A stretch of DNA of 64,000 nucleotides, taken from the NCBI GenBank assembly GCA_965116495.1, contig OZ220696.1, forward strand, positions 3,424,001-3,488,000. The letters are read 5' to 3'. A program made the position numbers and the translations under genes. Numbering within the stretch: position 1 is the stretch's first letter; each line of letters starts with the position of its first letter. Positions 1-64,000 of the stretch are shown here, in pieces. The notes under the pieces are model-generated. The model saw nothing but the letters and a program-made list of their open reading frames with translations, searched no databases and had not been told where the DNA came from. This stretch comes from Gammaproteobacteria bacterium (GTDB lineage Bacteria > Pseudomonadota > Gammaproteobacteria > Eutrophobiales > Eutrophobiaceae).

Positions 1-779
1 ATACGCCAGACGTCGTCGGCCTGCTTGTGTATGAGCGAAGTCTGTCCGGGATTGAACGGCGGGTCGAACCAGAAGCGCCGGATCGCCGGGAAATCAGCTT
101 TCATGCGCACGTCGGCAATCAGGAAGTTGTCCTCGAACACGCGGCCGACGAAATCCAGTCCCAGGGCCTCCCGTACCGGGCTGCGATGCCCGTCCGCGGC
201 CACCAGGTAATCGCAGCTCAGCCGGTATTCCCCGGCGGGAGTGCTGACAGTTACTATGACCTTGTCGGCATCATTGACGACACCGACCACCTCGTTTTGC
301 CAGCGTATTTCTGTTTGTGGATATTCCGGAAATAAATTGATCAGGTATTCTTCCGCGTAGAACTGCTGCAGGTTGATGAACGCGGGAAATTTCTGCAGTT
401 TATCCGGGAGCAGGTCGAACTTGTAAATCGGTTCGGTTTCCTTGCCGAAATAAACCCAGCCCTGGTTCCATACCACGCCTTTTTCCATCATGCGTCCGCT
501 GGTGCCGATGCGGTCGAGAATCTCCAACGTGCGTTTCGCCCAGCAGATGGCGCGCGATCCGTTACTGACTGTATTGTATTTTTCCAGGACCACGGACCGG
601 ATACCGTAACGGGCCAGGTCTATGGCGCTGGCCAGGCCGATGGGACCGCCGCCCGCGATGATCACCGGGATATGGGTCATTGCGCCCGAATCGATCTCGG
701 AAGGACGGACAAATTCATACACGCGCCGCGCCTGGCGGCTGGTCTGTCGCGCCTTGCCTATATCGCCGTATGTTGCCAT
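1..779 (-). CDS. FAD-dependent monooxygenase/oxidoreductase (aromatic hydroxylase family), runs off the window edge
   Basis: Not in ORF track. Hand translation from ATG at 779 gives MATYGDIG...VIIAGGGPIGLASAIDLARYG...GSRAICWAKRTLEILDRIG (Rossmann GxGxxG). Confidence 0.85.
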   Translation of the reverse strand, partial: MATYGDIGKARQTSRQARRVYEFVRPSEIDSGAMTHIPVIIAGGGPIGLASAIDLARYGIRSVVLEKYNTVSNGSRAICWAKRTLEILDRIGTSGRMMEKGVVWNQGWVYFGKETEPIYKFDLLPDKLQKFPAFINLQQFYAEEYLINLFPEYPQTEIRWQNEVVGVVNDADKVIVTVSTPAGEYRLSCDYLVAADGHRSPVREALGLDFVGRVFEDNFLIADVRMKADFPAIRRFWFDPPFNPGQTSLIHKQADDVWR

Positions 780-804
780 TAGAATATTCTATCCGCGAAG
801 ATGT

Positions 805-1023
805 TCACTTGGGTCTCTTTTTGAATCCTTCGACAGTCAGTCCGCTGTCTTTGACTATTCCAGCCATTGTGCAGGCATTAATCGGACTATTTCCCGGGAT
901 TGTCACGAAATGAACTCCATCTGACATAACTGTATGCTTTCTTCCTTCCCTGACAATATTGAACCCGGATTTCTGTAACGCACGTACGGCATTACGATGA
1001 TTTACACCGGGGATTTTGGGCAT
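805..1023 (-). CDS. hicA: HicA-family toxin
   Basis: 72 aa, basic; ALQKSGF..VREGRKH...VTIP pattern; paired with HicB. Confidence 0.8.
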   Translation of the reverse strand: MPKIPGVNHRNAVRALQKSGFNIVREGRKHTVMSDGVHFVTIPGNSPINACTMAGIVKDSGLTVEGFKKRPK

Positions 1024-1025
1024 GA

Positions 1026-1223
1026 TTACAGAGCTACTTCAATCTCGCGACATGTCTCCTCTGTGTATTTTTCTGAAACAGCCGCCAGATAATCCTGAAT
1101 GGCTTCACCGATGTTAGTGACAGCTTTTTCTTCCGTTTTTCCTTGAGACCAGCATCCGGGAAGAGCCGGACAGGAAATGCTGTAGCCTTCACCTGATTCC
1201 TTAATTACAACCATATATTCCAT
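1026..1223 (-). CDS. hicB: HicB-family antitoxin (short, no DNA-binding domain)
   Basis: CPALPGCWSQGKTEEKAVTNIGEAI motif. Confidence 0.85.
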   Translation of the reverse strand: MEYMVVIKESGEGYSISCPALPGCWSQGKTEEKAVTNIGEAIQDYLAAVSEKYTEETCREIEVAL

Positions 1224-1280
1224 ACTGATTTTCCTTTGTCGATGGATTGACGGATCAGTTCCTCGGTAATCCTACTTTAT

Positions 1281-1469
1281 TCGGCACTGGAGAACAAGTC
1301 ACTCCGGGATTACAGCATCACGCAGATCGCCTTCAGTTACGGCTTCAATGACGCCGCGCATTTCAGCCGCAAGTTCAAGGAGAGTTACGGCGTTTCCCCG
1401 AAAGAATATCGCGGCAGGTATGTATTGCAAAAAAAACCCGTGGTGTTGAAGACACACCACGGGCTATAA
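1281..1469 (+). pseudogene. C-terminal remnant of an AraC-family regulator
   Basis: Reads ..SITQIAFSYGFNDAAHFSRKFKESYGVSPKEYR.. (AraC second-HTH signature); N-terminal part absent. Confidence 0.8.
1429..1463 (-). terminator. Intrinsic terminator of the fadL-like gene
   Basis: CCCGTGGTGT/ACACCACGGG stem next to an A-run (U-tail on minus strand). Confidence 0.75.
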
Positions 1470-1526
1470 AAGCTCTGACTGCTATAGTAGGAAGGAAAGT
1501 CTTTGGCTGTAAACCATGAGCGTATG

Positions 1527-2975
1527 TCAGAAGCTGTACGTGATATCAAAACCAAACAGATTTATCCAGCTGCCGAACGTGAAATCCTCGTCGCTGGTAA
1601 CGTTTGTCAACACACCGGGGCTGTCAAATGCAACTTTGGAGAAACCGCCCATGTTACGGCTCTCACCCGCTTTGATTGTTCGATCCTCGTAGAATACGCC
1701 TTGCCAACCTGCGGTAAGTGTCCAGCCGCGGCCATCTGAATTGGTCAGGTCATACGTGGCGCCGGCGCCTATCCAATGCCGATCACCCGACCAGAACAGG
1801 ACATCAATTGTTTCATCAGGCGCAGTTTCCGGATCATAGCGGTAACCGCCCAGGAGGGTCAGTTGGTCATTCAATCTGTATTGGACTCCTGCAGCAACCG
1901 CCAGGGTATCATCCCCTTCCCAGTCATAAGTCACGCCGGTGACACCATTGAGGGCGGGTCCGACCGGACCGACAAGACCGCTGAGTGGTTCACCGAATTT
2001 TATGTTGGCCCGTTTGCCGACGGCATCCGCGTCCGACCAGAACGTGTACTGCAAATCGACGGACCAGGTAAGCGCGTCATTGATATCGTAAGCAAAGCCG
2101 GCCTTGAGGTGGGCGGGCGTGTCGAAATCCAACTTCCAGGGCACGATTGACTTTCCCAGACCAAGAGGATTGTTGAAATCGATGGTCGCCTCTCCGTCAA
2201 AAGTAGTATCCTGCTCGCTGCGATAGGTCACGCCGATAGTCAGATCATCCGACACATCGTATTTTGCCCCGATGGTAAAGCCGATCTCATCAAAGGCCGG
2301 GTCGAACTGGAACGGAGGAACAAACAGGGGGAAATCCATCTCTGTCTCCAGGAGTATCCGTCCTACTATGAGCTCATTCGGTCCTGTATGGCCACCCAAT
2401 GCTGTGACCGGCACCAGCCTCTCTACAGTCAAATGTTTGAAAGCCACGATATTCAATGCGACGCCCACGTTAAGCCGGTCGGTAACTTCCATGCCTACGA
2501 CCGCCCCTAAATCAACGGTGAAGAAGGCCTGGTTGCTGAAACTGTACCGGTGAACACCCGCATCGTTTTCCCAATCTGCCGTCAAGGCAAACGGTACACC
2601 AAGGCCGACCCCTGCGGTAATCTTTTCACTGAGAGGAAGATAAATGCCTAAACCCGGGGCAGCGGCAATCTCACCGTTAACAGTTGTTGCTTCAACGTCA
2701 TAACTGCCGCCGGAGTCATCCATGGTTAACTGATTCGTGTCTACAAACCTGAGTCCCAGACTGATGACCGGCTTTTTGAATTCTGCAGCCCCGGCAGGAT
2801 TGACATACCAGGTACTTGCGTCTGCGGCAACGCCCTGGGTCGCGCCGGCCAGTGCACCCTCGCGGTTCGACATCCCCATTGTTTGGACGAAATCAGCGGA
2901 GGCACTTGCCGTATAACAGGTCAGTACTACGAGGCCAAACATACGTACAAAATTATTAGCAACTTTATATTTCAT
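1527..2975 (-). CDS. FadL/TodX/TbuX-family outer-membrane hydrophobic-compound channel
   Basis: Signal peptide, GALAGA..ADASTWYVNPAG motif, beta-strand pattern, C-terminal Phe; GGAGG upstream of ATG 2975. Confidence 0.85.
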   Translation of the reverse strand: MKYKVANNFVRMFGLVVLTCYTASASADFVQTMGMSNREGALAGATQGVAADASTWYVNPAGAAEFKKPVISLGLRFVDTNQLTMDDSGGSYDVEATTVNGEIAAAPGLGIYLPLSEKITAGVGLGVPFALTADWENDAGVHRYSFSNQAFFTVDLGAVVGMEVTDRLNVGVALNIVAFKHLTVERLVPVTALGGHTGPNELIVGRILLETEMDFPLFVPPFQFDPAFDEIGFTIGAKYDVSDDLTIGVTYRSEQDTTFDGEATIDFNNPLGLGKSIVPWKLDFDTPAHLKAGFAYDINDALTWSVDLQYTFWSDADAVGKRANIKFGEPLSGLVGPVGPALNGVTGVTYDWEGDDTLAVAAGVQYRLNDQLTLLGGYRYDPETAPDETIDVLFWSGDRHWIGAGATYDLTNSDGRGWTLTAGWQGVFYEDRTIKAGESRNMGGFSKVAFDSPGVLTNVTSDEDFTFGSWINLFGFDITYSF

Positions 2976-3140
2976 CATCTCCTCCAGGCAAACCATCACA
3001 AGTGTAAAACGATGTTGAAAACAACTTACCAGCGAAAACATACACAATAGTCTTATGGCATACCGAAATATTTGGTTCGATAAAGATTCGGGTGCCGTAG
3101 TTATAATCCTGTCTCATTTATTATTATAATACAATACACA

Positions 3141-3170
3141 TTATACACAATTATCCATTTTTATCCATAA
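3141..3170 (-). promoter_or_regulatory. 10-bp-phased TTATGGATAA-like repeat array, fadL/aldehyde dehydrogenase divergent region
   Basis: TTATACACAA TTATCCATTT TTATCCATAA on + strand. Confidence 0.55.
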
Positions 3171-3239
3171 TTAACTATTTTCTGAATAAGAACCCTGTTG
3201 TAATAGGGTATAATACCTAATCATACCTACCCAACAAAA

Positions 3240-4670
3240 ATGAGAGAAAAAATGGAAGCTGATGAGAAAGCAAAAGCACAGAGAGCGGAAGTTGCATCGC
3301 TGATTGAACAGGCAAAGTCTGCCCAGAGGGAAATTGGGAACTACACCCAGCAGCAGGTTGACGAACTTGTCACTGCAATCTGCTGGGCAATAGTGCGCCA
3401 GGACCGTGCTGAAGAGCTTGCCAGGATTGCCGTGGATGAAGGCGGGTTCGGCAACTACGACGACAAGGTGATGAAAATACGCAACCGCTGCATGGGTACG
3501 CTGGCAGACATGCAATCGGTTAAGACAGCCGGGATTATTGAGGAAGATCCTGACAGGGGATTGCTCAAAATCGCCAAGCCGGTTGGCGTGGTTGCGGCAT
3601 TGATACCGACAACCGGTCCGGATGCAACCCCTCCGTTAAAGACGCTGCTGGCGGTAAAGGGCCGCAATGCCATCATCGTTGCCGCCCATCCCCGCACCCA
3701 GCAGACTACCGAGTTGACCGTTAAATATATGCGTGAAGCCTGTGAACAGGCCGGTGTGTCGGCAGACCTGGTGCAGGTGATCCGGAAGCCGTCGCTTGGA
3801 AAGACACAGGCGCTGATGGAGATGGCTGATCTGGTGGTTGCCACAGGCGGCGCCGGCATGGTGAAAGCGGCTTACAGCTCCGGCACGCCGGCCTATGGCG
3901 TCGGCGTTGGCAACAGTGTGCATGTTGTTGATGAAACAGGAGATTTACAGGATGCGGCCAATGCTGTCACGGCTGCAAAAAAGTTTGACTACGCCACGTC
4001 CTGTCTTGCTGATAATGCCGTAATAGCGCATGATACGATTTATGATGATTTTGTCGGCAGGCTGAAAGAGATGGGAGGATATCTTTGCTCAGCCGATGAA
4101 AAAAGGCAGCTACAGGAGTTGATGTGGCCTGATCCTGACAATCATATACCTGCCCTGGAAATTATTGCCAAGCCCGCGACGACTATCGCAAAACTGGCAA
4201 ATATTGAGGTGCCGGATGATTGCGGCTACCTGATTGTGGAAGAGACGGGAGCGGGTCCGGATCATCCTTTCTCGGGAGAGAAGCTTTCTTCAGTGCTGGC
4301 GCTATACAAGTATTCAGGCGAAATAGACAACGCTATTGACCGGATAAATACAATCACAGATTACCAGGGGCAGGGTCATACCTGTGGTATCCATTCAAAG
4401 ACTGAGGAAAACATCATGGCGGTCGCGATGAACACCAAAACAGGCCGCGTCATGATCAACCAGAATCTTAACGAAGGTGCGGGTAGCCCGCGTAACGGGC
4501 TACCCTATACACTAAGCCTTAGTTGCGGTACCTGGGGTGGAAATATCACTACCGAAAATGTCAATGCGCGCCACATGATAAACGAGACCTGGGTATCAAG
4601 GCCCGTTACTCCACGGGCAATAGACGAAGAATCGCTGTTCTCGGAACATTGGGACAAGCATGGAAGGTAG
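3240..4670 (+). CDS. CoA-acylating aldehyde dehydrogenase (AdhE-N/EutE/SauS-like)
   Basis: KPVGVV, ATGGAGMVKAAYSSG, catalytic Cys in FDYATSC, GEKLS, LSCGTWGGN. Confidence 0.85.
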   Translation: MREKMEADEKAKAQRAEVASLIEQAKSAQREIGNYTQQQVDELVTAICWAIVRQDRAEELARIAVDEGGFGNYDDKVMKIRNRCMGTLADMQSVKTAGIIEEDPDRGLLKIAKPVGVVAALIPTTGPDATPPLKTLLAVKGRNAIIVAAHPRTQQTTELTVKYMREACEQAGVSADLVQVIRKPSLGKTQALMEMADLVVATGGAGMVKAAYSSGTPAYGVGVGNSVHVVDETGDLQDAANAVTAAKKFDYATSCLADNAVIAHDTIYDDFVGRLKEMGGYLCSADEKRQLQELMWPDPDNHIPALEIIAKPATTIAKLANIEVPDDCGYLIVEETGAGPDHPFSGEKLSSVLALYKYSGEIDNAIDRINTITDYQGQGHTCGIHSKTEENIMAVAMNTKTGRVMINQNLNEGAGSPRNGLPYTLSLSCGTWGGNITTENVNARHMINETWVSRPVTPRAIDEESLFSEHWDKHGR

Positions 4671-4707
4671 TGAGACAGTGCTGCGACAGTATTCCGGTAA
4701 TGATGGG

Positions 4708-4753
4708 TTATGGACAACATAGATTATGTGTGAGTATGAAAAAATATGGTATA
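4708..4753 (+). promoter_or_regulatory. TTATGGACAA plus degenerate phased TATG repeats upstream of the regulator
   Basis: TTATGGACAA at 4708-4717; TATG at 4725, 4735, 4745. Confidence 0.5.
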
Positions 4754-4790
4754 ATTAACCGTTATACAATAATTCTCCTTGAGGGGCCAT

Positions 4791-5591
4791 ATGCCGGCAC
4801 AGAAGAAATTCCTTACTATCACCGAAGCAGCAGATTACCTTAAAGTCAGTAAAACCTCATTGCGACGCTGGACAAACAACGGCCGCCTCGCCTGTTATCG
4901 CGTCGGTCACCGCAATGAACGCCGATTCTTACTCGACGACCTCGTCGCCTTTATGGGTGAATCCATAGATACGGGCGATTATCAGGATGGTTCTCGAATT
5001 ACTGCATCCGACGCAACCCAACCTGTTAACCAAAGCGCCCGGGCCACACGTAAACATATCTGTACTTTTTTCAAGAGTCCCAAAGAACAGTGGGGCCTGT
5101 TGCGGATGCATCTGCTCGATCATCTCAACTCTGAAGCAAAAACCGTCTATATCTATCAACGGGATAAACAGCAACTGTTGAACTGGCTCAGGAACGAAGA
5201 CCTGGACCCGGAAGATTTGATTGATCGTGGCGTACTTGAATTGTATACCGATGCTGATACGTATTTGAAAGACGGCCACTTCAGTACCGATCGTATGTTG
5301 TCCTTCTGGCAGGATATCATTACCAGGCACGAGGCATCCGGCACCAAGAGGTTACTTCTTACGGGTGAGATGGGCTGGGCCAGCAGCGGCGTTATGGGCT
5401 GTGAACAACTGGTTCCGTACGAGGCAGCCCTGGACGCGATGCTGGAAGTTACCCCCTGGGTCAGCGTAATTTGTCAATATCCTGTCTACCAGTTCTCAGG
5501 TTCCACGGTATATGACAATTTGTGCGTACATACACACGTACAATTGGTTGATCGCCTGGACACCGGTTTCAGCCCGATCGGCACAAGCTGA
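4791..5591 (+). CDS. HTH_17 (excisionase/BldC-like) plus MEDS (DcmR-type sensor) regulator
   Basis: N-term LTITEAADYLKVSKTSLRRW..G.L...R.G...RRF; C-term HICTFF...TGEMGW...YEAAL...ICQY...HTH. Confidence 0.8.
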   Translation: MPAQKKFLTITEAADYLKVSKTSLRRWTNNGRLACYRVGHRNERRFLLDDLVAFMGESIDTGDYQDGSRITASDATQPVNQSARATRKHICTFFKSPKEQWGLLRMHLLDHLNSEAKTVYIYQRDKQQLLNWLRNEDLDPEDLIDRGVLELYTDADTYLKDGHFSTDRMLSFWQDIITRHEASGTKRLLLTGEMGWASSGVMGCEQLVPYEAALDAMLEVTPWVSVICQYPVYQFSGSTVYDNLCVHTHVQLVDRLDTGFSPIGTS

Positions 5592-5637
5592 AATTATCGT
5601 ATTACTTACCGGTCCCTGTCCGGACGGTCTGAACGGC

Positions 5638-7982
<2,345 letters not shown>

Positions 7983-8007
7983 TCAATCACGTCTGAAATT
8001 ATCAGGG

Positions 8008-8047
8008 TTATGGATAATTAATTATAGTTATGAATAATTATTTATAC
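8008..8047 (+). promoter_or_regulatory. Phased repeat array in the xecC/etnA divergent promoter
   Basis: TTATGGATAA 8008-8017 and TTATGAATAA 8028-8037; TTA recurs every 10 bp. Confidence 0.6.
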
Positions 8048-8158
8048 TATAATATAAGCAGTAAGAGATTTCGATAGTCGACTTGAAAAATGAGTGTGTA
8101 ACCCGGGTAGAACAATAACCAAGGATCAAAATTGGTATAGAGAAGGGGGATAAAATCA

Positions 8159-9172
8159 ATGAACGCTGCAAATTTGCCTGGTAATCGGCATTTCACCTGG
8201 TTTAAACCGGAAAGACGCAGACCCACAGATTACGAATCCTACACATTAGGACAACAGTCAGGCCCTCATCAATGGCTGGATGTTGATTGGCCCCTTTGTT
8301 TTGATGATGGTCAAGAGCCTTTCACAGAAGCTGCCTCAGAAATAATATGTACTACCTGGGATCAATTTCGTGATCCCATGAAAGTATGGCAAAGGCCTTA
8401 TGTCTCTCGAAACAACCATGAAGAGCAGGCACTGGACGGCATGACAAAACAGGCTTTGCAGGACGGTGTTGCCGACCGCATCAATCCTGTCTGGCGGGAT
8501 GAAATTCTGGGTAAGTATTATGCAGCATGGCCTTTTGTGGAGTATGGCCAATTTTTAGCGATATGTTATGCAGTACGGCAGGTACTGGATGCAACACTCA
8601 CGTTTTCGTTGGGGTTTCAAGCTACAGATAAAGTGCGCCATCAGCAGGATATTGTGCATCTGATTTTTGATTTAAAGGAAGCGTTACCCGGTTATTCCGA
8701 TGAACAAGCCAGGTCAGCCTGGATGAATTCTCCCGCGCTTGTTCCAACTCGTGAAATAACCGAACGCCTGATCGATTCCGATGACTGGGCGGAGATAGTC
8801 ATTGTTTTGGGGCTGGTGTTCGAGCCGCTCGTCGGAAATTTATTCAAAACCGAATTCATGACCAAGAATGCGCCCATAAATGGGGATGCAGTCACGCCCA
8901 TGATTCTGGCGAATGCGCGGCGTGACTCTAAATATCACCTGCAACTTGTTCAGGCAATTGTCAATATGGTTTTGGCTGACTCAAAACATGGAGCTGACAA
9001 TAAAAAGATTATTGGAAGCTGGCTGGTAAAATGGACACCGCTGTGCGAAACAGCAGCGCAGTCATTGCAAACGGTTTTCGAGATTGATGGAATTGATGCT
9101 GAACCTTTTGAACAGGGATTTACCCGGGTTAAAAACATGCAATCATCGCTGGTACAAGAGCTTGGACTTTAA
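8159..9172 (+). CDS. etnA: Alkene monooxygenase hydroxylase beta subunit
   Basis: FTWFKPERRRPTDYESYT, WDQFRDP, SDIMO beta features; operon order. Confidence 0.85.
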   Translation: MNAANLPGNRHFTWFKPERRRPTDYESYTLGQQSGPHQWLDVDWPLCFDDGQEPFTEAASEIICTTWDQFRDPMKVWQRPYVSRNNHEEQALDGMTKQALQDGVADRINPVWRDEILGKYYAAWPFVEYGQFLAICYAVRQVLDATLTFSLGFQATDKVRHQQDIVHLIFDLKEALPGYSDEQARSAWMNSPALVPTREITERLIDSDDWAEIVIVLGLVFEPLVGNLFKTEFMTKNAPINGDAVTPMILANARRDSKYHLQLVQAIVNMVLADSKHGADNKKIIGSWLVKWTPLCETAAQSLQTVFEIDGIDAEPFEQGFTRVKNMQSSLVQELGL

Positions 9173-9188
9173 ACGAGGAGATATAATT

Positions 9189-9488
9189 ATGATTTCAAAT
9201 AATAGTGTCGGTATCTCATTGATGAAAAGTGATGAAACACGTGCGACCCTGGAATACCTGGAAGAAAGTGCAAGTGATGCTCGCGTGAGTGATCGTGACT
9301 GTTATTACAAAGTTGAACGTGATAATAAACTTGAATTTGACATGGAAGGGATATCGGATTTCCTGGGCCGTGACCTTGATACGGATATTTTCCTGGTAAA
9401 TATGAGCTCTTACTATGGCCGAATTGTTGTTTCTGATGGAAAAGTTGAAATTTTCTCAGAAATAAAGCCCGAACGCTTCAACGACTGA
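9189..9488 (+). CDS. etnB: Monooxygenase coupling/effector protein (MmoB/DmpM family)
   Basis: VGISLMKSDE, VNMSSYYGRI; GAGGAG RBS supports ATG 9189. Confidence 0.88.
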   Translation: MISNNSVGISLMKSDETRATLEYLEESASDARVSDRDCYYKVERDNKLEFDMEGISDFLGRDLDTDIFLVNMSSYYGRIVVSDGKVEIFSEIKPERFND

Positions 9489-9501
9489 TGGGAGAGATTT
9501 A

Positions 9502-11016
9502 ATGACTGCTAATCTGGTGGAAGTACATGAAAAGGCAAAAGATTACGATTGGGATTTTTCGTTTGCGGAAAAAAGGCCGAAGTTTGACACAAAATATAAT
9601 ATCCCGACGAAAGGCAAGGACCCTTTTCGTATGCTGGTGAGGGATTACATGAAGATGGAAGCCGAAAAGGATGATCGCACCCATGGGTTTATCGATGGCG
9701 CGCTGAGGATGGGAATAGCGGAAAAAATGGAACCAAGGTTTAACGAGTGTTTGAAATTGACACTGTTGGACCTGGGCAATGCTGAATATGTGGCAGTTGC
9801 AGCCTGCGGCGGCATTATTTCATCCGTTCAGAACCAGGAACTCAGGCAAGGCTATCATGCGCAGATGCTGGATGAAATTCGTCATACCCAGCTGGAAATG
9901 GCCTTACGTAACTATTATGTAAAGAATGTTCCTGACCCGGCCGGGTGGGATCTTGGACAAAAAGCTCTGTTCCAGCATCCCGGCGGGCTTGTCGCAGTAG
10001 GTGAGTTCCAGCATTTCAATACCGGTGATCCCATAGATTGTATTATTGACCTGAATGTTGTAATTGAAACTGCTTATACCAATATCCTCCTGGTCGCTGC
10101 GCCACAGTCGGCAGTCCTGAATGGCGATCATGCCCTGGCGACAACATTTCTTTCAATTCAATCCGATGAAGCGCGGCATATGGCGAACGGATACGGCTCG
10201 TTGATATCGGTCCTGCGTAATGAGGAGAATGTGCCGTTGGTTAACGACGCCCTTGAACGCCATTTCTGGCATGCGCACAAGGGACTGGATGCGCTGGTCG
10301 GATGGCAGTCTGAATACGGTTCCGTAAATCGTGCATGGGCTTACAGAGATCAATGGCAGGAATGGATTGTCGATGATTTTGTCGGGGGTTACCTGGAAGG
10401 CCTGGGTGAATTCGGCGTAGAAGTGCCGAGGTTTCTGGGAAAGGCCGTGGAAGATCTTGACTGGATGACCCATACCGTCGGTCAGGTATTTTCAGCCATC
10501 TGGCCGCTGAATTTCTGGCGTTCCGATGCCATGAATGAAAAAGACTACGAATGGTTCGAGAAAAATTATCCCGGCTGGCATAAATACTTTGGCGCATACT
10601 GGGATGGCTATAAACAACTGGCGGATCCGGCCGGTGGGCACATCATTTTGCAGGAGTTGGAAAGTCTGCCGCCGATTTGCCAGGTTTGCCAGTTGCCCTG
10701 TGCGCTGCCAAGACTGGATATCAATGAATTCCGCCTGGTTGAAGTCAATGGATCACAGTATCCGACCTGTAGTGAAGGATGTGAATGGGTATTGAGGAAA
10801 TGGCCGAAGGCCTATACCCGGCGCAAGCAGTTCTGGCACAAGTATCACGGCTGGGACCTGGCTGATGTCATTTCAGATCTCGGCTATATCCGCCCTGATG
10901 GTAAAACCCTGATAGGCCAACCTACGGTTTCTCCGGATCAAAAGATGTGGACGATAGATGACATCCGGGCGCTTAGATACGAGGTCAAGGATCCGCTTCA
11001 TGGAGTCTGTCACTGA
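9502..11016 (+). CDS. etnC: Alkene monooxygenase alpha subunit (soluble di-iron monooxygenase, group-4-like)
   Basis: Di-iron motifs DEIRH and DEARH; WFEKNYPGW; GKTLIGQP; beta-coupling-alpha-reductase order. Confidence 0.88.
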   Translation: MTANLVEVHEKAKDYDWDFSFAEKRPKFDTKYNIPTKGKDPFRMLVRDYMKMEAEKDDRTHGFIDGALRMGIAEKMEPRFNECLKLTLLDLGNAEYVAVAACGGIISSVQNQELRQGYHAQMLDEIRHTQLEMALRNYYVKNVPDPAGWDLGQKALFQHPGGLVAVGEFQHFNTGDPIDCIIDLNVVIETAYTNILLVAAPQSAVLNGDHALATTFLSIQSDEARHMANGYGSLISVLRNEENVPLVNDALERHFWHAHKGLDALVGWQSEYGSVNRAWAYRDQWQEWIVDDFVGGYLEGLGEFGVEVPRFLGKAVEDLDWMTHTVGQVFSAIWPLNFWRSDAMNEKDYEWFEKNYPGWHKYFGAYWDGYKQLADPAGGHIILQELESLPPICQVCQLPCALPRLDINEFRLVEVNGSQYPTCSEGCEWVLRKWPKAYTRRKQFWHKYHGWDLADVISDLGYIRPDGKTLIGQPTVSPDQKMWTIDDIRALRYEVKDPLHGVCH

Positions 11017-11019
11017 CGA

Positions 11020-11336
11020 TAGCCCGCATTTATCACCAAGTCGCTTATTGCTATCCGAAACATGATTGCTGTCAATAAGTTATAGTTATATTCACACGAT
11101 GTCATCATTACAGACTGCGCTTGATGCGCCCTCGCTTGTCTTTTTCCCGCCAGCGGGCACGTGCTTCCTCAACCAGAGCTACGGCTATGCTTTCGGTCGC
11201 AGGCACCCGCTGGCGGGACAAATCTGCCAGGAGCAGATTTGGACGTCCGCAGGACGCCCGCAGGGTGTGCGCCACGGAAGGCGCACATCTAAAATCCTGC
11301 GCGATCTTCGCATCACTTGGTGATAAATGCGGGCTA
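11020..11336. mobile_element. MITE family A, copy 1 (317 bp)
   Basis: Perfect 22-bp terminal inverted repeat TAGCCCGCATTTATCACCAAGT; shares about 100 bp with 14890-15080. Confidence 0.8.
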
Positions 11337-11337
11337 A

Positions 11338-12357
11338 ATGAAAATAACGGTTGAGCCTTTCCTCCACGAGTATGAATGTGAGGAAGGAGAAACCATATTA
11401 AAGGCTGCGCTGAGACAGGGATTGTTTATACGCTATGGTTGCAAACACGGTGGTTGCGGCACCTGCAAGTCGCGTTTAATCGACGGAGATATTGACGAAC
11501 CTCCCTCCACGTTTTGCCTAAGCCACGCAGAAAGAGAAGATGACTGGTTTCTCCCTTGCGTGTCGGTCCCCACCGACGATTGTACTATTGATATCAGTAG
11601 TATGGGTATTTCGGAAGAGGAGTTTCTTTCAGGGGATCAGTCCGGGGAATATGAAACCAGGATAGAGATTAATGAACCTCTGACAAAGGATATTCGCAGG
11701 CTGCGGTTGCGTATTGTCGATGAGGATGGGATGAAGTTTACTGCAGGACAATTTGCCAATATCCAGGTTCCGGGCACCCGGCATTTGCGGCCCTATTCAA
11801 TGGCAAACTCCCCTGAAGAAAAAAACATTCTGGAATTCATCATCAAGGTCTTTCCGGATGGAAGATTTTCCCAACTGTTGGAGGGCCGGTTAAATACAGG
11901 TGACAGATTACAGGTGCATGGTCCTTATGGGGAGCTGAGAATCAGGCTCTCACACAGAAATATCATCATGGTCGCCGGTGGGTCCGGTCTGGCGCCGATA
12001 TTATCCATGTTGTACCGATTAGCGGAAAAAGGAAATGAACGGCCCGTCCAATTCTTTTTTGGCGCCAGAACACATGATGATCTTTACCATATCAAAGAGA
12101 TAGAAGCTGTGGCGCAAACCATGCCGGTGCTGCGATTTATCCCGGTGTTATCCGATAGCTGGCCGGGTGACTGGCGCGGGGAAACGGGGCTGGTAACCGA
12201 AGCGCTGGCCCGGCACAGGGAATCATTCAGGAATTGCGACGCCTACCTGTGCGGGCCACCCCCCATGATAGATGCGGCGACATCCTTGCTTGTGGAACGG
12301 GGAGTCCGGGCGCGGAATGTGTATTTCGACGCATTTTATCCGGCCGCACCTGACTGA
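11338..12357 (+). CDS. etnD: Monooxygenase NADH reductase (2Fe-2S/FAD/NAD)
   Basis: CKHGGCGTC, RPYSMAN, AGGSGLAP, YLCGPPPM. Confidence 0.9.
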   Translation: MKITVEPFLHEYECEEGETILKAALRQGLFIRYGCKHGGCGTCKSRLIDGDIDEPPSTFCLSHAEREDDWFLPCVSVPTDDCTIDISSMGISEEEFLSGDQSGEYETRIEINEPLTKDIRRLRLRIVDEDGMKFTAGQFANIQVPGTRHLRPYSMANSPEEKNILEFIIKVFPDGRFSQLLEGRLNTGDRLQVHGPYGELRIRLSHRNIIMVAGGSGLAPILSMLYRLAEKGNERPVQFFFGARTHDDLYHIKEIEAVAQTMPVLRFIPVLSDSWPGDWRGETGLVTEALARHRESFRNCDAYLCGPPPMIDAATSLLVERGVRARNVYFDAFYPAAPD

Positions 12358-12400
12358 ATTTGGCCCGGGATATATATATTTGTAGATGCCGGAGTGCGAA

Positions 12401-12449
12401 GTATGGATAATAGTGAATAGTTATGGACAAATAAACACAGCTTGGATAA
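12401..12449 (+). promoter_or_regulatory. Phased repeat array upstream of etnE
   Basis: GTATGGATAA TAGTGAATAG TTATGGACAA ... GCTTGGATAA. Confidence 0.6.
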
Positions 12450-12578
12450 GATTAAATATAAGTTGAAAAAATGTTTCCCGCATGGACAACAGTGTGTTTG
12501 TCCATCACTCATGGAAACAATAACACGGCCTGGCAGACTACGGGGCCAATAATATCCCGATTTGGGAGGAGGCATAAA

Positions 12579-13691
12579 ATGGCAGAGAGTGATGTGTTAA
12601 TTCCAACAAGCATGGTCGGCAATTATCCCAACCCTCGCTGGTGGGATGCTGATTACGCCAGGTATTTTACCGGTGATCAGAACCCGCCCGATGCGATGTC
12701 CCGGGAAGCCCTGGAAGATGCAATGGCAGCAATTGCCCATGATCAGAACCACGCGGGCCTGGATATTATAGCCGACGGCCGTTTGCAAGGTGATAATTAT
12801 GCCGACGTTGCCGTGTATCATTATTTAAGGCGCATGGGTTATGACCTGTCCGGTGGTTACCTCGGGTTCCCGATCTACAGCCGGTTGCATGCCGGCACGG
12901 TCACGCAGGAAATAAAACGCCGCGGACAGATGATGGTGGAGCAGGCAAGAGCGTTGCGTGAGGTCACGGATAAACCCATCAAGATCCAGTACACGGGCAT
13001 ACAGGTTTTAGCCCAATGCACTAACGACTTGTACTACTCCAACAGCCGTGATCGCGCTATGGACGTTGCCAAGGCCATTAACGAAGATATCCTTGCCGTC
13101 GATGACCTGGGGGCCGATTATATTCAACTGGATGAATTCACCTGGCCTTATTTCTACGAGGATTGGGCTATCGAGGCTTTCAACAGGGCAGTGGAAGGCG
13201 TAAAAAATGCGAAAATCGTCTGCCACATCTGTTGGGGCAACTGGGGCGGCACCCCGGCATATTATCCTGATGATACTGCCGATGCGGGTGATGTCTATGA
13301 TTTAACGAAGCGCGCAGAGGACGCTGATGCACCGAACCCGACTTCATCAGTAGTCCCGCAATCGTATCAGGCAAACATCGATGTATTTAATATTGAAGGC
13401 ATCGGTCGTCTGCCGTTTGAAAATTCGGGTCTGGATATTCTGAAGGAACATCCCATACCGGATAATATGAAGTTCTGGGCAGGTGTAATTGACGTCAAGA
13501 ACACCATAACGGAAACGGCTGAGGATGTGGCTGCCAAGATCCGGCAATTGCTTACTGTAGTCCCTGCTGAACAATTGGGTGTGACGACTGACTGCGGCAT
13601 TATTTTATTGCAGCGATATATTGCGCAGGAAAAATTGTATGCCATGGTGGAAGGCGCCAAGATTGTGCGCGCAGAACTGGGCAAGGCATAA
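12579..13691 (+). CDS. etnE: Epoxyalkane:coenzyme M transferase (MetE-like, Zn)
   Basis: VGNYPNPRWWD N-terminus, HICWGN and TDCG zinc ligands; GGAGGAGG RBS. Confidence 0.92.
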   Translation: MAESDVLIPTSMVGNYPNPRWWDADYARYFTGDQNPPDAMSREALEDAMAAIAHDQNHAGLDIIADGRLQGDNYADVAVYHYLRRMGYDLSGGYLGFPIYSRLHAGTVTQEIKRRGQMMVEQARALREVTDKPIKIQYTGIQVLAQCTNDLYYSNSRDRAMDVAKAINEDILAVDDLGADYIQLDEFTWPYFYEDWAIEAFNRAVEGVKNAKIVCHICWGNWGGTPAYYPDDTADAGDVYDLTKRAEDADAPNPTSSVVPQSYQANIDVFNIEGIGRLPFENSGLDILKEHPIPDNMKFWAGVIDVKNTITETAEDVAAKIRQLLTVVPAEQLGVTTDCGIILLQRYIAQEKLYAMVEGAKIVRAELGKA

Positions 13692-13714
13692 CGGTATCTG
13701 TACGTAGTAAACAT

Positions 13715-13745
13715 GCCGCGGGAACCTGCGACAGGTTTCCGCGGC
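13715..13745 (+). terminator. Strong stem-loop after etnE (terminator or mRNA stabiliser)
   Basis: GCCGCGGGAACCTG-CGA-CAGGTTTCCGCGGC; weak U-tail. Confidence 0.5.
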
Positions 13746-13776
13746 GATGTTTTGCCTTATCCGCTTGTGAAAACTT

Positions 13777-13971
13777 ATGCCTGTATATACCCTGCATTGT
13801 CCTGATTGTAAACGTGTATTCAAAGGCCTTGTTTTAGCCGGCACACGCGAACCTGCAGAGTGGGTGTGTTCAGTTTGCGGAGGAAATAAAGCAACAAGAA
13901 CTAATCCTGAGCAGCGAGAGGAGCACCCCCTGGAGGCAGAACACGGAGCAGGATGCCCTTGTTGTCAATAG
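13777..13971 (+). CDS. Small zinc-ribbon protein (FmdB-like)
   Basis: MPVY..HCPDC...CSVC, C-terminal HGAGCPCC. Confidence 0.75.
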   Translation: MPVYTLHCPDCKRVFKGLVLAGTREPAEWVCSVCGGNKATRTNPEQREEHPLEAEHGAGCPCCQ

Positions 13972-14121
13972 CCCGCCCGGGCGACTGCCAACATCTACAG
14001 AGACGACGAGTGGAAGTCCGCCGCGATTGATGGGCGGCGGTGCCGGCGGGTGCTTCGGATCAGCCAATCCTCGAGCCCCGGGGAACGTCAAAGTTATCAA
14101 TAACACAACGGGAGAATAGAA

Positions 14122-14892
14122 ATGGCTGACAGATTTGGTAACAAGTGTGTGATCATCACAGGAGCGGCGGGTGGTATAGGCTTTGAGGCTGCAAGGATGT
14201 TCGGGCAGGAAGGCGCCCGTGTATGTATCATGGATATAAACGAAGAAGCTGCAGACTCCGCTGTGGATCAACTAAGGAATGAAGGTATAGATGCAGTCGC
14301 ATTTCAACTTGATGTGACGGATGAGGCTGCAGTCGGACATGTTTTTGCCGGCGCGGTGGAAAACTTCTCCGGAAAAGTTGATATTCTTGTCAACAATGCA
14401 GGAATCGCTGATTTTGGTTCCGTTGAGACAACCGATACGGCAATATGGCGGCGTATCATGGATGTCAATGTCACCGCGACCTATTTTTGCTCGCGCGCCG
14501 TCCTGCCGGTTATGCGGAAACATGGCGGCGGCGCCATCGTCAACTTTGGTTCTGTTGCGGGTCATGCAGGGATCAACAATATGGCGGCATATTGCAGCGC
14601 GAAAGCTGCCGTGATCGGGCTGACAAAACAAATGGCGGCGCAATATTCGGCTGAAGGCATCCGGGTTAACTGCGTGAGCCCGGGTACGGTGGCAACAACG
14701 GCGATGGGTCACCAGTTACTTGGCAGCGATACGTCGGACGAGGCACAGAGGCGGCGCCTGTCCAAGTACCCGATAGGGCGCTTTGGTGAACCTGGGGAAA
14801 TCGCCCGGGCAGTATTATTCCTGGCTTCTGAAGAAGCGAGTTTTTGCTGTGGTTCTGATTTTGCGGTAGACGGCGGTATGACCGCTATTTAG
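14122..14892 (+). CDS. xecE: 2-(S)-hydroxypropyl-CoM dehydrogenase (SDR)
   Basis: TGAAGGIG, NNAG, YxxxK; RRLSKYPIGR matches the recalled Arg/Lys sulfonate-binding pair of S-HPCDH. Confidence 0.72.
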   Translation: MADRFGNKCVIITGAAGGIGFEAARMFGQEGARVCIMDINEEAADSAVDQLRNEGIDAVAFQLDVTDEAAVGHVFAGAVENFSGKVDILVNNAGIADFGSVETTDTAIWRRIMDVNVTATYFCSRAVLPVMRKHGGGAIVNFGSVAGHAGINNMAAYCSAKAAVIGLTKQMAAQYSAEGIRVNCVSPGTVATTAMGHQLLGSDTSDEAQRRRLSKYPIGRFGEPGEIARAVLFLASEEASFCCGSDFAVDGGMTAI

Positions 14893-15080
14893 CCCGGATT
14901 TCTCGCCAGGACAGCCGATTTGCACAGCGACAGCTGCCCGAAGGGTTGCGGCCTGGGATGGACGCAATGAACGCATCAAGCGCAGTCTGTAATGACGGAA
15001 TATTGGGAATATTGCCATAACTTATTGACAGCAAACATGTATCTGATAGCAACCAGCGACCTGGTGAGAAATCCGGGTTA
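14890..15080. mobile_element. MITE family A, copy 2 (191 bp, inverted relative to copy 1)
   Basis: TIR TAGCCCGGATTTCTCGCCAGG / CCTGGTGAGAAATCCGGGTTA (19/21). Confidence 0.78.
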
Positions 15081-15089
15081 AAGGAGGTA

Positions 15090-16016
15090 TTGGTGTACAC
15101 ATACGAGAATAAGGAATGCAGTCTCAGGGAGCTGGTCAGTCACGTCAAGCGTGATGACTGTGTCGCGGTAGGCGGCGGTTTGTCCTGGCGCGAGCCCATG
15201 GCCGCGCTGCGCGAGTTGATCCGCCAGGGTACCGGCAATCTTACGGTTGTGGGTTCCGCCCACGGTATCGACATCGACCTTTTATGCGGCGCAGGGCTGG
15301 TCGCCGTAAGCGGTGAATCCTACGTGGGGTTTGAACAGGATTTCGGCATGGCGCCAAATTATCGGCGCGCCTGCGAATCCGGGCAGGTGCGGGTGGCCGA
15401 CAGTTGTTGTTATACCCTGGTGCAACAGTTGCGGGCAGCAATAGCCGGCATACCGTTTATGCCGATGCGCTCGGTCCAGGGCAGCAGCTTTATGAATTTG
15501 CACCCTGAATACAAAACCATGACCTGTCCTTATAGCGGTGATGAACTGGTCCTGGTGCCGGCATTACAACCCGATATCGCCATACTCCACGCACAATATG
15601 CCGACAAACACGGGAATTTGCATATTGAAGGTCCGCCGGTTGCTGATATCCTGTCCGCCAAGGCGGCCAGGAAGGTGATTGCGACGGTGGAAAAAATCAT
15701 CCCCCGGGAAGAGTTGACGAGAAAAGGCGTCACCATCCCCTATTTCTATGTGACCGCAATAAGCGAGGTAGCCTACGGTGCGCACCCGACCTCCTGTTAC
15801 CCTTTTTATGCCTATGATCGGGAGCATACCTCGCGGTATTATGAGGCGGCCAGGGTCAGCCGGGAAACGTTTGCCGAGTCGTATCTGCAACCCTACATAT
15901 TCAACATTTCTTCCAATGAAGATTACATCAGCGCCGTTGGCGGTGAAGAAAGACTGAAAAAACTGCGCGAATGGAATAGCGGCGCCCAACAATGGATGGC
16001 TCTCTATGCTGGATAA
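15090..16016 (+). CDS. CoA-transferase subunit A (GctA-like)
   Basis: REPMAALRELIRQG, LRAAIAGIPF, PDIAILHAQYAD, GAHPTSC. Confidence 0.88.
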   Translation: MVYTYENKECSLRELVSHVKRDDCVAVGGGLSWREPMAALRELIRQGTGNLTVVGSAHGIDIDLLCGAGLVAVSGESYVGFEQDFGMAPNYRRACESGQVRVADSCCYTLVQQLRAAIAGIPFMPMRSVQGSSFMNLHPEYKTMTCPYSGDELVLVPALQPDIAILHAQYADKHGNLHIEGPPVADILSAKAARKVIATVEKIIPREELTRKGVTIPYFYVTAISEVAYGAHPTSCYPFYAYDREHTSRYYEAARVSRETFAESYLQPYIFNISSNEDYISAVGGEERLKKLREWNSGAQQWMALYAG

Positions 16017-16866
16017 GACCAGACCGGTATCTTGCACCCTGGGTGAGTTGTTGATATATCAACTCTCACTGACTGTTAATGATGGCATTCTTGCCTTTCA
16101 CGGCTTCGGTTCCCCGCTGGTTCAACTGGCCTTGCACCTGGCCAAACGCAATCATGCCCCCAACATGGTATTGATTGCCGGCGCCACCTACGGCGTAAAC
16201 CCGAACCCACCTTTCCTGACACCCACGTCAAATGACTGGGTTATGAGTCAGGAAGCCGAATGTTTCCTGGATATCGAGGAGTTGTTTGATATCGGCGCCA
16301 GCGGGCGCCTGGGCCGGATGTTCCTGTCCGGTTTGCAGATTGATAAATGGGGCAATATGAACGTGACCCGCCTGGGCGGCGATGACAGCTTGAAACTGAA
16401 ATTACCGGGTGGGGGAGGGGGCTGCAACCTGTCCTGCGACGTCGAAAACATAACGATATGGACAGGCGCACACAGGGCGCCGGCTGATGACAGAGGCCGC
16501 AGGCGTTTTCGCCTGGTTGATACCTGTGATTTTATCACCAGCGTCGGCCACCGTACCGTCGATGATCAGGCGCGTGACGAAATGCCTTACCGGGGCGGTG
16601 GTCCTGATTGCATTATCACCGACCTGGGTGTCTTTGATTTTGATGATTCCGGCCATGCACGCCTGGCTGCCGTCTACCCGGATACTGATGCAGATCTGGT
16701 CCGGGAAAATACGGAATTTACCTTCCCGCTGGGGGAAGACCTCTCAATGGTCGATCTGCCGTCACCGGACATGATTGAATTTATCAGGGCAATGGACCCG
16801 ATGAAAATTCACCATCGGGAACTCAGACGGAGTGATCACGGCCGGACATTTGATCTGGCAGTCTGA
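16006..16866 (+). CDS. CoA-transferase subunit B (GctB-like)
   Basis: FLSGLQIDKWGNMN, LPGGGG, DFITSVG, ITDLGVFDF. Confidence 0.88.
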   Translation: MLDKTRPVSCTLGELLIYQLSLTVNDGILAFHGFGSPLVQLALHLAKRNHAPNMVLIAGATYGVNPNPPFLTPTSNDWVMSQEAECFLDIEELFDIGASGRLGRMFLSGLQIDKWGNMNVTRLGGDDSLKLKLPGGGGGCNLSCDVENITIWTGAHRAPADDRGRRRFRLVDTCDFITSVGHRTVDDQARDEMPYRGGGPDCIITDLGVFDFDDSGHARLAAVYPDTDADLVRENTEFTFPLGEDLSMVDLPSPDMIEFIRAMDPMKIHHRELRRSDHGRTFDLAV

Positions 16867-16886
16867 ATACCGGCTCGGAGCGAACA

Positions 16887-17801
16887 ATGGGCGGTGAAAT
16901 ATTACAGACAGGAGGTCTCAGACAACAACTGAATTTTGTTCCCCTGCCTTATCGCCGCGTCAGTTTCCAGCCATACAACGGCGCAATGACTGCGACTGGT
17001 ATTGAGAATCACATCAGCTCCCGTGAAGTCTACCGCCGTACAGACATCATCGTATTGCATAATGACGAGCAGGAATATGCGGTGGTTGCGGTTCAACGAG
17101 AATCCTCCGCAGATCTGTTCAACCGTGTTGATAAAGTAGAAGTCCTGGCGCTGCCGGAGGACTGTATTTTTCTGGAAAGCCCGGGGACGGACCCGGCTAA
17201 CCGCTCCGCCCTGGCAAAACTGGCAGTCGATAACAATGTGTCCAGTGACAAAACGGTCATTGTAGTGGGCACGTTTGACCACGTGAATATCATCCATCGC
17301 CCGGACCCGCTGATACTGCGCGTAGTAGAGGTAGTACCGCCGGAGCCGCCCAAGTTGTACCACATGGTGGAACAGGTGCTGGGCTATGCCGACCTGCCTC
17401 CCGTTGTGCCCCGGCTGGAACAGATCGAACTCGTCGAGTTATGTAAATCCGTCACGCCCGAGGCCTACCTGGTGCCCTGCCGTTCGGGCGGGCTGGACGA
17501 CCTGGGCGCGCCGGTATTTTTTCTGGATGAACGCCCGGAAAAAAGGGAAAACTGGACCCTGGTGGGCTGTGAGCGGAGTCTGCAGTTTCACCGGCATTAT
17601 TACGATGATGAACCGCCGCAGGTGGAGATGTGTCCGCGCCGCATAGTAAACAGGGACGGTGAAAAAACCATATTGAAATGTTGCCTGCTGGAATTTGACG
17701 TCGAGCAGGAGGGCGAACTGGCAGTGGTTCCATGGGGCGCCGACCTGCCCATGGTGGAACGGGCATTGAGAGAGATATCCAGGGGTGTGAATTATGCCTG
17801 A
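16887..17801 (+). CDS. Hypothetical Cys-rich protein overlapping comA
   Basis: 304 aa; PCRS, GCERS..FH, MCP, CC motifs; 8-bp overlap with comA. Confidence 0.7.
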   Translation: MGGEILQTGGLRQQLNFVPLPYRRVSFQPYNGAMTATGIENHISSREVYRRTDIIVLHNDEQEYAVVAVQRESSADLFNRVDKVEVLALPEDCIFLESPGTDPANRSALAKLAVDNNVSSDKTVIVVGTFDHVNIIHRPDPLILRVVEVVPPEPPKLYHMVEQVLGYADLPPVVPRLEQIELVELCKSVTPEAYLVPCRSGGLDDLGAPVFFLDERPEKRENWTLVGCERSLQFHRHYYDDEPPQVEMCPRRIVNRDGEKTILKCCLLEFDVEQEGELAVVPWGADLPMVERALREISRGVNYA

Positions 17802-18660
17802 ACTGGCCTGGAGCAGGATCATCAAGAGCACACGCGACCCCCGCACCGATAAACCGCGCCGGCAGGGAATTACCATGGTGAACGATACCGGGAGCGGCCT
17901 GTATGAAACCAGGGACGCGTTGTCGATTTCATCACACCTGACGGATTTGTGGAAATTCAGCTTCGGTACATCGGCATTCATGGACAGGCGGGTGGTCATG
18001 GAAAAACTTGAGCTGCTCAACAGCAATAACATACTGACTTTCCCGGGAGGCACCCTGCTGGAAGTCGCGCTGGTTGAACACCACTGCCGCGTCTACATGC
18101 ACCACGCAAAGAAACTGGGCTTCAAGGCGGTCGAGATTTCCGATGGAACCATATCCATTCCGCGCTTTCGAAGAAAAAATATTATTGATTGTGCGCTGAG
18201 CGCAGGCCTTGTTGCGATCACCGAAGTCGGAAAAAAAGACCCTAAACGGCAGCCGACGAGCGAACAACTGGCAACGGAGGCGCTGGAAGACCTGGAATGG
18301 GGAGCCGAATGGGTCATTGTCGAAGGAAGGGAAAGTGGAGTAGGGATCGGTATATACGATGAGTATGGCCATGTGGAAGAGATCGAGGTAGACAGGATTT
18401 TGGAAATTATGGGAGATAAGATAAATCGGCTGATCTGGGAGGCGCCGCTGAGGTCGCAACAATCGTTCCTGATAGAACGCTTTGGAAGTAATGTCAATAT
18501 CGGCAATATCGAATGCAACGAAGTCCTGGCCCTGGAAGCGCTTAGAAATGGCCTGAGATTTGAAACATTGCATGGCGTTACGAAGGACCTGATGAAAAGC
18601 GGTCGTTGGGACCCCAATGAAGTTGAGCCTGACAGTACGGATGTCAAGGGTACCGACTGA
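17794..18660 (+). CDS. comA: Phosphosulfolactate synthase (ComA/XcbB)
   Basis: KPRRQGITMV, KFSFGT, GGTLLE, EISDGT, EVGKK, VEGRESG, WEAP. Confidence 0.93.
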   Translation: MPELAWSRIIKSTRDPRTDKPRRQGITMVNDTGSGLYETRDALSISSHLTDLWKFSFGTSAFMDRRVVMEKLELLNSNNILTFPGGTLLEVALVEHHCRVYMHHAKKLGFKAVEISDGTISIPRFRRKNIIDCALSAGLVAITEVGKKDPKRQPTSEQLATEALEDLEWGAEWVIVEGRESGVGIGIYDEYGHVEEIEVDRILEIMGDKINRLIWEAPLRSQQSFLIERFGSNVNIGNIECNEVLALEALRNGLRFETLHGVTKDLMKSGRWDPNEVEPDSTDVKGTD

Positions 18661-18667
18661 AAAATCA

Positions 18668-20176
18668 ATGGGCAAATCCCATACTCCAGGGAAAAGCGGC
18701 CAGGCGGTTCTTGAGCGGGACAGACTGAAATCAGCGCCGGCAGCCAGCCTGGTAGGTTCCGCTTTCTCACAGGAACTCAAACAACAACTGGGCCTGTTTT
18801 CCGCCATGGGACTGGTTGACCTGGCCTATACGATTACCGGGATAAATACCGGTATCATCCCCGCCGGGAAGGGAGGCGAACTGTTGGCAGAGTTACTCGA
18901 ATTACATTCACGGCCGAACAGTTTTACCCCCGGGCCGGAAGCAGGCGATTTATATACCAACAGGGAAGCATGGTTACGGCAACGGACGGATTCGGTCGGG
19001 TGGCTCGGCGCAGGAAGAGCGCGGCGGGAAGCGACAACCTCTGCTTTCCATGTTTTACTGAGACGGCTGCTGCTGGAATTACTTGCTTCACTTGCTGAAT
19101 TCGGACAGGCGCTGAAGCAACGGGCAGGAAACTTCAAGCAGGCGTATGTACCGGATTACACTTACCTGCAGGCGGCGCAGCCGACAACCTTCGGCCATTA
19201 CCTGGCCGGCTTTGTCTTCCCCGTACTCAGGGATTGCGAACGGATTCAACAACTGTATCGCCGCGTCAATTCCAGTCCGATGGGCTGCGGCAGTACCACG
19301 GGTTCGCGACTGGCCGTAGACAGGCGGCAAATGGCGGATTTGCTCGGCTTTGATGCCCTGAGCATCCACACCCGCGATGCGATGTGGCAACCCGATATAC
19401 CCATCGAAAGCGCAGCCGTATTCTGTAGTTGCGCAGTGAATATGAGCCGCCTGGCTGAAGACCTGCAAATATTTTCCAGCCAGGGATTTGTCCTGGTGGA
19501 ACTGGCGGACCAGCATGCCCGCGCCAGCAGGATCATGCCCCAGAAGAAAAACCCGTTTGCGCTGACACATGTCCGCAGCGTATGCAATGAACTGATGGGG
19601 TTGATGACTTCCGTGAACGCCATGGCAAGGACCCCGACAGGACAACCTGATAACAGGCTGTGGATATACGGCGCCGTACCCGATGCCGTATCCAACCTGA
19701 TTAATGCCGTCTACCTGATGACCGACGTGGTCCTGAATATGGAGTTGAAGCATGAACGCGCAAGAGAACTCCTGGATGATCCTTCGATCATGGCGACCGA
19801 TTTGGCGGAAACCCTGGTTCTGCGCGGCGAAATCGACTATCGGAGCGCCTATGAACTGGTCGCAAGCCTGTTCCATGGGGGCACGGAAGGCGGAATAAAC
19901 AATATCAATGCGTCAATTCTCAAGCAGGCGGCTGCATCAGTTCTGGGCCGTGAAATATCGATCAGTGACGAGGATATCAAACAGGCGCTGGACCCTGGCC
20001 TGGCCTTGGAAGCGCACACCGAACCGGGTACTCCGGCGCTGGGATCAATGGATGAAATGCTGGAAGGCTGTGGGAAGGAATTGCAACTGATCGGGGAAAA
20101 CGCAGAGCAGGGCAAACAGCGTCTGCTGCGCATTGAAAAGCAGTTGCTGGACACGACGCGGCAGTACCCGGGGTAA
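18668..20176 (+). CDS. xcbC: Argininosuccinate-lyase-like CoM biosynthesis protein
   Basis: Fumarase/aspartase superfamily; YTYLQAAQP (His replaced by Tyr), ASRIMPQKKNP; follows comA; start uncertain. Confidence 0.78.
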   Translation: MGKSHTPGKSGQAVLERDRLKSAPAASLVGSAFSQELKQQLGLFSAMGLVDLAYTITGINTGIIPAGKGGELLAELLELHSRPNSFTPGPEAGDLYTNREAWLRQRTDSVGWLGAGRARREATTSAFHVLLRRLLLELLASLAEFGQALKQRAGNFKQAYVPDYTYLQAAQPTTFGHYLAGFVFPVLRDCERIQQLYRRVNSSPMGCGSTTGSRLAVDRRQMADLLGFDALSIHTRDAMWQPDIPIESAAVFCSCAVNMSRLAEDLQIFSSQGFVLVELADQHARASRIMPQKKNPFALTHVRSVCNELMGLMTSVNAMARTPTGQPDNRLWIYGAVPDAVSNLINAVYLMTDVVLNMELKHERARELLDDPSIMATDLAETLVLRGEIDYRSAYELVASLFHGGTEGGINNINASILKQAAASVLGREISISDEDIKQALDPGLALEAHTEPGTPALGSMDEMLEGCGKELQLIGENAEQGKQRLLRIEKQLLDTTRQYPG

Positions 20177-20183
20177 AGACGGA

Positions 20184-21539
20184 ATGGTTACGCATATCAG
20201 TGATTTCACCATTTACGGTTCGTCATGGACTACGCCCGAAACCAGGGAACTGTTCTCGGAAACAGGCCTGGTGCGCGGTTGGATGGAAGTGATGACCGTC
20301 CTGGCGGAAGCCCAGGCAGAGCACGAATTGATACCTGTTGAAGCGGCCCGGGGGATCCGTACAACTTTCGAGAACTTGGTTGTCGATGAAGAGTTTTTAA
20401 CTGAGGCGGGAGAGGATTTCAGGAAGACCAACCATTCACTGATCGGTCTGATCAAGGCAATGCAAAAGAGATGTGGCGACCCTGGGGAATGGCTGTGCTA
20501 CGGAGCGACGGTTCACGATATTACGGATACCCATATGTGCAGGACCCTGGTTGCCGTCCTGGACCTGTTTGTGAAACGTGTCATACAGGTAGAAAAGTAC
20601 CTTGTTGCGCTGGCCCTGGAACACAAGGACACGGCAATGTGCGGCCGTACCCATGGTCAAATCGGGTTACCTGTCACATTCGGCTACAAGGCCGCGAACT
20701 GGCTTGATGAGTTTGAACGCCACCGGCAGCGGTTGCGTGATATGAGGTTCCGGCTGGCAGTCGGCCAGCTTGCCGGCGGGGTTGGCAGTCTGTCATCCCT
20801 GGGTCCCCGGGCGCAGGCTATCCAGGAGGCGTTTTGCGGGAAGCTGGGTCTTTCGCCGCCACCCATCTCCTGGACGACCACCCGGGACCGTTATGCCGAG
20901 TGGTTGAACAACCTGGCGTTAATTGGCGCCAGCGGGGACCGTATCGGTCAGGAGATTTATAACTTGCAGCGGCCGGAAATCGGTGAGGTCGCCGAGGGTT
21001 TTATCAGCGGCACCGTGGGCAGTATTACCATGCCGCAAAAAAGGAACCCGGAAATATCCGAACACCTGGGCACCTTGTCCCGCCTGGTGCGTCATCATGC
21101 TGCCTGGATGATGGAAAACCTGGTCCATGATCACGAGCGTGACGGCAGGTCGTGGAAAGGTGAGTGGCTGATCATACCGGAGAGCAGCCTGGTAACCGAT
21201 AAAGTGCTGGTATTGCTGCAATCACTGTTGTCGAACCTGGTAGTCAATAAAGAAAGAATGCTGGAGAACCTGGCAGGCACCAACGGCATGATTTATTCGG
21301 AAGCGGTTATGCTTAAACTGTCGGCCAGGACAGGTAAACAGACAGCCCACCGGTATGTTTATGACTGCGCCATGCAGGCGCACGAAACAGGCCGTCACCT
21401 GAAAACGATCCTGGTTGAGGATGCGGATGTCGCGCAATGGCTCAGCCCCGCTGAACTGGATGAATGCTTTGAATTGAACAACAGCACAGGTCATTGTTCC
21501 GCCATGGTGGAGCGGATGGTCGCAGGGATAGATTTGTAA
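20184..21539 (+). CDS. xcbD: Adenylosuccinate-lyase-like CoM biosynthesis protein
   Basis: GRTHGQ, GSITMPQKRNP, HERDG; position in the cluster. Confidence 0.78.
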   Translation: MVTHISDFTIYGSSWTTPETRELFSETGLVRGWMEVMTVLAEAQAEHELIPVEAARGIRTTFENLVVDEEFLTEAGEDFRKTNHSLIGLIKAMQKRCGDPGEWLCYGATVHDITDTHMCRTLVAVLDLFVKRVIQVEKYLVALALEHKDTAMCGRTHGQIGLPVTFGYKAANWLDEFERHRQRLRDMRFRLAVGQLAGGVGSLSSLGPRAQAIQEAFCGKLGLSPPPISWTTTRDRYAEWLNNLALIGASGDRIGQEIYNLQRPEIGEVAEGFISGTVGSITMPQKRNPEISEHLGTLSRLVRHHAAWMMENLVHDHERDGRSWKGEWLIIPESSLVTDKVLVLLQSLLSNLVVNKERMLENLAGTNGMIYSEAVMLKLSARTGKQTAHRYVYDCAMQAHETGRHLKTILVEDADVAQWLSPAELDECFELNNSTGHCSAMVERMVAGIDL

Positions 21540-22543
21540 TGAGTTCATCATTTGACGATATCATCAATAAAATCCCGCGCTACCACCTGGCCCGGTATCC
21601 CACTCCACTGATACAGGCCGAACTGCTACGAAAGGAAATCGGAGGACCGGATATCTGGTTCAAACGGGACGATTTAATCAGTTTCGCCATGGGTGGCAAC
21701 AAGGTGCGCGGACTGGAGGTGATATTGCAGGATGCAGTAAATAACCGCGCCGACACCCTGGTCACCGGCGCCGGCGTGCAGTCCAACCATGTCCGGGCAA
21801 CCGCCGCAGTCGCCGCCTACAAAAAACTGGACTGTGTCGCCATTTACTGGGGTGATGAGCCGGGGTCGGTCGATGGAAATTATCGTGTAACGAAAATGCT
21901 CGGCGCAGAGATTCGATTCACCGGAAACCCCGAAAGGAGTTCAGTTGACGGCTATATCAGTGCCGTGGCAGACGATCTGAAAAGTCGGGGAAAGCGTCCT
22001 TATCCCATACCGAGGGGCGGCGCTTGTGCCATGGGGGCGCTGGGCCATGTCATCGCAGTGCGGGAACTCCAGTTACAATGCGAACAATACGGTATCGAAC
22101 CGGACGCAATCGTCTTTCCATTGGGCTCCGGCGGCACTTACGCCGGTTGGTTGTTGGGACTGCGGTTGCTTGGGCTTGACTGGCAGATAGAATGCTTTAC
22201 GGTCAGTAGAGAGCCGGATGAAGTGGCCGGGCAGGTCGCAATACTGGCAACGGAAGCGGCAAGCCTGCTTGATATGGATATCAGCTTCACAAAGGCAGAC
22301 GCGCCGGTTCATGGCGGCTTCATAGGTGAGGGTTACGGAATCCCGAGCCCCGAAGGCGCTGCAGCAATTCGGACTACGAGCAGATCTGCAGGGCTGCTTC
22401 TGGATCCTACCTATACAGGCAAGGCCATGGCCGGCTACCTCGATGGCTTGCATCGGGGAAAATTCAATCACTACCAAACCGTAGTATTCATTCATACCGG
22501 CGGTGAACCGGCATTTTTTGCCGGTGACGGGGAATGGCTATGA
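21539..22543 (+). CDS. xcbE: PLP-dependent D-cysteine desulfhydrase-like CoM biosynthesis enzyme
   Basis: KRDD..GGNKVR, QSNH, LDPTYTGKA, HTGG; TAATG coupling to xcbD. Confidence 0.8.
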   Translation: MSSSFDDIINKIPRYHLARYPTPLIQAELLRKEIGGPDIWFKRDDLISFAMGGNKVRGLEVILQDAVNNRADTLVTGAGVQSNHVRATAAVAAYKKLDCVAIYWGDEPGSVDGNYRVTKMLGAEIRFTGNPERSSVDGYISAVADDLKSRGKRPYPIPRGGACAMGALGHVIAVRELQLQCEQYGIEPDAIVFPLGSGGTYAGWLLGLRLLGLDWQIECFTVSREPDEVAGQVAILATEAASLLDMDISFTKADAPVHGGFIGEGYGIPSPEGAAAIRTTSRSAGLLLDPTYTGKAMAGYLDGLHRGKFNHYQTVVFIHTGGEPAFFAGDGEWL

Positions 22544-22551
22544 CTATCCCC

Positions 22552-22631
22552 GTCATTCCGGGATGTTCGTCAATCCTGACTGTTTGTCATACCGGTCTGT
22601 TTGTCATTCCGGGCTCGACCCGGAATCCAGT
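22552..22631 (+). repeat. REP-like element with tandem 17-bp degenerate heads
   Basis: GTCAwwCC at 22552, 22569, 22586, 22603; last unit complete (GTCATTCCGGGCTCGACCCGGAATCCAGT). Confidence 0.7.
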
Positions 22632-22660
22632 CGTATTCCTGCCAGTAATGGAGAACAGTT

Positions 22661-24712
22661 ATGAGCGGTTGGGCTGAGCGCCTGCTATGCGCAGACCACG
22701 TCGCAGTCATCGGTGCATCCGCTACCGAGGGGAAACTCGGTTATCTTTTCATGCAAAATCTTGTCCATGCCTATCCGGGAAACATCTATCCCATCAACCC
22801 GAAACAGGACCGGATACTCGGGCTTCAGACATACCCGTCCGTTAAAGAAACCCCGGTCCCGGTGGACCTGGCGATTCTGACCACGCCTCCCGGCGCTGCG
22901 CCGCAGATAATCGAAGAATGTGTTGCAGCAGGGGTTGCAACAGCCGTGATTATCAGCGGCGGTTTTGCAGAGATCGGTAACAAGGGAATTGAGCTGGAAC
23001 AGGCGGTTGCAGAAATCGCAAAAAAAGGACGGTTACGCCTGTTGGGCCCCAACTGCTTCGGCGTAATTAACACACACCTGGGGTTGAATGCTTCTCTGGG
23101 GCTGGGTCTGCCCGAGAAAGGCGGGGTGTCGTTGATTACCCAGAGCGGCGCGTACGGCATGGCCGCGTTTACCCGTTCAAAACTGGGAGAAATCGGGTTC
23201 GCCAAGGTGATCGCACCGGGCAACAAAATAGATATTAACGAAATCGAACTGCTTTCCTACCTGCGCGATGACCCTGACACGCGGGTCATTGCCATGCTGA
23301 TAGAATCCATAACTGACGGGCGCGCATTATTCGAAGAGATAAACCTGACCACGGAAACCAAGCCGGTAGTTATATTAAAGACCGGCAGGACCGGCTCGGG
23401 GCAACGCGCCGCCGCCAGCCACACCGCGGCGCTTGCCGGTGATTACGCGGTAACGGCGGCGGCACTGCGCCAGGCCGGCGCGCACTTGGTAACCGACGGC
23501 CAGACCCTGCTGGATACCGCGGCGGCGCTGGACAAGCAACCGTTCCACGAGGGAAAACGCGTGGCAATCATCACCAACTCGGGTGGGACAGGAGTCGAGT
23601 TGACCGATTTGCTAACCGATTACGGTCTTGAAGTGCCTGCCTTATCAGGGGGATTACAGGAGGAAATAAGCGCTTTTTTACCTGATCAGGGCAGCGCGGT
23701 AAACCCGGTCGACGTCACTACCCAATGGCACCGCTTTACCGAGATGTACGGTTCGGCAATCCGGTTGTTAACGGAATCTGATGAAGTTGATATTATTTTG
23801 CCCGTCCTGCTGCAACGTTCGGCAATAATGCCCGAAGTCACCGAGCGTGTCATACGGGAATACCAGTCGGCAAAAGCCGGGAACAAGGCTAAACCCGTGC
23901 ATGTCTGCTGGGTCGCCGGACCCGAGGCGGACAATAACAAAAAGAAACTGCAGGACAGCGGAATCCCGGTCCACCCCTGGCCGCTGCGCACGGCCAAAAC
24001 CATCGCCGCCTGTATCGGCTCCAGGCCCGGGAATGTCGGGGCCAGTCCGGACAAGCGTCCCCGCCCTGACCGGGTTTGCGCTAATGAATGGGTACCGATG
24101 GACCTTGCATTGACTCTTATTCAGGAAGAGGGGATTAATACAGCCCGCTGGTATTATGTAAACGGAGCAGCCGAACTGCATTCTGTCAGCAAAAGCGCGG
24201 CTTACCCCCTGGTGATTAAAGCCATACGCCCGGATTTGATACATAAATCCGATGCCGGGGCGGTCAAGGTCGGAATTTCTTCAGCGCAAGAGTTGATGTC
24301 AACAGCCGCTGAAATGGAATCCCTGTTCGGCAGCGGGCCTTTCCTGGTGCAGCAGCAGGTAACGGCCGGCGTGGAGTTGTTGCTGGGAGCAACCCGGGAT
24401 GACAATTTCGGGCTGGTTATAACGTTCGGCATCGGCGGTACAATGGTGGAAGTGCTTAAAGACGTAGCATTGCGTCTTGCGCCGGTCAGCGTGGAAATGG
24501 CGCATGAGATGCTGGATGAAATAAAGGGCCGGCAACTGCTGGATGGCTACCGGGGTAACGCGCCGGTTAACCGGGATGCACTTGCCCGGGTGATCGCTGG
24601 TTTTTCCCGGTGGATAGATGAATCGGCCTGGATTGAGCAGGTTGACATGAACCCGGTCATCGCCCACGGGGATGAGTTGACCGTGGTCGATGTGAGAATA
24701 CTTGCCGGATGA
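22661..24712 (+). CDS. Acyl-CoA synthetase, ADP-forming (acetate--CoA ligase family)
   Basis: VIGAS, GPNCFG, SQSG-like, ASHTAALAG (phospho-His), ATP-grasp HKSDAGAV. Confidence 0.88.
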   Translation: MSGWAERLLCADHVAVIGASATEGKLGYLFMQNLVHAYPGNIYPINPKQDRILGLQTYPSVKETPVPVDLAILTTPPGAAPQIIEECVAAGVATAVIISGGFAEIGNKGIELEQAVAEIAKKGRLRLLGPNCFGVINTHLGLNASLGLGLPEKGGVSLITQSGAYGMAAFTRSKLGEIGFAKVIAPGNKIDINEIELLSYLRDDPDTRVIAMLIESITDGRALFEEINLTTETKPVVILKTGRTGSGQRAAASHTAALAGDYAVTAAALRQAGAHLVTDGQTLLDTAAALDKQPFHEGKRVAIITNSGGTGVELTDLLTDYGLEVPALSGGLQEEISAFLPDQGSAVNPVDVTTQWHRFTEMYGSAIRLLTESDEVDIILPVLLQRSAIMPEVTERVIREYQSAKAGNKAKPVHVCWVAGPEADNNKKKLQDSGIPVHPWPLRTAKTIAACIGSRPGNVGASPDKRPRPDRVCANEWVPMDLALTLIQEEGINTARWYYVNGAAELHSVSKSAAYPLVIKAIRPDLIHKSDAGAVKVGISSAQELMSTAAEMESLFGSGPFLVQQQVTAGVELLLGATRDDNFGLVITFGIGGTMVEVLKDVALRLAPVSVEMAHEMLDEIKGRQLLDGYRGNAPVNRDALARVIAGFSRWIDESAWIEQVDMNPVIAHGDELTVVDVRILAG

Positions 24713-24719
24713 TGAGAGA

Positions 24720-26084
24720 ATGATGGCAGAACGACTGGTAATAGTAGGGGGAGTCGCCGCAGGCGCCAAGGCGGCTGCCAAAGCCCGGAGAATGAGGCCG
24801 GACCTGGATATTGTCGTGTACCAGGATGAAACGGAAGTCTCCTATTCGGCATGCGGTCAACCCTATGTATTGAGCGGCGTCATTGAAAACAGGGATAAAA
24901 TCATCATTCGCCGTCCGCAGGAGTTTGCCGGCGATAATATCCGTGTCCTTACCCGGCACCAGGTCGAAGCCATCGACGTAGCAACCCGGCAGGTACGGGT
25001 CAACGACCTGTCCGGAAACGGCGTGCAGACAACTGCTTATGACAAGCTCATCCTGGCAACCGGCGCCAGGCCGGTAATTCCGGCCGTTGACGGAATTGAA
25101 CTGGAAGGCGTGTTGACGCTTCGATCCATATCCGACCTGGACAGGTTCAAGTCGGCCATAAGTATCCTGAAACCGAAAAAAGCCGCGATCATCGGGGCGG
25201 GATATATCGGTCTGGAACTGGCCGAGACCTTCCATGCGCTGAATATAACAACGGCCATCATCGAAAAGTTTGGCCGGATCCTGCCGAAATTCGACGGGGA
25301 AATGGCGCAGCAGGTCAGCGCTCACCTGGTGGAAAATGGTGTTGAACTCGTAACGGGAGATGGGTTGGCAGGGATTGGCGGGCATAATGGCAGGGTGGCT
25401 TCGGTCACCACGGAATCGGGATTGAGCAGGGACGTCGACCTGGTGGTGATTGCCATCGGGGTCAGGCCCAATACGGACCTGGCGCGGGACGGCGGAATTG
25501 CAACCGGTGAAACGGGGGCCATCGCAGTCGACAAAAAAATGCAGACCCGGGTTCCGGGTGTGTATGCCGCGGGCGATTGCTGTGAGACTATTGACCGGGT
25601 CACCGGAAAAACCACCTGGTTGCCGTTGGGTGATATTGCCAACCTGCAGGGCAGGGTTGCCGGCGAGAATGCCGCGGGGGGTAATGCCAGTTTCCCCGGC
25701 GTGCTGGGTACCGCCATATTCAAGACTTTTGATCTCAATGTTGCCTGCACCGGGTTGTCCGAGACCTCAGCCCGGCAAGCGGGCTATGAGGCCGTGTCCA
25801 TCAATGTGAACCGGTCCGACCGTGCGCGCTATTATCCGGGCGGCAGCAGTCTGGCGATAAAACTGGTTGCCGACAAACAGGGCGGCCGGTTGCTGGGCGC
25901 CCAGGTTATCGGACCGGGCAAGGCCGACAAGATGATAGACATTGCCGCGACTGCTCTTCTCGGCAGGTTGACCTGCGGGGACCTGGAGAACGCGGACCTG
26001 GCCTACGCACCGCCGTTCAGCCCGGTGTTATCTCCGATGATAACGGCGGCAGGCGCCCTCAACAGCAAAGTCGGTAACAGGTGA
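24720..26084 (+). CDS. CoA-disulfide reductase/NADH oxidase family flavoprotein
   Basis: GGVAAG, single redox Cys SYSACG, GAGYIG, DLAYAPPF. Confidence 0.85.
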   Translation: MMAERLVIVGGVAAGAKAAAKARRMRPDLDIVVYQDETEVSYSACGQPYVLSGVIENRDKIIIRRPQEFAGDNIRVLTRHQVEAIDVATRQVRVNDLSGNGVQTTAYDKLILATGARPVIPAVDGIELEGVLTLRSISDLDRFKSAISILKPKKAAIIGAGYIGLELAETFHALNITTAIIEKFGRILPKFDGEMAQQVSAHLVENGVELVTGDGLAGIGGHNGRVASVTTESGLSRDVDLVVIAIGVRPNTDLARDGGIATGETGAIAVDKKMQTRVPGVYAAGDCCETIDRVTGKTTWLPLGDIANLQGRVAGENAAGGNASFPGVLGTAIFKTFDLNVACTGLSETSARQAGYEAVSINVNRSDRARYYPGGSSLAIKLVADKQGGRLLGAQVIGPGKADKMIDIAATALLGRLTCGDLENADLAYAPPFSPVLSPMITAAGALNSKVGNR

Positions 26085-27145
26085 AACTGAACTTCATCAG
26101 CCTGGTTTTTGCCGCGGTTTTTTTCTACGTTTCCCCGGTCAACGTCGCGGCTGCGGACAAACCTGTTACCGTCCCGGTTCTCGTCGCACCGTTTAACGCC
26201 GGTCCGCTTGCCGGTGACACGATATTAATGAACCGGATGATCCAGGGACGGCATGCCGTTGTCCTCCTGCCCCAGGAGACCCCCGGGTATATCTACAACA
26301 TCCGCGCGATGAAGAACCCGGAAAACTGGGGTACGACGCTGTTCAATACCGAAGATACGATTATCCAGTTGGCGTTCCATGGCGGGTCGGATGAACTGAA
26401 GGAGTTTTTGCCGGAAAAAATCGCTATCAGGTTCAAGTTGCTCTACTGCGAAGCCTGGTGGGGTGGGGGGAAGGTTTTCATTACCTACGAGGAAACTGTC
26501 AGCAGCCTGTCCCAACTGCAGGGCAAACAGGTTTCAATCGGCCTGAGAAGTCAAAGTGACAGGGGCGTATATCCAAGGTTATTTCTTGAACACGGTTACC
26601 GGGTGACGCCCGAAAATACGGATATCCGCCACCTGACACCGGTCGCCCTGTCACAACAACTGATCGATGGCGTCACGGATGTGGCCGCAGGCAGTTTCGG
26701 CACCGAACCCGGCCGCAACCACTGGTTGATCCAGCAGGTGGTACGCAAGATAGAGGCCGCCGGAAAAAAAATGTACTACCTGGGAATCGAAAAAGAGGTC
26801 GTGGAAAAACTGAACATGAAGTTCGGTACCACCTGGATGCCGATAGAGTTGCCGGCAGGGACCCTGCCGCACCAGGATGGACCGTTGCCTTCGGCCATAA
26901 ACCGGGGATACAAAGCGTCCCACCCTGATTTCCCTGAAGAGCTTGCCTACCATATAATCATGACCATCGCCCGGTTGGGGCCGGAAATGAAAAAATACCA
27001 TGCGATCTGGAAGTTGTGGTCTCCGCAACTGATGCTGAGCGGATTAACGGAGGAAAACGTTCATCCGGGGGCCAGACGCGCATACCGGGAACTGGGTTGG
27101 TGGGAAGACCGTAACCGTGAATTTCCGGTTACCTACCCGCGCTAG
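26081..27145 (+). CDS. TAXI-type TRAP substrate-binding protein
   Basis: Signal peptide; LQGKQVSIG, LPAGT, HPGARRAYRELG. Confidence 0.75.
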   Translation: MKLNFISLVFAAVFFYVSPVNVAAADKPVTVPVLVAPFNAGPLAGDTILMNRMIQGRHAVVLLPQETPGYIYNIRAMKNPENWGTTLFNTEDTIIQLAFHGGSDELKEFLPEKIAIRFKLLYCEAWWGGGKVFITYEETVSSLSQLQGKQVSIGLRSQSDRGVYPRLFLEHGYRVTPENTDIRHLTPVALSQQLIDGVTDVAAGSFGTEPGRNHWLIQQVVRKIEAAGKKMYYLGIEKEVVEKLNMKFGTTWMPIELPAGTLPHQDGPLPSAINRGYKASHPDFPEELAYHIIMTIARLGPEMKKYHAIWKLWSPQLMLSGLTEENVHPGARRAYRELGWWEDRNREFPVTYPR

Positions 27146-27163
27146 AAACTTGTTAAGTTACCC

Positions 27164-27191
27164 GTCATTCCCGCGCACGCGGGAATCCAGT
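27164..27191 (+). repeat. REP-like palindrome
   Basis: GTCATTCCCGCGCACGCGGGAATCCAGT. Confidence 0.75.
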
Positions 27192-27211
27192 CACACATTT
27201 ACCTTATCCTC

Positions 27212-29035
27212 ATGTCCATCGATTGGCATAAAACCCGCGCCGTCATCCAATTCCTGTTTGTAACAACCGGCGTGCTGCTGTCCGCATCCATCGCGGTTGC
27301 ACTATTCGGTTATGTTCGCAGTTCTCCCGCCCATTACTCAAGCTTCGTGCTCGGCATCGTCATCATGTCAGGTCTGCTCGGCCTGCGAAACCTGCTGGAT
27401 GAGCACCTGCAGGACAACAGGGGCAGGTACTTTCACGTCAAAAGTGTCGTTGCCGTTGCCGGTTTTATCCTGGCTGCAACAGGCGCCGTCTACATCCGTT
27501 ACAACGTATCAAGGCTGGAGCTGATCCAGCCGTTTTTTGAGAACATCGACGTGGTTTACGGTTTGATTTTTACGGCCGGGATCCTGTTGCTCACCATGCT
27601 GCACTGGGGGCTCTTGCTTACCTCTATTATCGCAATGGCAATCGTCTATTTTTTTTACGGCCACCATATCGATAACGTCCTGTTTACCCATCCGCACTAC
27701 CAGACCGGCTTTGTTATGAACTATATCGGGCTGGGAACCACACAGGGCTTTTTCCTGTTGACGCAACTGGCCGCCGACAGTATTTATTTCCTGCTCATCT
27801 ATGCCAGTGTGCTGATCAGTATCGGCGCATTGCAGATGGCGCTGGAACTGGGCAAGGTATCAGGTAAAAAGGTGGCAGGTGGCGCCGCTTATCCGGCGAT
27901 CCTGGGCAGCGGGATCGTCGCCTCGGTGATGGGGCAGGCCGTATCCAACGTGGTGCTTACCGGCCGGTTTACCATACCCATGATGAAAAAAAACGGTTAT
28001 TCCGCGTCAATGGCCGGAGCTATAGAAGCGGTAGCCTCTACCGCGGGCCAGCTCATGCCGCCAATTCTGGGCTTGGCGGGTTTTTTGATCGCCGCGTTGC
28101 TCAACATTCCCTATATAAAGGTTGCAGGCGCCGCACTGTTACCGGCGTTGCTGTTTTTAACCGGCATATTCATCAGCGTGTCGCTATACGCAAGACGGCA
28201 ACAGATCCCGAAGCTGACTGATAATTTTGATGCCGGAAGCGTTATCAGGATTGCGCCTACTTTTGTTGTTTCGTTTGCCGTTGTCCTGATCATGTTGCTG
28301 ATGCACTACTCCCCATCCATCGCAGGGATGTGCGGGATCGCCGCTGCGTTGGCTCTGTCCATGTTCCAGGGCAGGTACAGGCCGACAGCAAAAAAGATTT
28401 TCGGCGCGCTGGAGGAAGGGTTCGTGCTCGTTACGCTGTTGTCGTTGCTGATTATCGCCATCGGTCCCCTTGGACAGACCATGATCACAACGAATTTATC
28501 CGGACGTCTCGGTTCAGTCCTGGTCAATATCCTGCCGGATGCCCCGTTACTTCTGCTGGTCGGGGCCATGGTCATCACGCTCATACTGGGCATGGGCCTG
28601 CCTACCCCCGTCGCTTACGTCGTGACGGCCCTTGCAGTGGTGCCGTTTCTGCAGCAACTGGGGTTCCCTGCGTTTCAGTCGCACTTCTTCGTGTTTTATT
28701 TTGCCGTGTTCTCAACGCTGACGCTGCCCATTGCCGTTGGGGTGCTGGCTGCGGCCAAACTGGCCGGCTCCAGGTTCATCCCCACCGCCGTCAATGCGTT
28801 AAAATTGACTTTTCCGGTTTTTCTTATTCCCTTCGCGGTGATCTACAACCCGGAACTCTCCATGATTGACGACTGGACCTGGCGCACGCCTGTGTTGTTC
28901 GCAGCCCTGGTTGTTATCCAGGCATGCATTGCAGCCGCTATATTCGGTCCGGCCTCCGGACATTCCAGGCCGGCTCAGCGGGCATTCCTCCTGCTTGTTT
29001 CCTTAGCGGGCTTTTATTTCTTGTTTTTGAGCTGA
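27212..29035 (+). CDS. TRAP transporter fused permease (4TM/12TM type)
   Basis: TIPMMKKNGY..AGAIEAVASTAGQLMPP, LGMGLPT, HFFVFYF. Confidence 0.88.
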   Translation: MSIDWHKTRAVIQFLFVTTGVLLSASIAVALFGYVRSSPAHYSSFVLGIVIMSGLLGLRNLLDEHLQDNRGRYFHVKSVVAVAGFILAATGAVYIRYNVSRLELIQPFFENIDVVYGLIFTAGILLLTMLHWGLLLTSIIAMAIVYFFYGHHIDNVLFTHPHYQTGFVMNYIGLGTTQGFFLLTQLAADSIYFLLIYASVLISIGALQMALELGKVSGKKVAGGAAYPAILGSGIVASVMGQAVSNVVLTGRFTIPMMKKNGYSASMAGAIEAVASTAGQLMPPILGLAGFLIAALLNIPYIKVAGAALLPALLFLTGIFISVSLYARRQQIPKLTDNFDAGSVIRIAPTFVVSFAVVLIMLLMHYSPSIAGMCGIAAALALSMFQGRYRPTAKKIFGALEEGFVLVTLLSLLIIAIGPLGQTMITTNLSGRLGSVLVNILPDAPLLLLVGAMVITLILGMGLPTPVAYVVTALAVVPFLQQLGFPAFQSHFFVFYFAVFSTLTLPIAVGVLAAAKLAGSRFIPTAVNALKLTFPVFLIPFAVIYNPELSMIDDWTWRTPVLFAALVVIQACIAAAIFGPASGHSRPAQRAFLLLVSLAGFYFLFLS

Positions 29036-29063
29036 CGCTCGATGACGGTGGAGGTTATTACAT

Positions 29064-29306
29064 CTATGACCGGTGAAGGGCATCATCCGGCTTGGCGCAG
29101 CACGGGTCACTCTGCTGTATCGGCGGGCATTTAACCGTGCCGTAGGAACAGAATACACAACAGTCGCCCGGTTTTGGCTTCAACAACGTATCGCAGTTTT
29201 CGCACTGGTAAAACCACTGGCAGGCATCAGCCGGCATTATTTCCGTTTTTTTGTGGTTACAGCCAGGGCATGTAATCTCTGATTCCAGCGTGACGAACCG
29301 GTCTAT
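29064..29306 (-). CDS. GDCCVxC-domain Cys-rich protein, no canonical start codon (possible pseudogene)
   Basis: Hand translation: ..LESEITCPGCNHKKTEIMPADACQWFYQCENCDTLLKPKPGDCCVFCSYGTVKCPPIQ..CC; first codon ATA overlaps the upstream TAA. Confidence 0.75.
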   Translation of the reverse strand: MDRFVTLESEITCPGCNHKKTEIMPADACQWFYQCENCDTLLKPKPGDCCVFCSYGTVKCPPIQQSDPCCAKPDDALHRS

Positions 29307-30064
29307 TACTGTTTCCGTGATAAATACTTTACCGGAACGGCAAAGGATATGACACCGATAGCTATTCCAAGGAGCCAGTTCAGAATGCCGTTATCCCCGC
29401 CATACCGGTTGGGGTTTCTTGCCGCGGTGAGCCCGGGAATGGCGGGTATGTCGCCACTGCCGTTGCCCACCACGAGCTGGGCCTTCATGCCTTTTTCCAT
29501 GTGGGCAGCCATGTCACAGTGGACCAGGTAGGTCTTGTCATCGCTGGGAACGATGAACGTTCCTGTCTTGCTGAAGCCGCCGTTGGTCTCAAGGTGGAAC
29601 ATGCTCTGCGGGTACAGGTAACTGGGCAGACCGTGTACCATCCATTGGTGCCTGACATCATCCTCGTTGGTATATGTCACGGTGATGCGTGAACAGGGTT
29701 TGACGCGCCACTGGTGTTGATTGAAGCCGAATGTCCTGTCCGGATAAGGCGCTGCATACTTCTTGCCGGCCGACACGCTGATTTCCACGTCCTCAGAAAT
29801 CGCGCGGCAATCGCGCGGCAGTTCATCCCTGTTTTCATTCATCACCATGCCTTCCATGTCCAGTTTCATGTTGCCGCAGGCGCCTTCGCCGCAGCGTCCT
29901 TCACCGCACATGCCTTCGCTATCCATGTCCATCCGGCTGTTTTTTTCAACCTCCTCAAGCTGGAAGGGGTTTTGTTCCGCACTAACGCCGGGCTGGGACC
30001 ACGGGTTGACCAGGATGGAGGCCGTAACCAGGGCCAGGGGATTTAATGCCTGTTTAATCTTCAT
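29306..30064 (-). CDS. Exported, membrane-anchored cupredoxin with N-terminal EGxCG repeats
   Basis: Type-1 Cu ligands H(QWMVH)..C-x4-H-x4-M; signal peptide; C-terminal TM helix. Confidence 0.8.
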   Translation of the reverse strand: MKIKQALNPLALVTASILVNPWSQPGVSAEQNPFQLEEVEKNSRMDMDSEGMCGEGRCGEGACGNMKLDMEGMVMNENRDELPRDCRAISEDVEISVSAGKKYAAPYPDRTFGFNQHQWRVKPCSRITVTYTNEDDVRHQWMVHGLPSYLYPQSMFHLETNGGFSKTGTFIVPSDDKTYLVHCDMAAHMEKGMKAQLVVGNGSGDIPAIPGLTAARNPNRYGGDNGILNWLLGIAIGVISFAVPVKYLSRKQ

Positions 30065-31751
30065 TCTTTCTCACCGTCCGGATGAGCAGGATTGTCACGG
30101 CAAGAAACAGCCCCGCCGTGATTGCAAACAGGATCATCCTGCCCGGCAGCGCCGTTTGTTCCTCAAGGTCGGAAAACCGTCCCCCGGGGTCCATATCACC
30201 CCAGACGGGTACCTGGCGCCGGTAGTATTCCTGGTTGAAAAACAGGGACAGGTCCCCCGCCGTTTCAGGAATCCCGTCCTCTCCCAGGAACTTCTCATAG
30301 ACAATCATGCTGATATCCCCGCCGGGGTTCATGCCGTCGGTAGTCACTGCCTGCTCACGATGGTCGTGGATGAACCAGACCCCCTCCCCGTAACTGTGCA
30401 GGCCGTCATTAACTGTATTCAATTCGAGGTCCAGGCGCTGGGCCGCGCTCAGCCATACGACGTCCCGCGTCACCCGGGCAACCGGGTTCTGTTCGACGCC
30501 GTCGTAATGGGTAATGGTGACCTTGTGGCCGTGGGTGTGCAGTGATACGCCCTCAGCCCCGGCATTGAGGACGCGCAGTTTTATTTTTTCATCCGGTTTG
30601 ACCAGTACCAGGGATTCACGCATGGTGTAGGGGAAAGAACGCCCGTTAAGCAGGAAGTATTCGGGAACGCGCCCGGTGGTGTTGTATTCGCGGTTGGTTG
30701 CTTTAGCGATGAACCGGGGGTCGCTGCTCTGTTGTATGAGTTCATGTAATTCCTTATCCGCTTCGCTGTACTGCAGGTCGTATTCCCTTGCATAGTTTTC
30801 CCTGACGGCGGCAGACGGGTAACGGACGTGACCGGCGCCCACGTTGAATGTCTGCACCCGGTTGTCCGGACGGTTCTCTTCGACGACGAACATGCCCTGC
30901 AGTCCCATCAACACGTGTACCTGTGGTTGCACATGACAATGGTAGAACATGGTGCCGGTCTGCCGCGGCGTCATGTCATAAGTCCGGCTCTCACCGGGCA
31001 TGATCATCATCTCACTAATCCTGGGAACACCGTCGTTGCCTTCTCCCTGCGCATCCTGGTAGGGGTGGTCCACGCCATGAAAGTGAATGGTATGCGGCAT
31101 ATAGTGGGTATTTTCCAGGGTGACCCTCAGTCGATCGCCCTGTTCGATCCGGATCACCGGAGACGGCAGGCGCAGCATCTCGTTAGCCTCGATGCTTTCG
31201 AAGTTGACCGTAGCCATCCCCCGCTGTTTGGGGGTGAACACCCAGAATCCGGGCTGGATACCCGGGGCGACGGAGTAGGCAGGAATAAACTCTTTCATAT
31301 CAGGAGAATGACCGTTCAATTCGGTTACTTCCAGGCGGATATGGATATCGTCGGGGTCACCGTCGTTGTCGATATCGTTTTCCTTGACAACAGCATCCGG
31401 GGCAAGCTGTGTACGCATCAGGACAGGCATTGACACATTATTCGTTCCCTTGACAAAAGCGGCGATTTCGGCGGGATTATCCGGCTGGCACAGTCCTGAT
31501 TCCTGGATCCTGAGCCCGTCAACCAGTTGTTCTGTGCGCCAGTTCCGGTTAACCGGCGGGCACGTCTCTTCGGGTTCAAGTAATAAGTCTGCCTGGCTCG
31601 CAGGCGCCGGGATATAGCCGCGCCCACCGAATATATCGAAATAATCCTGCTGCAGACCCGACGGTATCCAGTTGACCGGAACCAGGTAAACCAGGCAAAC
31701 AAGTAAAACAAGATTGATTATCGACAGTGTAATAACACGCTTATGCCGCAT
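30054..31751 (-). CDS. Multicopper oxidase
   Basis: HTIHFHG, FYHCHV..HV.MG, HTHGH, HDH. Confidence 0.88.
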   Translation of the reverse strand: MRHKRVITLSIINLVLLVCLVYLVPVNWIPSGLQQDYFDIFGGRGYIPAPASQADLLLEPEETCPPVNRNWRTEQLVDGLRIQESGLCQPDNPAEIAAFVKGTNNVSMPVLMRTQLAPDAVVKENDIDNDGDPDDIHIRLEVTELNGHSPDMKEFIPAYSVAPGIQPGFWVFTPKQRGMATVNFESIEANEMLRLPSPVIRIEQGDRLRVTLENTHYMPHTIHFHGVDHPYQDAQGEGNDGVPRISEMMIMPGESRTYDMTPRQTGTMFYHCHVQPQVHVLMGLQGMFVVEENRPDNRVQTFNVGAGHVRYPSAAVRENYAREYDLQYSEADKELHELIQQSSDPRFIAKATNREYNTTGRVPEYFLLNGRSFPYTMRESLVLVKPDEKIKLRVLNAGAEGVSLHTHGHKVTITHYDGVEQNPVARVTRDVVWLSAAQRLDLELNTVNDGLHSYGEGVWFIHDHREQAVTTDGMNPGGDISMIVYEKFLGEDGIPETAGDLSLFFNQEYYRRQVPVWGDMDPGGRFSDLEEQTALPGRMILFAITAGLFLAVTILLIRTVRKNED

Positions 31752-31822
31752 AGTCCTGGTGTTTCTTGAAATGTGTAAGAATGGTACAGCGTTTTACACT
31801 TGTCGGGAAGCCGGATGGCCGA

Positions 31823-32437
31823 TCAGGAAGCCTGCTGTTTCTCCTTTCTCTCTTTTTCCTGTTTTTTTACGGTATACCACATCACCAGGCCGGCTGAGAC
31901 AAGCAGTATGGTGAACCACATGCGTGAAGGATTAAATCCGTCAACTCCCAACCCGTAACCGACACCGAAAGGGAATACGGAGATGTATTCTTTGTCGTTA
32001 GGAATATCGTCAACCTTGACCATACCGATAAAACGGCCGGGTTCGGTGAAGTTGTATTCAACATTGAATGAGCCCGTTCTCCTCAACTCTGAGGGGAGGT
32101 AATAGACGGTATTCCGTTCTATATCAGTTTCACTGCCCAGGTCGTCTAATGTTGCGTAATTGCCGATATCGTTGACATCTTCAATGATACGGAAATCTAT
32201 CGCCATATCCCGTAATTGATTATCGATGTAGTCCAGGACAATAATGGCGCTGCCCACGTTGGGTATGTCCTCGCAGAACTCTTCACTCTGGGTTTGCTCA
32301 GGTTGGAAACCGGTAAAATGCATGAGATAAGGACCTGCCTTCAGCACGCACATATCATCCTCGATAGCCACGCCGCCGTGTGCCAGCACGGTCTGGGAGA
32401 GAAAACTGCAGCAGAAAATAATCAGTAACAGGCGCAT
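31823..32437 (-). CDS. pmoD: PmoD/AmoD-family copper protein
   Basis: AHGG...DMCVL...MHFTGFQP...FCEDIP, C-terminal TM helix; directly after CuMMO B. Confidence 0.85.
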   Translation of the reverse strand: MRLLLIIFCCSFLSQTVLAHGGVAIEDDMCVLKAGPYLMHFTGFQPEQTQSEEFCEDIPNVGSAIIVLDYIDNQLRDMAIDFRIIEDVNDIGNYATLDDLGSETDIERNTVYYLPSELRRTGSFNVEYNFTEPGRFIGMVKVDDIPNDKEYISVFPFGVGYGLGVDGFNPSRMWFTILLVSAGLVMWYTVKKQEKERKEKQQAS

Positions 32438-32463
32438 TGTATCTCGAAACTCACCTTGCCCGC

Positions 32464-32496
32464 CTGCCTGTTAATCGATCCGGATAACAGGCAGAC
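32464..32496. terminator. Stem-loop between CuMMO B and pmoD
   Basis: CTGCCTGTTA...TAACAGGCAG inverted repeat. Confidence 0.45.
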
Positions 32497-32518
32497 GGTC
32501 AAGGATAACAGGGTTTGT

Positions 32519-33748
32519 TCAAATGGCAGTGAACGTCGGAATTAACGGACCGCCGAATGTCTGCTTATGGCGTTTACCGTTTTCATCATAGAAAAACAGC
32601 ATGCCGCCGAAGCGGCTGTCCGGATCGTATATCAGCAACGCGAGGCGTTCCGTCTCCCAGGCGGCATCAGTTGCAACGATATTCAGGGTCCTTGTCTCAC
32701 CCGGCTGTATGGGCGTGTCGCTGTCGACTTCCAGTCCGTTCAGGGCGATCAGGTCCTGGGGATACGGACCGACATCCGGGGCAACATCCGCGTTCAACCA
32801 GCGGATAGATGCCGTCGCGAATTCACCCAGCCTTACCGGGCTGGTGGCCCCGTTGGTCACATTGACAGTCATCCTGACGCTGCGGCCGGGAATATCATAA
32901 TGGGCTTCCTGCAATTCGACCTCAACCACATCCTCGTCGACAGGTAACGGGTTCAGCTCCATCAGGCCCGCCTGCAGGGGAACGGTGATCGGGAATTTAT
33001 CGATGGTGCTGAAGTAACCGTAGAATATTAACGCCAGCGTGAGAATTCCCAGTCCCATTCCTACTTTTCTATCCATGGGCGTAATCAGTTCATCTTCCCG
33101 CCCCTGGCGCAACAGGATATTCCTGCCGGCCAACAACGGTCTGCGCAGCCACCATACCAGCCAGAACGCGGCGAGGAGCGCCCATAATATGTGCCAGTTG
33201 CGTACCCTGCTCCAACCCCAGGTCTCAAGATCCACCGTTTCGCCTGTCAAGGTGGTCACGGGGTTCGTGAAGTCGGCAGCGTCGCCTGTTATCTCGACCC
33301 AGTTGCCCGGGCCGGCATTCGGTCCACCATCTTTTATATTGAGCATGGGATGGAGATGGTGCATGCCGGGACGGCGCGCCTTCATCACAATTTTATACTC
33401 GTAGTCCCGGCCGAGTTCGTAACTGGCGGAGCGCACCATCGGTTTGCCGTTTACCCAGACACCTTTTCGGACAAACACCGGACCGGGGACGTATACGTGC
33501 ATGAAAGCAACGTCGGGTTTGGCGATGGCTTCCGGCCAGCCGGTATGCAGGTGAAATTTACCCGACAGGACCACTTCCTCATTGACAGCCACCTTATCCG
33601 TGGACCATTTCGTATCGTACCATTGGACGCTGAGCATGCGCAGGAATGGTTCCTGGGAGCGTTCACCGTGGGCGTTCACCAGTGATGCAGGCGCAATCGA
33701 CAGCAGGATTAATGAAATAATACCCAGGTTTGTAATTTTACGTCTCAT
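32519..33748 (-). CDS. pmoB: Copper membrane monooxygenase subunit B (PmoB/AmoB family)
   Basis: Mature N-terminus HGERSQEPFLRM, HxH CuB ligands, DPDSRFGG. Confidence 0.93.
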   Translation of the reverse strand: MRRKITNLGIISLILLSIAPASLVNAHGERSQEPFLRMLSVQWYDTKWSTDKVAVNEEVVLSGKFHLHTGWPEAIAKPDVAFMHVYVPGPVFVRKGVWVNGKPMVRSASYELGRDYEYKIVMKARRPGMHHLHPMLNIKDGGPNAGPGNWVEITGDAADFTNPVTTLTGETVDLETWGWSRVRNWHILWALLAAFWLVWWLRRPLLAGRNILLRQGREDELITPMDRKVGMGLGILTLALIFYGYFSTIDKFPITVPLQAGLMELNPLPVDEDVVEVELQEAHYDIPGRSVRMTVNVTNGATSPVRLGEFATASIRWLNADVAPDVGPYPQDLIALNGLEVDSDTPIQPGETRTLNIVATDAAWETERLALLIYDPDSRFGGMLFFYDENGKRHKQTFGGPLIPTFTAI

Positions 33749-33818
33749 TTTATCTTCCTCGTATTTTCATCAACTCAGTTTATTTTTACACTTGTTATTC
33801 AGGTCGCGGCAGGGTGAA

Positions 33819-34565
33819 TCAAACCCTGCCTTTAATGAACTTGACCGAAGCGACAAGTTTTGCAAACTGGTTGAAGACAAAATAAACGAGAATGCAGGCA
33901 AAGGCGCAGAAAAAGGCCGACACCGGTGTCACGTCCTGGCCGAACGTTCGCAGTGTTCCTTTCTCTATTATTCGAATATATTCCGGCGTACCCGTCCGGA
34001 TATATTCAAACCCCTGCACATCAGCAATCGACATCAGGACACCGTGATAATCGACGGGCAAGTGGAACGCGCCCAGCATATACCACTGGGATGGATAAAA
34101 CAGGATGCCCCATGACCAGGCTCCCAGTACGGCAGTCAGCACGTAGCTGTTGGTAAACATCAGGACCAGATCGAGAATGATGGCGCTGGGGAGCAATGTA
34201 CCGGGCCAGACAAAATTCAACGGATAGTACACCCAGCCGGCGAAGTTGTTGACCCTGTCAATCCACTGGCCCAGCAACAGGCACACCACCATCAGGGTGG
34301 CGCCAAAGGGGACACGGCAATGCTGCCACAGGATATACTGGCCCACAACGGGAAAGACAAGGGTGGACAGCGGAACGACGAATAACCACCAGCGGCGGTC
34401 CTTCCAGTCAGTCCAGAAAGTCCAGTCACCGACCGATAACATCTGGTGCAGGTGGTGGATGCCGGTCAGCAGGGTTAAGAAAATAAAAACGAGGATATAG
34501 TCAAATGCTCGGTGTACTCGATAAGCTTCTGCATAGGAATCAACGCCAGGCGCCACTGTTCTCAT
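33819..34565 (-). CDS. pmoA: Copper membrane monooxygenase subunit A (PmoA/AmoA family)
   Basis: GDWTFWTDWKDRRWW, YIRTGTPEYIRIIEKGTLRTFG. Confidence 0.93.
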   Translation of the reverse strand: MRTVAPGVDSYAEAYRVHRAFDYILVFIFLTLLTGIHHLHQMLSVGDWTFWTDWKDRRWWLFVVPLSTLVFPVVGQYILWQHCRVPFGATLMVVCLLLGQWIDRVNNFAGWVYYPLNFVWPGTLLPSAIILDLVLMFTNSYVLTAVLGAWSWGILFYPSQWYMLGAFHLPVDYHGVLMSIADVQGFEYIRTGTPEYIRIIEKGTLRTFGQDVTPVSAFFCAFACILVYFVFNQFAKLVASVKFIKGRV

Positions 34566-34617
34566 AGCTACTCCCCCTTCGTCAAAAAATCAGCCATAGT
34601 TTACTTCTTTGTTTACG

Positions 34618-34656
34618 AAAAAAAAACCGCCGGCGTGTAACCTAAGCCGGCGGTTT
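34618..34656 (-). terminator. Intrinsic terminator/attenuator between CuMMO C and A
   Basis: AAACCGCCGGC / GCCGGCGGTTT stem with A9 run (U-tail on minus strand). Confidence 0.7.
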
Positions 34657-34670
34657 CTCACACAGCTACT

Positions 34671-35495
34671 TCAGTCCACCATATCGTGGTGATGCGGCAT
34701 GGGCTCATTCGTTATTTCCTTAGCTTCGAAATTCGTAAGCTGGGTTATACGATACATGAGTTGCAGCATCAAGCCACCCAGGGCAAGACCGGTCCAGGAC
34801 AGAGTCACAAACCCCCAGTGCAACGGGGCGCTGAACAACTCTTCCATAAACCAGAATGTGTGGCCCCATTCATTCAGGCCGACATTCGGCAGAATGAGAA
34901 AGGGTCCGACAACCGCAATGGTATGAGGTAATGAAATACCCTCTGCGAACTGCGGCAGCCTGGTTCTGGCATAGAGCCACGAGCCTACACCCAGGATGAT
35001 ATATACAGGGAAGCTCAAGTAGAACAGAATGATATGGCTGGGCGTGAAATCGGAATCCCGAATCACGGTCTGGTGCCATGCACCGTCCTGCTCCGCGAAG
35101 TAACTGGCAGCCCAATATACAGCATAGGTGTAACAGGCCAGCCACACCAGCAGCTTGAAGTGGCGACGGATCTCTTCCATCGGCTCCAGTTGGTCAAGGT
35201 GGCGATCCCTGGTTTTCCAGAGATAGCCCCAAATGCCAAAAGCAGCTATCGCGCCAACGGCAACTTCCGCATAGAACAGACTCATCCAGTAAGCCTGGAA
35301 ATCCATAGAGAAAGAGTCCAGACCTTTAGTCCATGCGAAGACCTGCTCATAGATTCTGACCGCGACATACATCAAAGTGATGAATGCCACACCAAAAAGC
35401 CAGTGAGCGCCGTTGATGATACCTTTAAAGCTGGTGAGGATCGGCTTTGGCTGATCTGCCTGATATTGAGCAACCGCTTCTGTAGTTGCTGACAT
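34671..35495 (-). CDS. pmoC: Copper membrane monooxygenase subunit C (PmoC/AmoC family)
   Basis: EQDGAWHQ..RDSDFTPSH, PNVGLNEWGHTFWFMEELF..PLHWGF; AGGAGG RBS supports ATG 35495. Confidence 0.94.
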   Translation of the reverse strand: MSATTEAVAQYQADQPKPILTSFKGIINGAHWLFGVAFITLMYVAVRIYEQVFAWTKGLDSFSMDFQAYWMSLFYAEVAVGAIAAFGIWGYLWKTRDRHLDQLEPMEEIRRHFKLLVWLACYTYAVYWAASYFAEQDGAWHQTVIRDSDFTPSHIILFYLSFPVYIILGVGSWLYARTRLPQFAEGISLPHTIAVVGPFLILPNVGLNEWGHTFWFMEELFSAPLHWGFVTLSWTGLALGGLMLQLMYRITQLTNFEAKEITNEPMPHHHDMVD

Positions 35496-35626
35496 AAGAT
35501 ATCCTCCTAACTTAAGGTTAAACAACAATTTGTCGACAAATCATCGTCCTTATCCGAGGCCAGCGGTGCAAAAATACAATCGCCCCCCCGGCGCATAATT
35601 TCCAGAGTTTCAGCCGGTTAAGACTG

Positions 35627-35656
35627 ATTTGGATAACTATGGATAACGACGATTAA
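35627..35656 (+). promoter_or_regulatory. Phased repeat array upstream of the CuMMO operon
   Basis: ATTTGGATAA CTATGGATAA CGACGATTAA. Confidence 0.55.
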
Positions 35657-35787
35657 CAAAGTATAGTGTAACGGGTTTGAGAGAGTCAAGTATTTTTTGC
35701 TATTTTTTTGCCGGTTTTTCCATAACTCCGCAGTTTATTGAACTTATACAGCCGAATCAATGAGTTAATGGGACATAGTGGGGAAAA

Positions 35788-36981
35788 CTACCGATAAACA
35801 ACGCGGTAAACCATGCCGGTATAATCGTCCGAGATGTAAATTTCTCCGCCGATGCCTTGCGCCACGTCGACAGGCCGGCCTATGACGTCCTCATCGATTT
35901 CGAAACCGCTGGCGAATTTGCGTTCCAGTATGCCGCCATCTTCCCGGAAATGCAGGGATACGACTTCGTAGCCCTGGCGTTCGCTCCTGTTCCATGAGCC
36001 GTGCAGCGCCACTAACAGCGCCTGCCGGTAATTTTCCGGTAGTTTGCTGTTACGCAGGAAAGCCATCCCAAGCGGCGCCGTATGTGCGGCAAAGCCGTGG
36101 ACCGGCGCAATACTCCCCCGTATTTCGGCTGTCCTGTTCCCGCCCAAATCAGGATCGGGAACCCTGTCCCCGTTGGCATACGGCCAGCCGTAAAAACCGC
36201 CCCGCTCAAGCAGATTGAGTTCGCACGGTGGATAGTCATCGCCCAGGAGATCACGGCCGTTATCCACGCCGTAAAGTAACCCGGTATCCGGTCGCCAGTC
36301 GAAACCGACCGTATTTCTCAGTCCGGATGCGAAGATTTCACTTCCGGATCCATCCGGGTTGAAGCGTAAAATCGCGGCCCGGCGCGGGTCGTTTTCGATG
36401 CAGACGTTGCAACTTGAACCGACGGACACGTAAATCAGTCCATCCGGACCGATCCTGACGCTGCGGCTCCAGTGATTGCCTCCCCGCGGCAATCCGCTCA
36501 CAATCTGCTCATACTGCCCGGACGTTGAGCGGTTGTCACTGTCAAACCTGATCCTGCCGAGGGCGTCGGTTTCGGCAATAAACAACCAGCCATCGTGAAT
36601 ATCCAGACCGTGGGGGCGGTCGAGGTTCGAGACGAGGTCGATTTGGCCGTCGCTTTTCCCGTCACCGCCGTCATCCCGCTGCAACAGGACAACCCTGCCG
36701 GAGGCCGGTAAACTGACCAGTACATCGCCGTTGTTCGTAACCTCGAGCATGCGCGCGCCGGGCAGTTCTTCTGCAAAGACGTTAATATGGAAACCCTGCG
36801 GCAATACAATCCTGTCGGCCAGCAGTTGATCATCCGGAGAATTTATGCCGGCAGGATTGAACGGCGCGTTTGTAGCAAACCGCTCCGGCAGGAACAGCCA
36901 GAACAGGAGCGCGGCCACACCCAGGAAAAATAAATCTCTTAAAAGCCGTTGCAGTCCCCGCATAAAATCTCTAATGTGCAT
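35788..36981 (-). CDS. PQQ-dependent sugar/sorbosone dehydrogenase family beta-propeller
   Basis: VGSSCNVC, ASGLRNTVG, YGWPY, HGSWNR, GRPVDV. Confidence 0.85.
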   Translation of the reverse strand: MHIRDFMRGLQRLLRDLFFLGVAALLFWLFLPERFATNAPFNPAGINSPDDQLLADRIVLPQGFHINVFAEELPGARMLEVTNNGDVLVSLPASGRVVLLQRDDGGDGKSDGQIDLVSNLDRPHGLDIHDGWLFIAETDALGRIRFDSDNRSTSGQYEQIVSGLPRGGNHWSRSVRIGPDGLIYVSVGSSCNVCIENDPRRAAILRFNPDGSGSEIFASGLRNTVGFDWRPDTGLLYGVDNGRDLLGDDYPPCELNLLERGGFYGWPYANGDRVPDPDLGGNRTAEIRGSIAPVHGFAAHTAPLGMAFLRNSKLPENYRQALLVALHGSWNRSERQGYEVVSLHFREDGGILERKFASGFEIDEDVIGRPVDVAQGIGGEIYISDDYTGMVYRVVYR

Positions 36982-37048
36982 TGATAGGCCGGAGACAGAA
37001 TGTGTCTGTCCCCGCAGGTGTTATACAGCAAAGGCTGCCTAAAATATA

Positions 37049-37078
37049 TTATTCATAATATTACTTTATTATCCTTAA
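37049..37078 (-). promoter_or_regulatory. Pair of motif copies 20 bp apart
   Basis: TTATTCATAA 37049-37058 and TTATCCTTAA 37069-37078. Confidence 0.45.
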
Positions 37079-37104
37079 TGGTACACTTATAATGTTTGAT
37101 ATCT

Positions 37105-37194
37105 GGGGTCAGAGTAAAAATTGACGGAGACAGCGGGGGACGGACTTAAAATCAGTCCCCGGCATGCCGGGGACTGTGTTTTTACTCTGACCCT
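37105..37194. repeat. Inverted-repeat element (GGGGTCAGAGTAAAAA type)
   Basis: GGGTCAGAGTAAAAA ... TTTTTACTCTGACCC; inner hairpin CAGTCCCCGGCATGCCGGGGACTG. Confidence 0.7.
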
Positions 37195-37235
37195 GACTTT
37201 TTATTGATAATTTTGTTGCACACAGGAGACAATTC

Positions 37236-37358
37236 ATGGGCGGTATGATTCATTTTCTTGAACTGCTACGCACACCCGTTGGCGCCGCGGTCGGCTTGGT
37301 TGTGGTTGTGATGTTTGTGTTTTATATCAAGTGGCTGCTGGCCGAACCGGAGGACTAA
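37236..37358 (+). CDS. 40-aa single-pass membrane microprotein
   Basis: AGGAGA RBS; MGGMIHFLELLRTPVGAAVGLVVVVMFVFYIKWLLAEPED. Confidence 0.65.
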   Translation: MGGMIHFLELLRTPVGAAVGLVVVVMFVFYIKWLLAEPED

Positions 37359-37429
37359 TAAAGCAGTTGCGGTTTATTGTCGACGCCATGAAGGATACCT
37401 GCCCGGTTAAGAGCAGGCAGTTCGGAGAT

Positions 37430-37963
37430 TTACCAGGTATCGTCTATACGCTCTTTTATCATGTTGATAAAAGCTGAAACGCCCGCATCTGCCGGGTCCT
37501 TCGGAATGATAAGTGCGGTGTTCGTATCGATATATACGAATGCATAATCGGGAAGTTCATCAACGCGCATGATTTTATCCCATCCTATCGTCGAGCGCCC
37601 GCCCGGTGAAAATTCAACCAGGGCAGATTCCTTGACATGCATTTTGTGAGTGCCGTACATATCTTTTTTTTCCAGCTCCGAATAGTGTTTTCGCACTGAT
37701 TTGCGGTAAACATCCTTCAGGGTCCGAGGTACGATCAGGCTCCATAACAGTGCGGTGGCAACCATCCCGGCCACAAAGAACGGTTCTCCTCCCCGGTGCC
37801 AGGCATAGCCGGCAAGCAGGACAATACCCACCGGCCACAGGATTCGGTGGCGTTCCATTGCTTTTTTCAGTTTTGGCACATATTGCGCGTGGTGTTCATT
37901 AAAGGCAGTAAGCGATCTTTCCGTGATTTCAAACTCTATTTCTGCCAGGATCGGTTCTTTCAT
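37430..37963 (-). CDS. YcxB-like membrane protein
   Basis: 2 TM helices, then W..I..V....Y.FVY......IIPK. Confidence 0.7.
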   Translation of the reverse strand: MKEPILAEIEFEITERSLTAFNEHHAQYVPKLKKAMERHRILWPVGIVLLAGYAWHRGGEPFFVAGMVATALLWSLIVPRTLKDVYRKSVRKHYSELEKKDMYGTHKMHVKESALVEFSPGGRSTIGWDKIMRVDELPDYAFVYIDTNTALIIPKDPADAGVSAFINMIKERIDDTW

Positions 37964-37983
37964 TTTGGTTTAACGGTATTGTT

Positions 37984-39570
37984 TCATAATCCCAGATTTT
38001 TAAGATGCAGGTCTATATCATCCTGGCTGAACCCAATTCTCTCTGCAACCAGTTCGGCGTGGCTGAACTCTGAAATTCCGTCCGTCAGGATAAACGTCGG
38101 ATTGTCGTTCTCCAGGTAGAATTTATAAAAGACCCCGGCGTCCCGTTGTTCCAGCATCAGGGCAAGGTCGTGATTATGGGAGACAAGGACCGTCGCATTT
38201 CCCAACCTGATGAACCCGTTCAGTATCATTAACGCGATTTTGGTTTCTTCCCGGTGTGAAGTGCCTTCCGACAACTCATCCAGGATCACCAGGCTTTTTC
38301 TGGTTGTTTTGAAAAATATTTCCCTGGTGCGTCGTAGTTCGGTGCCGAACCGGCCTTCTTCCTCCAGTATGGAACCTGCATCAGGGGCCTGGTAACAAAT
38401 TCTGTCTGCAATACTGAGCGTTCCGGAGCGCGCAGGGATGACACTCCCTGATTGCGCCATGATTTGTGTCAGCGCCAGTGTTTTACAGAGCGCAGTTTTG
38501 CCGCCGCTGTTCGGTCCGCTGATGAACACGAGCGACTTCTCCCGGTTATCGAAATCATTCGCAATATATTCCTCGTTATCGAAACCCAGCACCGGGTGAG
38601 TTACCTTGCCCAGGCTGATTGTGCACCACTCTGTGTCGCGGATATCAGGGATACAGGTTTTGTTCCTGTTGGCCGCAAAGTAACGGTAGAAACTCAATAA
38701 TTCATCCAGTTGTCCAAGTCCCTGTACTGCATGTTCAACTTCACCTGCTGCTACCAATGCTTTTCTGAACGGGTAAATCACGTGATCCCGGTCAAGTGAG
38801 CCGACCACCGGCAGGTAAAGGAAAATCGTTATAAACATGAAAAACAGCGTCACGCTTGCCGACATGGGGTTTAACTGGAGATAGATGGGGATGCTGTAAA
38901 ACAGCAACGCCAGCGAAAGGATGATACTGAGCTTGAACGGGGAGGACTTGAAACGAAAGGAAAACAGGCCTCTCTGACTCCTGGGCATGATACGCCCCGG
39001 CAGCAAGTACACGGGAGCAGTCAGCAGTTCATAACTGGTCGTCGATTTGAAGTCTTTCAGCCTGGATATTGCTCCTGTCAGATATGAAGACCTGGTCTCG
39101 GGCAATTCGTCGATTTTTTCAATTACGGATGGCAGAAAACGGATCCCGTAACGAAAACTGGCATAGCCGTAGCCCTGAAATTCCACCCGTGTTCCCGGGT
39201 CGGAGAGCAAGCCTATGAACCTGCCGAACAGCAGGCGGTGGAAGTCATTCTGGTACCTGCTTGCGGCTTCAAATACACGTTCAAGTCCTGAGCGCAATTG
39301 CTCATTTTCGATTATCTCACGGGAGGCAGCCTGCTTGTCCTCGATATGGCCCAGATCGGTGCTTGGGTTTCCCAGGCTGTGGCTCAAGGTAATCCGGCCG
39401 GCCAGGGTTTTAGTGTCGTCCATAAGACGATTCAATTTGTCCAGCTCGATCAGGTCATAGGTCTTGCCGTCTATGTACATCGTATCGGGCTCTTCCGAAT
39501 AGAGATAGTCGCGCGCACTGACCTGCTTTTGTGTCAAGGCATATCTTGCTTTGAGCAATATGGATTTCAT
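37984..39570 (-). CDS. MutS-related ATPase (domain V only, with TM segments)
   Basis: SGPNSGGKT, GRFGTEL, ILDEL..GT, VSH; no mismatch-recognition domain. Confidence 0.82.
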   Translation of the reverse strand: MKSILLKARYALTQKQVSARDYLYSEEPDTMYIDGKTYDLIELDKLNRLMDDTKTLAGRITLSHSLGNPSTDLGHIEDKQAASREIIENEQLRSGLERVFEAASRYQNDFHRLLFGRFIGLLSDPGTRVEFQGYGYASFRYGIRFLPSVIEKIDELPETRSSYLTGAISRLKDFKSTTSYELLTAPVYLLPGRIMPRSQRGLFSFRFKSSPFKLSIILSLALLFYSIPIYLQLNPMSASVTLFFMFITIFLYLPVVGSLDRDHVIYPFRKALVAAGEVEHAVQGLGQLDELLSFYRYFAANRNKTCIPDIRDTEWCTISLGKVTHPVLGFDNEEYIANDFDNREKSLVFISGPNSGGKTALCKTLALTQIMAQSGSVIPARSGTLSIADRICYQAPDAGSILEEEGRFGTELRRTREIFFKTTRKSLVILDELSEGTSHREETKIALMILNGFIRLGNATVLVSHNHDLALMLEQRDAGVFYKFYLENDNPTFILTDGISEFSHAELVAERIGFSQDDIDLHLKNLGL

Positions 39571-39608
39571 GAAAGAACGTGACTTTTAATCGTTAGCGGG
39601 ATATGCAG

Positions 39609-40184
39609 TCAGTATTTATCCGGTTTGCCGGTTGTTCTGGTTTTTTTCCACTCCTTGTAGGCTTCCGCTGCCAGGTTATAGTCCAGGTAACCCAGAGTTA
39701 ACCGGTACAGCTCCGCATCTCCTGCGCCAGGTTGTAAGGGCGCCTTCGTACACTCCAAGGAAACGGAGCGTTTCGTATTTCGCTGGAGGACCCATTTATC
39801 ATCGGCATCGTTAATTATTGCTTCACCTTTTGTGTAATATTTCTGCATTAACTCATCCGCCAGGCCATCAACCAGGGTGTCGCAGGCAGAGCGGGTCAGG
39901 TGCGCGCCCGTCATGGCGTTGATCTGGTAGATCCTGTGAGACCCCGGCGTCACGGTATAATAATATTTTTCAAATCGAGTGTCCGGAGAGGGCGGTGTGC
40001 CGGCATCAATACTCTTGAGTTCGGATAAAAAAGTTTCGCCGAGCCCTTCAGGCCGTTCGCCAAATGAGAACCCGAACGCGCCGCTCAGCAAATCGTCACC
40101 CGGCCCGGACTGAGTGCAGGATTGCAGACTCAGGATGGACCACAAAATTAAAAAACACAGGTTGATTTTGTTCGGCTTCAGCAC
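39609..40184 (-). CDS. Hypothetical lipoprotein (start uncertain)
   Basis: Hydrophobic stretch ending LQSC. Confidence 0.55.
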   Translation of the reverse strand: MLKPNKINLCFLILWSILSLQSCTQSGPGDDLLSGAFGFSFGERPEGLGETFLSELKSIDAGTPPSPDTRFEKYYYTVTPGSHRIYQINAMTGAHLTRSACDTLVDGLADELMQKYYTKGEAIINDADDKWVLQRNTKRSVSLECTKAPLQPGAGDAELYRLTLGYLDYNLAAEAYKEWKKTRTTGKPDKY

Positions 40185-40189
40185 TTTTT

Positions 40190-40600
40190 CTATACAAGGA
40201 AATATATCAATACGGAGTAACGTAACGCTTTTCCCGTGATAATGAAAGCCGTTGCCCGCAGCACAGGGAGCCTTAACCAGCCTGCGGCGAAACAGAATGC
40301 GTCGCCGATAACCGGCAGCCAACTGAACAACAGGGTAAAAATTCCCCATTTCTGCAGCAGGCCGGTTGCCCTGGGGTTATGTAGTTTTTCGGCATACCGG
40401 ACTGATAATCCGTGTGCCGGGAAATAGCCGATAATATAAGTGGTCAATGCCCCCAGCGTGTTCCCGATCGTGGCAACAGTCCCCAGCAAATAGTATGAAA
40501 TACCTGAATTTAACACCAGGTATGCCAATACGACCTCAGATCCACCGGGGGCCAGGGTGGATGAGATAAAAGCACTGATGAATAATCCCCAAAGCTCCAT
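40190..40600 (-). CDS. YqaA/DedA-family membrane protein
   Basis: LFISAFISSTLAPGGSE, GNTLG, SWLPVIGD. Confidence 0.88.
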   Translation of the reverse strand: MELWGLFISAFISSTLAPGGSEVVLAYLVLNSGISYYLLGTVATIGNTLGALTTYIIGYFPAHGLSVRYAEKLHNPRATGLLQKWGIFTLLFSWLPVIGDAFCFAAGWLRLPVLRATAFIITGKALRYSVLIYFLV

Positions 40601-40621
40601 GTGTGCTGGCCGGAATTGAAA

Positions 40622-41476
40622 TTATTGGACACCGGTAAAAAATGAAATAATCCGGCTATTTCTTTCCGGCCATACAGTATGCCTTCTTTCACCTTCACAA
40701 TAGACAGTCCTGACGCCGTTTTCGCATTCCAGGAATGAGGCGCAACCCGTTCCCAGTGTCCGGACATTATCAGAGCATTGGTTGCACTGTTTCCACCACT
40801 GCATGGTTTCGACACCGTATCCGGGAAATACCTTGTCATTTTTGCTGTGCATGACTAAAACCGGCAATGGCGCCGGGCAGGCAAAAGCTTTTAAATCCTC
40901 TCCGCGGAAGCCCGCGGCGCTGGGCGCAATAGCGGCCGGACTGAGCGGGGATTCCTCCAGCAACGCCAGCGCAGTGGAAATAGTTCCGCCGTTGGAATGG
41001 CCGGTCAGAAATACCCGGTCCAGGTCGATACACCACTGCGTTGCGACCAGTGCAGGTAGCGTGCCCAGTTCCAGGATCCATTCTTTTGCCAGCGGTCTGT
41101 TCAGGGCGGGTAGCTTGCGCGGACGGTTATCGGCGTAGACAACGATGAAGCCCTGGCGGGTGCCCTCAGTTGTAAGCCCGGTAAACCATTCCGTTCCGAG
41201 TCCGCTCCGGTCGCCGGGGGAAAAGACCATCATCAGCGGGTGCGCGATACGGTTGTCGTAATTCAATGGCGTACGGACAGAGTAACGGATACCGCGTTCA
41301 GTCAGCAGTTCATCTGTTTTACCGGTCGCCCCGGCCCTGGTGTCCGGGGCGCAGGCATGCGTTACTTCCTGCGGGTAGGATGTGTTCGACAACTCACTTT
41401 CCGGAAGCGCACAACCTGAAAGGAGAATGGCTGAGAGAAAAATACCGTTCCGAATTTTGCCAATGATACCGTTCAT
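40622..41476 (-). CDS. PHB-depolymerase/LpqC-like esterase lipoprotein
   Basis: LSGC lipobox, GHSNGG nucleophile, MHSKND. Confidence 0.75.
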   Translation of the reverse strand: MNGIIGKIRNGIFLSAILLSGCALPESELSNTSYPQEVTHACAPDTRAGATGKTDELLTERGIRYSVRTPLNYDNRIAHPLMMVFSPGDRSGLGTEWFTGLTTEGTRQGFIVVYADNRPRKLPALNRPLAKEWILELGTLPALVATQWCIDLDRVFLTGHSNGGTISTALALLEESPLSPAAIAPSAAGFRGEDLKAFACPAPLPVLVMHSKNDKVFPGYGVETMQWWKQCNQCSDNVRTLGTGCASFLECENGVRTVYCEGERRHTVWPERNSRIISFFTGVQ

Positions 41477-41563
41477 CAACAGGTCCCCGCATTGCAAGGA
41501 TGACCAACGATATCGTAAACTATGCTATAAAACATAAGTACTGCGTCACTGCGAGAGATCAGC

Positions 41564-42340
41564 TTGATAACCTTAATCGCCATATTATTTCCGTTAATTT
41601 TATTGGTTATCATCTATCGTTTTTTTTGGTTGATTAGGGAGCCGTTGTTCAAGCTTGCGGAAATCGCCCGGATTGACGCAAGCCGCCTTGAGCACTATCA
41701 AAAGGATATCGGTTTCAAGTACAAAAGTATTTACCTGGTTGTCAGCATCATATCCGGAGTTGTTGTCGGGTTAATCCAGTATGGCCTGTTCAGTCTTTCC
41801 GTCAGTTTCCGGTCCGGATACCTGTTCGAATCCCGCATGTCGGATTCGCTCGGATATTCCCTGATGACCGGCCTGCTATTGGGGTTCCCCCTGGCAGTCA
41901 TTGTCTGCACCGTTTTTATGAGAATGCTGGGCAAGGAACGCTTTGCCGCCTTGCTGAACATGAAAGACGGTGGCATAGCCGTACAAAAGTGGTTCTCGTG
42001 GATTGGCAAAATCAGCATTTCAACCTGTATTTTTGTATTTGTACTGAACCTCATAGCGTACACTACCCATCTTGTCGTAACTGAGGACCAGATCAGCTAT
42101 CGGCGCTGGCGCAGTTTCCCGGCCACAAGTACCGGCATCGACCAGATTCATCACTTGCGCTCATTTTCAATCATTGACATAACCGACTCGGGAAGGATGG
42201 AACGGGAATTCCTGCAAATCGTATTCAAGGACGGGGAGGTACTGAATACCGTTTACCTGGTCAGCGCGGCCAGGACCCGGGAGTTGATTGCGGTTCTGAG
42301 AAGTGTCTACGGCTATGACCTGGAAATAAAGAAAGTGTGA
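41564..42340 (+). CDS. Hypothetical membrane protein
   Basis: 258 aa, about 4 TM segments. Confidence 0.6.
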   Translation: MITLIAILFPLILLVIIYRFFWLIREPLFKLAEIARIDASRLEHYQKDIGFKYKSIYLVVSIISGVVVGLIQYGLFSLSVSFRSGYLFESRMSDSLGYSLMTGLLLGFPLAVIVCTVFMRMLGKERFAALLNMKDGGIAVQKWFSWIGKISISTCIFVFVLNLIAYTTHLVVTEDQISYRRWRSFPATSTGIDQIHHLRSFSIIDITDSGRMEREFLQIVFKDGEVLNTVYLVSAARTRELIAVLRSVYGYDLEIKKV

Positions 42341-42351
42341 TCACGGGCGTC

Positions 42352-42816
42352 TCACTCGCCGGGGTCTATACCCAGGCGATATTTGTACACCATCACCCCA
42401 CCATACCACCCGCCGATACAAAGACATATCAACCCTGCGCCTGAGATGAGGGCCGGCAGTAACACGGGCGATGCCAGAACCAGATTGTCGGCCAGCCGGG
42501 TATAACCGCTCACCAGGTAAAGGATCCATGCCGTACCGACGAAACCGGCATGTTTGTAAAATGCCAGCATCAACCTGTCTTCATCCGGAAGTTGCATAAA
42601 ATCGTAGACTCCGACGATCATTGCGGGTATGGCAAAAACAACCCCTGTCCATATCAGCAAGCTTGATACGGCCCACCAGTCCAGTCCAAAAAAAACAACC
42701 CCGGTACCAGTCAGCGCGGCCAGGTCCGCCGGATGGGACAGGCCCCAGCAGGCAATTGGGAAGTGAACCAGCGCCGGATGAAAAGGATGCCTCCCGGCGA
42801 CCTCTCTGTCCGGCAT
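42352..42816 (-). CDS. DUF2231-like membrane protein
   Basis: HPFHPALVHFPI, GGWYGG.MVY. Confidence 0.8.
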   Translation of the reverse strand: MPDREVAGRHPFHPALVHFPIACWGLSHPADLAALTGTGVVFFGLDWWAVSSLLIWTGVVFAIPAMIVGVYDFMQLPDEDRLMLAFYKHAGFVGTAWILYLVSGYTRLADNLVLASPVLLPALISGAGLICLCIGGWYGGVMVYKYRLGIDPGE

Positions 42817-42834
42817 TGAAATCCTGGCCGACGT

Positions 42835-43182
42835 CTAAGACGGACCTGAAAAGAGGGCGATCAGCAGGAGAAGAACTCCGCCTACTCCCGCCATGGCATG
42901 GACAACGACTGCAGGTCTCGGCGCCAGGTCCTTGTCCAGGTGGATGGATGCCAGGTAAAACCCGCCTACGGCTGCGCCAAGCAGGACAATCAAGGCCGTC
43001 ATTAATACTCCCCCACCTATGGTCATGGTTGCAATGCCTGCCAATACCAGGCCGGTGGCGCCCAACAGCATGTGCAGAAGCGATAGCGCCCAGGGCGCCA
43101 TTTTGCCCTTGAAAATCATCAGCGCCATGATTAATCCGCCTACCGCGGCTACCAAGAAGATACCAATTGCATACTCAAGCAT
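42835..43182 (-). CDS. Small 4-TM membrane protein with two intramembrane His
   Basis: LLH..LG and VVH..AG repeats. Confidence 0.65.
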   Translation of the reverse strand: MLEYAIGIFLVAAVGGLIMALMIFKGKMAPWALSLLHMLLGATGLVLAGIATMTIGGGVLMTALIVLLGAAVGGFYLASIHLDKDLAPRPAVVVHAMAGVGGVLLLLIALFSGPS

Positions 43183-43376
43183 TGCCTGCCCCCTTTGATT
43201 GAAGATGACTTTAAAATTAACCCCGCCATCTTACCAGATGTATGTCCACTGGTGAAATGGCAAAGCGATAGTACAAGTTATTGCCGAAATTTCCGTTTGT
43301 CAAGTTTATCTTTATCTTTGTTTACCATAATTCATCTTTATTTATCTGATTTTAGTTCAAACTGTTTTTCCAGGCA

Positions 43377-43943
43377 TTACTGGCCCGTAGCTTGGAATGA
43401 TTTTGGAGGTATAAAAAATACCTGTGCCAGCCAGGTTGTTCCAAATGCAAATGCCAGAACAATAAGCATATATCCGAGTTGCTGCTGCTCGCCTAACAGG
43501 TAGTTGTTACACAGGCGATCAGGTGAGACCAGGTAGATCCAGCCAAGCCTGAACAACATCGCCAGAAATTCAATTTTTACCACGCCCCTGGCTACCGGGT
43601 GCAGGACTTGCCAGCTCAGCGCCAATGGTATGCCGACTAGCAGGGGAAGAGACAAATATTTTATACATGCAGTGAATTCGTCGCTCAACGATGCGTCCAG
43701 CCACCTGGGTATCATCCAGAATGCAAGGGTAAAACAGGCTAACAGAATTGCCGGGATGCCGATCACGCTGAGCACCCCGGCCATGCGCGCTTTGAGCAGG
43801 CTGCCTGCAAAGATACCGATAGTAATGAGCAGCGGGATTTCAACCAATACGTGATTCAGCAAAGAGGTCTCAAGATATGGTCCTGCAGGGCCAACGGCAA
43901 TGAGCAGCCACAACGCAAATGCTGTTACGATACCCCTGTACAT
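43377..43943 (-). CDS. Membrane protein of the sNOR cluster (orf1-like)
   Basis: H.LVEIPLL, FWMIPRWLD, RLCNNYL..EQ; follows SCO. Confidence 0.65.
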   Translation of the reverse strand: MYRGIVTAFALWLLIAVGPAGPYLETSLLNHVLVEIPLLITIGIFAGSLLKARMAGVLSVIGIPAILLACFTLAFWMIPRWLDASLSDEFTACIKYLSLPLLVGIPLALSWQVLHPVARGVVKIEFLAMLFRLGWIYLVSPDRLCNNYLLGEQQQLGYMLIVLAFAFGTTWLAQVFFIPPKSFQATGQ

Positions 43944-43946
43944 GGT

Positions 43947-44555
43947 TCAGATGAGCGAAGTCAGGTGTTCCATTAATTCCGCGGTGTTGTCGATACCGTA
44001 AATACCAACCACCCGATGGTTCCTGACCAGGTATATCGCAGCATTGTGCACGTATCCCAGGTCCGGTTCCGGTAAAACAATGACACCGAGACTGTCAAGC
44101 AGTTCATCCAGGGATCGCTTATCGGCAACCCTGAGGGCGGACCAGTTGCCGGGTTCGGAAGAAAACCTTTTGAGGTAGGCGGATAATTCTTCGGGACCGT
44201 CATTTTCATGGTCGAAAGAGATGCTTAAAAACTGGATATCTTCAGCGTGTCCGCTTGATGCCAGCAGCGTTTGCAACCGGCTGAACCGGTAGCCCATCAC
44301 CATGCATGCGGTAGTGCAGCGGGAAAAGATAAAGTCTACTACCAGAACTGGTTTTTCAAAGTCGTGGAGGTTGGAAAATACACCTGTCTCACGTTGGACG
44401 TGAATATCCGGCAGGGGTGTCTGTTGGTCCATAACTGCGCGCCGGCGCGCAGACTCGGCTGTCCAGACAGTCCAGCCGTCTGTAGCCCAGCCGAGTGTCG
44501 CCAGGCCGCCTGTAGTAACGCTGAGGGTCAGTACCAGGCTTAGCCACGGTTTCAC
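43947..44555 (-). CDS. senC: SCO/SenC copper chaperone
   Basis: FIFSRCTTAC (CxxxC) and conserved His. Confidence 0.88.
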   Translation of the reverse strand: MKPWLSLVLTLSVTTGGLATLGWATDGWTVWTAESARRRAVMDQQTPLPDIHVQRETGVFSNLHDFEKPVLVVDFIFSRCTTACMVMGYRFSRLQTLLASSGHAEDIQFLSISFDHENDGPEELSAYLKRFSSEPGNWSALRVADKRSLDELLDSLGVIVLPEPDLGYVHNAAIYLVRNHRVVGIYGIDNTAELMEHLTSLI

Positions 44556-45991
44556 GCTGTGCGGGCGTTCCCCATGTGGGTGAGAAATCGTAAGGCGAAT
44601 ACCAGCGCAGACAAGGTGATGCCTGTTGCCAGCACCGAGGCCACTTCACTGTAACCCACCCATTCGGGCAGGTGGACCGCCCAGCGCCGCGCCACGCTGG
44701 CCTGGCCGCCGGCAAGAAAGTTCATGCAAAGACCGGTGCCGGCCACCAGGAATATCCAGAATGCCAGTTTGTCGAGCAGTTTTGGCGCGCCGTTCTGGGC
44801 GATGTAATACATGAAGCCGAACAGCATCGCCACCAGGCCGACAATCAGGTACATGTGGAAATGGCCGGGCACCCACAAGGTGTTGTGCATGACCTGGTTC
44901 GCCGCGATCGTCCCATCGATAACCGCGGGAACCACGCCTACCGCCCAACCGAAAACGGATATAAATAACAGCCCGGATACCATATCCCACTGCAGGTTTG
45001 ACCGATGTACAATTGCCAAAGTGTTATATGCGGTAACCAGCAGAATAGGCAGTCCGCTCAGGTAAGACAGCACCTGTCCCATCAGCAGCATCCAGGTCGG
45101 CATCGCGAAATCCATCAGAAGATGATGCGGGTAGACGAACATAACCATGAAGGTTGAAGCCGTCCAGGCCGCGAGGAATACCTTGTTCACTTTCCAGGGT
45201 CGTCCCGTGTATTCCGGCAGGATCTCGTAAACCGCGATAACGGCCTGGTAGATGGTGGCATTGATAAAGACGTGGCCGAAGAAAAAAATGAGATTTTTTG
45301 TCAGCAGCGCATTAACGGCAAATGCCGGATAAAACAGGTTCACGAGTATCATGGTCAGTACCACGGCGCCGCCCAGGATACCGGCAATATTGATAATTAC
45401 CACCATGGTTGACGCAACCACGCAGGCCGGTGGAAAGTCGGTGCTGTTGCCGAATAGCTGGGGCCAGCCGAGACCGCGCGCCAGGCTGCCGTATTTCGAG
45501 ATGATGGCGCGCCCTGCGTCCAGGTAGAGCAGCAAAAAGCCGACACCTATCAGGAGGAGTCCGATAAGGAAGGACGCCGCGCCGCTTGTACCCCAGACAC
45601 CCATCCCATGGGAAGGCAATGGAAACAGGAATGTCCAGGCGCCACCATATCCTCCCAGGAATATTCCTCCCAGTATCAACACAACGCCGAGCAGGAAGAA
45701 AACCAGGTTAGCCCACAGTATTCCGGTAGTGAGGTTGACGTGCCGGCGCAGGAAATACCACAAGACGGCACTGGCAGCGAGGCCGGAAATGCCGACCATA
45801 CCGGCGCCGTGCGCGGTCATGACCTGGTAAAAAATATGTGGCGGAATACCCAGCCATTGTGCCTGGCCCACGTGCATGAGCAGTCCCAGCAGCATCATTA
45901 ATACGTAAACAAGCGCACCGACCCCGAGATAAGTAATAATGGCGTAGCGTGCAGATTTATTCAGAGGTGGTATTGAAGATTCATTTGCCAT
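44552..45991 (-). CDS. norY: Heme-copper oxidase superfamily subunit I, sNOR type
   Basis: MTAHG, GHVFIN (Asn where oxidases have the cross-linked Tyr), HH, HFH. Confidence 0.75.
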   Translation of the reverse strand: MANESSIPPLNKSARYAIITYLGVGALVYVLMMLLGLLMHVGQAQWLGIPPHIFYQVMTAHGAGMVGISGLAASAVLWYFLRRHVNLTTGILWANLVFFLLGVVLILGGIFLGGYGGAWTFLFPLPSHGMGVWGTSGAASFLIGLLLIGVGFLLLYLDAGRAIISKYGSLARGLGWPQLFGNSTDFPPACVVASTMVVIINIAGILGGAVVLTMILVNLFYPAFAVNALLTKNLIFFFGHVFINATIYQAVIAVYEILPEYTGRPWKVNKVFLAAWTASTFMVMFVYPHHLLMDFAMPTWMLLMGQVLSYLSGLPILLVTAYNTLAIVHRSNLQWDMVSGLLFISVFGWAVGVVPAVIDGTIAANQVMHNTLWVPGHFHMYLIVGLVAMLFGFMYYIAQNGAPKLLDKLAFWIFLVAGTGLCMNFLAGGQASVARRWAVHLPEWVGYSEVASVLATGITLSALVFALRFLTHMGNARTA

Positions 45992-46016
45992 GACATAACT
46001 CCTAAATCAGGGTTCA

Positions 46017-46541
46017 TCACTTGACGTTAAATGGAATGATCATCGCGTGATGGGACAGACCGCAATATTCCATACACATTAACCGGTACTGGCCCGGTTC
46101 GCTGAACGTGAATTTCAGTTTGTTCTCATACCCCGGCATTGCCTGGGTCTGGGCCAGTAAACGCAGTTCGCCGTCGTAGATACCCATCCCGTGGTTGACG
46201 TCTTCAGTCGTGACATTGAATATGACGGTAGTACCGGCTTCCACCTCATTTTGACTCAGTTCCCAGAACCATTGTTTGCCTACCGCGTCAATTTCGACGG
46301 CGCCGACAACAACCTCACCGCGCGTCGCCGCGTACGGTAGTACCTGGGTCGTAGCAATGAAGATGATTACCCCGGCTGCGAGCATCAGCCAGAACAACTT
46401 CGCCCTGAAACTCAAGGCGCGGGCCTGCGCCTCTTCGTATTCCGGGATTGTTTTTGACGAGTTGACAGTGACGTAAATAAAGGCAGCCGCAACAACGGCC
46501 ATGAGTGAGAGCGATACAAGCCAGACAGTCTCCTGGATCAT
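46017..46541 (-). CDS. norS: CuA-containing subunit II
   Basis: DVNHG...CMEYCGLSHHAM. Confidence 0.78.
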   Translation of the reverse strand: MIQETVWLVSLSLMAVVAAAFIYVTVNSSKTIPEYEEAQARALSFRAKLFWLMLAAGVIIFIATTQVLPYAATRGEVVVGAVEIDAVGKQWFWELSQNEVEAGTTVIFNVTTEDVNHGMGIYDGELRLLAQTQAMPGYENKLKFTFSEPGQYRLMCMEYCGLSHHAMIIPFNVK

Positions 46542-46634
46542 CAGTATTCCCCTTTGGGTGATGGACACGACCTAATACATATATTTCACGTACATGATTT
46601 CACTTGAGTTAGCCACCTGTCAAGCTTCATCAGT

Positions 46635-48074
<1,440 letters not shown>

Positions 48075-48095
48075 AGTCATCCTCACTTGACTGGT

Positions 48096-48123
48096 GTCAT
48101 GCCGGCGCAAGCCGGTATCCAGT
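48096..48123 (+). repeat. REP-like palindrome between boxC and boxB
   Basis: GTCATGCCGGCGCAAGCCGGTATCCAGT; same family as 27164 and 22603. Confidence 0.65.
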
Positions 48124-48135
48124 CAATACACATTT

Positions 48136-49845
48136 TCATACCCTGTTTTTATCATATTCAGGACGCAAGCCGGTGCCGTAGCGGCGCAGGGCGCCCGCAT
48201 CACTTACCGCGTTGGGCCGCTGGAATATCCAGTTCTGCCAGGCAGTCAGCCGGCCGAAAATCTTGGTCTCCATGGTTTCCGGTCCGGCAAAGCGCAAATT
48301 GGCTTCCATCCCCACCAGGGCATCGGGAGAAAAACTGGCCCGTTCTTCCAGCAGCATCCTGATCTCGTCCTCCCAGTCGATGTCATCGGGTGTAAACGTC
48401 ACCAGGCCCAGGTCCGAGGCTCGCGCCGCGTCAATATTTTGGCCGATAGATTGCCAGGCAGTCGCAACACTATCCGGTTCGCCGAGGAAACGGGTTTCCA
48501 GGCGGGTCAGGCCATTCGCCATCGGCAGCGGGCCGAAGTTGCTCTCTGTCAGGATGATGGCGGCAGGCGCCGTGTCATCGTCTTCAAACTGCCCGTCCAG
48601 CATGTAACTGCGGTCCACGGCGAACAGAAGTTCGGCCAGGAAGCCGGCGAAACAACTGCCGGGCTCAATAAAGGCAAAGCTGGTTCGTGACGTTACATCA
48701 AGCCGTTTCAGGGTGCGCTTCCAGTACAGGATGATTTCCCGTATCAGCCAGTTGTCCCTGTGGCGTTGCAGAAACCTGTCATAGTCCCTGACGGACCCGG
48801 CCGCGCCGGCGCTGGAGATAATGATGGTGCCGATGGCCGGTTCATTGAAACGCAGGTGCAACAGAGCATCGTCCAGTTCCCGGGCCAGGGCCAGGGGCCA
48901 GAACCGGTCTCCCATTGCGACCACGTCCGCCCTACTGTCCGGCACTCCTGCATCAGGGCCTTTGATTTGCAAGGTCACGCTGTTGTTTTTCCTGTCCATG
49001 GTCAGGCTCAGCCAGTCGTAACCGATGCTGTCTGCCTCAATTGTCCGTGTCAAAGGGGTCAATTGCACTCCCGTGGCTGCATCGGGGCGGTCCGACATCA
49101 GGCACATTTCCCGGGCCCGTTCTGCCACCCGGTCTGCAAACCGGGAGCCCGGCACGGTTTCATCCACCAGGCGCCAGTCGACCGCGCGTTGTCCTTTAAC
49201 GCCTTCCTCCACGGTACAGAACACGTCGGCCAGGTCCCGGCGCACCTTTCTTTTATCGACGATCCGGGTCAGGCCGCCGGTGCCGGGCAGCACGGCAAGC
49301 AAGGGGATTTCCGGCAGCGACACGGCGGCATTGCCGTCGTCGATGAGGATCAGGTAATCCATGGCCAGCGCCAGTTCATAGCCGCCACCGGCTGCGGTTC
49401 CGCTCAATGCGCACAGGTAGCGCTGGCCGGAGAATTCCCCGGCATCCTCAATGGCGTTCCGGGTCTCGTTGGTAAATTTACAGAAATTCACCTTGTGCCC
49501 GTGAGACGCCCCCGCCAGCATGCGGATATTGGCGCCGGCGCAGAACATGGTGGGCTTGGCGGAACTGACTACCACGGTTTTCACTTCCGGGTGTTCAAAG
49601 CGCAGCCGTTGCATAGCATCGTAAAGCTCTATATCGACACCGATATCGTAGGAATTCAGCTTGAGTTCATAACCGGAAAACACGCCGCCGTCTTCATCCA
49701 CGTCCATGTCCAGGCTGGCGATGGCGCCACTTGTCGACAGCTTCCAGTGGCGGTAATGATCGGGATGCGTTTGGAAATCCAATTGCAAGGAATCCGTTGC
49801 TATCGGCAGTTCTGACACATTATCAATTTTTCCCGAATCAGGCAT
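48136..49845 (-). CDS. boxC: 2,3-epoxybenzoyl-CoA dihydrolase
   Basis: YRHWKL, LKLNSYD.GVDIEL, KVNFCKFTNETR, QNWIFQRPNA. Confidence 0.93.
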   Translation of the reverse strand: MPDSGKIDNVSELPIATDSLQLDFQTHPDHYRHWKLSTSGAIASLDMDVDEDGGVFSGYELKLNSYDIGVDIELYDAMQRLRFEHPEVKTVVVSSAKPTMFCAGANIRMLAGASHGHKVNFCKFTNETRNAIEDAGEFSGQRYLCALSGTAAGGGYELALAMDYLILIDDGNAAVSLPEIPLLAVLPGTGGLTRIVDKRKVRRDLADVFCTVEEGVKGQRAVDWRLVDETVPGSRFADRVAERAREMCLMSDRPDAATGVQLTPLTRTIEADSIGYDWLSLTMDRKNNSVTLQIKGPDAGVPDSRADVVAMGDRFWPLALARELDDALLHLRFNEPAIGTIIISSAGAAGSVRDYDRFLQRHRDNWLIREIILYWKRTLKRLDVTSRTSFAFIEPGSCFAGFLAELLFAVDRSYMLDGQFEDDDTAPAAIILTESNFGPLPMANGLTRLETRFLGEPDSVATAWQSIGQNIDAARASDLGLVTFTPDDIDWEDEIRMLLEERASFSPDALVGMEANLRFAGPETMETKIFGRLTAWQNWIFQRPNAVSDAGALRRYGTGLRPEYDKNRV

Positions 49846-49901
49846 GGTTGTTGTCAGTTGTAAGCAGCTTCATTATAAAGCAATCCGGGCTGAGTTTCTC
49901 T

Positions 49902-52900
49902 CTACTCATCTACGTCCAGGATGTCAAAGCGCCCATCTCTCAGAAGGTTTTCCCGCGCACGTTCCACTATTTTACGTACACTCTCATCTTCGCTACGCAG
50001 TCCTGCCACCAGGATGGGCTTGGCTTTTTCTGTTTGAATGTAGAGCCTGTTGCCCTGGTCAATGGCATCAGTTATTTTTGCAAAGCACTGCACGACTTTT
50101 GCGGTGTGGTTTTGCAGCATGTCGTTCAATGAATCGAGTACAATTGAGATACCCACGTCCTTTGCGTGGCCTATCTCAAGCGTTTTGGAATACGCGTCTA
50201 AGCGCCAATCAGGGGCCAGGCATTTCGCCTGCAACCAGAAGGTGAATTCAGCTAGTTCTTTCGGTTCTCTGGTTTCAAGTCGCCAGTTAAAGAAAGCGAT
50301 TATACGTTCTTCCAAGCCTTCATCGAGGTGTGTGCCGCTATTCCTCAACGAGCGTCCGACGTGGTCGAAGAGTCTGGCCCATCGTTCCTGGTCCCCTGTG
50401 GTTTTTTCATAGAATTTTTCCAGCAGGCTGTCATTACCTCTGAGTGGATAGATTTGCCACAGGTAATAGGTGAAAAGATGTTGGCCCAATCTATCAACCA
50501 GTTCCATACGCCGATTTTCGTTTGCTGCCAAATCGGGCAGACGGCCGAGGGAGAATACAAACTCCTGCTTCAGAATTTCAAAAGTCAGTTTGGACGGATG
50601 ATTGAAGCGCAAAAAGTTTCCAAACGCTTCCATCCATGCAGACAGATCTTTTTGAGGAAAAAAGTCTGCTTTGTGCTCGATTGCCCAGGTTTGATTCAAA
50701 ATTCGAAGGTTGCCGAAGTTCATGCCGAGCATTGCGCGCTCGGGCATGGCAAGAGGCCGCTTCGCAGCGGACTTCAAACGTGCTTCGAGGGTTGATGTCA
50801 CCTCAGGCACAGTGTCCTTACTATCGTGCTTGCGTATCCAAAAGCCGAATTTGAACAAGGTTTGCAAAGCGTTGCTCCGGGTATTGTTAATCGCTTCGGT
50901 AATTGGATCATCACGATTCAGGAAGACTGGCTGCTCGCGATCCAACCGCCTGTCAAATTGTGTGCATAGCAATCGGAGAAGCCTAGCCAGTGATTCTCGT
51001 GCAGAGATTGGAACCTTTATATCATCTTCCACACACGTCGCTACGAAATCCTGCACTGCCCGGCGTGAACTTCTCCAGTCCGGGTGTTCCCGCGATTCTT
51101 CGCTCGGCTCCGCACCCTCTTCATGCTCCGCATCGGGATGCGACAACACCCATTCGCAGAAACCGAACCATAGGTCGAGCTGTTCAAAACATTGCTCTTT
51201 CACGTGCCCCTGTATCGCTTGAATAATTGCTTTAACGTAGACCGGACGCTCTATTCGTTCACCGTTGTCCCTGTCCATCCAGAATGCCAGTCGTTCCCTA
51301 CCCTGGATTATTGAGTCTTTGAACACCGTTTGAAATGCGTCAGCTAATGCTCCGACGTTAATTTCGACCAGCCAGTTGTTTTCGTCGGTATGTTCATCTT
51401 GCCATTCGTTGATATATGCGAGCAGATCCTCATTGCCAAGTGTCGCCAGTTCTTCAGATGTGCGAGGACTACGATATGAGACTGTCCCGCCTGTTGACTC
51501 CCCGACGGGCGAATACTCTTCATCAGAAATGGGTTTTTCCTTGAATTCATTTTCGAGTTCATAAAAGTAGCTTTGATATTCTCCGGTCAGTAAGCGTGCA
51601 AAAGGGCGCAGTTGCATTCTGTGAAAATATTGCTGTCGTTGCCAGAATTTCTCGTCAGTGAATTGGTTCCCCATCCATTCGCGGAAATTATCTTTTGATG
51701 GGCCGGTGAGAATGGCGTCGAATATTGCCGTTCTTTCTTCCTCATTAAGCAAATCAGCGCCAAAATGTTCACAGGCCTTGCGAACCATTTGTTGAAACTC
51801 AAAGTGATGGTCCCATTTGGCATAGTCTCGATGTTCGAGGATGAACTCGCGAATCCAGGGTAATGTCTGCTCATTAGGATTCAGAGCATAGAGATGCTGT
51901 CGCAGCCGTTTGAAAACCTTCCAGCGCTGATTTCGTAATGTCTCGTCAAGGGGTTCAACTGATTCTGGTGATTTCTCGTAAACCTTCTCACAGGCGAAGG
52001 TGAGGGTGTGAATCAATGTTGCTTTAATATCTTCGTGGACCGGGTCAGTTTGATGCAGGCGTCGGCACCAGATTTCCGAGAGGTCTCCATCTCTTTCTTC
52101 ATCGAGATCTTCCTGGTGCGTACTTAATCGAAGCATACTCGCCGTGGCATTGATTAGGACCACGGCAACCTGATAAGCCGCCTTGTCTGTCAATGGCCGA
52201 ATGCCATTTTCTAATATTTGCTGGTAGTCCCATTGATCGAAACGAGGCAAGGGTTCAAGAGGTGTTGTCCAATCTTCCGAAGTTTCCGCTCGTCTATCCT
52301 GCTTTTCTTTGGTATTTGGGTCAGGAAGGAAGCCGACCAATTTGCTTAACAGCAATGGGGTGAACTCTGCCAGTGCCTTGTCGAATAGAAAAGGTTTCTT
52401 GAGCAGTTCGATTATCTTGTCGTATCTTCTCCAAATGGAATGGTCTATATAAGATAAAATTTTGGAAGACAATCTATTGACTGCTGCAACCGAATCGGCC
52501 TTCAGAACAACATCCATAATACTTTCTAAAATGTGTGAGTTATTCGTGAGAGGAAGCTTTTCCAACAATTCAAGAACGACATCGGGCTTGGCTTCGTACA
52601 TGCTAACAAGGTAATTTATTGGGCGCCAAAACGGTGTCCGATAGCTACCATCCTTTATTCTTTCTACGGGGGGAGGATTATCGAAATAGCCATTGGATAT
52701 CAAGAGTTCGAGCCAAATACCGTCTTTAGCATGGTCGAAGAAGTATTCATAGTTACTACCCCTGCTTCTTAGGAGGTTCAAGACACGGTCAATCTCAATT
52801 GGTGTGGGCTTGTTGCCGCGGCCAAGGATAGCCTTCAACTCCGTAAGGTCTTCGGTTGTAATTGGTTTGGTGGGGTCAATCTCCGGCAGTTCCAAATTCT

Positions 52901-53498
52901 CGCTTTTAAGTTCTGGTTCAAACGCTTGTACATAGTCATTGAGACTGGAAAAATGCTTAATAAATCGGCGGGTGACACAAGCTTTTTTGAAATCACCATC
53001 GTCACTAACGACAGCGATATTTGCTTTGTGTTCCTTATGATAGTACTCCAATGCACTAAGGATAAATGCATCAGGAAATTCTTTGGATTTTTTTTCGGAA
53101 AACGGTGGTTCTATTCTAAAATACCGATCAACCACATCTTCTAAATTCCCAACAAGCGGCAGTTCCTCCACAATGAAATGTTCCTTAAATGTCCTCCATT
53201 GATCAGCTAATTTTTGATAGCTCTTTGATTTCAGTTCGTCTTTTAGAGGCACATCCATCAGTGACAGAGAATCAATCGGGTGTGTTTTGTGGGCCTTAAT
53301 CAAGGCATCGGTTGCTTTGAACGCTTTCTCATCGAATTTGCGGAGCAACTCCCGTTCCATGATTGCCGGGAGCAGCAGGCGGATTCCACCTTTTACAAAA
53401 GTTTTCCTCAAATGGGTAAATGATTGTGTATCGAACCGTAATCCGTTTTTAACAAAAACTTGGGTATCAATATATAAAGCTGTGGGAGTATGTCTCAT
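49902..53498 (-). CDS. Large protein with N-terminal PIN-like nuclease domain (DUF4935-like)
   Basis: YIDTQVF, E, KEFPDAF, VVSDDGDF; long helical C-terminal region; ATGA overlap with hsdS. Confidence 0.72.
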   Translation of the reverse strand: MRHTPTALYIDTQVFVKNGLRFDTQSFTHLRKTFVKGGIRLLLPAIMERELLRKFDEKAFKATDALIKAHKTHPIDSLSLMDVPLKDELKSKSYQKLADQWRTFKEHFIVEELPLVGNLEDVVDRYFRIEPPFSEKKSKEFPDAFILSALEYYHKEHKANIAVVSDDGDFKKACVTRRFIKHFSSLNDYVQAFEPELKSENLELPEIDPTKPITTEDLTELKAILGRGNKPTPIEIDRVLNLLRSRGSNYEYFFDHAKDGIWLELLISNGYFDNPPPVERIKDGSYRTPFWRPINYLVSMYEAKPDVVLELLEKLPLTNNSHILESIMDVVLKADSVAAVNRLSSKILSYIDHSIWRRYDKIIELLKKPFLFDKALAEFTPLLLSKLVGFLPDPNTKEKQDRRAETSEDWTTPLEPLPRFDQWDYQQILENGIRPLTDKAAYQVAVVLINATASMLRLSTHQEDLDEERDGDLSEIWCRRLHQTDPVHEDIKATLIHTLTFACEKVYEKSPESVEPLDETLRNQRWKVFKRLRQHLYALNPNEQTLPWIREFILEHRDYAKWDHHFEFQQMVRKACEHFGADLLNEEERTAIFDAILTGPSKDNFREWMGNQFTDEKFWQRQQYFHRMQLRPFARLLTGEYQSYFYELENEFKEKPISDEEYSPVGESTGGTVSYRSPRTSEELATLGNEDLLAYINEWQDEHTDENNWLVEINVGALADAFQTVFKDSIIQGRERLAFWMDRDNGERIERPVYVKAIIQAIQGHVKEQCFEQLDLWFGFCEWVLSHPDAEHEEGAEPSEESREHPDWRSSRRAVQDFVATCVEDDIKVPISARESLARLLRLLCTQFDRRLDREQPVFLNRDDPITEAINNTRSNALQTLFKFGFWIRKHDSKDTVPEVTSTLEARLKSAAKRPLAMPERAMLGMNFGNLRILNQTWAIEHKADFFPQKDLSAWMEAFGNFLRFNHPSKLTFEILKQEFVFSLGRLPDLAANENRRMELVDRLGQHLFTYYLWQIYPLRGNDSLLEKFYEKTTGDQERWARLFDHVGRSLRNSGTHLDEGLEERIIAFFNWRLETREPKELAEFTFWLQAKCLAPDWRLDAYSKTLEIGHAKDVGISIVLDSLNDMLQNHTAKVVQCFAKITDAIDQGNRLYIQTEKAKPILVAGLRSEDESVRKIVERARENLLRDGRFDILDVDE

Positions 53499-54832
53499 GC
53501 TGGTATAAACGCTTCTTTCAGTACCGCTCGGAGCAGATTTTCGGTGTGGGAGCGAGATTGCTTGATTTCGGCTTCAAGCATACCGCAGAGTACCATCAGC
53601 GTATCTACACGCTTCAAAATTAGGGTTTGCTCGGTGAGAGATGGGAGGGGGATGGGCAGGGTCGCTACTTTTCCGGTACTCAAATTGTAGAGACCCGTTG
53701 AAGTCCTGGCTTGCTTTCCTATAATTTGACGTCCACTTGGAGATAGAAGCCAGTAAAGTGCCCATTGAGCAATCTTCGGCTCTTGGAGACGCACTTTTAT
53801 TACGTGGTTCTGATGCAGACATGGATCGACTGACCCGTCCCATCGAGCAATGCGTCCAACTTGATCCCTACTTCCATTTCCTTCAACGACAAGCAGGTCA
53901 TTTTCCTTCAGTAAAAGCTTTTCCACTTCCGTATCAGTTACACCGATTTCTCGGACATCGGTTAGATCTAAACGGTTCGCGTAGACGTTGGCGACTCTGA
54001 GATACGGCATGATAAGTTTATGGCCACCTCGCTTTGCAGCATTCTTTGTTAGACCGCTTATTACAATCCCTAAGTCAGTTATTCGACACCATATCCAGCC
54101 CGTTGGAATCTCGAAAGGGATTTCGTCCTGGACAATTTCAGGGAGTGGTTTTTCTTTACGGAGTTTCTTTTCAGCGATTAAGCGCTGCTTTTCTTTACGA
54201 ATGCGCTCCAGAAGTTGGCTTGCAGGTTCGACTTCGGGATTTTCTTTCCGCCAGTCGATGGTCAGTTTTCCTTGAATTGCCTCTTGCAGGATGGCTAGCT
54301 TAAGCTTGGAGAGCAGAGTTTCTTGATGGGTTATTTCGCACATAAGCTTCATGTGCTCGGAGTAGAATCGATTAAGCCGATCAGCAATTCTCAATTGTTC
54401 CGGAAGCCTTGGAAACTTCACCTTGAGTGGCAGTATATGCTTTGGTTTGATCTCGGTTTTAATCCCGCCCGGAACTTGTTCTTTCAGTAAAGCAGCAAAC
54501 TCCGGACTCTTAAAGAACCACTTCAAAAAATCGACAGATATTCGTTCGAAATTGAACTGGTAGGCTGAATAGTGGATAGTCGCAAGAGCATCTTGTTCAC
54601 TCTGATAAATCGCGACTGCGCCTTTTGCTGCATTGATACCTGAAATGACCAGATCACCACACTTCACGCGAATCATGTCGGTCCTGGTGTCGGTCTTGGT
54701 ATCAAGATGAATATTGCCGGAGAAGTCGATTTTTTTGATGCGCTGCAAATCCTGTTGATTAGCGTCGGTGTGTTTTATTCTTCCCTTTCGCTCAATCAGG
54801 ATGTCATCCAACCTGGCGAGTTCCCAATTCAT
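53495..54832 (-). CDS. hsdS: Type I R-M specificity subunit
   Basis: Two TRDs, P.L.EQ repeats, AILQEAIQGKL, PFEIPTGW.W; start uncertain. Confidence 0.9.
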   Translation of the reverse strand: MNWELARLDDILIERKGRIKHTDANQQDLQRIKKIDFSGNIHLDTKTDTRTDMIRVKCGDLVISGINAAKGAVAIYQSEQDALATIHYSAYQFNFERISVDFLKWFFKSPEFAALLKEQVPGGIKTEIKPKHILPLKVKFPRLPEQLRIADRLNRFYSEHMKLMCEITHQETLLSKLKLAILQEAIQGKLTIDWRKENPEVEPASQLLERIRKEKQRLIAEKKLRKEKPLPEIVQDEIPFEIPTGWIWCRITDLGIVISGLTKNAAKRGGHKLIMPYLRVANVYANRLDLTDVREIGVTDTEVEKLLLKENDLLVVEGNGSRDQVGRIARWDGSVDPCLHQNHVIKVRLQEPKIAQWALYWLLSPSGRQIIGKQARTSTGLYNLSTGKVATLPIPLPSLTEQTLILKRVDTLMVLCGMLEAEIKQSRSHTENLLRAVLKEAFIPA

Positions 54833-54872
54833 CTTGCTTCTTTCCAAGGTTACGCCAGCAGTTCGCCAGTCA

Positions 54873-55889
54873 TTATTCTTTTTCCCGCATCTCAATCAGC
54901 CGTTTCTCCCGTTCGATTTCCGCAATAAGTTCTTCCTCACTGGGCAGAACCAGGCGGTATTTGGAGGCAAAAAGTTGTTCGCTGTCCTTGAGAACCGAGA
55001 ACCTGACAATGGTTTCATCTTTGGATGTACAGAGGATCAGTCCGACGGTGGGGTTATCGTCTTCACCGCGTTTGAATTCATCGAACATTCTTACATAGGT
55101 ATCCATTTGCCCTATGTCCTGGTGAGTCAGTTGATCGGTTTTGAGATCAATCAGCACAAAGCACTTGAGCAAGTAATTGTAGAACACCAGGTCGATGTAA
55201 AAGTGGCTGGTTTCCGTGCTGATGCGGTATTGCCTGCCGACGAATGCAAACCCTTTGCCGGCTTCGAGCAAAAACTGAGAAAGGTTATTGATTATAGCTG
55301 CTTCCAGGTCTTTTTCCCTTGTTGCAAAGGGGTCTGGAAGTTGTAGAAATTCAAGCACATACGGGTCTTTTATAAATGATCGCAAGTTGCTTTTCGAGTC
55401 ATCGGTTGGAGACGCAATTTTGACTTTCGACTGCTGTGAAGATAATAGGCGTTCGTAATAGAGAGTGTTGATATTGCGCTCAAGTTGTCTGACGCTCCAA
55501 CCTTGCTCTCTGGCTTCATTACAGTAGTACAGTCGGGCTTCAGGATTATCTATGCGCATCAGGAGGCGGAGATGACTCCAACTTAATTCTCTACACACTG
55601 TGTAGAGAATCTCCTGTTTGGGGTATGTGAGATAAAATTGCCGGAAATTCCATAAGTTAGCATAGGAAAATCCTCTACCGAATTCCTCTGTTAATGTCTT
55701 GGAGAGATTTTCAATGAGTTTCGTACCATATTCTGCCTTCCTCCTGCCTTTTTGTTCTTCCTCCACAATTCGCTTGCCGATCATCCAATAGGCTTCGACC
55801 ATAGCACGATTGATCTCGGTGCGGGCATGGTTACGGGCATTTAGAAGAATTTGCCTGATGTCTGAATAAAACGTAGCCAGCTCTTTCAT
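54873..55889 (-). CDS. YhcG/DUF1016 PD-(D/E)xK nuclease
   Basis: YW.IG, LSWSH, WSVRQL, KDPY.LEFL, GFAFVGRQ, IDL. Confidence 0.88.
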   Translation of the reverse strand: MKELATFYSDIRQILLNARNHARTEINRAMVEAYWMIGKRIVEEEQKGRRKAEYGTKLIENLSKTLTEEFGRGFSYANLWNFRQFYLTYPKQEILYTVCRELSWSHLRLLMRIDNPEARLYYCNEAREQGWSVRQLERNINTLYYERLLSSQQSKVKIASPTDDSKSNLRSFIKDPYVLEFLQLPDPFATREKDLEAAIINNLSQFLLEAGKGFAFVGRQYRISTETSHFYIDLVFYNYLLKCFVLIDLKTDQLTHQDIGQMDTYVRMFDEFKRGEDDNPTVGLILCTSKDETIVRFSVLKDSEQLFASKYRLVLPSEEELIAEIEREKRLIEMREKE

Positions 55890-57319
55890 TCCTGTAGCCC
55901 TTTTTTGATCTTGGATAGTAGCTCATCGCTTTTAACAAACGACTGGTGAAGCATATCAAGTAGTTCGGCGCTGCTATACTGTTTTTCGGCTTGTGGCTGG
56001 CGCGGATTCTTCACGTCCAGGTCGAATCCCTTCTTTAGATCCTCCACTCTCACGCGCCAGGCTACTTCGTTTTCCTGGCGTTTGTCCCACCACTCGATCA
56101 TGGGCGCAAATTCATCGAACTGTATGGTTTTGGTTTTCGAATAACTTTTCTGCCCTTCCGGCAGGCGATGTTCGTAGTACCAGATTTCTTTTGTGGATGT
56201 CCCTTTCCGGAAAAAGAGCAGGTTGGTTGAGACCGTGGCGGGATGAAAGGTGGATTGCGGGAGTCGAACAATGGTATGCAGGTTGCAGTCGTTGAGGAGT
56301 TTTTCACGAATGCGTTCCTTGTAGCCATCGCCCGTGATGCAGCCATCGGGCAGGACGATGGCGCAACGCCCTCCGGGCTTCAAAAGCTGGATCATGAGAA
56401 TGATGAAAAGATCGGCGGATTCCCGACAACGGAAGGATTGCGGGAAGTTTGTTTCCACCCCATCGGCGATACTGGCGCCGAAAGGTGGATTGGCCAGGAT
56501 GACATCCACCTGTTGCCTCGGACCAATCGTGTTGTATTCAGTCTTGAGACTATCGATGTAGTGCCAGTCAGGTACATCTAGGCCGTGAAGTATCAGGTTG
56601 GTGAGACCGAGGACATAGGCGACTGGTTTCAGCTCCCAACCAGCGATTGATTTCTGCAGGATGGCTTCGTCATCCAGAGTGTGAACTTCATGTTCGCGGA
56701 TATGGTCAATAGCCGCGGTGAGAAATCCACCGGTGCCAGCGGCAGGGTCGAGTATCTTTTCCGCGAGTTTGGGAGCAGTCATCTGCGTCATCAGTTGGGT
56801 AATTGCGCGGGGCGTATAATATTCACCCCTGTTACCCGCGTCACGCAACTCAACGAGGATAGCTTCATAAACGGTGCCGAAAATGTGGCGGTCATTGGAA
56901 TTATTGAAGTCAAAGCCGTTGAGTTGGTTGATCACCCTGCGCATCTCGAAGCCGGACTTCATGTAGTTGTTCGAGCCTTGGAAGACCTCGCGTACGAGTT
57001 CGGCGCGTTGCGGTGCGCCAGGGTTATTGAGATCCTCCAACGCGGCGAAGAGCCCGTTGGCAGGATGGTCGATGAAGACGATCAGTTCCTCGCCAGTAAC
57101 GCCTTCCGAGTCTGCGGCCCAGTTGCGCCAGCGGAATTTTTCGGGGATGACGGATTGGTAGCCAGAGCGGATGAGTTCGAGTTCCTGGTCTTTTTCGTCG
57201 AGGATTTTCAGGAACAGCATCCAACCGAGTTGTTCAAGACGTTGGGCATCGCCCGAAACGCCGCGATCCTGCCGCATGACATTGCGGACATTTTTGATAA
57301 TGGACGAGATATTGGACAT
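55886..57319 (-). CDS. hsdM: Type I R-M N6-adenine methyltransferase
   Basis: GEYYTP, DPAAGTGGFL, NPPF. Confidence 0.93.
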   Translation of the reverse strand: MSNISSIIKNVRNVMRQDRGVSGDAQRLEQLGWMLFLKILDEKDQELELIRSGYQSVIPEKFRWRNWAADSEGVTGEELIVFIDHPANGLFAALEDLNNPGAPQRAELVREVFQGSNNYMKSGFEMRRVINQLNGFDFNNSNDRHIFGTVYEAILVELRDAGNRGEYYTPRAITQLMTQMTAPKLAEKILDPAAGTGGFLTAAIDHIREHEVHTLDDEAILQKSIAGWELKPVAYVLGLTNLILHGLDVPDWHYIDSLKTEYNTIGPRQQVDVILANPPFGASIADGVETNFPQSFRCRESADLFIILMIQLLKPGGRCAIVLPDGCITGDGYKERIREKLLNDCNLHTIVRLPQSTFHPATVSTNLLFFRKGTSTKEIWYYEHRLPEGQKSYSKTKTIQFDEFAPMIEWWDKRQENEVAWRVRVEDLKKGFDLDVKNPRQPQAEKQYSSAELLDMLHQSFVKSDELLSKIKKGLQE

Positions 57320-57331
57320 GTACTGCTTTAC

Positions 57332-59722
57332 TCAGGCAGCTTTGTAAAGTTGCGAAATGAGTTTATTAATGGCTTGGTCGTAACCAGGCTTGCCGCCAAA
57401 AGCGCTGATGATTTCAGGTGCAGTGCCCAAGCGCCTGATAGGGTCCAATGTAATGATCTCCGGGTTTTCCAGGTCCAGGGGTCCCTCGTCGGCATATTTG
57501 TCCAGGAGACTGTCAATGACCTTGCGCGCAAGATCACCGTATTCCGTAAAGTAATTACGCTTACGCACGTTTTCAGCGCGCTCGCGCCGGGTAAGGGGTT
57601 CCTGATCATAGGCGACGTGGCAAATCAGGTCGAAGGGGTCGAAGGCCGCGCCGACTTCTTCCTTCAATGCCGCGAAGATGACGCCATGCTTCTCGAGTTC
57701 CTCAATAATGGCTCGTTTTTTATCGGCCTGTTTCCATGAGTTCAGAAATGAGGTGAGAGAGACGTAGTTGGTACGGATGTTCCTGCGGGTAAAATCGCGC
57801 AAATCTTCAGTGATGATCTTCCCGTCATTGTCCATATACTGGACGCGCTCCTTGATTATGGTCACTTCGACGCCGTTGACAACTACTTTACGTCGGGATA
57901 AGTATTTATCATGTTCATCGCTGAGAGAATTATCTGGAACAGGAAAGCCAATTTGGTTTCCGGTTAAATCATCAATGACGGGGGTGTTCTCTATCTCGTT
58001 TTCAGTGTCTGAAATATCGTCGTCCTGTCCCGCTTCTTTGACACGGACGGGGTCTCCGTCAAATTCTTTATCAGCGAAAAGCGAGGTGACGTTACGAAAA
58101 TCCATGATGGTGAAGTAGTATTTCTCGAAATCCTCATTGATACGCGTACCACGACCGATAATCTGCTTGAATTCGGTCATGGAACCGATATTCGAGTCAA
58201 GGACAATGAGCTTGCATGTCTGGGTATCTACTCCGGTGGTCAAAAGCTTTGAAGTAGTGGCGATAACCGGGTAAAGCTCGGCAGGGTTGATGAATGAATC
58301 AAGTTGAAGTTTGCCTTCCTCGTTGTCACCGGTGATCTGCATCACGTATTTATTATTGTGGAAAACAAGGTCGGTATTGGCATTGACGAGTTCCTTACGC
58401 ATTCCTTCGGCATGTTCTATGTCTACACAAAAGACAATGGTTTTCGCGTGGCGATCACTACCTTTGAGGAACTCTGTCACTTTCTGCGCTACAAGGCAAC
58501 GGCGTTCTTCAACAACAAGGTGCTTATCGAAATCAGTACGATTGTAGATTCGGTCCTCGACGACTTCACCCTCTTTGTCTTTAAACCCTCTGGGCGGCCG
58601 CCAGCCTTCGGCGTCGATGTCCAGGGTAACTTTAACGACCTTGTAAGGCGCAAGGAAGCCATCTGCAATACCCTGCTTGAGTGAGTAGGTGTAGAGCGGG
58701 TCGCCGAAATACTCAGAACTGGAGACTTCTTTGGTTTCCTTCGGCGTTGCGGTGAGACCGAGGTGGGTGGCACCTTTGAAGTATTCAAGAATCTCGCGCC
58801 ACTTGCTGTCTTCACGGGCGCTGCCGCGGTGACACTCATCCACTACAACGAGATCGAAGAAATCAGGACTGAACTGTTTATACGCGTCTTCCCGGTCGTA
58901 GTCTGAGAGTCCCTGGTAAAGTGCCAGGTAGATGTTATATGCGGTATCGATTTCTTTGTTTTTGATGACTGTCATCGCCTCTTTGAAAGGTCGGAAATCA
59001 CCTCGCACCGTCTGGTCGATGAGCGCAGTTCGATCCGCCAGAAAGAGAATCCGCTTTTTAAGGCCACTTTTCCACATGCGGTAGATGATCTGGAAGGCAG
59101 CATAGGTTTTTCCCGTACCGGTGGCCATAACGAGCAGATGGCGGTTTCCACTTTTACCTCCTGTCATTGCTTCTTTGGCAATTGCCTCTACCGTGCGATT
59201 GATTGCTATTTGCTGGTAGTAGCGGGGAGACCGATCCGACCCATCGATGAAGTAGTCCTGCGACACAATCGGTTCGGCGGCATCCGGGATGTCTTTAAAG
59301 GCGATATATTTTTCCCAGAGGGATCCCGGAGAAGGGAAGGCACTGAGCGGGAGTTCGGTCTCGATATTCCCCGAATCGACGGTGCAGTCGTGAAACAGAA
59401 ACGCATCGCCGTTGCTGCTGAAGACAAACGGTATATCAAGATTCTCGGCGTAATCCAGCGCTTGTTGAATGCCGGCGCTGACTGAATGTCTGTTATCCTT
59501 CGCCTCAATGATGGCGATAGGAATATTCGGCTTGTAATAAAGAATATAGTCAGCGCGTTTTCTGGAACCTCGCGCATGTAGTTTGCCGCGTACATGGATC
59601 CGGCCATTGGTGAAACTGACTTCTTCTCTCACCTGATTGTTAATATCCCATCCTGCCTTAATGAGACTTGGCGTTATGAACTTGGTGCAAATATCGCGCT
59701 CGCTCAGGTCTTTTTTGTTCAT
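57332..59722 (-). CDS. hsdR: Type I R-M restriction subunit (EcoAI-like)
   Basis: LSERDIC.KFI, ADY..IEAK, MATGTGKT, DECHRGSA, QIIGRGTR. Confidence 0.93.
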   Translation of the reverse strand: MNKKDLSERDICTKFITPSLIKAGWDINNQVREEVSFTNGRIHVRGKLHARGSRKRADYILYYKPNIPIAIIEAKDNRHSVSAGIQQALDYAENLDIPFVFSSNGDAFLFHDCTVDSGNIETELPLSAFPSPGSLWEKYIAFKDIPDAAEPIVSQDYFIDGSDRSPRYYQQIAINRTVEAIAKEAMTGGKSGNRHLLVMATGTGKTYAAFQIIYRMWKSGLKKRILFLADRTALIDQTVRGDFRPFKEAMTVIKNKEIDTAYNIYLALYQGLSDYDREDAYKQFSPDFFDLVVVDECHRGSAREDSKWREILEYFKGATHLGLTATPKETKEVSSSEYFGDPLYTYSLKQGIADGFLAPYKVVKVTLDIDAEGWRPPRGFKDKEGEVVEDRIYNRTDFDKHLVVEERRCLVAQKVTEFLKGSDRHAKTIVFCVDIEHAEGMRKELVNANTDLVFHNNKYVMQITGDNEEGKLQLDSFINPAELYPVIATTSKLLTTGVDTQTCKLIVLDSNIGSMTEFKQIIGRGTRINEDFEKYYFTIMDFRNVTSLFADKEFDGDPVRVKEAGQDDDISDTENEIENTPVIDDLTGNQIGFPVPDNSLSDEHDKYLSRRKVVVNGVEVTIIKERVQYMDNDGKIITEDLRDFTRRNIRTNYVSLTSFLNSWKQADKKRAIIEELEKHGVIFAALKEEVGAAFDPFDLICHVAYDQEPLTRRERAENVRKRNYFTEYGDLARKVIDSLLDKYADEGPLDLENPEIITLDPIRRLGTAPEIISAFGGKPGYDQAINKLISQLYKAA

Positions 59723-59849
59723 TGGAGTAAGTTAAGTAAATTGCCGGCAAGACACCATAACGGGGACTGACAAACAGAAAATGACACTTGGGTCGTGAAT
59801 AGCAGGGAGGCTGATAGTTTTCTCGCCAACTATCCTTGGTAGGTCAGCA

Positions 59850-61562
59850 CTATTGCCGCCACCAGTTATCAGCAAATTCATTGACTTCCCGCGCGTGGAA
59901 GCGCGCCACGCGGTTGCTGGGTTCCAGCGGTTCGTTGTAGAAGAACCCGGGCAGTTCATCGTCTGCCTCGGTAAAACCGGCAGCCCGGTTGAATTCCCGT
60001 TCCAGGCGCAAGGTGTCCCGGCCCAGTTCGTCGAAGAAAGATGGGTCGAGTTTGCTGCCGACGGCAGCGTTTATCGCAACGGTTACCCGGTCCAATTCAG
60101 CCGCGGTAACGGTGCGGCCGAAAATACACAAGCCCAGTGAATCCGCCGCTGCGGCCTGTACCTGGGCGGCATGACTGGCTGCCGCAATCTTGTCTATGGA
60201 TTTGTCCGCGGTCTCCATGCGGGGCACGTTCCCCGCCGTGTGGTCGGCGCCCTGGGCGGTGACCATCATGGTGATGCCTGTCGCCTCCACAACGCGGGGG
60301 TCATAGGCGCTGATCGCTTGCCGCTTGATGACCGGCACCCGCCTGACCCGGTAATGTTCTCCGACGGCCGCGGTCCCTTGCGCCCACAGCCGGCCCTGTT
60401 TCGTGCCATTGCGTATCTCTTCCAGTACCTCGGTGATAAACCCGGCGTCACCGAATTTACCGACGCCGGCCTCCATCAGCACACCGACCATGCCCCCGGT
60501 TTCAATGGTGTCGATACCGAGGTCGTTGGCGATGGCATTCAGCCTTGCCAGCTCATCGGGCTCCTTGATGCCGCAGTTGGTGCCCAGCAGGCCCAGTGTT
60601 TCATATTCGACGGGTGATACAACCTCGTTGCCGTCTGCGTCCGCGTAGACGTTGCTGCAGCGGATCAGGCAACCCGGCATGCAGGCATGGGACGGGTCAC
60701 CACCCCGGGCGATATTCTGCTCGCGGATGAAGTCACCGCCCATCTTCATGGTTTCCCGGTCGGTGTCCACCAGCCGTCCTGCGGAAAAATTACGCACCGG
60801 CAGGCCGCCCACGTGATTCATGTAGTCCGCCATCATGGCCGTGCCGAAACGTTTGTAGCTGTCTATCATCTGGTCTTCACCCAGTTTTTCGGCATAGTGG
60901 CGCACCGCGCCGATGACTTTTTTCCGTTCATGCAGTTGCGGCATCCTGTTCAGGTCGGCGACGATGGCCTTTACTTTTTTGCTGCCCAGCACGGCGCCGA
61001 CGCCGCCTCGCGCCGCCAGCCTGGCGGGGCGCCGGTCGGTATCGCTGATGGCGATACCGGCAAGCAGCCCCTGATATTCGCCGACCGGGCCGCACAGGGC
61101 GAGGCTGACCTTTTTCCCGTATTTCTCATGCAGCAATGCGGCCGTCTCGAAATTGCCCTTACCCATGAAACCCGCGGCTGGGTCGAAGCTGCAGTTGCCG
61201 TCTTTGCCGAGATGAATAATCAACCAGTCGTCTGCTGCGCCGTGCAGGGTGAATCCCGACAGGTGCAGTTGGCCCAGCGCCACACCGAACGTACCGCCGG
61301 CATTGGCTTCCTTGATACCGCCCGTCAGCGGACTTTTGCAACCGACACTGGTGCGGTTGGCGTTGGAGAAGTTGGTGCCGGCAAAAGGGCCGGCGGAAAA
61401 AATCAACGGGTTATCCGGTGATAGCGGGTCGACCCCGGCAATGTCATCCTGCACCAGGGTTTTGGCGATGAGGTAGCGGCCGATGCGGACCAGTTCCTCG
61501 CCATCCTGCTTGACGGATTCGACGGTCCTGTTATTCAAATCAATATGTAGGTAGTTACGCAT
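59850..61562 (-). CDS. Aldehyde:ferredoxin oxidoreductase family (W/Mo-pterin)
   Basis: KSPLTGGIKE.NAGG, RGG.GAV.GSK, C..C...C, EYET, GADHT. Confidence 0.88.
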   Translation of the reverse strand: MRNYLHIDLNNRTVESVKQDGEELVRIGRYLIAKTLVQDDIAGVDPLSPDNPLIFSAGPFAGTNFSNANRTSVGCKSPLTGGIKEANAGGTFGVALGQLHLSGFTLHGAADDWLIIHLGKDGNCSFDPAAGFMGKGNFETAALLHEKYGKKVSLALCGPVGEYQGLLAGIAISDTDRRPARLAARGGVGAVLGSKKVKAIVADLNRMPQLHERKKVIGAVRHYAEKLGEDQMIDSYKRFGTAMMADYMNHVGGLPVRNFSAGRLVDTDRETMKMGGDFIREQNIARGGDPSHACMPGCLIRCSNVYADADGNEVVSPVEYETLGLLGTNCGIKEPDELARLNAIANDLGIDTIETGGMVGVLMEAGVGKFGDAGFITEVLEEIRNGTKQGRLWAQGTAAVGEHYRVRRVPVIKRQAISAYDPRVVEATGITMMVTAQGADHTAGNVPRMETADKSIDKIAAASHAAQVQAAAADSLGLCIFGRTVTAAELDRVTVAINAAVGSKLDPSFFDELGRDTLRLEREFNRAAGFTEADDELPGFFYNEPLEPSNRVARFHAREVNEFADNWWRQ

Positions 61563-61569
61563 TATAAAT

Positions 61570-61727
61570 TTAGAAATCTCTGATTAAGTCAGAGGTTCCT
61601 ACGGTACAGGGATGTGCCGTCAAAATCAATGACTGTAGGTCATTGATTTTGGGAGAAAAACAAAAATCGAATTTTTGTTTTGCGTGCTCTGACAAGTCCC
61701 GGACGGACTTGATCAGAGCTTCCTTTA
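61570..61727. mobile_element. MITE family B, copy 1
   Basis: Near-identical to 63283-63438; imperfect TIR; three inner hairpins. Confidence 0.8.
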
Positions 61728-63239
61728 TATATCCTGCCATCGGCAGGATTGTTCAAAACCGTGGGCAGCCCGGTAGATGTTCGATTCGTCGAAGTGTTTG
61801 CCTACCAGCATCATGCCGACCGGCAGGCCGTTGCGCATGCCGCACGGCAGCGACAGGGCCGGGTGGCCGGTGATATCGAACTGGCAGGTGTTCAGTACCG
61901 TATTGAATGCGAGGAATACAATGTTGTCGATAGCCGTGTCAGAGGCAGAGCGCGGGTTCTTCTGCGGCTGCATCAACGTCGTCGGCATCAGTAACAGGTC
62001 ATATTGCTGCAGGACATCGTTATAGGCCCTGGTCAGTCCCGGCAAGCAGTTTTTTGCTTTTGCATAATACCTGCCCTGGTACTTCTCCAGGTATTTGCCC
62101 AGCATCAGGATCAGGTGCAGGTTTACGGGAAACCGGTCGAATTTGTCCTGCCAGCCGGACAGGGCCTGCGCCAGTGCCGGTGAATTAATGGCGTTGGTGT
62201 TCACGGCAAGACCGTTATGGCGCATGGTCTGCCACAGCCCGTCAGTGATGATGCTGCCCCATAAGGCGACGCCTTCCAGGTGCATGGGGATGGAGACTTC
62301 ATCCACCCTGGCGCCCAGGTCGGCAAATCTGCCCGCCGCATCCAGCACACAACTGTCGACATCCGGTTCCGACAAGGGGTGGCCGAAGCCTTCCCTGACT
62401 ACGGCGATTTTCATCCCGTCGATATTCTCACCCAGGGACCAGGAATATTTGAATACCCGTAACTGGCGCTGGCGGCTGTCCATCCCGTCGTGACCTGCCA
62501 GGACTTCGAGCAGCAGGGCGTTATCGCTCACGTTTGCCGTCATGGGGCCGACATGGTCCAGCATGGCCTCCATCCCCATAATGCCCGTATAAGGCACCAG
62601 TCCGTGGGTTGGTTTCAGACCGTAGACACCGCAGAAACTGGACGGTATCCGCACCGAACCGGCCTGGTCACAGCCCAGGGCCATGTCCACGTCGCCGTTA
62701 CCCACCAGGGCTGCGCTGCCCGATGAAGAACCGCCGGCAGAGTATTCGTGATTATGCGGGTTGGCGACAATTCCGGAGCTGGCCGTGGCGCTGCCGCCGG
62801 AGACACAGAGAAATTCACACACTGCCTTGCCGGTAATTTCCGCGCCGGCGTCCAGCAGCCGGGTCACGACAGTGGCATCGATATCAGGAACGAACCCTTC
62901 CATTATTGAGGCGCCGTTCATCATGGGGATGTTCGCGACAAGGATATTATCCTTGATGGCGACTGTCCTGCCCTTGAGCGGTCCGCTGTCCCGGCCTTTC
63001 AGGTCGGTCCTGACGTACCATGCACCCAGCGGGTTTTCTTCCGCGCTCGGCGCCCGGTAACTCCTTTGAGGATAGCTGATATCCGGCAGGCGGTCTTCCA
63101 GTTGATCCATGAATTGATAAGTGCTGCCGAACATTGCCAACTGCTCAAGCATGGTTTCCGCCAAGGTGTCGTCCACGGATAAACCCATGGATGCGCCAAG
63201 GGATTTCAGTTCGTCCCTGTCAGGCAGTTTGAATGTCAT
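61725..63239 (-). CDS. Amidase (amidase-signature family)
   Basis: IKDN, GGSSSGS, DQAGSVRIP, GLKPT.GLVP. Confidence 0.92.
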   Translation of the reverse strand: MTFKLPDRDELKSLGASMGLSVDDTLAETMLEQLAMFGSTYQFMDQLEDRLPDISYPQRSYRAPSAEENPLGAWYVRTDLKGRDSGPLKGRTVAIKDNILVANIPMMNGASIMEGFVPDIDATVVTRLLDAGAEITGKAVCEFLCVSGGSATASSGIVANPHNHEYSAGGSSSGSAALVGNGDVDMALGCDQAGSVRIPSSFCGVYGLKPTHGLVPYTGIMGMEAMLDHVGPMTANVSDNALLLEVLAGHDGMDSRQRQLRVFKYSWSLGENIDGMKIAVVREGFGHPLSEPDVDSCVLDAAGRFADLGARVDEVSIPMHLEGVALWGSIITDGLWQTMRHNGLAVNTNAINSPALAQALSGWQDKFDRFPVNLHLILMLGKYLEKYQGRYYAKAKNCLPGLTRAYNDVLQQYDLLLMPTTLMQPQKNPRSASDTAIDNIVFLAFNTVLNTCQFDITGHPALSLPCGMRNGLPVGMMLVGKHFDESNIYRAAHGFEQSCRWQDI

Positions 63240-63282
63240 CGGTCTGATGCTCCTTTAACACGGTGAGGGATTGCAGTAAGTC

Positions 63283-63438
63283 AAGGAACCTTTGATTAAG
63301 TCATAGGTTCCTACGGTACAGGGATGTGCCGTCAAAATCAATGACAATAGGTCATTGATTTTGGGAGCAAAACAAAAATCGCATTTTTGTTTTGCGTGCT
63401 CTGACAAGTCCCGGACGGACTTGATCAGAGCTTCCTTA
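63283..63438. mobile_element. MITE family B, copy 2
   Basis: AAGGAACCTTTGATTAAGTC ... GACTTGATCAGAGCTTCCTTA. Confidence 0.8.
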
Positions 63439-63441
63439 ACG

Positions 63442-63933
63442 TTAACCACTTCGGTAATACTTGGCAAGAGCTTTTGCCGTGCTGTCAACACCCGAGAACT
63501 TCAATAACAATCGCAGAAATTCCTGCCGTTCTTCCATACCCAGGTGAGCCGTCAAATCCTGCTCATGGAGAACGATCTTCTCCAGTACCTGTTCCAGGAA
63601 AACCCTGCCGGATGGCGACAGTGTCAACGCGTAACTGCGCCTGTCCGAATTGGAAGGTTGCCGCTCTACCCAGGATTTGGCCTCCATATCGGTGATGATT
63701 TGTCCCAGGGTAGCCCGTTCCACACCGATTGCGCGGGCCAGTGCAGCCTGGCTGATGGCGGGATTGTTGCGTATCAGAATCAGGATGCCGGCCTGGCCCG
63801 GCGTAATTCCCATTGTACCGACCGTTTTCCGGAAATGGTTGAAAACCTGGAGCTGCGCCTGCCGAACCTGGAAGCCGATTAACCCGTTAAGAGTGGTGTA
63901 ATCAACGACCTGTTCGGTTGTGTTTTTATGCAT
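63442..63933 (-). CDS. MarR-family regulator
   Basis: ITPGQ..IL, SQ..LA, DRRSY.L.L...G. Confidence 0.88.
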   Translation of the reverse strand: MHKNTTEQVVDYTTLNGLIGFQVRQAQLQVFNHFRKTVGTMGITPGQAGILILIRNNPAISQAALARAIGVERATLGQIITDMEAKSWVERQPSNSDRRSYALTLSPSGRVFLEQVLEKIVLHEQDLTAHLGMEERQEFLRLLLKFSGVDSTAKALAKYYRSG

Positions 63934-64000
63934 ACCTGCTATTATACTAAAATGTAAGGTATCCTTACAATACTGATATTCAATCACGCAGCAGAGAATC

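Follow-up and report, generated by a model that had tools for sequence, protein, structure and literature searches.

A 45-kb genomic island joins an alkene monooxygenase, the epoxide/coenzyme M pathway and a copper monooxygenase under one predicted hydrocarbon-sensing switch

Why should one bacterium keep two unrelated hydrocarbon monooxygenases, one with di-iron and one with copper, beside a single coenzyme M (CoM) pathway of epoxide degradation? The question is raised by a window of 64,000 nucleotides (assembly GCA_965116495.1, contig OZ220696.1, positions 3,424,001 to 3,488,000), whose uncultured host is likely associated with sponges and is a marine gammaproteobacterium that, as its genes suggest, oxidises methanol. 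In the reading developed here the iron enzyme would serve alkenes, the copper enzyme (CuMMO) small alkanes, and one HTH-MEDS regulator would be the switch; taken as a whole, we give it an even chance.

Both enzymes lie in a 45-kb chromosomal island (1527-46568) that is not a chimera (Table 1). The alkene/CoM and CuMMO genes named in the initial annotation are all present, intact and in place, but the region delimited there (1527..35656) is not the full element. The long plus-strand run does end at 29035, although fadL, xecD, and xecC are on the minus strand; the converging gene 28 bp away, at 29064, is the GDCCVxC ORF, whereas the cupredoxin gene ends at 29306, 270 bp off. Gene order across the 29-kb junction is conserved in G014, G015, and G016, which speaks against a chimeric join, and G007 carries both halves on two short contigs. 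Among 23 genomes of the genus, the alkene monooxygenase alpha subunit (SDIMO alpha), EtnE, and XmoA occur together in the same five and none occurs alone (0/23), in agreement with the single unit in a Gram-negative host proposed earlier. On the RpoB tree, three changes explain this pattern across the four positives placed. The right part is absent from the empty sites of G001, G019, G020, and G022, and in G015 and G016 fadL comes after the AraC gene of the empty site, which marks the left end. The SCO-cox end is present without the rest in G004 and G009. The filler at the 29-kb junction differs between genomes, the TRAP/cupredoxin gap of relatives spanning 1.0-2.9 kb with merT/merP-like genes (named by reading the sequences). 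Island genes are under purifying selection, and only etnA, etnC, and xmoD/B/A/C have a dS <0.2 in both the G015 and G016 comparisons. The alkene/CoM genes and the CuMMO are almost certainly one inherited unit.

Table 1. Features of the island (positions in the window). Invariance refers to the five island genomes, which are kin.
Feature	Position	Strand	Evidence
FadL/TodX outer-membrane hydrocarbon channel, left island end	1527..2999	-	PF03349 E 4e-41
Four 10-bp-phased TTATCCA-like repeats, predicted HTH-MEDS operator	3141..3177	+	upstream of aldDH -10-like box TATAAT at 3209; invariant 5/5
Acylating aldehyde dehydrogenase (aldDH, SauS-like)	3240..4670	+	NF047625 512 bits, under cut-off 600; 66% to JS614, 63-72% to methanotroph-order clusters
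HTH_17-MEDS one-component regulator	4791..5591	+	PF12728 + PF14417
XecD, (R)-hydroxypropyl-CoM dehydrogenase, in inserted cassette	5638..6390	-	best match R-HPCDH 2cfc E 1e-102; R152, R196, S142/Y155/K159 conserved
XecC, 2-ketopropyl-CoM oxidoreductase/carboxylase, in inserted cassette	6387..7961	-	2-KPCC 1mo9 E 1e-241; 65% to Py2; catalytic C85/C90, F502/H507 conserved
Phased repeat array, divergent xecC/etnA promoter	8011..8037	-	half-sites 8017, 8037 kept in 5/5
Alkene monooxygenase beta subunit	8159..9172	+	PF02332; 45% to NBB4 pmo cluster
Coupling protein	9189..9488	+	PF02406; start set by RBS
Alkene monooxygenase alpha subunit, SDIMO group 4, propene (PmoC/AmoC) side	9502..11016	+	tree; 67.5% to NBB4 plasmid PmoC vs 55% to EtnC
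Monooxygenase reductase	11338..12357	+	Fer2/FAD/NAD domains
Three phased repeats, etnE promoter	12404..12430	-	within 34-bp block invariant 5/5
EtnE/XecA epoxyalkane:CoM transferase	12579..13691	+	HIC216, DCG338; tree; 69% Py2 XecA, 71% Haliea ETY-M, 81% Methylosarcina MAG
XecE, (S)-hydroxypropyl-CoM dehydrogenase type	14122..14892	+	best match 4gh5 (which we take to be the S-HPCDH structure) E 7e-74; 62% to Py2 Xaut_5050
Two-subunit CoA transferase	15090..16866	+	PF01144; 51%/44% to NBB4 and JS614
CoM biosynthesis xcbA-comA(xcbB)-xcbC-xcbD-xcbE	16887..22543	+	NF052538, TIGR03849, NF052535, NF052536, NF052537, all above NCBIfam cut-offs
Acetate-CoA ligase family protein + CoA-disulfide-reductase-like oxidoreductase	22661..26084	+	counterparts in JS614, NBB4, methanotroph-order clusters
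TAXI-TRAP transporter	26081..29035	+	TIGR02122, TIGR02123
GDCCVxC-domain small metal-binding protein	29064..29306	-	NF041374 108 bits, cut-off 40
Membrane-anchored cupredoxin + multicopper oxidase	29306..31751	-	PF07731/PF07732; copper motifs
PmoD homologue	31823..32437	-	6cpd E 6e-15
xmoC-xmoA-xmoB, putative new CuMMO lineage	32519..35495	-	PF04896/PF02461/PF04744
Three phased repeats, two perfect TTATCCA, predicted repressing operator	35630..35656	-	just downstream of xmoC -10 box; both perfect ones invariant 5/5
Near-consensus sigma-70 promoter of xmoCAB, TTGACT-18-TATACT	35660..35689	-	10/12 matches; both hexamers invariant 5/5
Sorbosone-dehydrogenase-like, YcxB, MutS-domain protein, hydrolase, DUF2231, small membrane proteins, SCO, heme-copper oxidase subunits I + II	35788..46568	-	island remainder

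The alkene half has precedents: it is an epoxide/CoM cluster of methanotroph type into which a cassette of xecD-xecC and group-4, propene-type etnABCD is inserted. Indeed, the backbone (aldDH-MEDS-etnE-SDR-CoA transferase-xcbA-comA-xcbCDE) has the same order in four methanotroph-order genomes (G619, G428, G436, and G637), and xecD-xecC-etnABCD occupies exactly the slot between MEDS and etnE. Canonical pmoA was found in these four and in G467 (5/5), and an alkene monooxygenase match in none of the five. The SDIMO genes (8159-12357) are ordered beta-coupling-alpha-reductase and encode the di-iron ligands E95, DEIRH124-128, E189, and DEARH222-226; the comparison with SDIMO groups that had been called for is what assigned the alpha subunit. 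In its tree, EtnE clusters with the Methylosarcina sequence and not with that of Haliea ETY-M. Alkene use through the CoM pathway is predicted with high confidence; the substrate of the TAXI-TRAP transporter may, as a guess, be CoM or some sulfonate.

The CuMMO resembles proteobacterial pMMO in its C-A-B order, its PmoD, the conservation of all Cu ligands (CuB, CuC, and CuD), and its best PDB matches. Conversely, XmoA is only 50-55% identical to pMMO subunit A (and at most 58% to any homologue outside the genus), and the genes are single copy, within an accessory island. The top XmoC matches are Cycloclasticus (61-65%). The XmoC+XmoA tree places the enzyme as sister to the pMMO clade with support 91/83, the bootstrap of 91 being below the usual bar of 95, and the XmoA-only tree places it differently, near Binataceae-named clusters. 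AU tests rejected joining it to Cycloclasticus (p 0.043), nesting it within gammaproteobacterial pMMO (p 4e-6), and placing it in the marine clade nearest the ammonia-oxidiser type, a candidate Haliea-like clade (p 0.009). The enzyme falls in neither the canonical methanotroph nor the nitrifier clades, as the initial annotation had supposed. These results suggest a new lineage, weakly sister to pMMO. At the position of HmoC-A151, XmoC carries Asp, the small-substrate state (PMC13058606). It is without the Glu that most named pMMO sequences have in the SHIIEFY motif, and in the CuC loop Leu stands in place of the Glu of pMMO; in XmoA, Thr replaces the otherwise invariant Asp49. The lineage has three mismatches to primer A189f. 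Judging from sequence, the enzyme is rather more probably than otherwise a hydroxylase mainly of small alkanes or methane. Methane is a tentative candidate for its first substrate and C2-C4 compounds a somewhat weaker one, and action on alkenes is predicted only doubtfully.

The host genus encodes XoxF/H4MPT/serine-cycle methylotrophy, a feature that, like the weak branching with pMMO, had escaped the initial annotation. XoxF, of the lanthanide type by best PDB match, and malate thiokinase above cut-off are each found in 22/23 genomes, with fhcC/D and fch present and fae in 5/5. Both XoxF and the serine cycle occur throughout the genus and are therefore independent of the CuMMO; XoxF with a formaldehyde-assimilation route is also what pMMO methanotrophs have. 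Because of this methylotrophy and the weak pMMO-sister branching, alkene epoxidation is no likelier a role for the CuMMO than an alkane/methane one. Contigs from RNA libraries cover xmoC, A, and B and none of the adjoining genes in 24-38 kb, the stretch through which the runs were found; two of these runs look like one dataset. This coverage, which concerns that stretch, is not proof of reciprocal control.

The HTH-MEDS protein, of a hydrocarbon-sensor type, is the only regulator identified in the island, and its homologues adjoin etnE clusters in methanotroph-order genomes. Phased TTATCCA repeats (10 bp) are common to the aldDH, etnA, etnE, and xmoC promoters. The perfect TTATCCA tandem occurs only twice in 4.34 Mb, both times at island promoters, and in none of the 18 genomes without the island; phased sites number six in the island and five in the remaining 4.3 Mb. 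The four promoters hold seven perfect half-sites against 0.36 in shuffles, for a motif found post hoc and with the etnE region added after the genome scan, and a count of seven for any 7-mer common to all four was reached in 1/400 shuffles. In unrelated MEDS-etnE clusters, similar arrays exceed all 100 shuffles in four of nine promoter regions and none is found in the other five. The shared repeat suggests that one hydrocarbon sensor controls both enzymes, which gives their co-regulation support at the sequence level; a shared regulator for alkene genes and CuMMO is probable. For reciprocal rather than joint induction, predicted from site position alone, the chances are balanced. The best reading predicts a switch that answers to substrate and not to copper.

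Under this substrate switch, EtnABCD is predicted to epoxidise propene to epoxypropane. Following the established pathway, EtnE would convert it to (R)/(S)-2-hydroxypropyl-CoM, XecD/XecE would form 2-ketopropyl-CoM and XecC acetoacetate, while the aldehyde dehydrogenase, CoA transferase, and ligase of the ethene branch would lead to acetyl-CoA and XcbA-E would supply CoM. The near-consensus promoter would keep xmoCAB on by default, and the copper enzyme would hydroxylate small alkanes, with methane and ethane the likeliest, its alcohol products passing to XoxF and other PQQ dehydrogenases of the host. Epoxides from co-oxidation may be removed by the island's CoM pathway, as in methanotrophs. 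With bound alkene or epoxide, MEDS would activate aldDH, etnA, and etnE, where the repeats lie upstream of weak promoters, and would damp xmoCAB, where they lie just downstream of the -10 box.

The CuMMO may instead be an alkene epoxidase like that of Haliea ETY-M, the two enzymes being co-induced by MEDS, both feeding EtnE, and being set apart by their affinity or by whether they prefer ethene or propene. We regard this as possible but not probable. A shared operator at xmoC, etnA, and etnE fits it equally well; the CuMMO never occurs without EtnE in the genus, the genes with low dS look as if swept together, the downstream genes are of ethene type despite a propene-type SDIMO, and EaCoMT of ETY-M shares a transcript with the emo cluster, as stated in PMC6440738. 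Yet both the EtnE clustering and the AU rejection of the candidate Haliea-like clade point away from ETY-M, the backbone is a detoxification cluster in pMMO methanotrophs, and xmoCAB converges on the CoM run and is not co-transcribed with it.

The initial annotation had raised the possibility of a copper switch of the pMMO/sMMO kind. Acting on one substrate, the copper enzyme would then serve where copper is at hand and the iron enzyme where it is lacking. Copper and iron monooxygenases do share the island, together with PmoD, multicopper oxidase, cupredoxin, and SCO (and merT/merP(-merR)-like genes in relatives), but the SDIMO belongs, with its four genes and no MmoD, to the group-4 alkene enzymes and not to group-3 sMMO, no regulator of the copper response was recognised in the island of G000, and the sensor suggested by the shared site is one for hydrocarbons; we consider this very unlikely. 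It is also improbable, if less so, that the halves merely share an integration site, the CuMMO serving an unrelated substrate (ammonia, thioether, or halomethane) and the repeats being chance or DnaA-like; TTATCCA resembles a DnaA box. Unrelated cargo (MutS-domain, hydrolase, and oxidase genes), the cox end by itself, and the variable filler would fit, and enzymes of the AMO type act on thioethers and halocarbons (PMC13058606). Against this stand the genus-wide absence of either monooxygenase without the other, the enrichment of phased sites in the island, and the lack in G000 of proteins with at least four CxxCH motifs; no HAO-family match was found in five genomes, in a search without a positive control.

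The initial annotation knew of no described cluster with this combination. The full set was indeed not found in the literature searched, but parts of it are published. PE-TB08W (Halieaceae) is a Gram-negative strain with a group-4 enzyme and Py2-type epoxide/CoM genes (PMC6440738; PMC11825192). Compared by description only, this marine gammaproteobacterium resembles the island in joining a four-gene, propene-type monooxygenase of actinobacterial type to EaCoMT, 2-KPCC, R/S-HPCDH, and CoM genes; a pmo-like gene was not detected there by Southern and PCR (PMC6440738), whereas here the CuMMO operon, ethene-branch genes, and HTH-MEDS regulator lie in one island. According to PMC4036023 and PMC6440738, the marine gammaproteobacteria Haliea ETY-M/ETY-NAG link a CuMMO to EaCoMT, and a mmoX-like gene was not amplified from them; in the comparison made here, which is of EtnE, the ETY-M sequence belongs to another clade. 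Some pMMO methanotrophs, for example Methylohalobius crimeensis, have epoxyethane/CoM clusters, a 13-gene type set with HTH-MEDS, and in a pMMO methanotroph such a cluster is induced by ethylene (PMC11507031). The island has this type of set, the backbone order of the four methanotroph-order genomes, and likewise a CuMMO in its genome. In those genomes canonical pmoA lies elsewhere on the chromosome; the island differs in its inserted alkene monooxygenase cassette and in holding a non-canonical CuMMO with a shared promoter repeat. In Mycolicibacterium chubuense NBB4, too, one replicon, pMYCCH.01, carries a group-4 propene monooxygenase, CoM genes, and a CuMMO, but a distance of ~170 kb lies between pmo (126-129 kb) and hmo (572-575 kb), which have regulators of their own (PMC8784404), and its HmoA is of a different clade (41% identity to XmoA). 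What is new here is the CuMMO lineage, the methylotrophy of the host genus, and the phased repeats at four promoters. If the proposed reading is true, the host would be an alkene user, with methane or ethane as possible further substrates, that standard pmoA surveys miss.

The alkene/coenzyme M (CoM) genes and the converging CuMMO operon belong to one 45-kb island for light hydrocarbons, which is real and conserved, is inherited as a unit and is probably regulated as one. Family scans of the window bore out the gene list of the initial annotation, and the catalytic residues of the di-iron subunit, EtnE, XecC, and XecD, as well as the three copper sites, are retained. The source genome (G000) is a single contig of 4.34 Mb, 99.5% complete. 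SDIMO alpha, the hydroxylase of the alkene monooxygenase, was found at 94-100% identity in five of the genus's 23 genomes (G000, G007, G014, G015, and G016), and EtnE (90-100%) and CuMMO subunit A were found in the same five; no such match to the three proteins was detected in the other 18, several of which are incomplete.

Features of the island and of related host loci (window coordinates, or G000:C1 contig coordinates where so marked)
Feature	Position	Remark
Whole island	1527-46568	fadL to cox2
fadL (-), acylating aldehyde dehydrogenase (aldDH), HTH_17-MEDS regulator, xecD + xecC (-)		left-to-right start; family scans
Perfect TTATCCA tandem before aldDH	3151-3167	
Half-sites before etnA	8017, 8037	
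Four-gene di-iron monooxygenase (etnABCD)	8159-12357	beta-coupling-alpha-reductase; family scans
Half-sites before etnE	12410, 12430	
etnE, xecE, CoA transferase A/B		middle of alkene half; family scans
Short Cys-rich unannotated reading frame	13775-13968	etnE-xecE gap
xcbA-comA-xcbC-xcbD-xcbE, acetate-CoA ligase, CoA-disulfide-reductase-like protein, TAXI-TRAP pair	ends 29035	right part of alkene half
Short dispersed repeats	27161-27190, 37098-37193	also in G000 intergenic regions
Small GDCCVxC gene	ends 29064	converging operon
xmoC-A-B, PmoD homologue, multicopper oxidase, cupredoxin	ends 29306 (cupredoxin)	converging operon
xmoA	33819-34565	
Perfect TTATCCA tandem before xmoC	35630-35646	
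MutS-domain protein	37984-39570	528 aa, membrane segment
Divergent two-subunit heme-copper oxidase + SCO	43377-46568	subunit I 479 aa
Type I restriction-modification cassette, YhcG nuclease, PIN-domain protein (1198 aa)	49902-59722	low GC
Methylotrophy loci	G000:C1:3880494-3907117, 3984401-3992558	L109, L117
Methylotrophy locus	G000:C1:1157379-1158935	L107
Toluene-type + phenol-type di-iron monooxygenase operon	G000:C1:575177-589402	types by reading

A chimeric join near 29 kb had been named as a threat to this picture. The gene order across that junction is complete in three other genomes (G014, G015, and G016), which rules out an assembly artefact; a further locus spanning the join (L110) was left uncounted, since it possibly comes from one of these three assemblies. 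The contigs of one sequencing run (X5) are fragmented, and none among the pieces listed bridges the join. The borders were set by comparing empty and filled sites: a TonB receptor-nitrilase-AraC trio adjoins boxB in G001, G019, and G022, and the same AraC gene adjoins fadL in G015 and G016 (names by reading), therefore the island runs from fadL to cox2. In G004 and G009 only its SCO-cox end is present at the site.

On an RpoB tree covering 22 genomes (G016 gave no rpoB match), the four island-positive genomes need three changes; gain or loss of the block therefore happened more than once, with the two monooxygenases staying together. The dN/dS ratio was 0.03-0.20 in all 28 island genes measured. 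Only etnA, etnC, and xmoD/B/A/C had dS below 0.2 against both G015 and G016 (rpoB, 0.85 against G015; boxB/boxC, 0.58-0.68), a sign that both enzyme cores were exchanged recently. At E 1e-80, EtnE was matched in 1/400 genomes of an even sample of the class, G000 itself, and a metagenome scan returned one locus. No CuMMO lies within 10 kb of a group-4 enzyme in 15 loci from genomes outside the genus or in the regions of Mycolicibacterium chubuense NBB4 and Nocardioides JS614. The plasmid of NBB4 carries enzymes of both types, but they lie 170 kb from each other and have separate regulators (PMC8784404), in contrast to the single 45-kb unit found here.

Several other features of the region were noted. 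By reading, the copper operon has merT/merP-like genes behind it in G014, G015, and G016 (L024, L027, and L030), with merR too in G015; between the cupredoxin and TRAP genes, G000 has the GDCCVxC gene alone and G016 adds a DUF262-like ORF. The heme-copper oxidase scores far under standard CoxA cut-offs, occurs in 6/23 genomes (two without the monooxygenases), and may be of a high-affinity type. The MutS-domain protein was found in the island only, and the Cys-rich frame is possibly a zinc-ribbon regulator. The restriction-modification cassette sits between boxC and an aldehyde oxidoreductase, where it is missing in G014 and G015. An Rfam scan of window positions 1-48000 gave no hits.

The alkene half represents a type of system that is already known. 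Its monooxygenase has the gene order that defines SDIMO group 4 (PMC11825192), and its alpha subunit shares 67.5% identity with the propene enzyme of the NBB4 plasmid (PmoC) and 55% with EtnC. The tree against the SDIMO groups proposed in the initial annotation, which we built without R. ruber B-276 and PE-TB08W AmoC, placed it within the group-4 clade (96*), on the non-Etn, propene-side branch (98*), with two Myxococcota MAG sequences as nearest neighbours. By gene order, alpha-subunit identity (threshold 50% to members), and clade it belongs to group 4, and it would epoxidise C2-C4 alkenes. Group 4 is presented in PMC11825192 as actinobacterial with one exception, the Halieaceae strain PE-TB08W being the sole Gram-negative case given there. 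Group-4-type enzymes 62-73% identical to SDIMO alpha also occur in Myxococcota and Chloroflexota MAGs (L038, L039, and L049), and no etnE lies within the fetched flanks of the two Myxococcota loci.

The CoM epoxide carboxylase set is complete (XecA/C/D/E and XcbA-E, with catalytic residues), and its genes resemble those of Xanthobacter Py2 (EtnE 69%, XecC 65%, XecD and XecE 62%). The same mosaic of a group-4 enzyme and Py2-like epoxide genes is described for PE-TB08W, a marine gammaproteobacterium (PMC6440738). The island backbone lies even closer to clusters of methanotrophs. In the EtnE tree, the island protein groups with a Methylosarcina sequence (81%), apart from Haliea ETY-M (71%), and a search for the MEDS regulator in 401 genomes of one methanotroph order gave a match in 10. 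Four methanotroph-order genomes (G619, G428, G436, and G637) share with the island the order aldDH-MEDS-etnE-(SDR)-CoA transferase-xcbA-comA-xcbC-xcbD-xcbE but, unlike it, have no xecD-xecC-etnABCD between MEDS and etnE. These four and G467 all carry canonical pmoA (5/5), and none gave an alkene monooxygenase match (0/5). A similar cluster is reported to be ethylene-induced in a pMMO methanotroph unable to grow on ethylene (PMC11507031). Third-position GC is lower in the hydroxylase and reductase genes of the propene cassette (0.43-0.54 vs 0.64). The simplest history would be that a methanotroph-type epoxide-clearing cluster was upgraded by an inserted propene cassette. Other HTH-MEDS homologues (44-53%) occur at methanotroph-order loci L167, L168, L169, and L171, with no etnE/epoxide cluster within the fetched 20 kb.

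The converging operon encodes subunits C, A, and B with all three copper sites of the CuMMO superfamily (XmoB H27/H131/H133, XmoC D148/H152/H165 and N219/H223/H237 for CuB, CuC, and CuD), and its sequence marks it as a new lineage. Beyond its own 50-member cluster, XmoA shares no more than 58% identity with the 119 other listed homologues, and searching representatives with a profile brought in no close relative. Of its ten nearest clusters two are named Binataceae and none Haliea, and no named Emo sequence was among the homologues returned. In an XmoA-only FastTree it forms a long branch near Binataceae-named clusters, outside the methanotroph clade. It is sister to the pMMO clade in the XmoC tree (SH 86) and in a 22-row XmoC+XmoA tree (91/83), in which database subunits were matched by the length of their contigs; G063 loci were excluded from all trees. 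The trees suggested in the initial annotation set the enzyme apart from ammonia-oxidiser rows and, at most, beside the canonical pMMO clade. AU tests rejected its nesting in gammaproteobacterial pMMO (p 4e-6) and its union with an unnamed marine clade (p 0.009); rejection of one clade with Cycloclasticus was marginal (p 0.043), though the best XmoC database matches are Cycloclasticus. Among solved structures, the best matches of subunits A and C were pMMO before AMO.

At the position of Ala151 in the butane enzyme HmoC, XmoC has an Asp, as has Cycloclasticus XmoC; the Ala151-to-Asp change in HmoC is reported to hurt butane oxidation more than ethane oxidation (PMC13058606). XmoC also has a Leu in place of the Glu of most pMMO rows. 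In XmoA, a Thr replaces the near-invariant Asp of GDWDFW (among 120 homologues, Thr in 1, Asp in 114, and 5 unmatched), therefore all five island genomes have three mismatches to primer A189f (sequence from PMC4036023; wide use from PMC4678205).

Small alkanes including methane are the somewhat favoured CuMMO substrate, and an alkene substrate is less likely. Ammonia oxidation could be suggested by NCBIfam AmoA/B/C_BACT matches, but these are not diagnostic, the same names being given to Methylomonas and Methylosinus proteins, and the enzyme is 39-44% identical to ammonia-oxidiser-type rows. A nitrifier host was ruled out, with no multiheme protein in G000 and no HAO-family match in five genomes (in a search without a positive control), and so was a RuMP methanotroph, with no hps above cut-off. 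A RuBisCO motif had no match in G000. The copper switch of pMMO/sMMO type proposed in the initial annotation for the two enzymes is unlikely, as the SDIMO is a four-gene group-4 enzyme, not a group-3 sMMO, and MmoD is absent.

The host genus looks like an undescribed gammaproteobacterial lineage of lanthanide XoxF/H4MPT/serine-cycle methylotrophs. Lanthanide-type XoxF is present in 22/23 genomes, with a XoxJ-like protein and fhcC/D as neighbours; fae and fch are present; and malate thiokinase is above cut-off in 22/23, beside a malyl-CoA-lyase-family gene, in a run read as sga-mcl-mtkAB-hpr-ppc. As in hosts of pMMO, methanol dehydrogenase, formaldehyde oxidation, and assimilation are all encoded (XoxF, fae, fhc, fch, and malate thiokinase); with further PQQ dehydrogenases, all steps after methane or ethane hydroxylation are thus in place. 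A comparable case is reported for a methylotroph family whose divergent CuMMO was not assigned a substrate (bioRxiv 10.1101/2025.02.04.636526), and a similar argument was made for Binatota (PMC8262859). Elsewhere in G000, the toluene/phenol-type operon is accompanied by a catechol dioxygenase and a sigma-54 regulator; distant alpha subunits of these types occur in most genus genomes.

Comparison of the three main intergenic regions of the island revealed a common word, TTATCCA. A perfect tandem of this word, with a period of 10 bp, is present at two positions of the genome, before aldDH and before xmoC. The 12 matches across the genus are confined to the five island genomes, with none in the other 18; 10 of them lie at aldDH/xmoC promoters, and the two extra ones (G014 and G015), outside the island in unrelated contexts, were put down to chance. 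Phased half-sites also precede etnA and etnE, conserved within alignments otherwise 74-86% identical. The four promoter regions hold 7 perfect half-sites vs 0.36 in dinucleotide shuffles (0/3000 had as many); allowing any 7-mer common to all four, 1/400 shuffles equalled the observed count. Such a tandem is shared by 529/574,056 intergenic pairs, and nearly all those shown belong to one repeat family. A dispersed family with core ATCTGCG occupies many G000 intergenic regions.

With the island matrix, arrays beat all 100 shuffles in 4/9 regions before aldDH/etnE in unrelated MEDS clusters, and the other 5/9 had no significant array (mononucleotide shuffles, a weak control). The MEDS regulator has an excisionase-type HTH_17 domain with weak wHTH matches in a PDB search, and BldC, a related wHTH protein, is described as binding direct repeats head to tail (PMC5859096). 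The TTATCCA repeats are a candidate MEDS operator. At aldDH, they precede a -10-like box whose -35 is poor; the xmoC promoter is near-consensus, and there the repeats come after the -10, at a distance of 14-30 bases. From these positions we infer that the MEDS sensor would activate the aldDH, etnA, and etnE promoters and would damp xmoCAB from sites downstream of its -10.

Part of the 27-36 kb stretch is present in 20 runs from nine studies, most of them with coded organism labels. Three RNA libraries yielded contigs, 90-99% alike, over xmoC, xmoA, and xmoB and over no neighbouring gene within 24-38 kb; the runs were found with this stretch as query, two of the three look like one dataset, and the contigs are not proof of transcription. 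A sponge metagenome label, carried by one RNA run only, is a lead to a sponge association.

The full combination, which the initial annotation held to be undescribed, was not found in the openly licensed literature searched (main texts), which gave only the separate precedents. Each half has published precedent; within that literature, what appears new is their union in one island, a CuMMO lineage beside pMMO, and the putative shared operator. As given in the respective sources, sponge surveys found bacterial CuMMO in Binatota only (PMC8163846 and PMC9999580), and growth on ethylene is not known for any methanotroph (PMC11507031). A fuller scenario is speculative and less likely than not: sponge-associated XoxF/serine-cycle methylotrophs would have turned methanotrophic via a new pMMO-sister CuMMO overlooked by standard pmoA primers, and an alkene-sensing switch would turn the CuMMO down and the propene monooxygenase and CoM pathway up, so that one cell would grow on methane as well as alkenes and switch by substrate, not by copper.

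The mixture of pMMO-like and non-pMMO residues in this CuMMO gives a handle on what sets substrate choice in the family, the six-gene cassette between MEDS and etnE on how epoxide-detoxification clusters become alkene growth pathways, and the named 10-bp repeat on what HTH-MEDS regulators bind. If methane is a substrate, these bacteria would be a hidden methane sink in sponge-type microbiomes.

Follow-up and report, generated by a model that had tools for sequence, protein, structure and literature searches.

In the window, by which we mean the whole 64,000-nucleotide stretch analysed, seven sites each consist of three to four tandem direct repeats with the unit NWWWGNNYAR (e.g. TTATGGATAA) and an exact period of 10 bp. 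Very probably these arrays are bound by the HTH_17-MEDS protein encoded in the same window (Table 1). A sequence-only reading had proposed the repeats as the operator of this protein, and comparison among genomes argues for it: because the arrays track the regulator, recur at its own promoter and mark the alkene/epoxide promoters of Xanthobacter autotrophicus Py2, we regard the putative assignment as well supported.

Table 1. Genes, predicted pmoC promoter and repeat arrays of the window. Ranks are those of the scan of the 4.34-Mb genome with matrices from distant genomes.
Feature	Position	Strand	Content or location	Repeat units	Rank	Invariant columns
Regulator	4791..5591	+	HTH_17 (Xis/BldC-type winged helix) and MEDS sensor, 266 aa
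Soluble di-iron monooxygenase operon	8159..12357	+	beta, coupling protein, alpha, reductase; presumably etnABCD, a name assigned by gene order
etnE to transporter block	12579..29035	+	etnE, Cys-rich small ORF, SDR, CoA transferase, comA, xcbC/D/E, acyl-CoA ligase, oxidoreductase, TRAP/TAXI transporter
CuMMO operon	29306..35495	-	pmoCAB, 204-aa ORF, multicopper oxidase, 252-aa ORF
PQQ/sorbosone dehydrogenase	35788-36981	-
Membrane microprotein	37236-37358	+	40 aa
pmoC promoter (predicted sigma70)	35660..35689	-	TTGACT-N18-TATACT
Array 1	3141..3180	-	between divergent fadL-like and acylating aldehyde dehydrogenase (aldh) genes	AAATAGTTAA TTATGGATAA AAATGGATAA TTGTGTATAA	3	40/40, 5 genomes
Array 2	4708..4747	+	regulator's own promoter, directly upstream of -10 TATAAT 4750-4755		9 (4 units), 16 (3 units)
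Array 3	8008..8047	+	between divergent xecC-like oxidoreductase gene and di-iron monooxygenase operon	TTATGGATAA TTAATTATAG TTATGAATAA TTATTTATAC	5
Array 4	12401..12440	+	etnE promoter	GTATGGATAA TAGTGAATAG TTATGGACAA, fourth unit weak	1 (3 units), 4 (4 units)	35/40
Array 5	35627..35666	+	pmoC promoter	ATTTGGATAA CTATGGATAA CGACGATTAA CAAAGTATAG	1 (4 units), p=0.001	39/40, 4 genomes
Array 6	37039..37078	-	between divergent PQQ/sorbosone dehydrogenase and microprotein genes		6	36/40
Array 7 (new)	43311..43350	-	directly upstream of TTGACA-N17-TAACTT (43303-43275), ahead of 115-aa membrane protein and DUF2231 gene	ATCAGATAAA TAAAGATGAA TTATGGTAAA CAAAGATAAA	7

Phased repeats in the window and across genomes

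The repeat is confirmed and more regular than first reported. At up to one mismatch, 12 matches were found in the window versus 3.4 expected, and 12 were reached in none of 100 shuffles. Since the lone 10-mer is common across the genome (17 exact copies, 334 with one mismatch), the signal lies in the phasing: pairs of copies on one strand, spaced 10 or 20 bp apart and with at most two mismatches per copy and three in total, occur six times genome-wide, and all six lie inside the window between 3141 and 37078. The exact 10-mer was dropped as the unit of significance, specificity residing in the arrays only, and periods of 8, 9, 11 and 12 score far below 10. A palindrome model (TTAT-NN-ATAA) was also dropped, with opposite-strand scores below zero for six of the seven arrays; only the divergent xecC/etnA array scores on both strands.

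The copies listed by the sequence-only reading were recovered at 3141/3151/3161 (-), 4708, 8008/8028, 12401/12421, 35627/35637 and 37049/37069 (-), and all are intergenic. Its spacing of 10 or 20 bp stands as regards the phasing, but the sites are full runs of three to four units at 10 bp, and the copy it placed at 12440 does not hold up, being 19 bp out of phase and altered in two of four relatives. The six promoter regions it named are covered; a seventh array at 43311-43350 had been missed. This Array 7, retained in 3/3 relatives, is less certain because every unit departs from the consensus at one position. Array 2 is the weakest of the reported sites.

De novo Gibbs sampling of the unit was performed on two separate promoter sets from which the window's genus was excluded: 25 promoters of the regulator gene, all from a soil clade (Ktedonobacteraceae-like, 24 of the 25 being 61-90% identical to members of protein clusters in which the named entries are Ktedonobacteraceae) and 20 aldh/etnE promoters of distant proteobacteria. 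Both sets converged on one unit, the same as the window's, with log-likelihood ratios (LLR) of 392 and 328 at period 10 versus 164 and 145 at period 9 and 215 and 156 at period 11. With these matrices the window sites rank 1, 3, 4, 5, 6, 7 and 9 in the genome; the six reported sites alone take ranks 1, 3, 4, 5, 6 and 9, the pmoC site first. Rank 2 (962329) falls in the coding sequence of an acyl-CoA ligase and was put down to chance, and the other matches inspected outside the window form no coherent regulon. In AT-rich intergenic DNA, the background against which the sequence-only reading had said the motif could be refuted, scores of at least 15 were reached by five of six segments in the window at 1-45 kb versus 0 of 241 AT-matched segments elsewhere. 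Footprinting gave 203 of 240 invariant columns in the arrays versus 567 of 1117 in the flanks; Array 3 carries substitutions in G014 and G007, with the phased cores retained.

Using the soil-clade matrix only (p<0.05), an array was found at one or more promoters in 13/13 regulator-bearing proteobacterial clusters, in 2/23 regulator-lacking genomes and in 0/4 MEDS-only clusters (one at p=0.050). This count omits G509, G673 and G739 (no locus) and G614 (aldh not found), and G696 and G641 entered with one promoter each. Both regulator-lacking positives are close kin of the regulator-bearing G438 and hold a decayed copy of its array; the array fades where the regulator was lost, and the negatives span about five separate lineages. 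No array was seen at the aldh and etnE promoters of G440, where the regulator is unlinked, with the orphan regulator of G472, directly upstream of aldh in the G749:C2 cluster, or at two of the 25 soil-clade promoters. Among metagenome loci of the regulator, etnE lies alongside in 61/80 and some etn/CoM gene in 67/80. A phylum-wide sample returned, besides G000, only weak MEDS-only matches (11 of 400 others).

The regulator, its relatives and the Py2 plasmid

The regulator carries the only HTH_17 domain above the Pfam cut-off in the genome (E=5e-13). Its predicted structure shows three helices and a beta wing, and the recognition segment is invariant among 36 homologs. Solved relatives of the DNA-binding domain include Xis and BldC; the profile matches were 4J2N Gp37 (E=0.0014) and, weakly, 6AMA (E=0.046), a chain taken as BldC from its residue pattern. 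Of the interface and readout residues of BldC, Phe21, Val23, Arg30 and Trp31 correspond in the latter, weak alignment to the invariant L17, V19, R26 and W27 of the regulator, which also has E12/K18 for the pair Arg22/Glu16; nothing in the regulator aligns with Leu43/Gly44. Streptomyces BldC shares a related DNA-binding domain with the conserved Arg-Trp, and its sites are likewise directional, AT-rich and built of direct repeats in which a single G:C pair is invariant, but it is a stand-alone domain without effector on 9-bp repeats, in contrast to the 10 bp and fused MEDS of the window (PMC5859096). The CarH B12 photoreceptor repressors are also one-component proteins, their DNA-binding domains occupying three to four direct repeats in tandem across the -35 or -10, and their repeat read on the opposite strand (TGTnnA) has the same G-nnn-A spacing as the window unit; they differ in an 11-bp period, a cobalamin-binding sensor and light as input (PMC9304148).

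In Py2, Xaut_4864 is a homolog of the regulator (35% identical across 269 columns) with the same pair of HTH_17 and MEDS domains and adjoins xecA, and the window's etnE product is 69% identical to the Py2 2-hydroxypropyl-CoM lyase. A blind scan of the whole 316-kb pXAUT01 placed its top five matches upstream of xecA copy 2, xamoA, xecA copy 1, the orthologous regulator gene Xaut_4864 and a third CoM cluster; the soil-only matrix returned four of those five at ranks 1, 2, 3 and 5. The Py2 monooxygenase has six genes as opposed to four in the window, and the two stretches of Py2 plasmid examined carry no annotated CuMMO. A review gives no operator for Xaut_4864 and describes alkene/epoxide gene regulation in Py2 and its inducer (alkene or epoxide) as unresolved (PMC8784404).

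Other MEDS systems are comparable in part. In Methylohalobius crimeensis, where ethylene induces etnE up to 220-fold, H035DRAFT_2935 is an HTH-MEDS regulator in the ethylene-induced etnE/CoM cluster; that study states that the clusters of other methanotrophs are without it (PMC11507031), contrary to which we found the regulator in several, e.g. G438, G441 and G741. The G775 cluster matches the gene order described for M. crimeensis (PMC11507031), and its array sits between etnE and xecC. EtnR1/EtnR2 of Mycolicibacterium NBB4 also place a MEDS sensor over etn genes, but as two proteins, in which a PucR/CdaR-type activator binds DNA and EtnR2 has no HTH (PMC11197473); an EtnR2-like protein shows 31% identity. 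DcmR of Methylorubrum DM4, compared by description only, is a stand-alone HTH and MEDS repressor whose motif GATC(C/G)ATAGCCT, common to its own and its target promoter, partly resembles one array unit; for DcmR one 12-bp motif is reported at each promoter, and no array. No published operator for the HTH_17-MEDS family was found in the main texts, whose supplements could hold promoter analyses.

Mode of control and the CuMMO operon

The arrays overlap the predicted promoter core at seven of ten window promoters. Array 1 overlaps the fadL -35 (3150-3145), Array 3 the xecC -10 (8026-8021) and the etnA -35 zone (etnA -10 TATAAT 8048-8053), and Array 6 the microprotein -35 zone (-10 TATAAT 37088-37093), while Array 5, in reverse orientation, spans the -10 and the predicted start of pmoC (-13..+16). 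The majority of distant promoters come close to consensus (TTGAC-N17-TAnnnT), their array lying across the -10 or start site. Where a distant promoter has both an array and a strong match to sigma70, the array overlaps -36..+20 in 38/39 cases, a proportion partly built in because the scanned regions spanned only 110-230 nt. This usual position points to a head-to-tail repressor resembling BldC and CarH, and, given binding, the regulator is likely to act mainly as a repressor. It would bind the three to four repeats head-to-tail with one winged-helix domain per repeat, in which the invariant Arg26 would recognise the conserved G in the manner of BldC Arg30. Bound regulator would block RNA polymerase at the overlapped promoters, repressing the di-iron monooxygenase, the CoM-dependent epoxide pathway, its own gene and the CuMMO operon, and would be released when the MEDS domain binds an alkene-derived signal, more likely an epoxide or CoM conjugate than the alkene itself. 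Taken as a whole, from operator to signal-relieved repression including the CuMMO, this account is reasonably probable.

That the same protein is instead a ligand-dependent activator, or a dual regulator repressing at etnE/xecA, pmoC and its own gene and activating at the monooxygenase and aldh promoters, is considerably less likely. The promoters of aldh (Array 1 about 50-80 bp upstream of the predicted start site, -10 TATAAT 3209-3214) and at 43311 (Array 7 at -72..-43) have the array upstream of the -35, and those of etnA, aldh and the regulator lack a good -35 and have the array at or above that zone, which fits activation. In Py2 the array upstream of xamoA is separated from the gene by ~460 bp and has a weak -10-like hexamer after it, and the review takes Xaut_4864 for an activator, since propylene-grown cells alone produce it (PMC8784404). 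Such expression would, however, also be explained if the ligand induces an autorepressor, and cosmid complementation leading to constitutive epoxypropane growth implies negative control (PMC8784404); the near-consensus distant promoters likewise speak for repression.

The sequence-only reading had further placed the CuMMO in the alkene regulon and called this evidence independent. Membership is favoured: the pmoC site is the best four-unit site of the genome, nearly invariant, and overlaps a conserved promoter (both hexamers invariant in four genomes, the spacer varying) with pmoC as the only adjoining gene start, and the array is present in none of nine further pmoC promoters, eight of them from regulator-bearing methanotroph genomes. 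The evidence is less independent than claimed, since every CuMMO with an array belongs to a single genus and, where the sequence is contiguous, to a single island. An array was seen in no other CuMMO clade, and a class-wide pmoA search matched 9 of 300 other genomes (38-52% identity), none of the CuMMO clade. Given binding, control of pmoC by the regulator nonetheless appears highly likely; the reading in which the operator is real for etn/CoM while from pmoC onward the sites are passengers or only coordinate neighbours, and say little about the role of the CuMMO, draws on the single genus and island but is improbable in view of the conserved site.

Close relatives of the CuMMO clade occur in sponge RNA libraries. 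Four RNA runs, picked by their pmo match and available as contigs, cover pmoCAB of relatives and hold mere scraps of the etn cluster; contigs from two studies end at 35632 and 35653, with the predicted start at ~35653 and no single end point. As they can neither rank genes nor map the start, they are no evidence here.

Binding by a different factor, with the HTH_17-MEDS gene merely co-inherited, is very improbable. Response regulators of the OmpR/PhoB type also bind phased direct repeats, and CpxR sites are predicted at the Methylohalobius etnE promoter together with RpoS control (PMC11507031), yet none of the 52 window ORFs scanned encodes a response regulator. DnaA boxes (consensus TTWTNCACA) are 9-mers clustered at the origin. 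TTATCCATA is one base off such a box and a true one lies at 3141, but the window, which lies ~0.5 Mb or further from the GC-skew extremes, has three consensus boxes with only that one in an array. Against either factor, another phylum has the array at the promoter of this regulator, in units that do not resemble DnaA boxes, and the array fades with regulator loss. Chance periodicity of AT-rich promoter DNA, suggested by the 978 single units of at least 8 bits genome-wide, is refuted by the AT-matched background and the Py2 plasmid scan, besides the strict period and directionality.

A possible cross-phylum epoxide regulon

As a biosensor part for ethylene or epoxide, a 40-bp switch worked by one protein would be simpler than EtnR1/EtnR2. 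With a likely operator and exact Py2 positions named, the question of regulation becomes directly testable in a cultured strain, and the operator allows regulons to be read off sequence. Tentatively, and with somewhat more doubt than confidence, we consider that a cross-phylum operator code of three to four 10-bp repeats, read by a MEDS-fused winged helix of the Xis/BldC type, defines the epoxide regulon in bacteria ranging from Chloroflexota to Alpha- and Gammaproteobacteria, and that in this lineage the regulon may have captured a deeply divergent CuMMO along with the 40-aa membrane microprotein and the PQQ dehydrogenase. For this CuMMO clade, whose PmoB is 55% identical to its best match outside, the operator is the only clue to a role found here. 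If the code holds, the enzyme would be alkene- or epoxide-induced and a partner of the CoM pathway, not an oxidiser of methane or ammonia, its substrate class assigned from the operator alone.

The phased repeat as a conserved array

Every repeat copy listed by the sequence-only reading was found at its place and is intergenic, and all six pairs spaced by 10 or 20 bp in the source genome fall within 3141-37078; of the phased copies proposed at 12401/12421/12440, the one at 12440 is out of phase and not conserved. The single 10-mer is common, with 17 exact copies in the genome. The suggested AT-matched background check was run on intergenic segments that reach 75% AT or more over 60 bp. Scores of at least 15 were found for 5/6 segments in window 1-45 kb vs 0/241 elsewhere in the genome. 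The pmoC segment (70% AT) is not part of this set and scores 19.6.

We trained a tandem-array Gibbs sampler on two sets, the window's genus being left out of both. One comprises 25 promoters of the regulator from a soil clade, free of redundancy; for 24 of them identity is 61-90% with proteins from clusters in which every named member belongs to the Ktedonobacteraceae. The other comprises 20 aldh/etnE promoters from proteobacteria. The same unit emerges from either set, YTRWWCWWWR (reverse complement NWWWGNNYAR, which includes TTATGGATAA), with a near-invariant single G per unit (0.92 and 0.72) in AT-rich DNA, and both strongly favour period 10 over 9 or 11. The arrays are directional in a strand comparison, and for those of the window the score collapses when the period is set to 8, 9, 11 or 12. 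Among five genomes of the genus (four for pmoC and for the PQQ/sorbosone dehydrogenase gene, gsdh), 203/240 array columns are invariant vs 567/1117 in the flanks. In more distant genomes many bases of the xecC/etnA array have changed, with the phased cores retained.

In a four-unit scan of the source genome with the combined matrix, pmoC ranks first, with 39/40 columns invariant, followed by a match within a coding region (rank 2), fadL/aldh (3), etnE (4), xecC/etnA (5), gsdh/microprotein (6), a new array at 43311 that is conserved in 3/3 relatives (7), and the regulator promoter (9). Overall, we regard the array as a genuine cis-regulatory element whose conservation extends across phyla.

Features of the window in and around the alkene/epoxide island
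Feature	Position	Strand	Content and observations
Alkene/epoxide island	1.5-29 kb		FadL-like channel; acylating aldehyde dehydrogenase; HTH_17-MEDS protein (4791-5591); SDR; XecC-like oxidoreductase; four-gene di-iron monooxygenase, which we take to be etnABCD; EtnE (69% identity with the 2-hydroxypropyl-CoM lyase of Xanthobacter Py2); CoM biosynthesis genes (XcbC, XcbD, XcbE above NCBIfam cut-offs)
Insertions between etn genes	11017-11337, 14893-15089, 22544-22660		Missing from relatives, whose genes abut; two of the three match repeated elements in RNA contigs
64-aa Cys-rich zinc-ribbon-like ORF	13777-13971	+	After etnE; similar ORFs adjoin etnE in many distant clusters
CuMMO operon (pmoCAB)	29-35.5 kb	-	PmoB at most 55% identical to anything beyond its own clade (120 best of 1768 matches)
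40-aa membrane microprotein	37236-37358	+	Array over predicted promoter; 88-95% identity in three relatives; no NCBIfam match
cox2/cox1/SCO cluster, then small membrane genes	42352-46568	-	Syntenic in three relatives; the 43311 array (array 7) inside, ahead of a 115-aa gene (97-99% conserved)
Gene pair resembling benzoyl-CoA epoxidase (matches to PaaA_PaaC and ECH), presumably boxBC, and restriction-modification genes	46635-59722	-	No arrays in the matrix scan; the pair is followed by a type I restriction-modification system, accompanied by YhcG and a PIN-domain protein

Co-occurrence of array and regulator

The HTH_17-MEDS protein is the sole HTH_17 protein above cut-off in the source genome, and regulators 78-92% identical to it occur in genome records labelled Gammaproteobacteria MAGs. 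In a family sample of 80 metagenome loci, etnE was present in 61/80 and some etn/CoM gene in 67/80. Using the soil-clade matrix alone, and calling an array where at least one of two promoters gave p<0.05 against 200 dinucleotide shuffles, arrays were found in 13/13 regulator-bearing proteobacterial clusters, in 0/4 clusters encoding a MEDS-only protein (p=0.050 for one of them), and in 2/23 etnE-bearing genomes lacking the regulator, the last also being the chance expectation. Both of these positives are kin of the regulator-bearing genome G438, whose array they retain in decayed form. Counts of kin are non-independent: a quick tree of aldh sorts the regulator-lacking negatives into about five lineages. 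The rule has exceptions. Arrays were not found at the cluster of G440, where the regulator is unlinked, directly upstream of aldh in one further cluster (G749:C2), or at 2/25 soil-clade promoters; G472 has an orphan regulator that lacks an array, and no etnE was found in its genome.

An apparent short aldh remnant lies 5' of this orphan gene (L202 13281-14400). In soil-clade loci (L051-L104) the leader upstream of etnE contains a further conserved element, TTAGTTGCG...TTAGTCACAAAACAAAG-like, perhaps an RNA element or the site of another factor. Several regulator-lacking methanotroph clusters (L157-L171) have a different conserved motif upstream of aldh, starting TTGACG, which suggests that other control took over.

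As a blind test, plasmid pXAUT01 of Xanthobacter Py2 was kept out of training and scanned over all 316 kb. Its regulator homolog Xaut_4864 is 35% identical to that of the window across 269 columns. The five best three-unit matches lie at 266543 (xecA copy 2), 73273 (upstream of xamoA), 80985 (xecA copy 1), 80665 (Xaut_4864) and 299291 (third CoM cluster). The second regulator copy (Xaut_5016; L225 20001-20750), whose annotation omits the HTH, is seemingly frameshifted just past its start. With high confidence we predict the arrays to be the operator of the HTH_17-MEDS protein.

Regulator structure and mode of control

This regulator type was already a candidate in Py2 (PMC8784404) and Methylohalobius (PMC11507031), and array-type binding is known from BldC (PMC5859096) and CarH (PMC9304148). 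The literature covered, largely outside subscription journals, yielded no report of an operator, an array or a link to a CuMMO for this type. The recognition segment is invariant among 36 homologs. Relatives with a solved structure are 8JBS, which is an HTH protein that binds cobalamin, the Xis-like Gp37 and, by a weak match, BldC. BldC is described as binding head-to-tail on direct repeats, with Arg30 reading one G and Phe21, Val23 and Trp31 packed (PMC5859096). These four residues align with the invariant R26, L17, V19 and W27, respectively; for the wing contact of Leu43/Gly44 the alignment offers no equivalent. The regulator model (pLDDT 84) comprises a winged helix, a disordered 26-residue linker and the MEDS domain; the linker would let several heads align along one DNA face, a parallel to the multiple heads of CarH (PMC9304148). 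The predicted MEDS fold (residues 85-262) resembles RecA/KaiC-type domains (FlaH, KaiC C1; TM ~0.45, 11-14% identity), a likeness that could bear on the mode of oligomerisation.

Consensus motifs of sigma70 and DnaA were used. Of 39 distant promoters that match sigma70 strongly, 38 have an array overlapping -36..+20, an overlap favoured by the short scanned regions. In the window this holds for 7/10 predicted promoters, including that of pmoC (TTGACT-N18-TATACT, array at -13..+16); the promoters of aldh, gsdh and the 43311 gene show no overlap. Because arrays mostly overlap predicted promoter cores and the predicted binding would resemble that of BldC and CarH, the regulator likely mainly represses array promoters, and an alkene-derived ligand would release it from the DNA. 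As the chief alternative, the protein could activate, or act in both directions: a review interprets Xaut_4864 as an activator, but also gives evidence for negative control in Py2 (PMC8784404).

Probable membership of the CuMMO in the alkene regulon

The CuMMO is present in 5/5 genus genomes with a full regulator and, by pmoA search, in 0/17 others. Since the array was found at 0/9 other pmoC promoters, eight of them from regulator-bearing methanotroph genomes, it is no generic CuMMO promoter feature. The proposed membership of the CuMMO in the alkene regulon is favoured by the first rank and conservation of the pmoC array, while the notion of independent evidence was too strong, as the association comes from one lineage and one island. 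RNA contigs, two of the runs being labelled sponge metagenome, cover pmoCAB of close relatives. The 40-aa microprotein, from its position near the CuMMO, is a speculative candidate for an accessory subunit. Ethylene-growing Haliea strains carry pmo-like genes, a precedent by description for an alkene-linked CuMMO (PMC4036023). On the strength of its promoter array, the CuMMO is likely controlled by the HTH_17-MEDS regulator.
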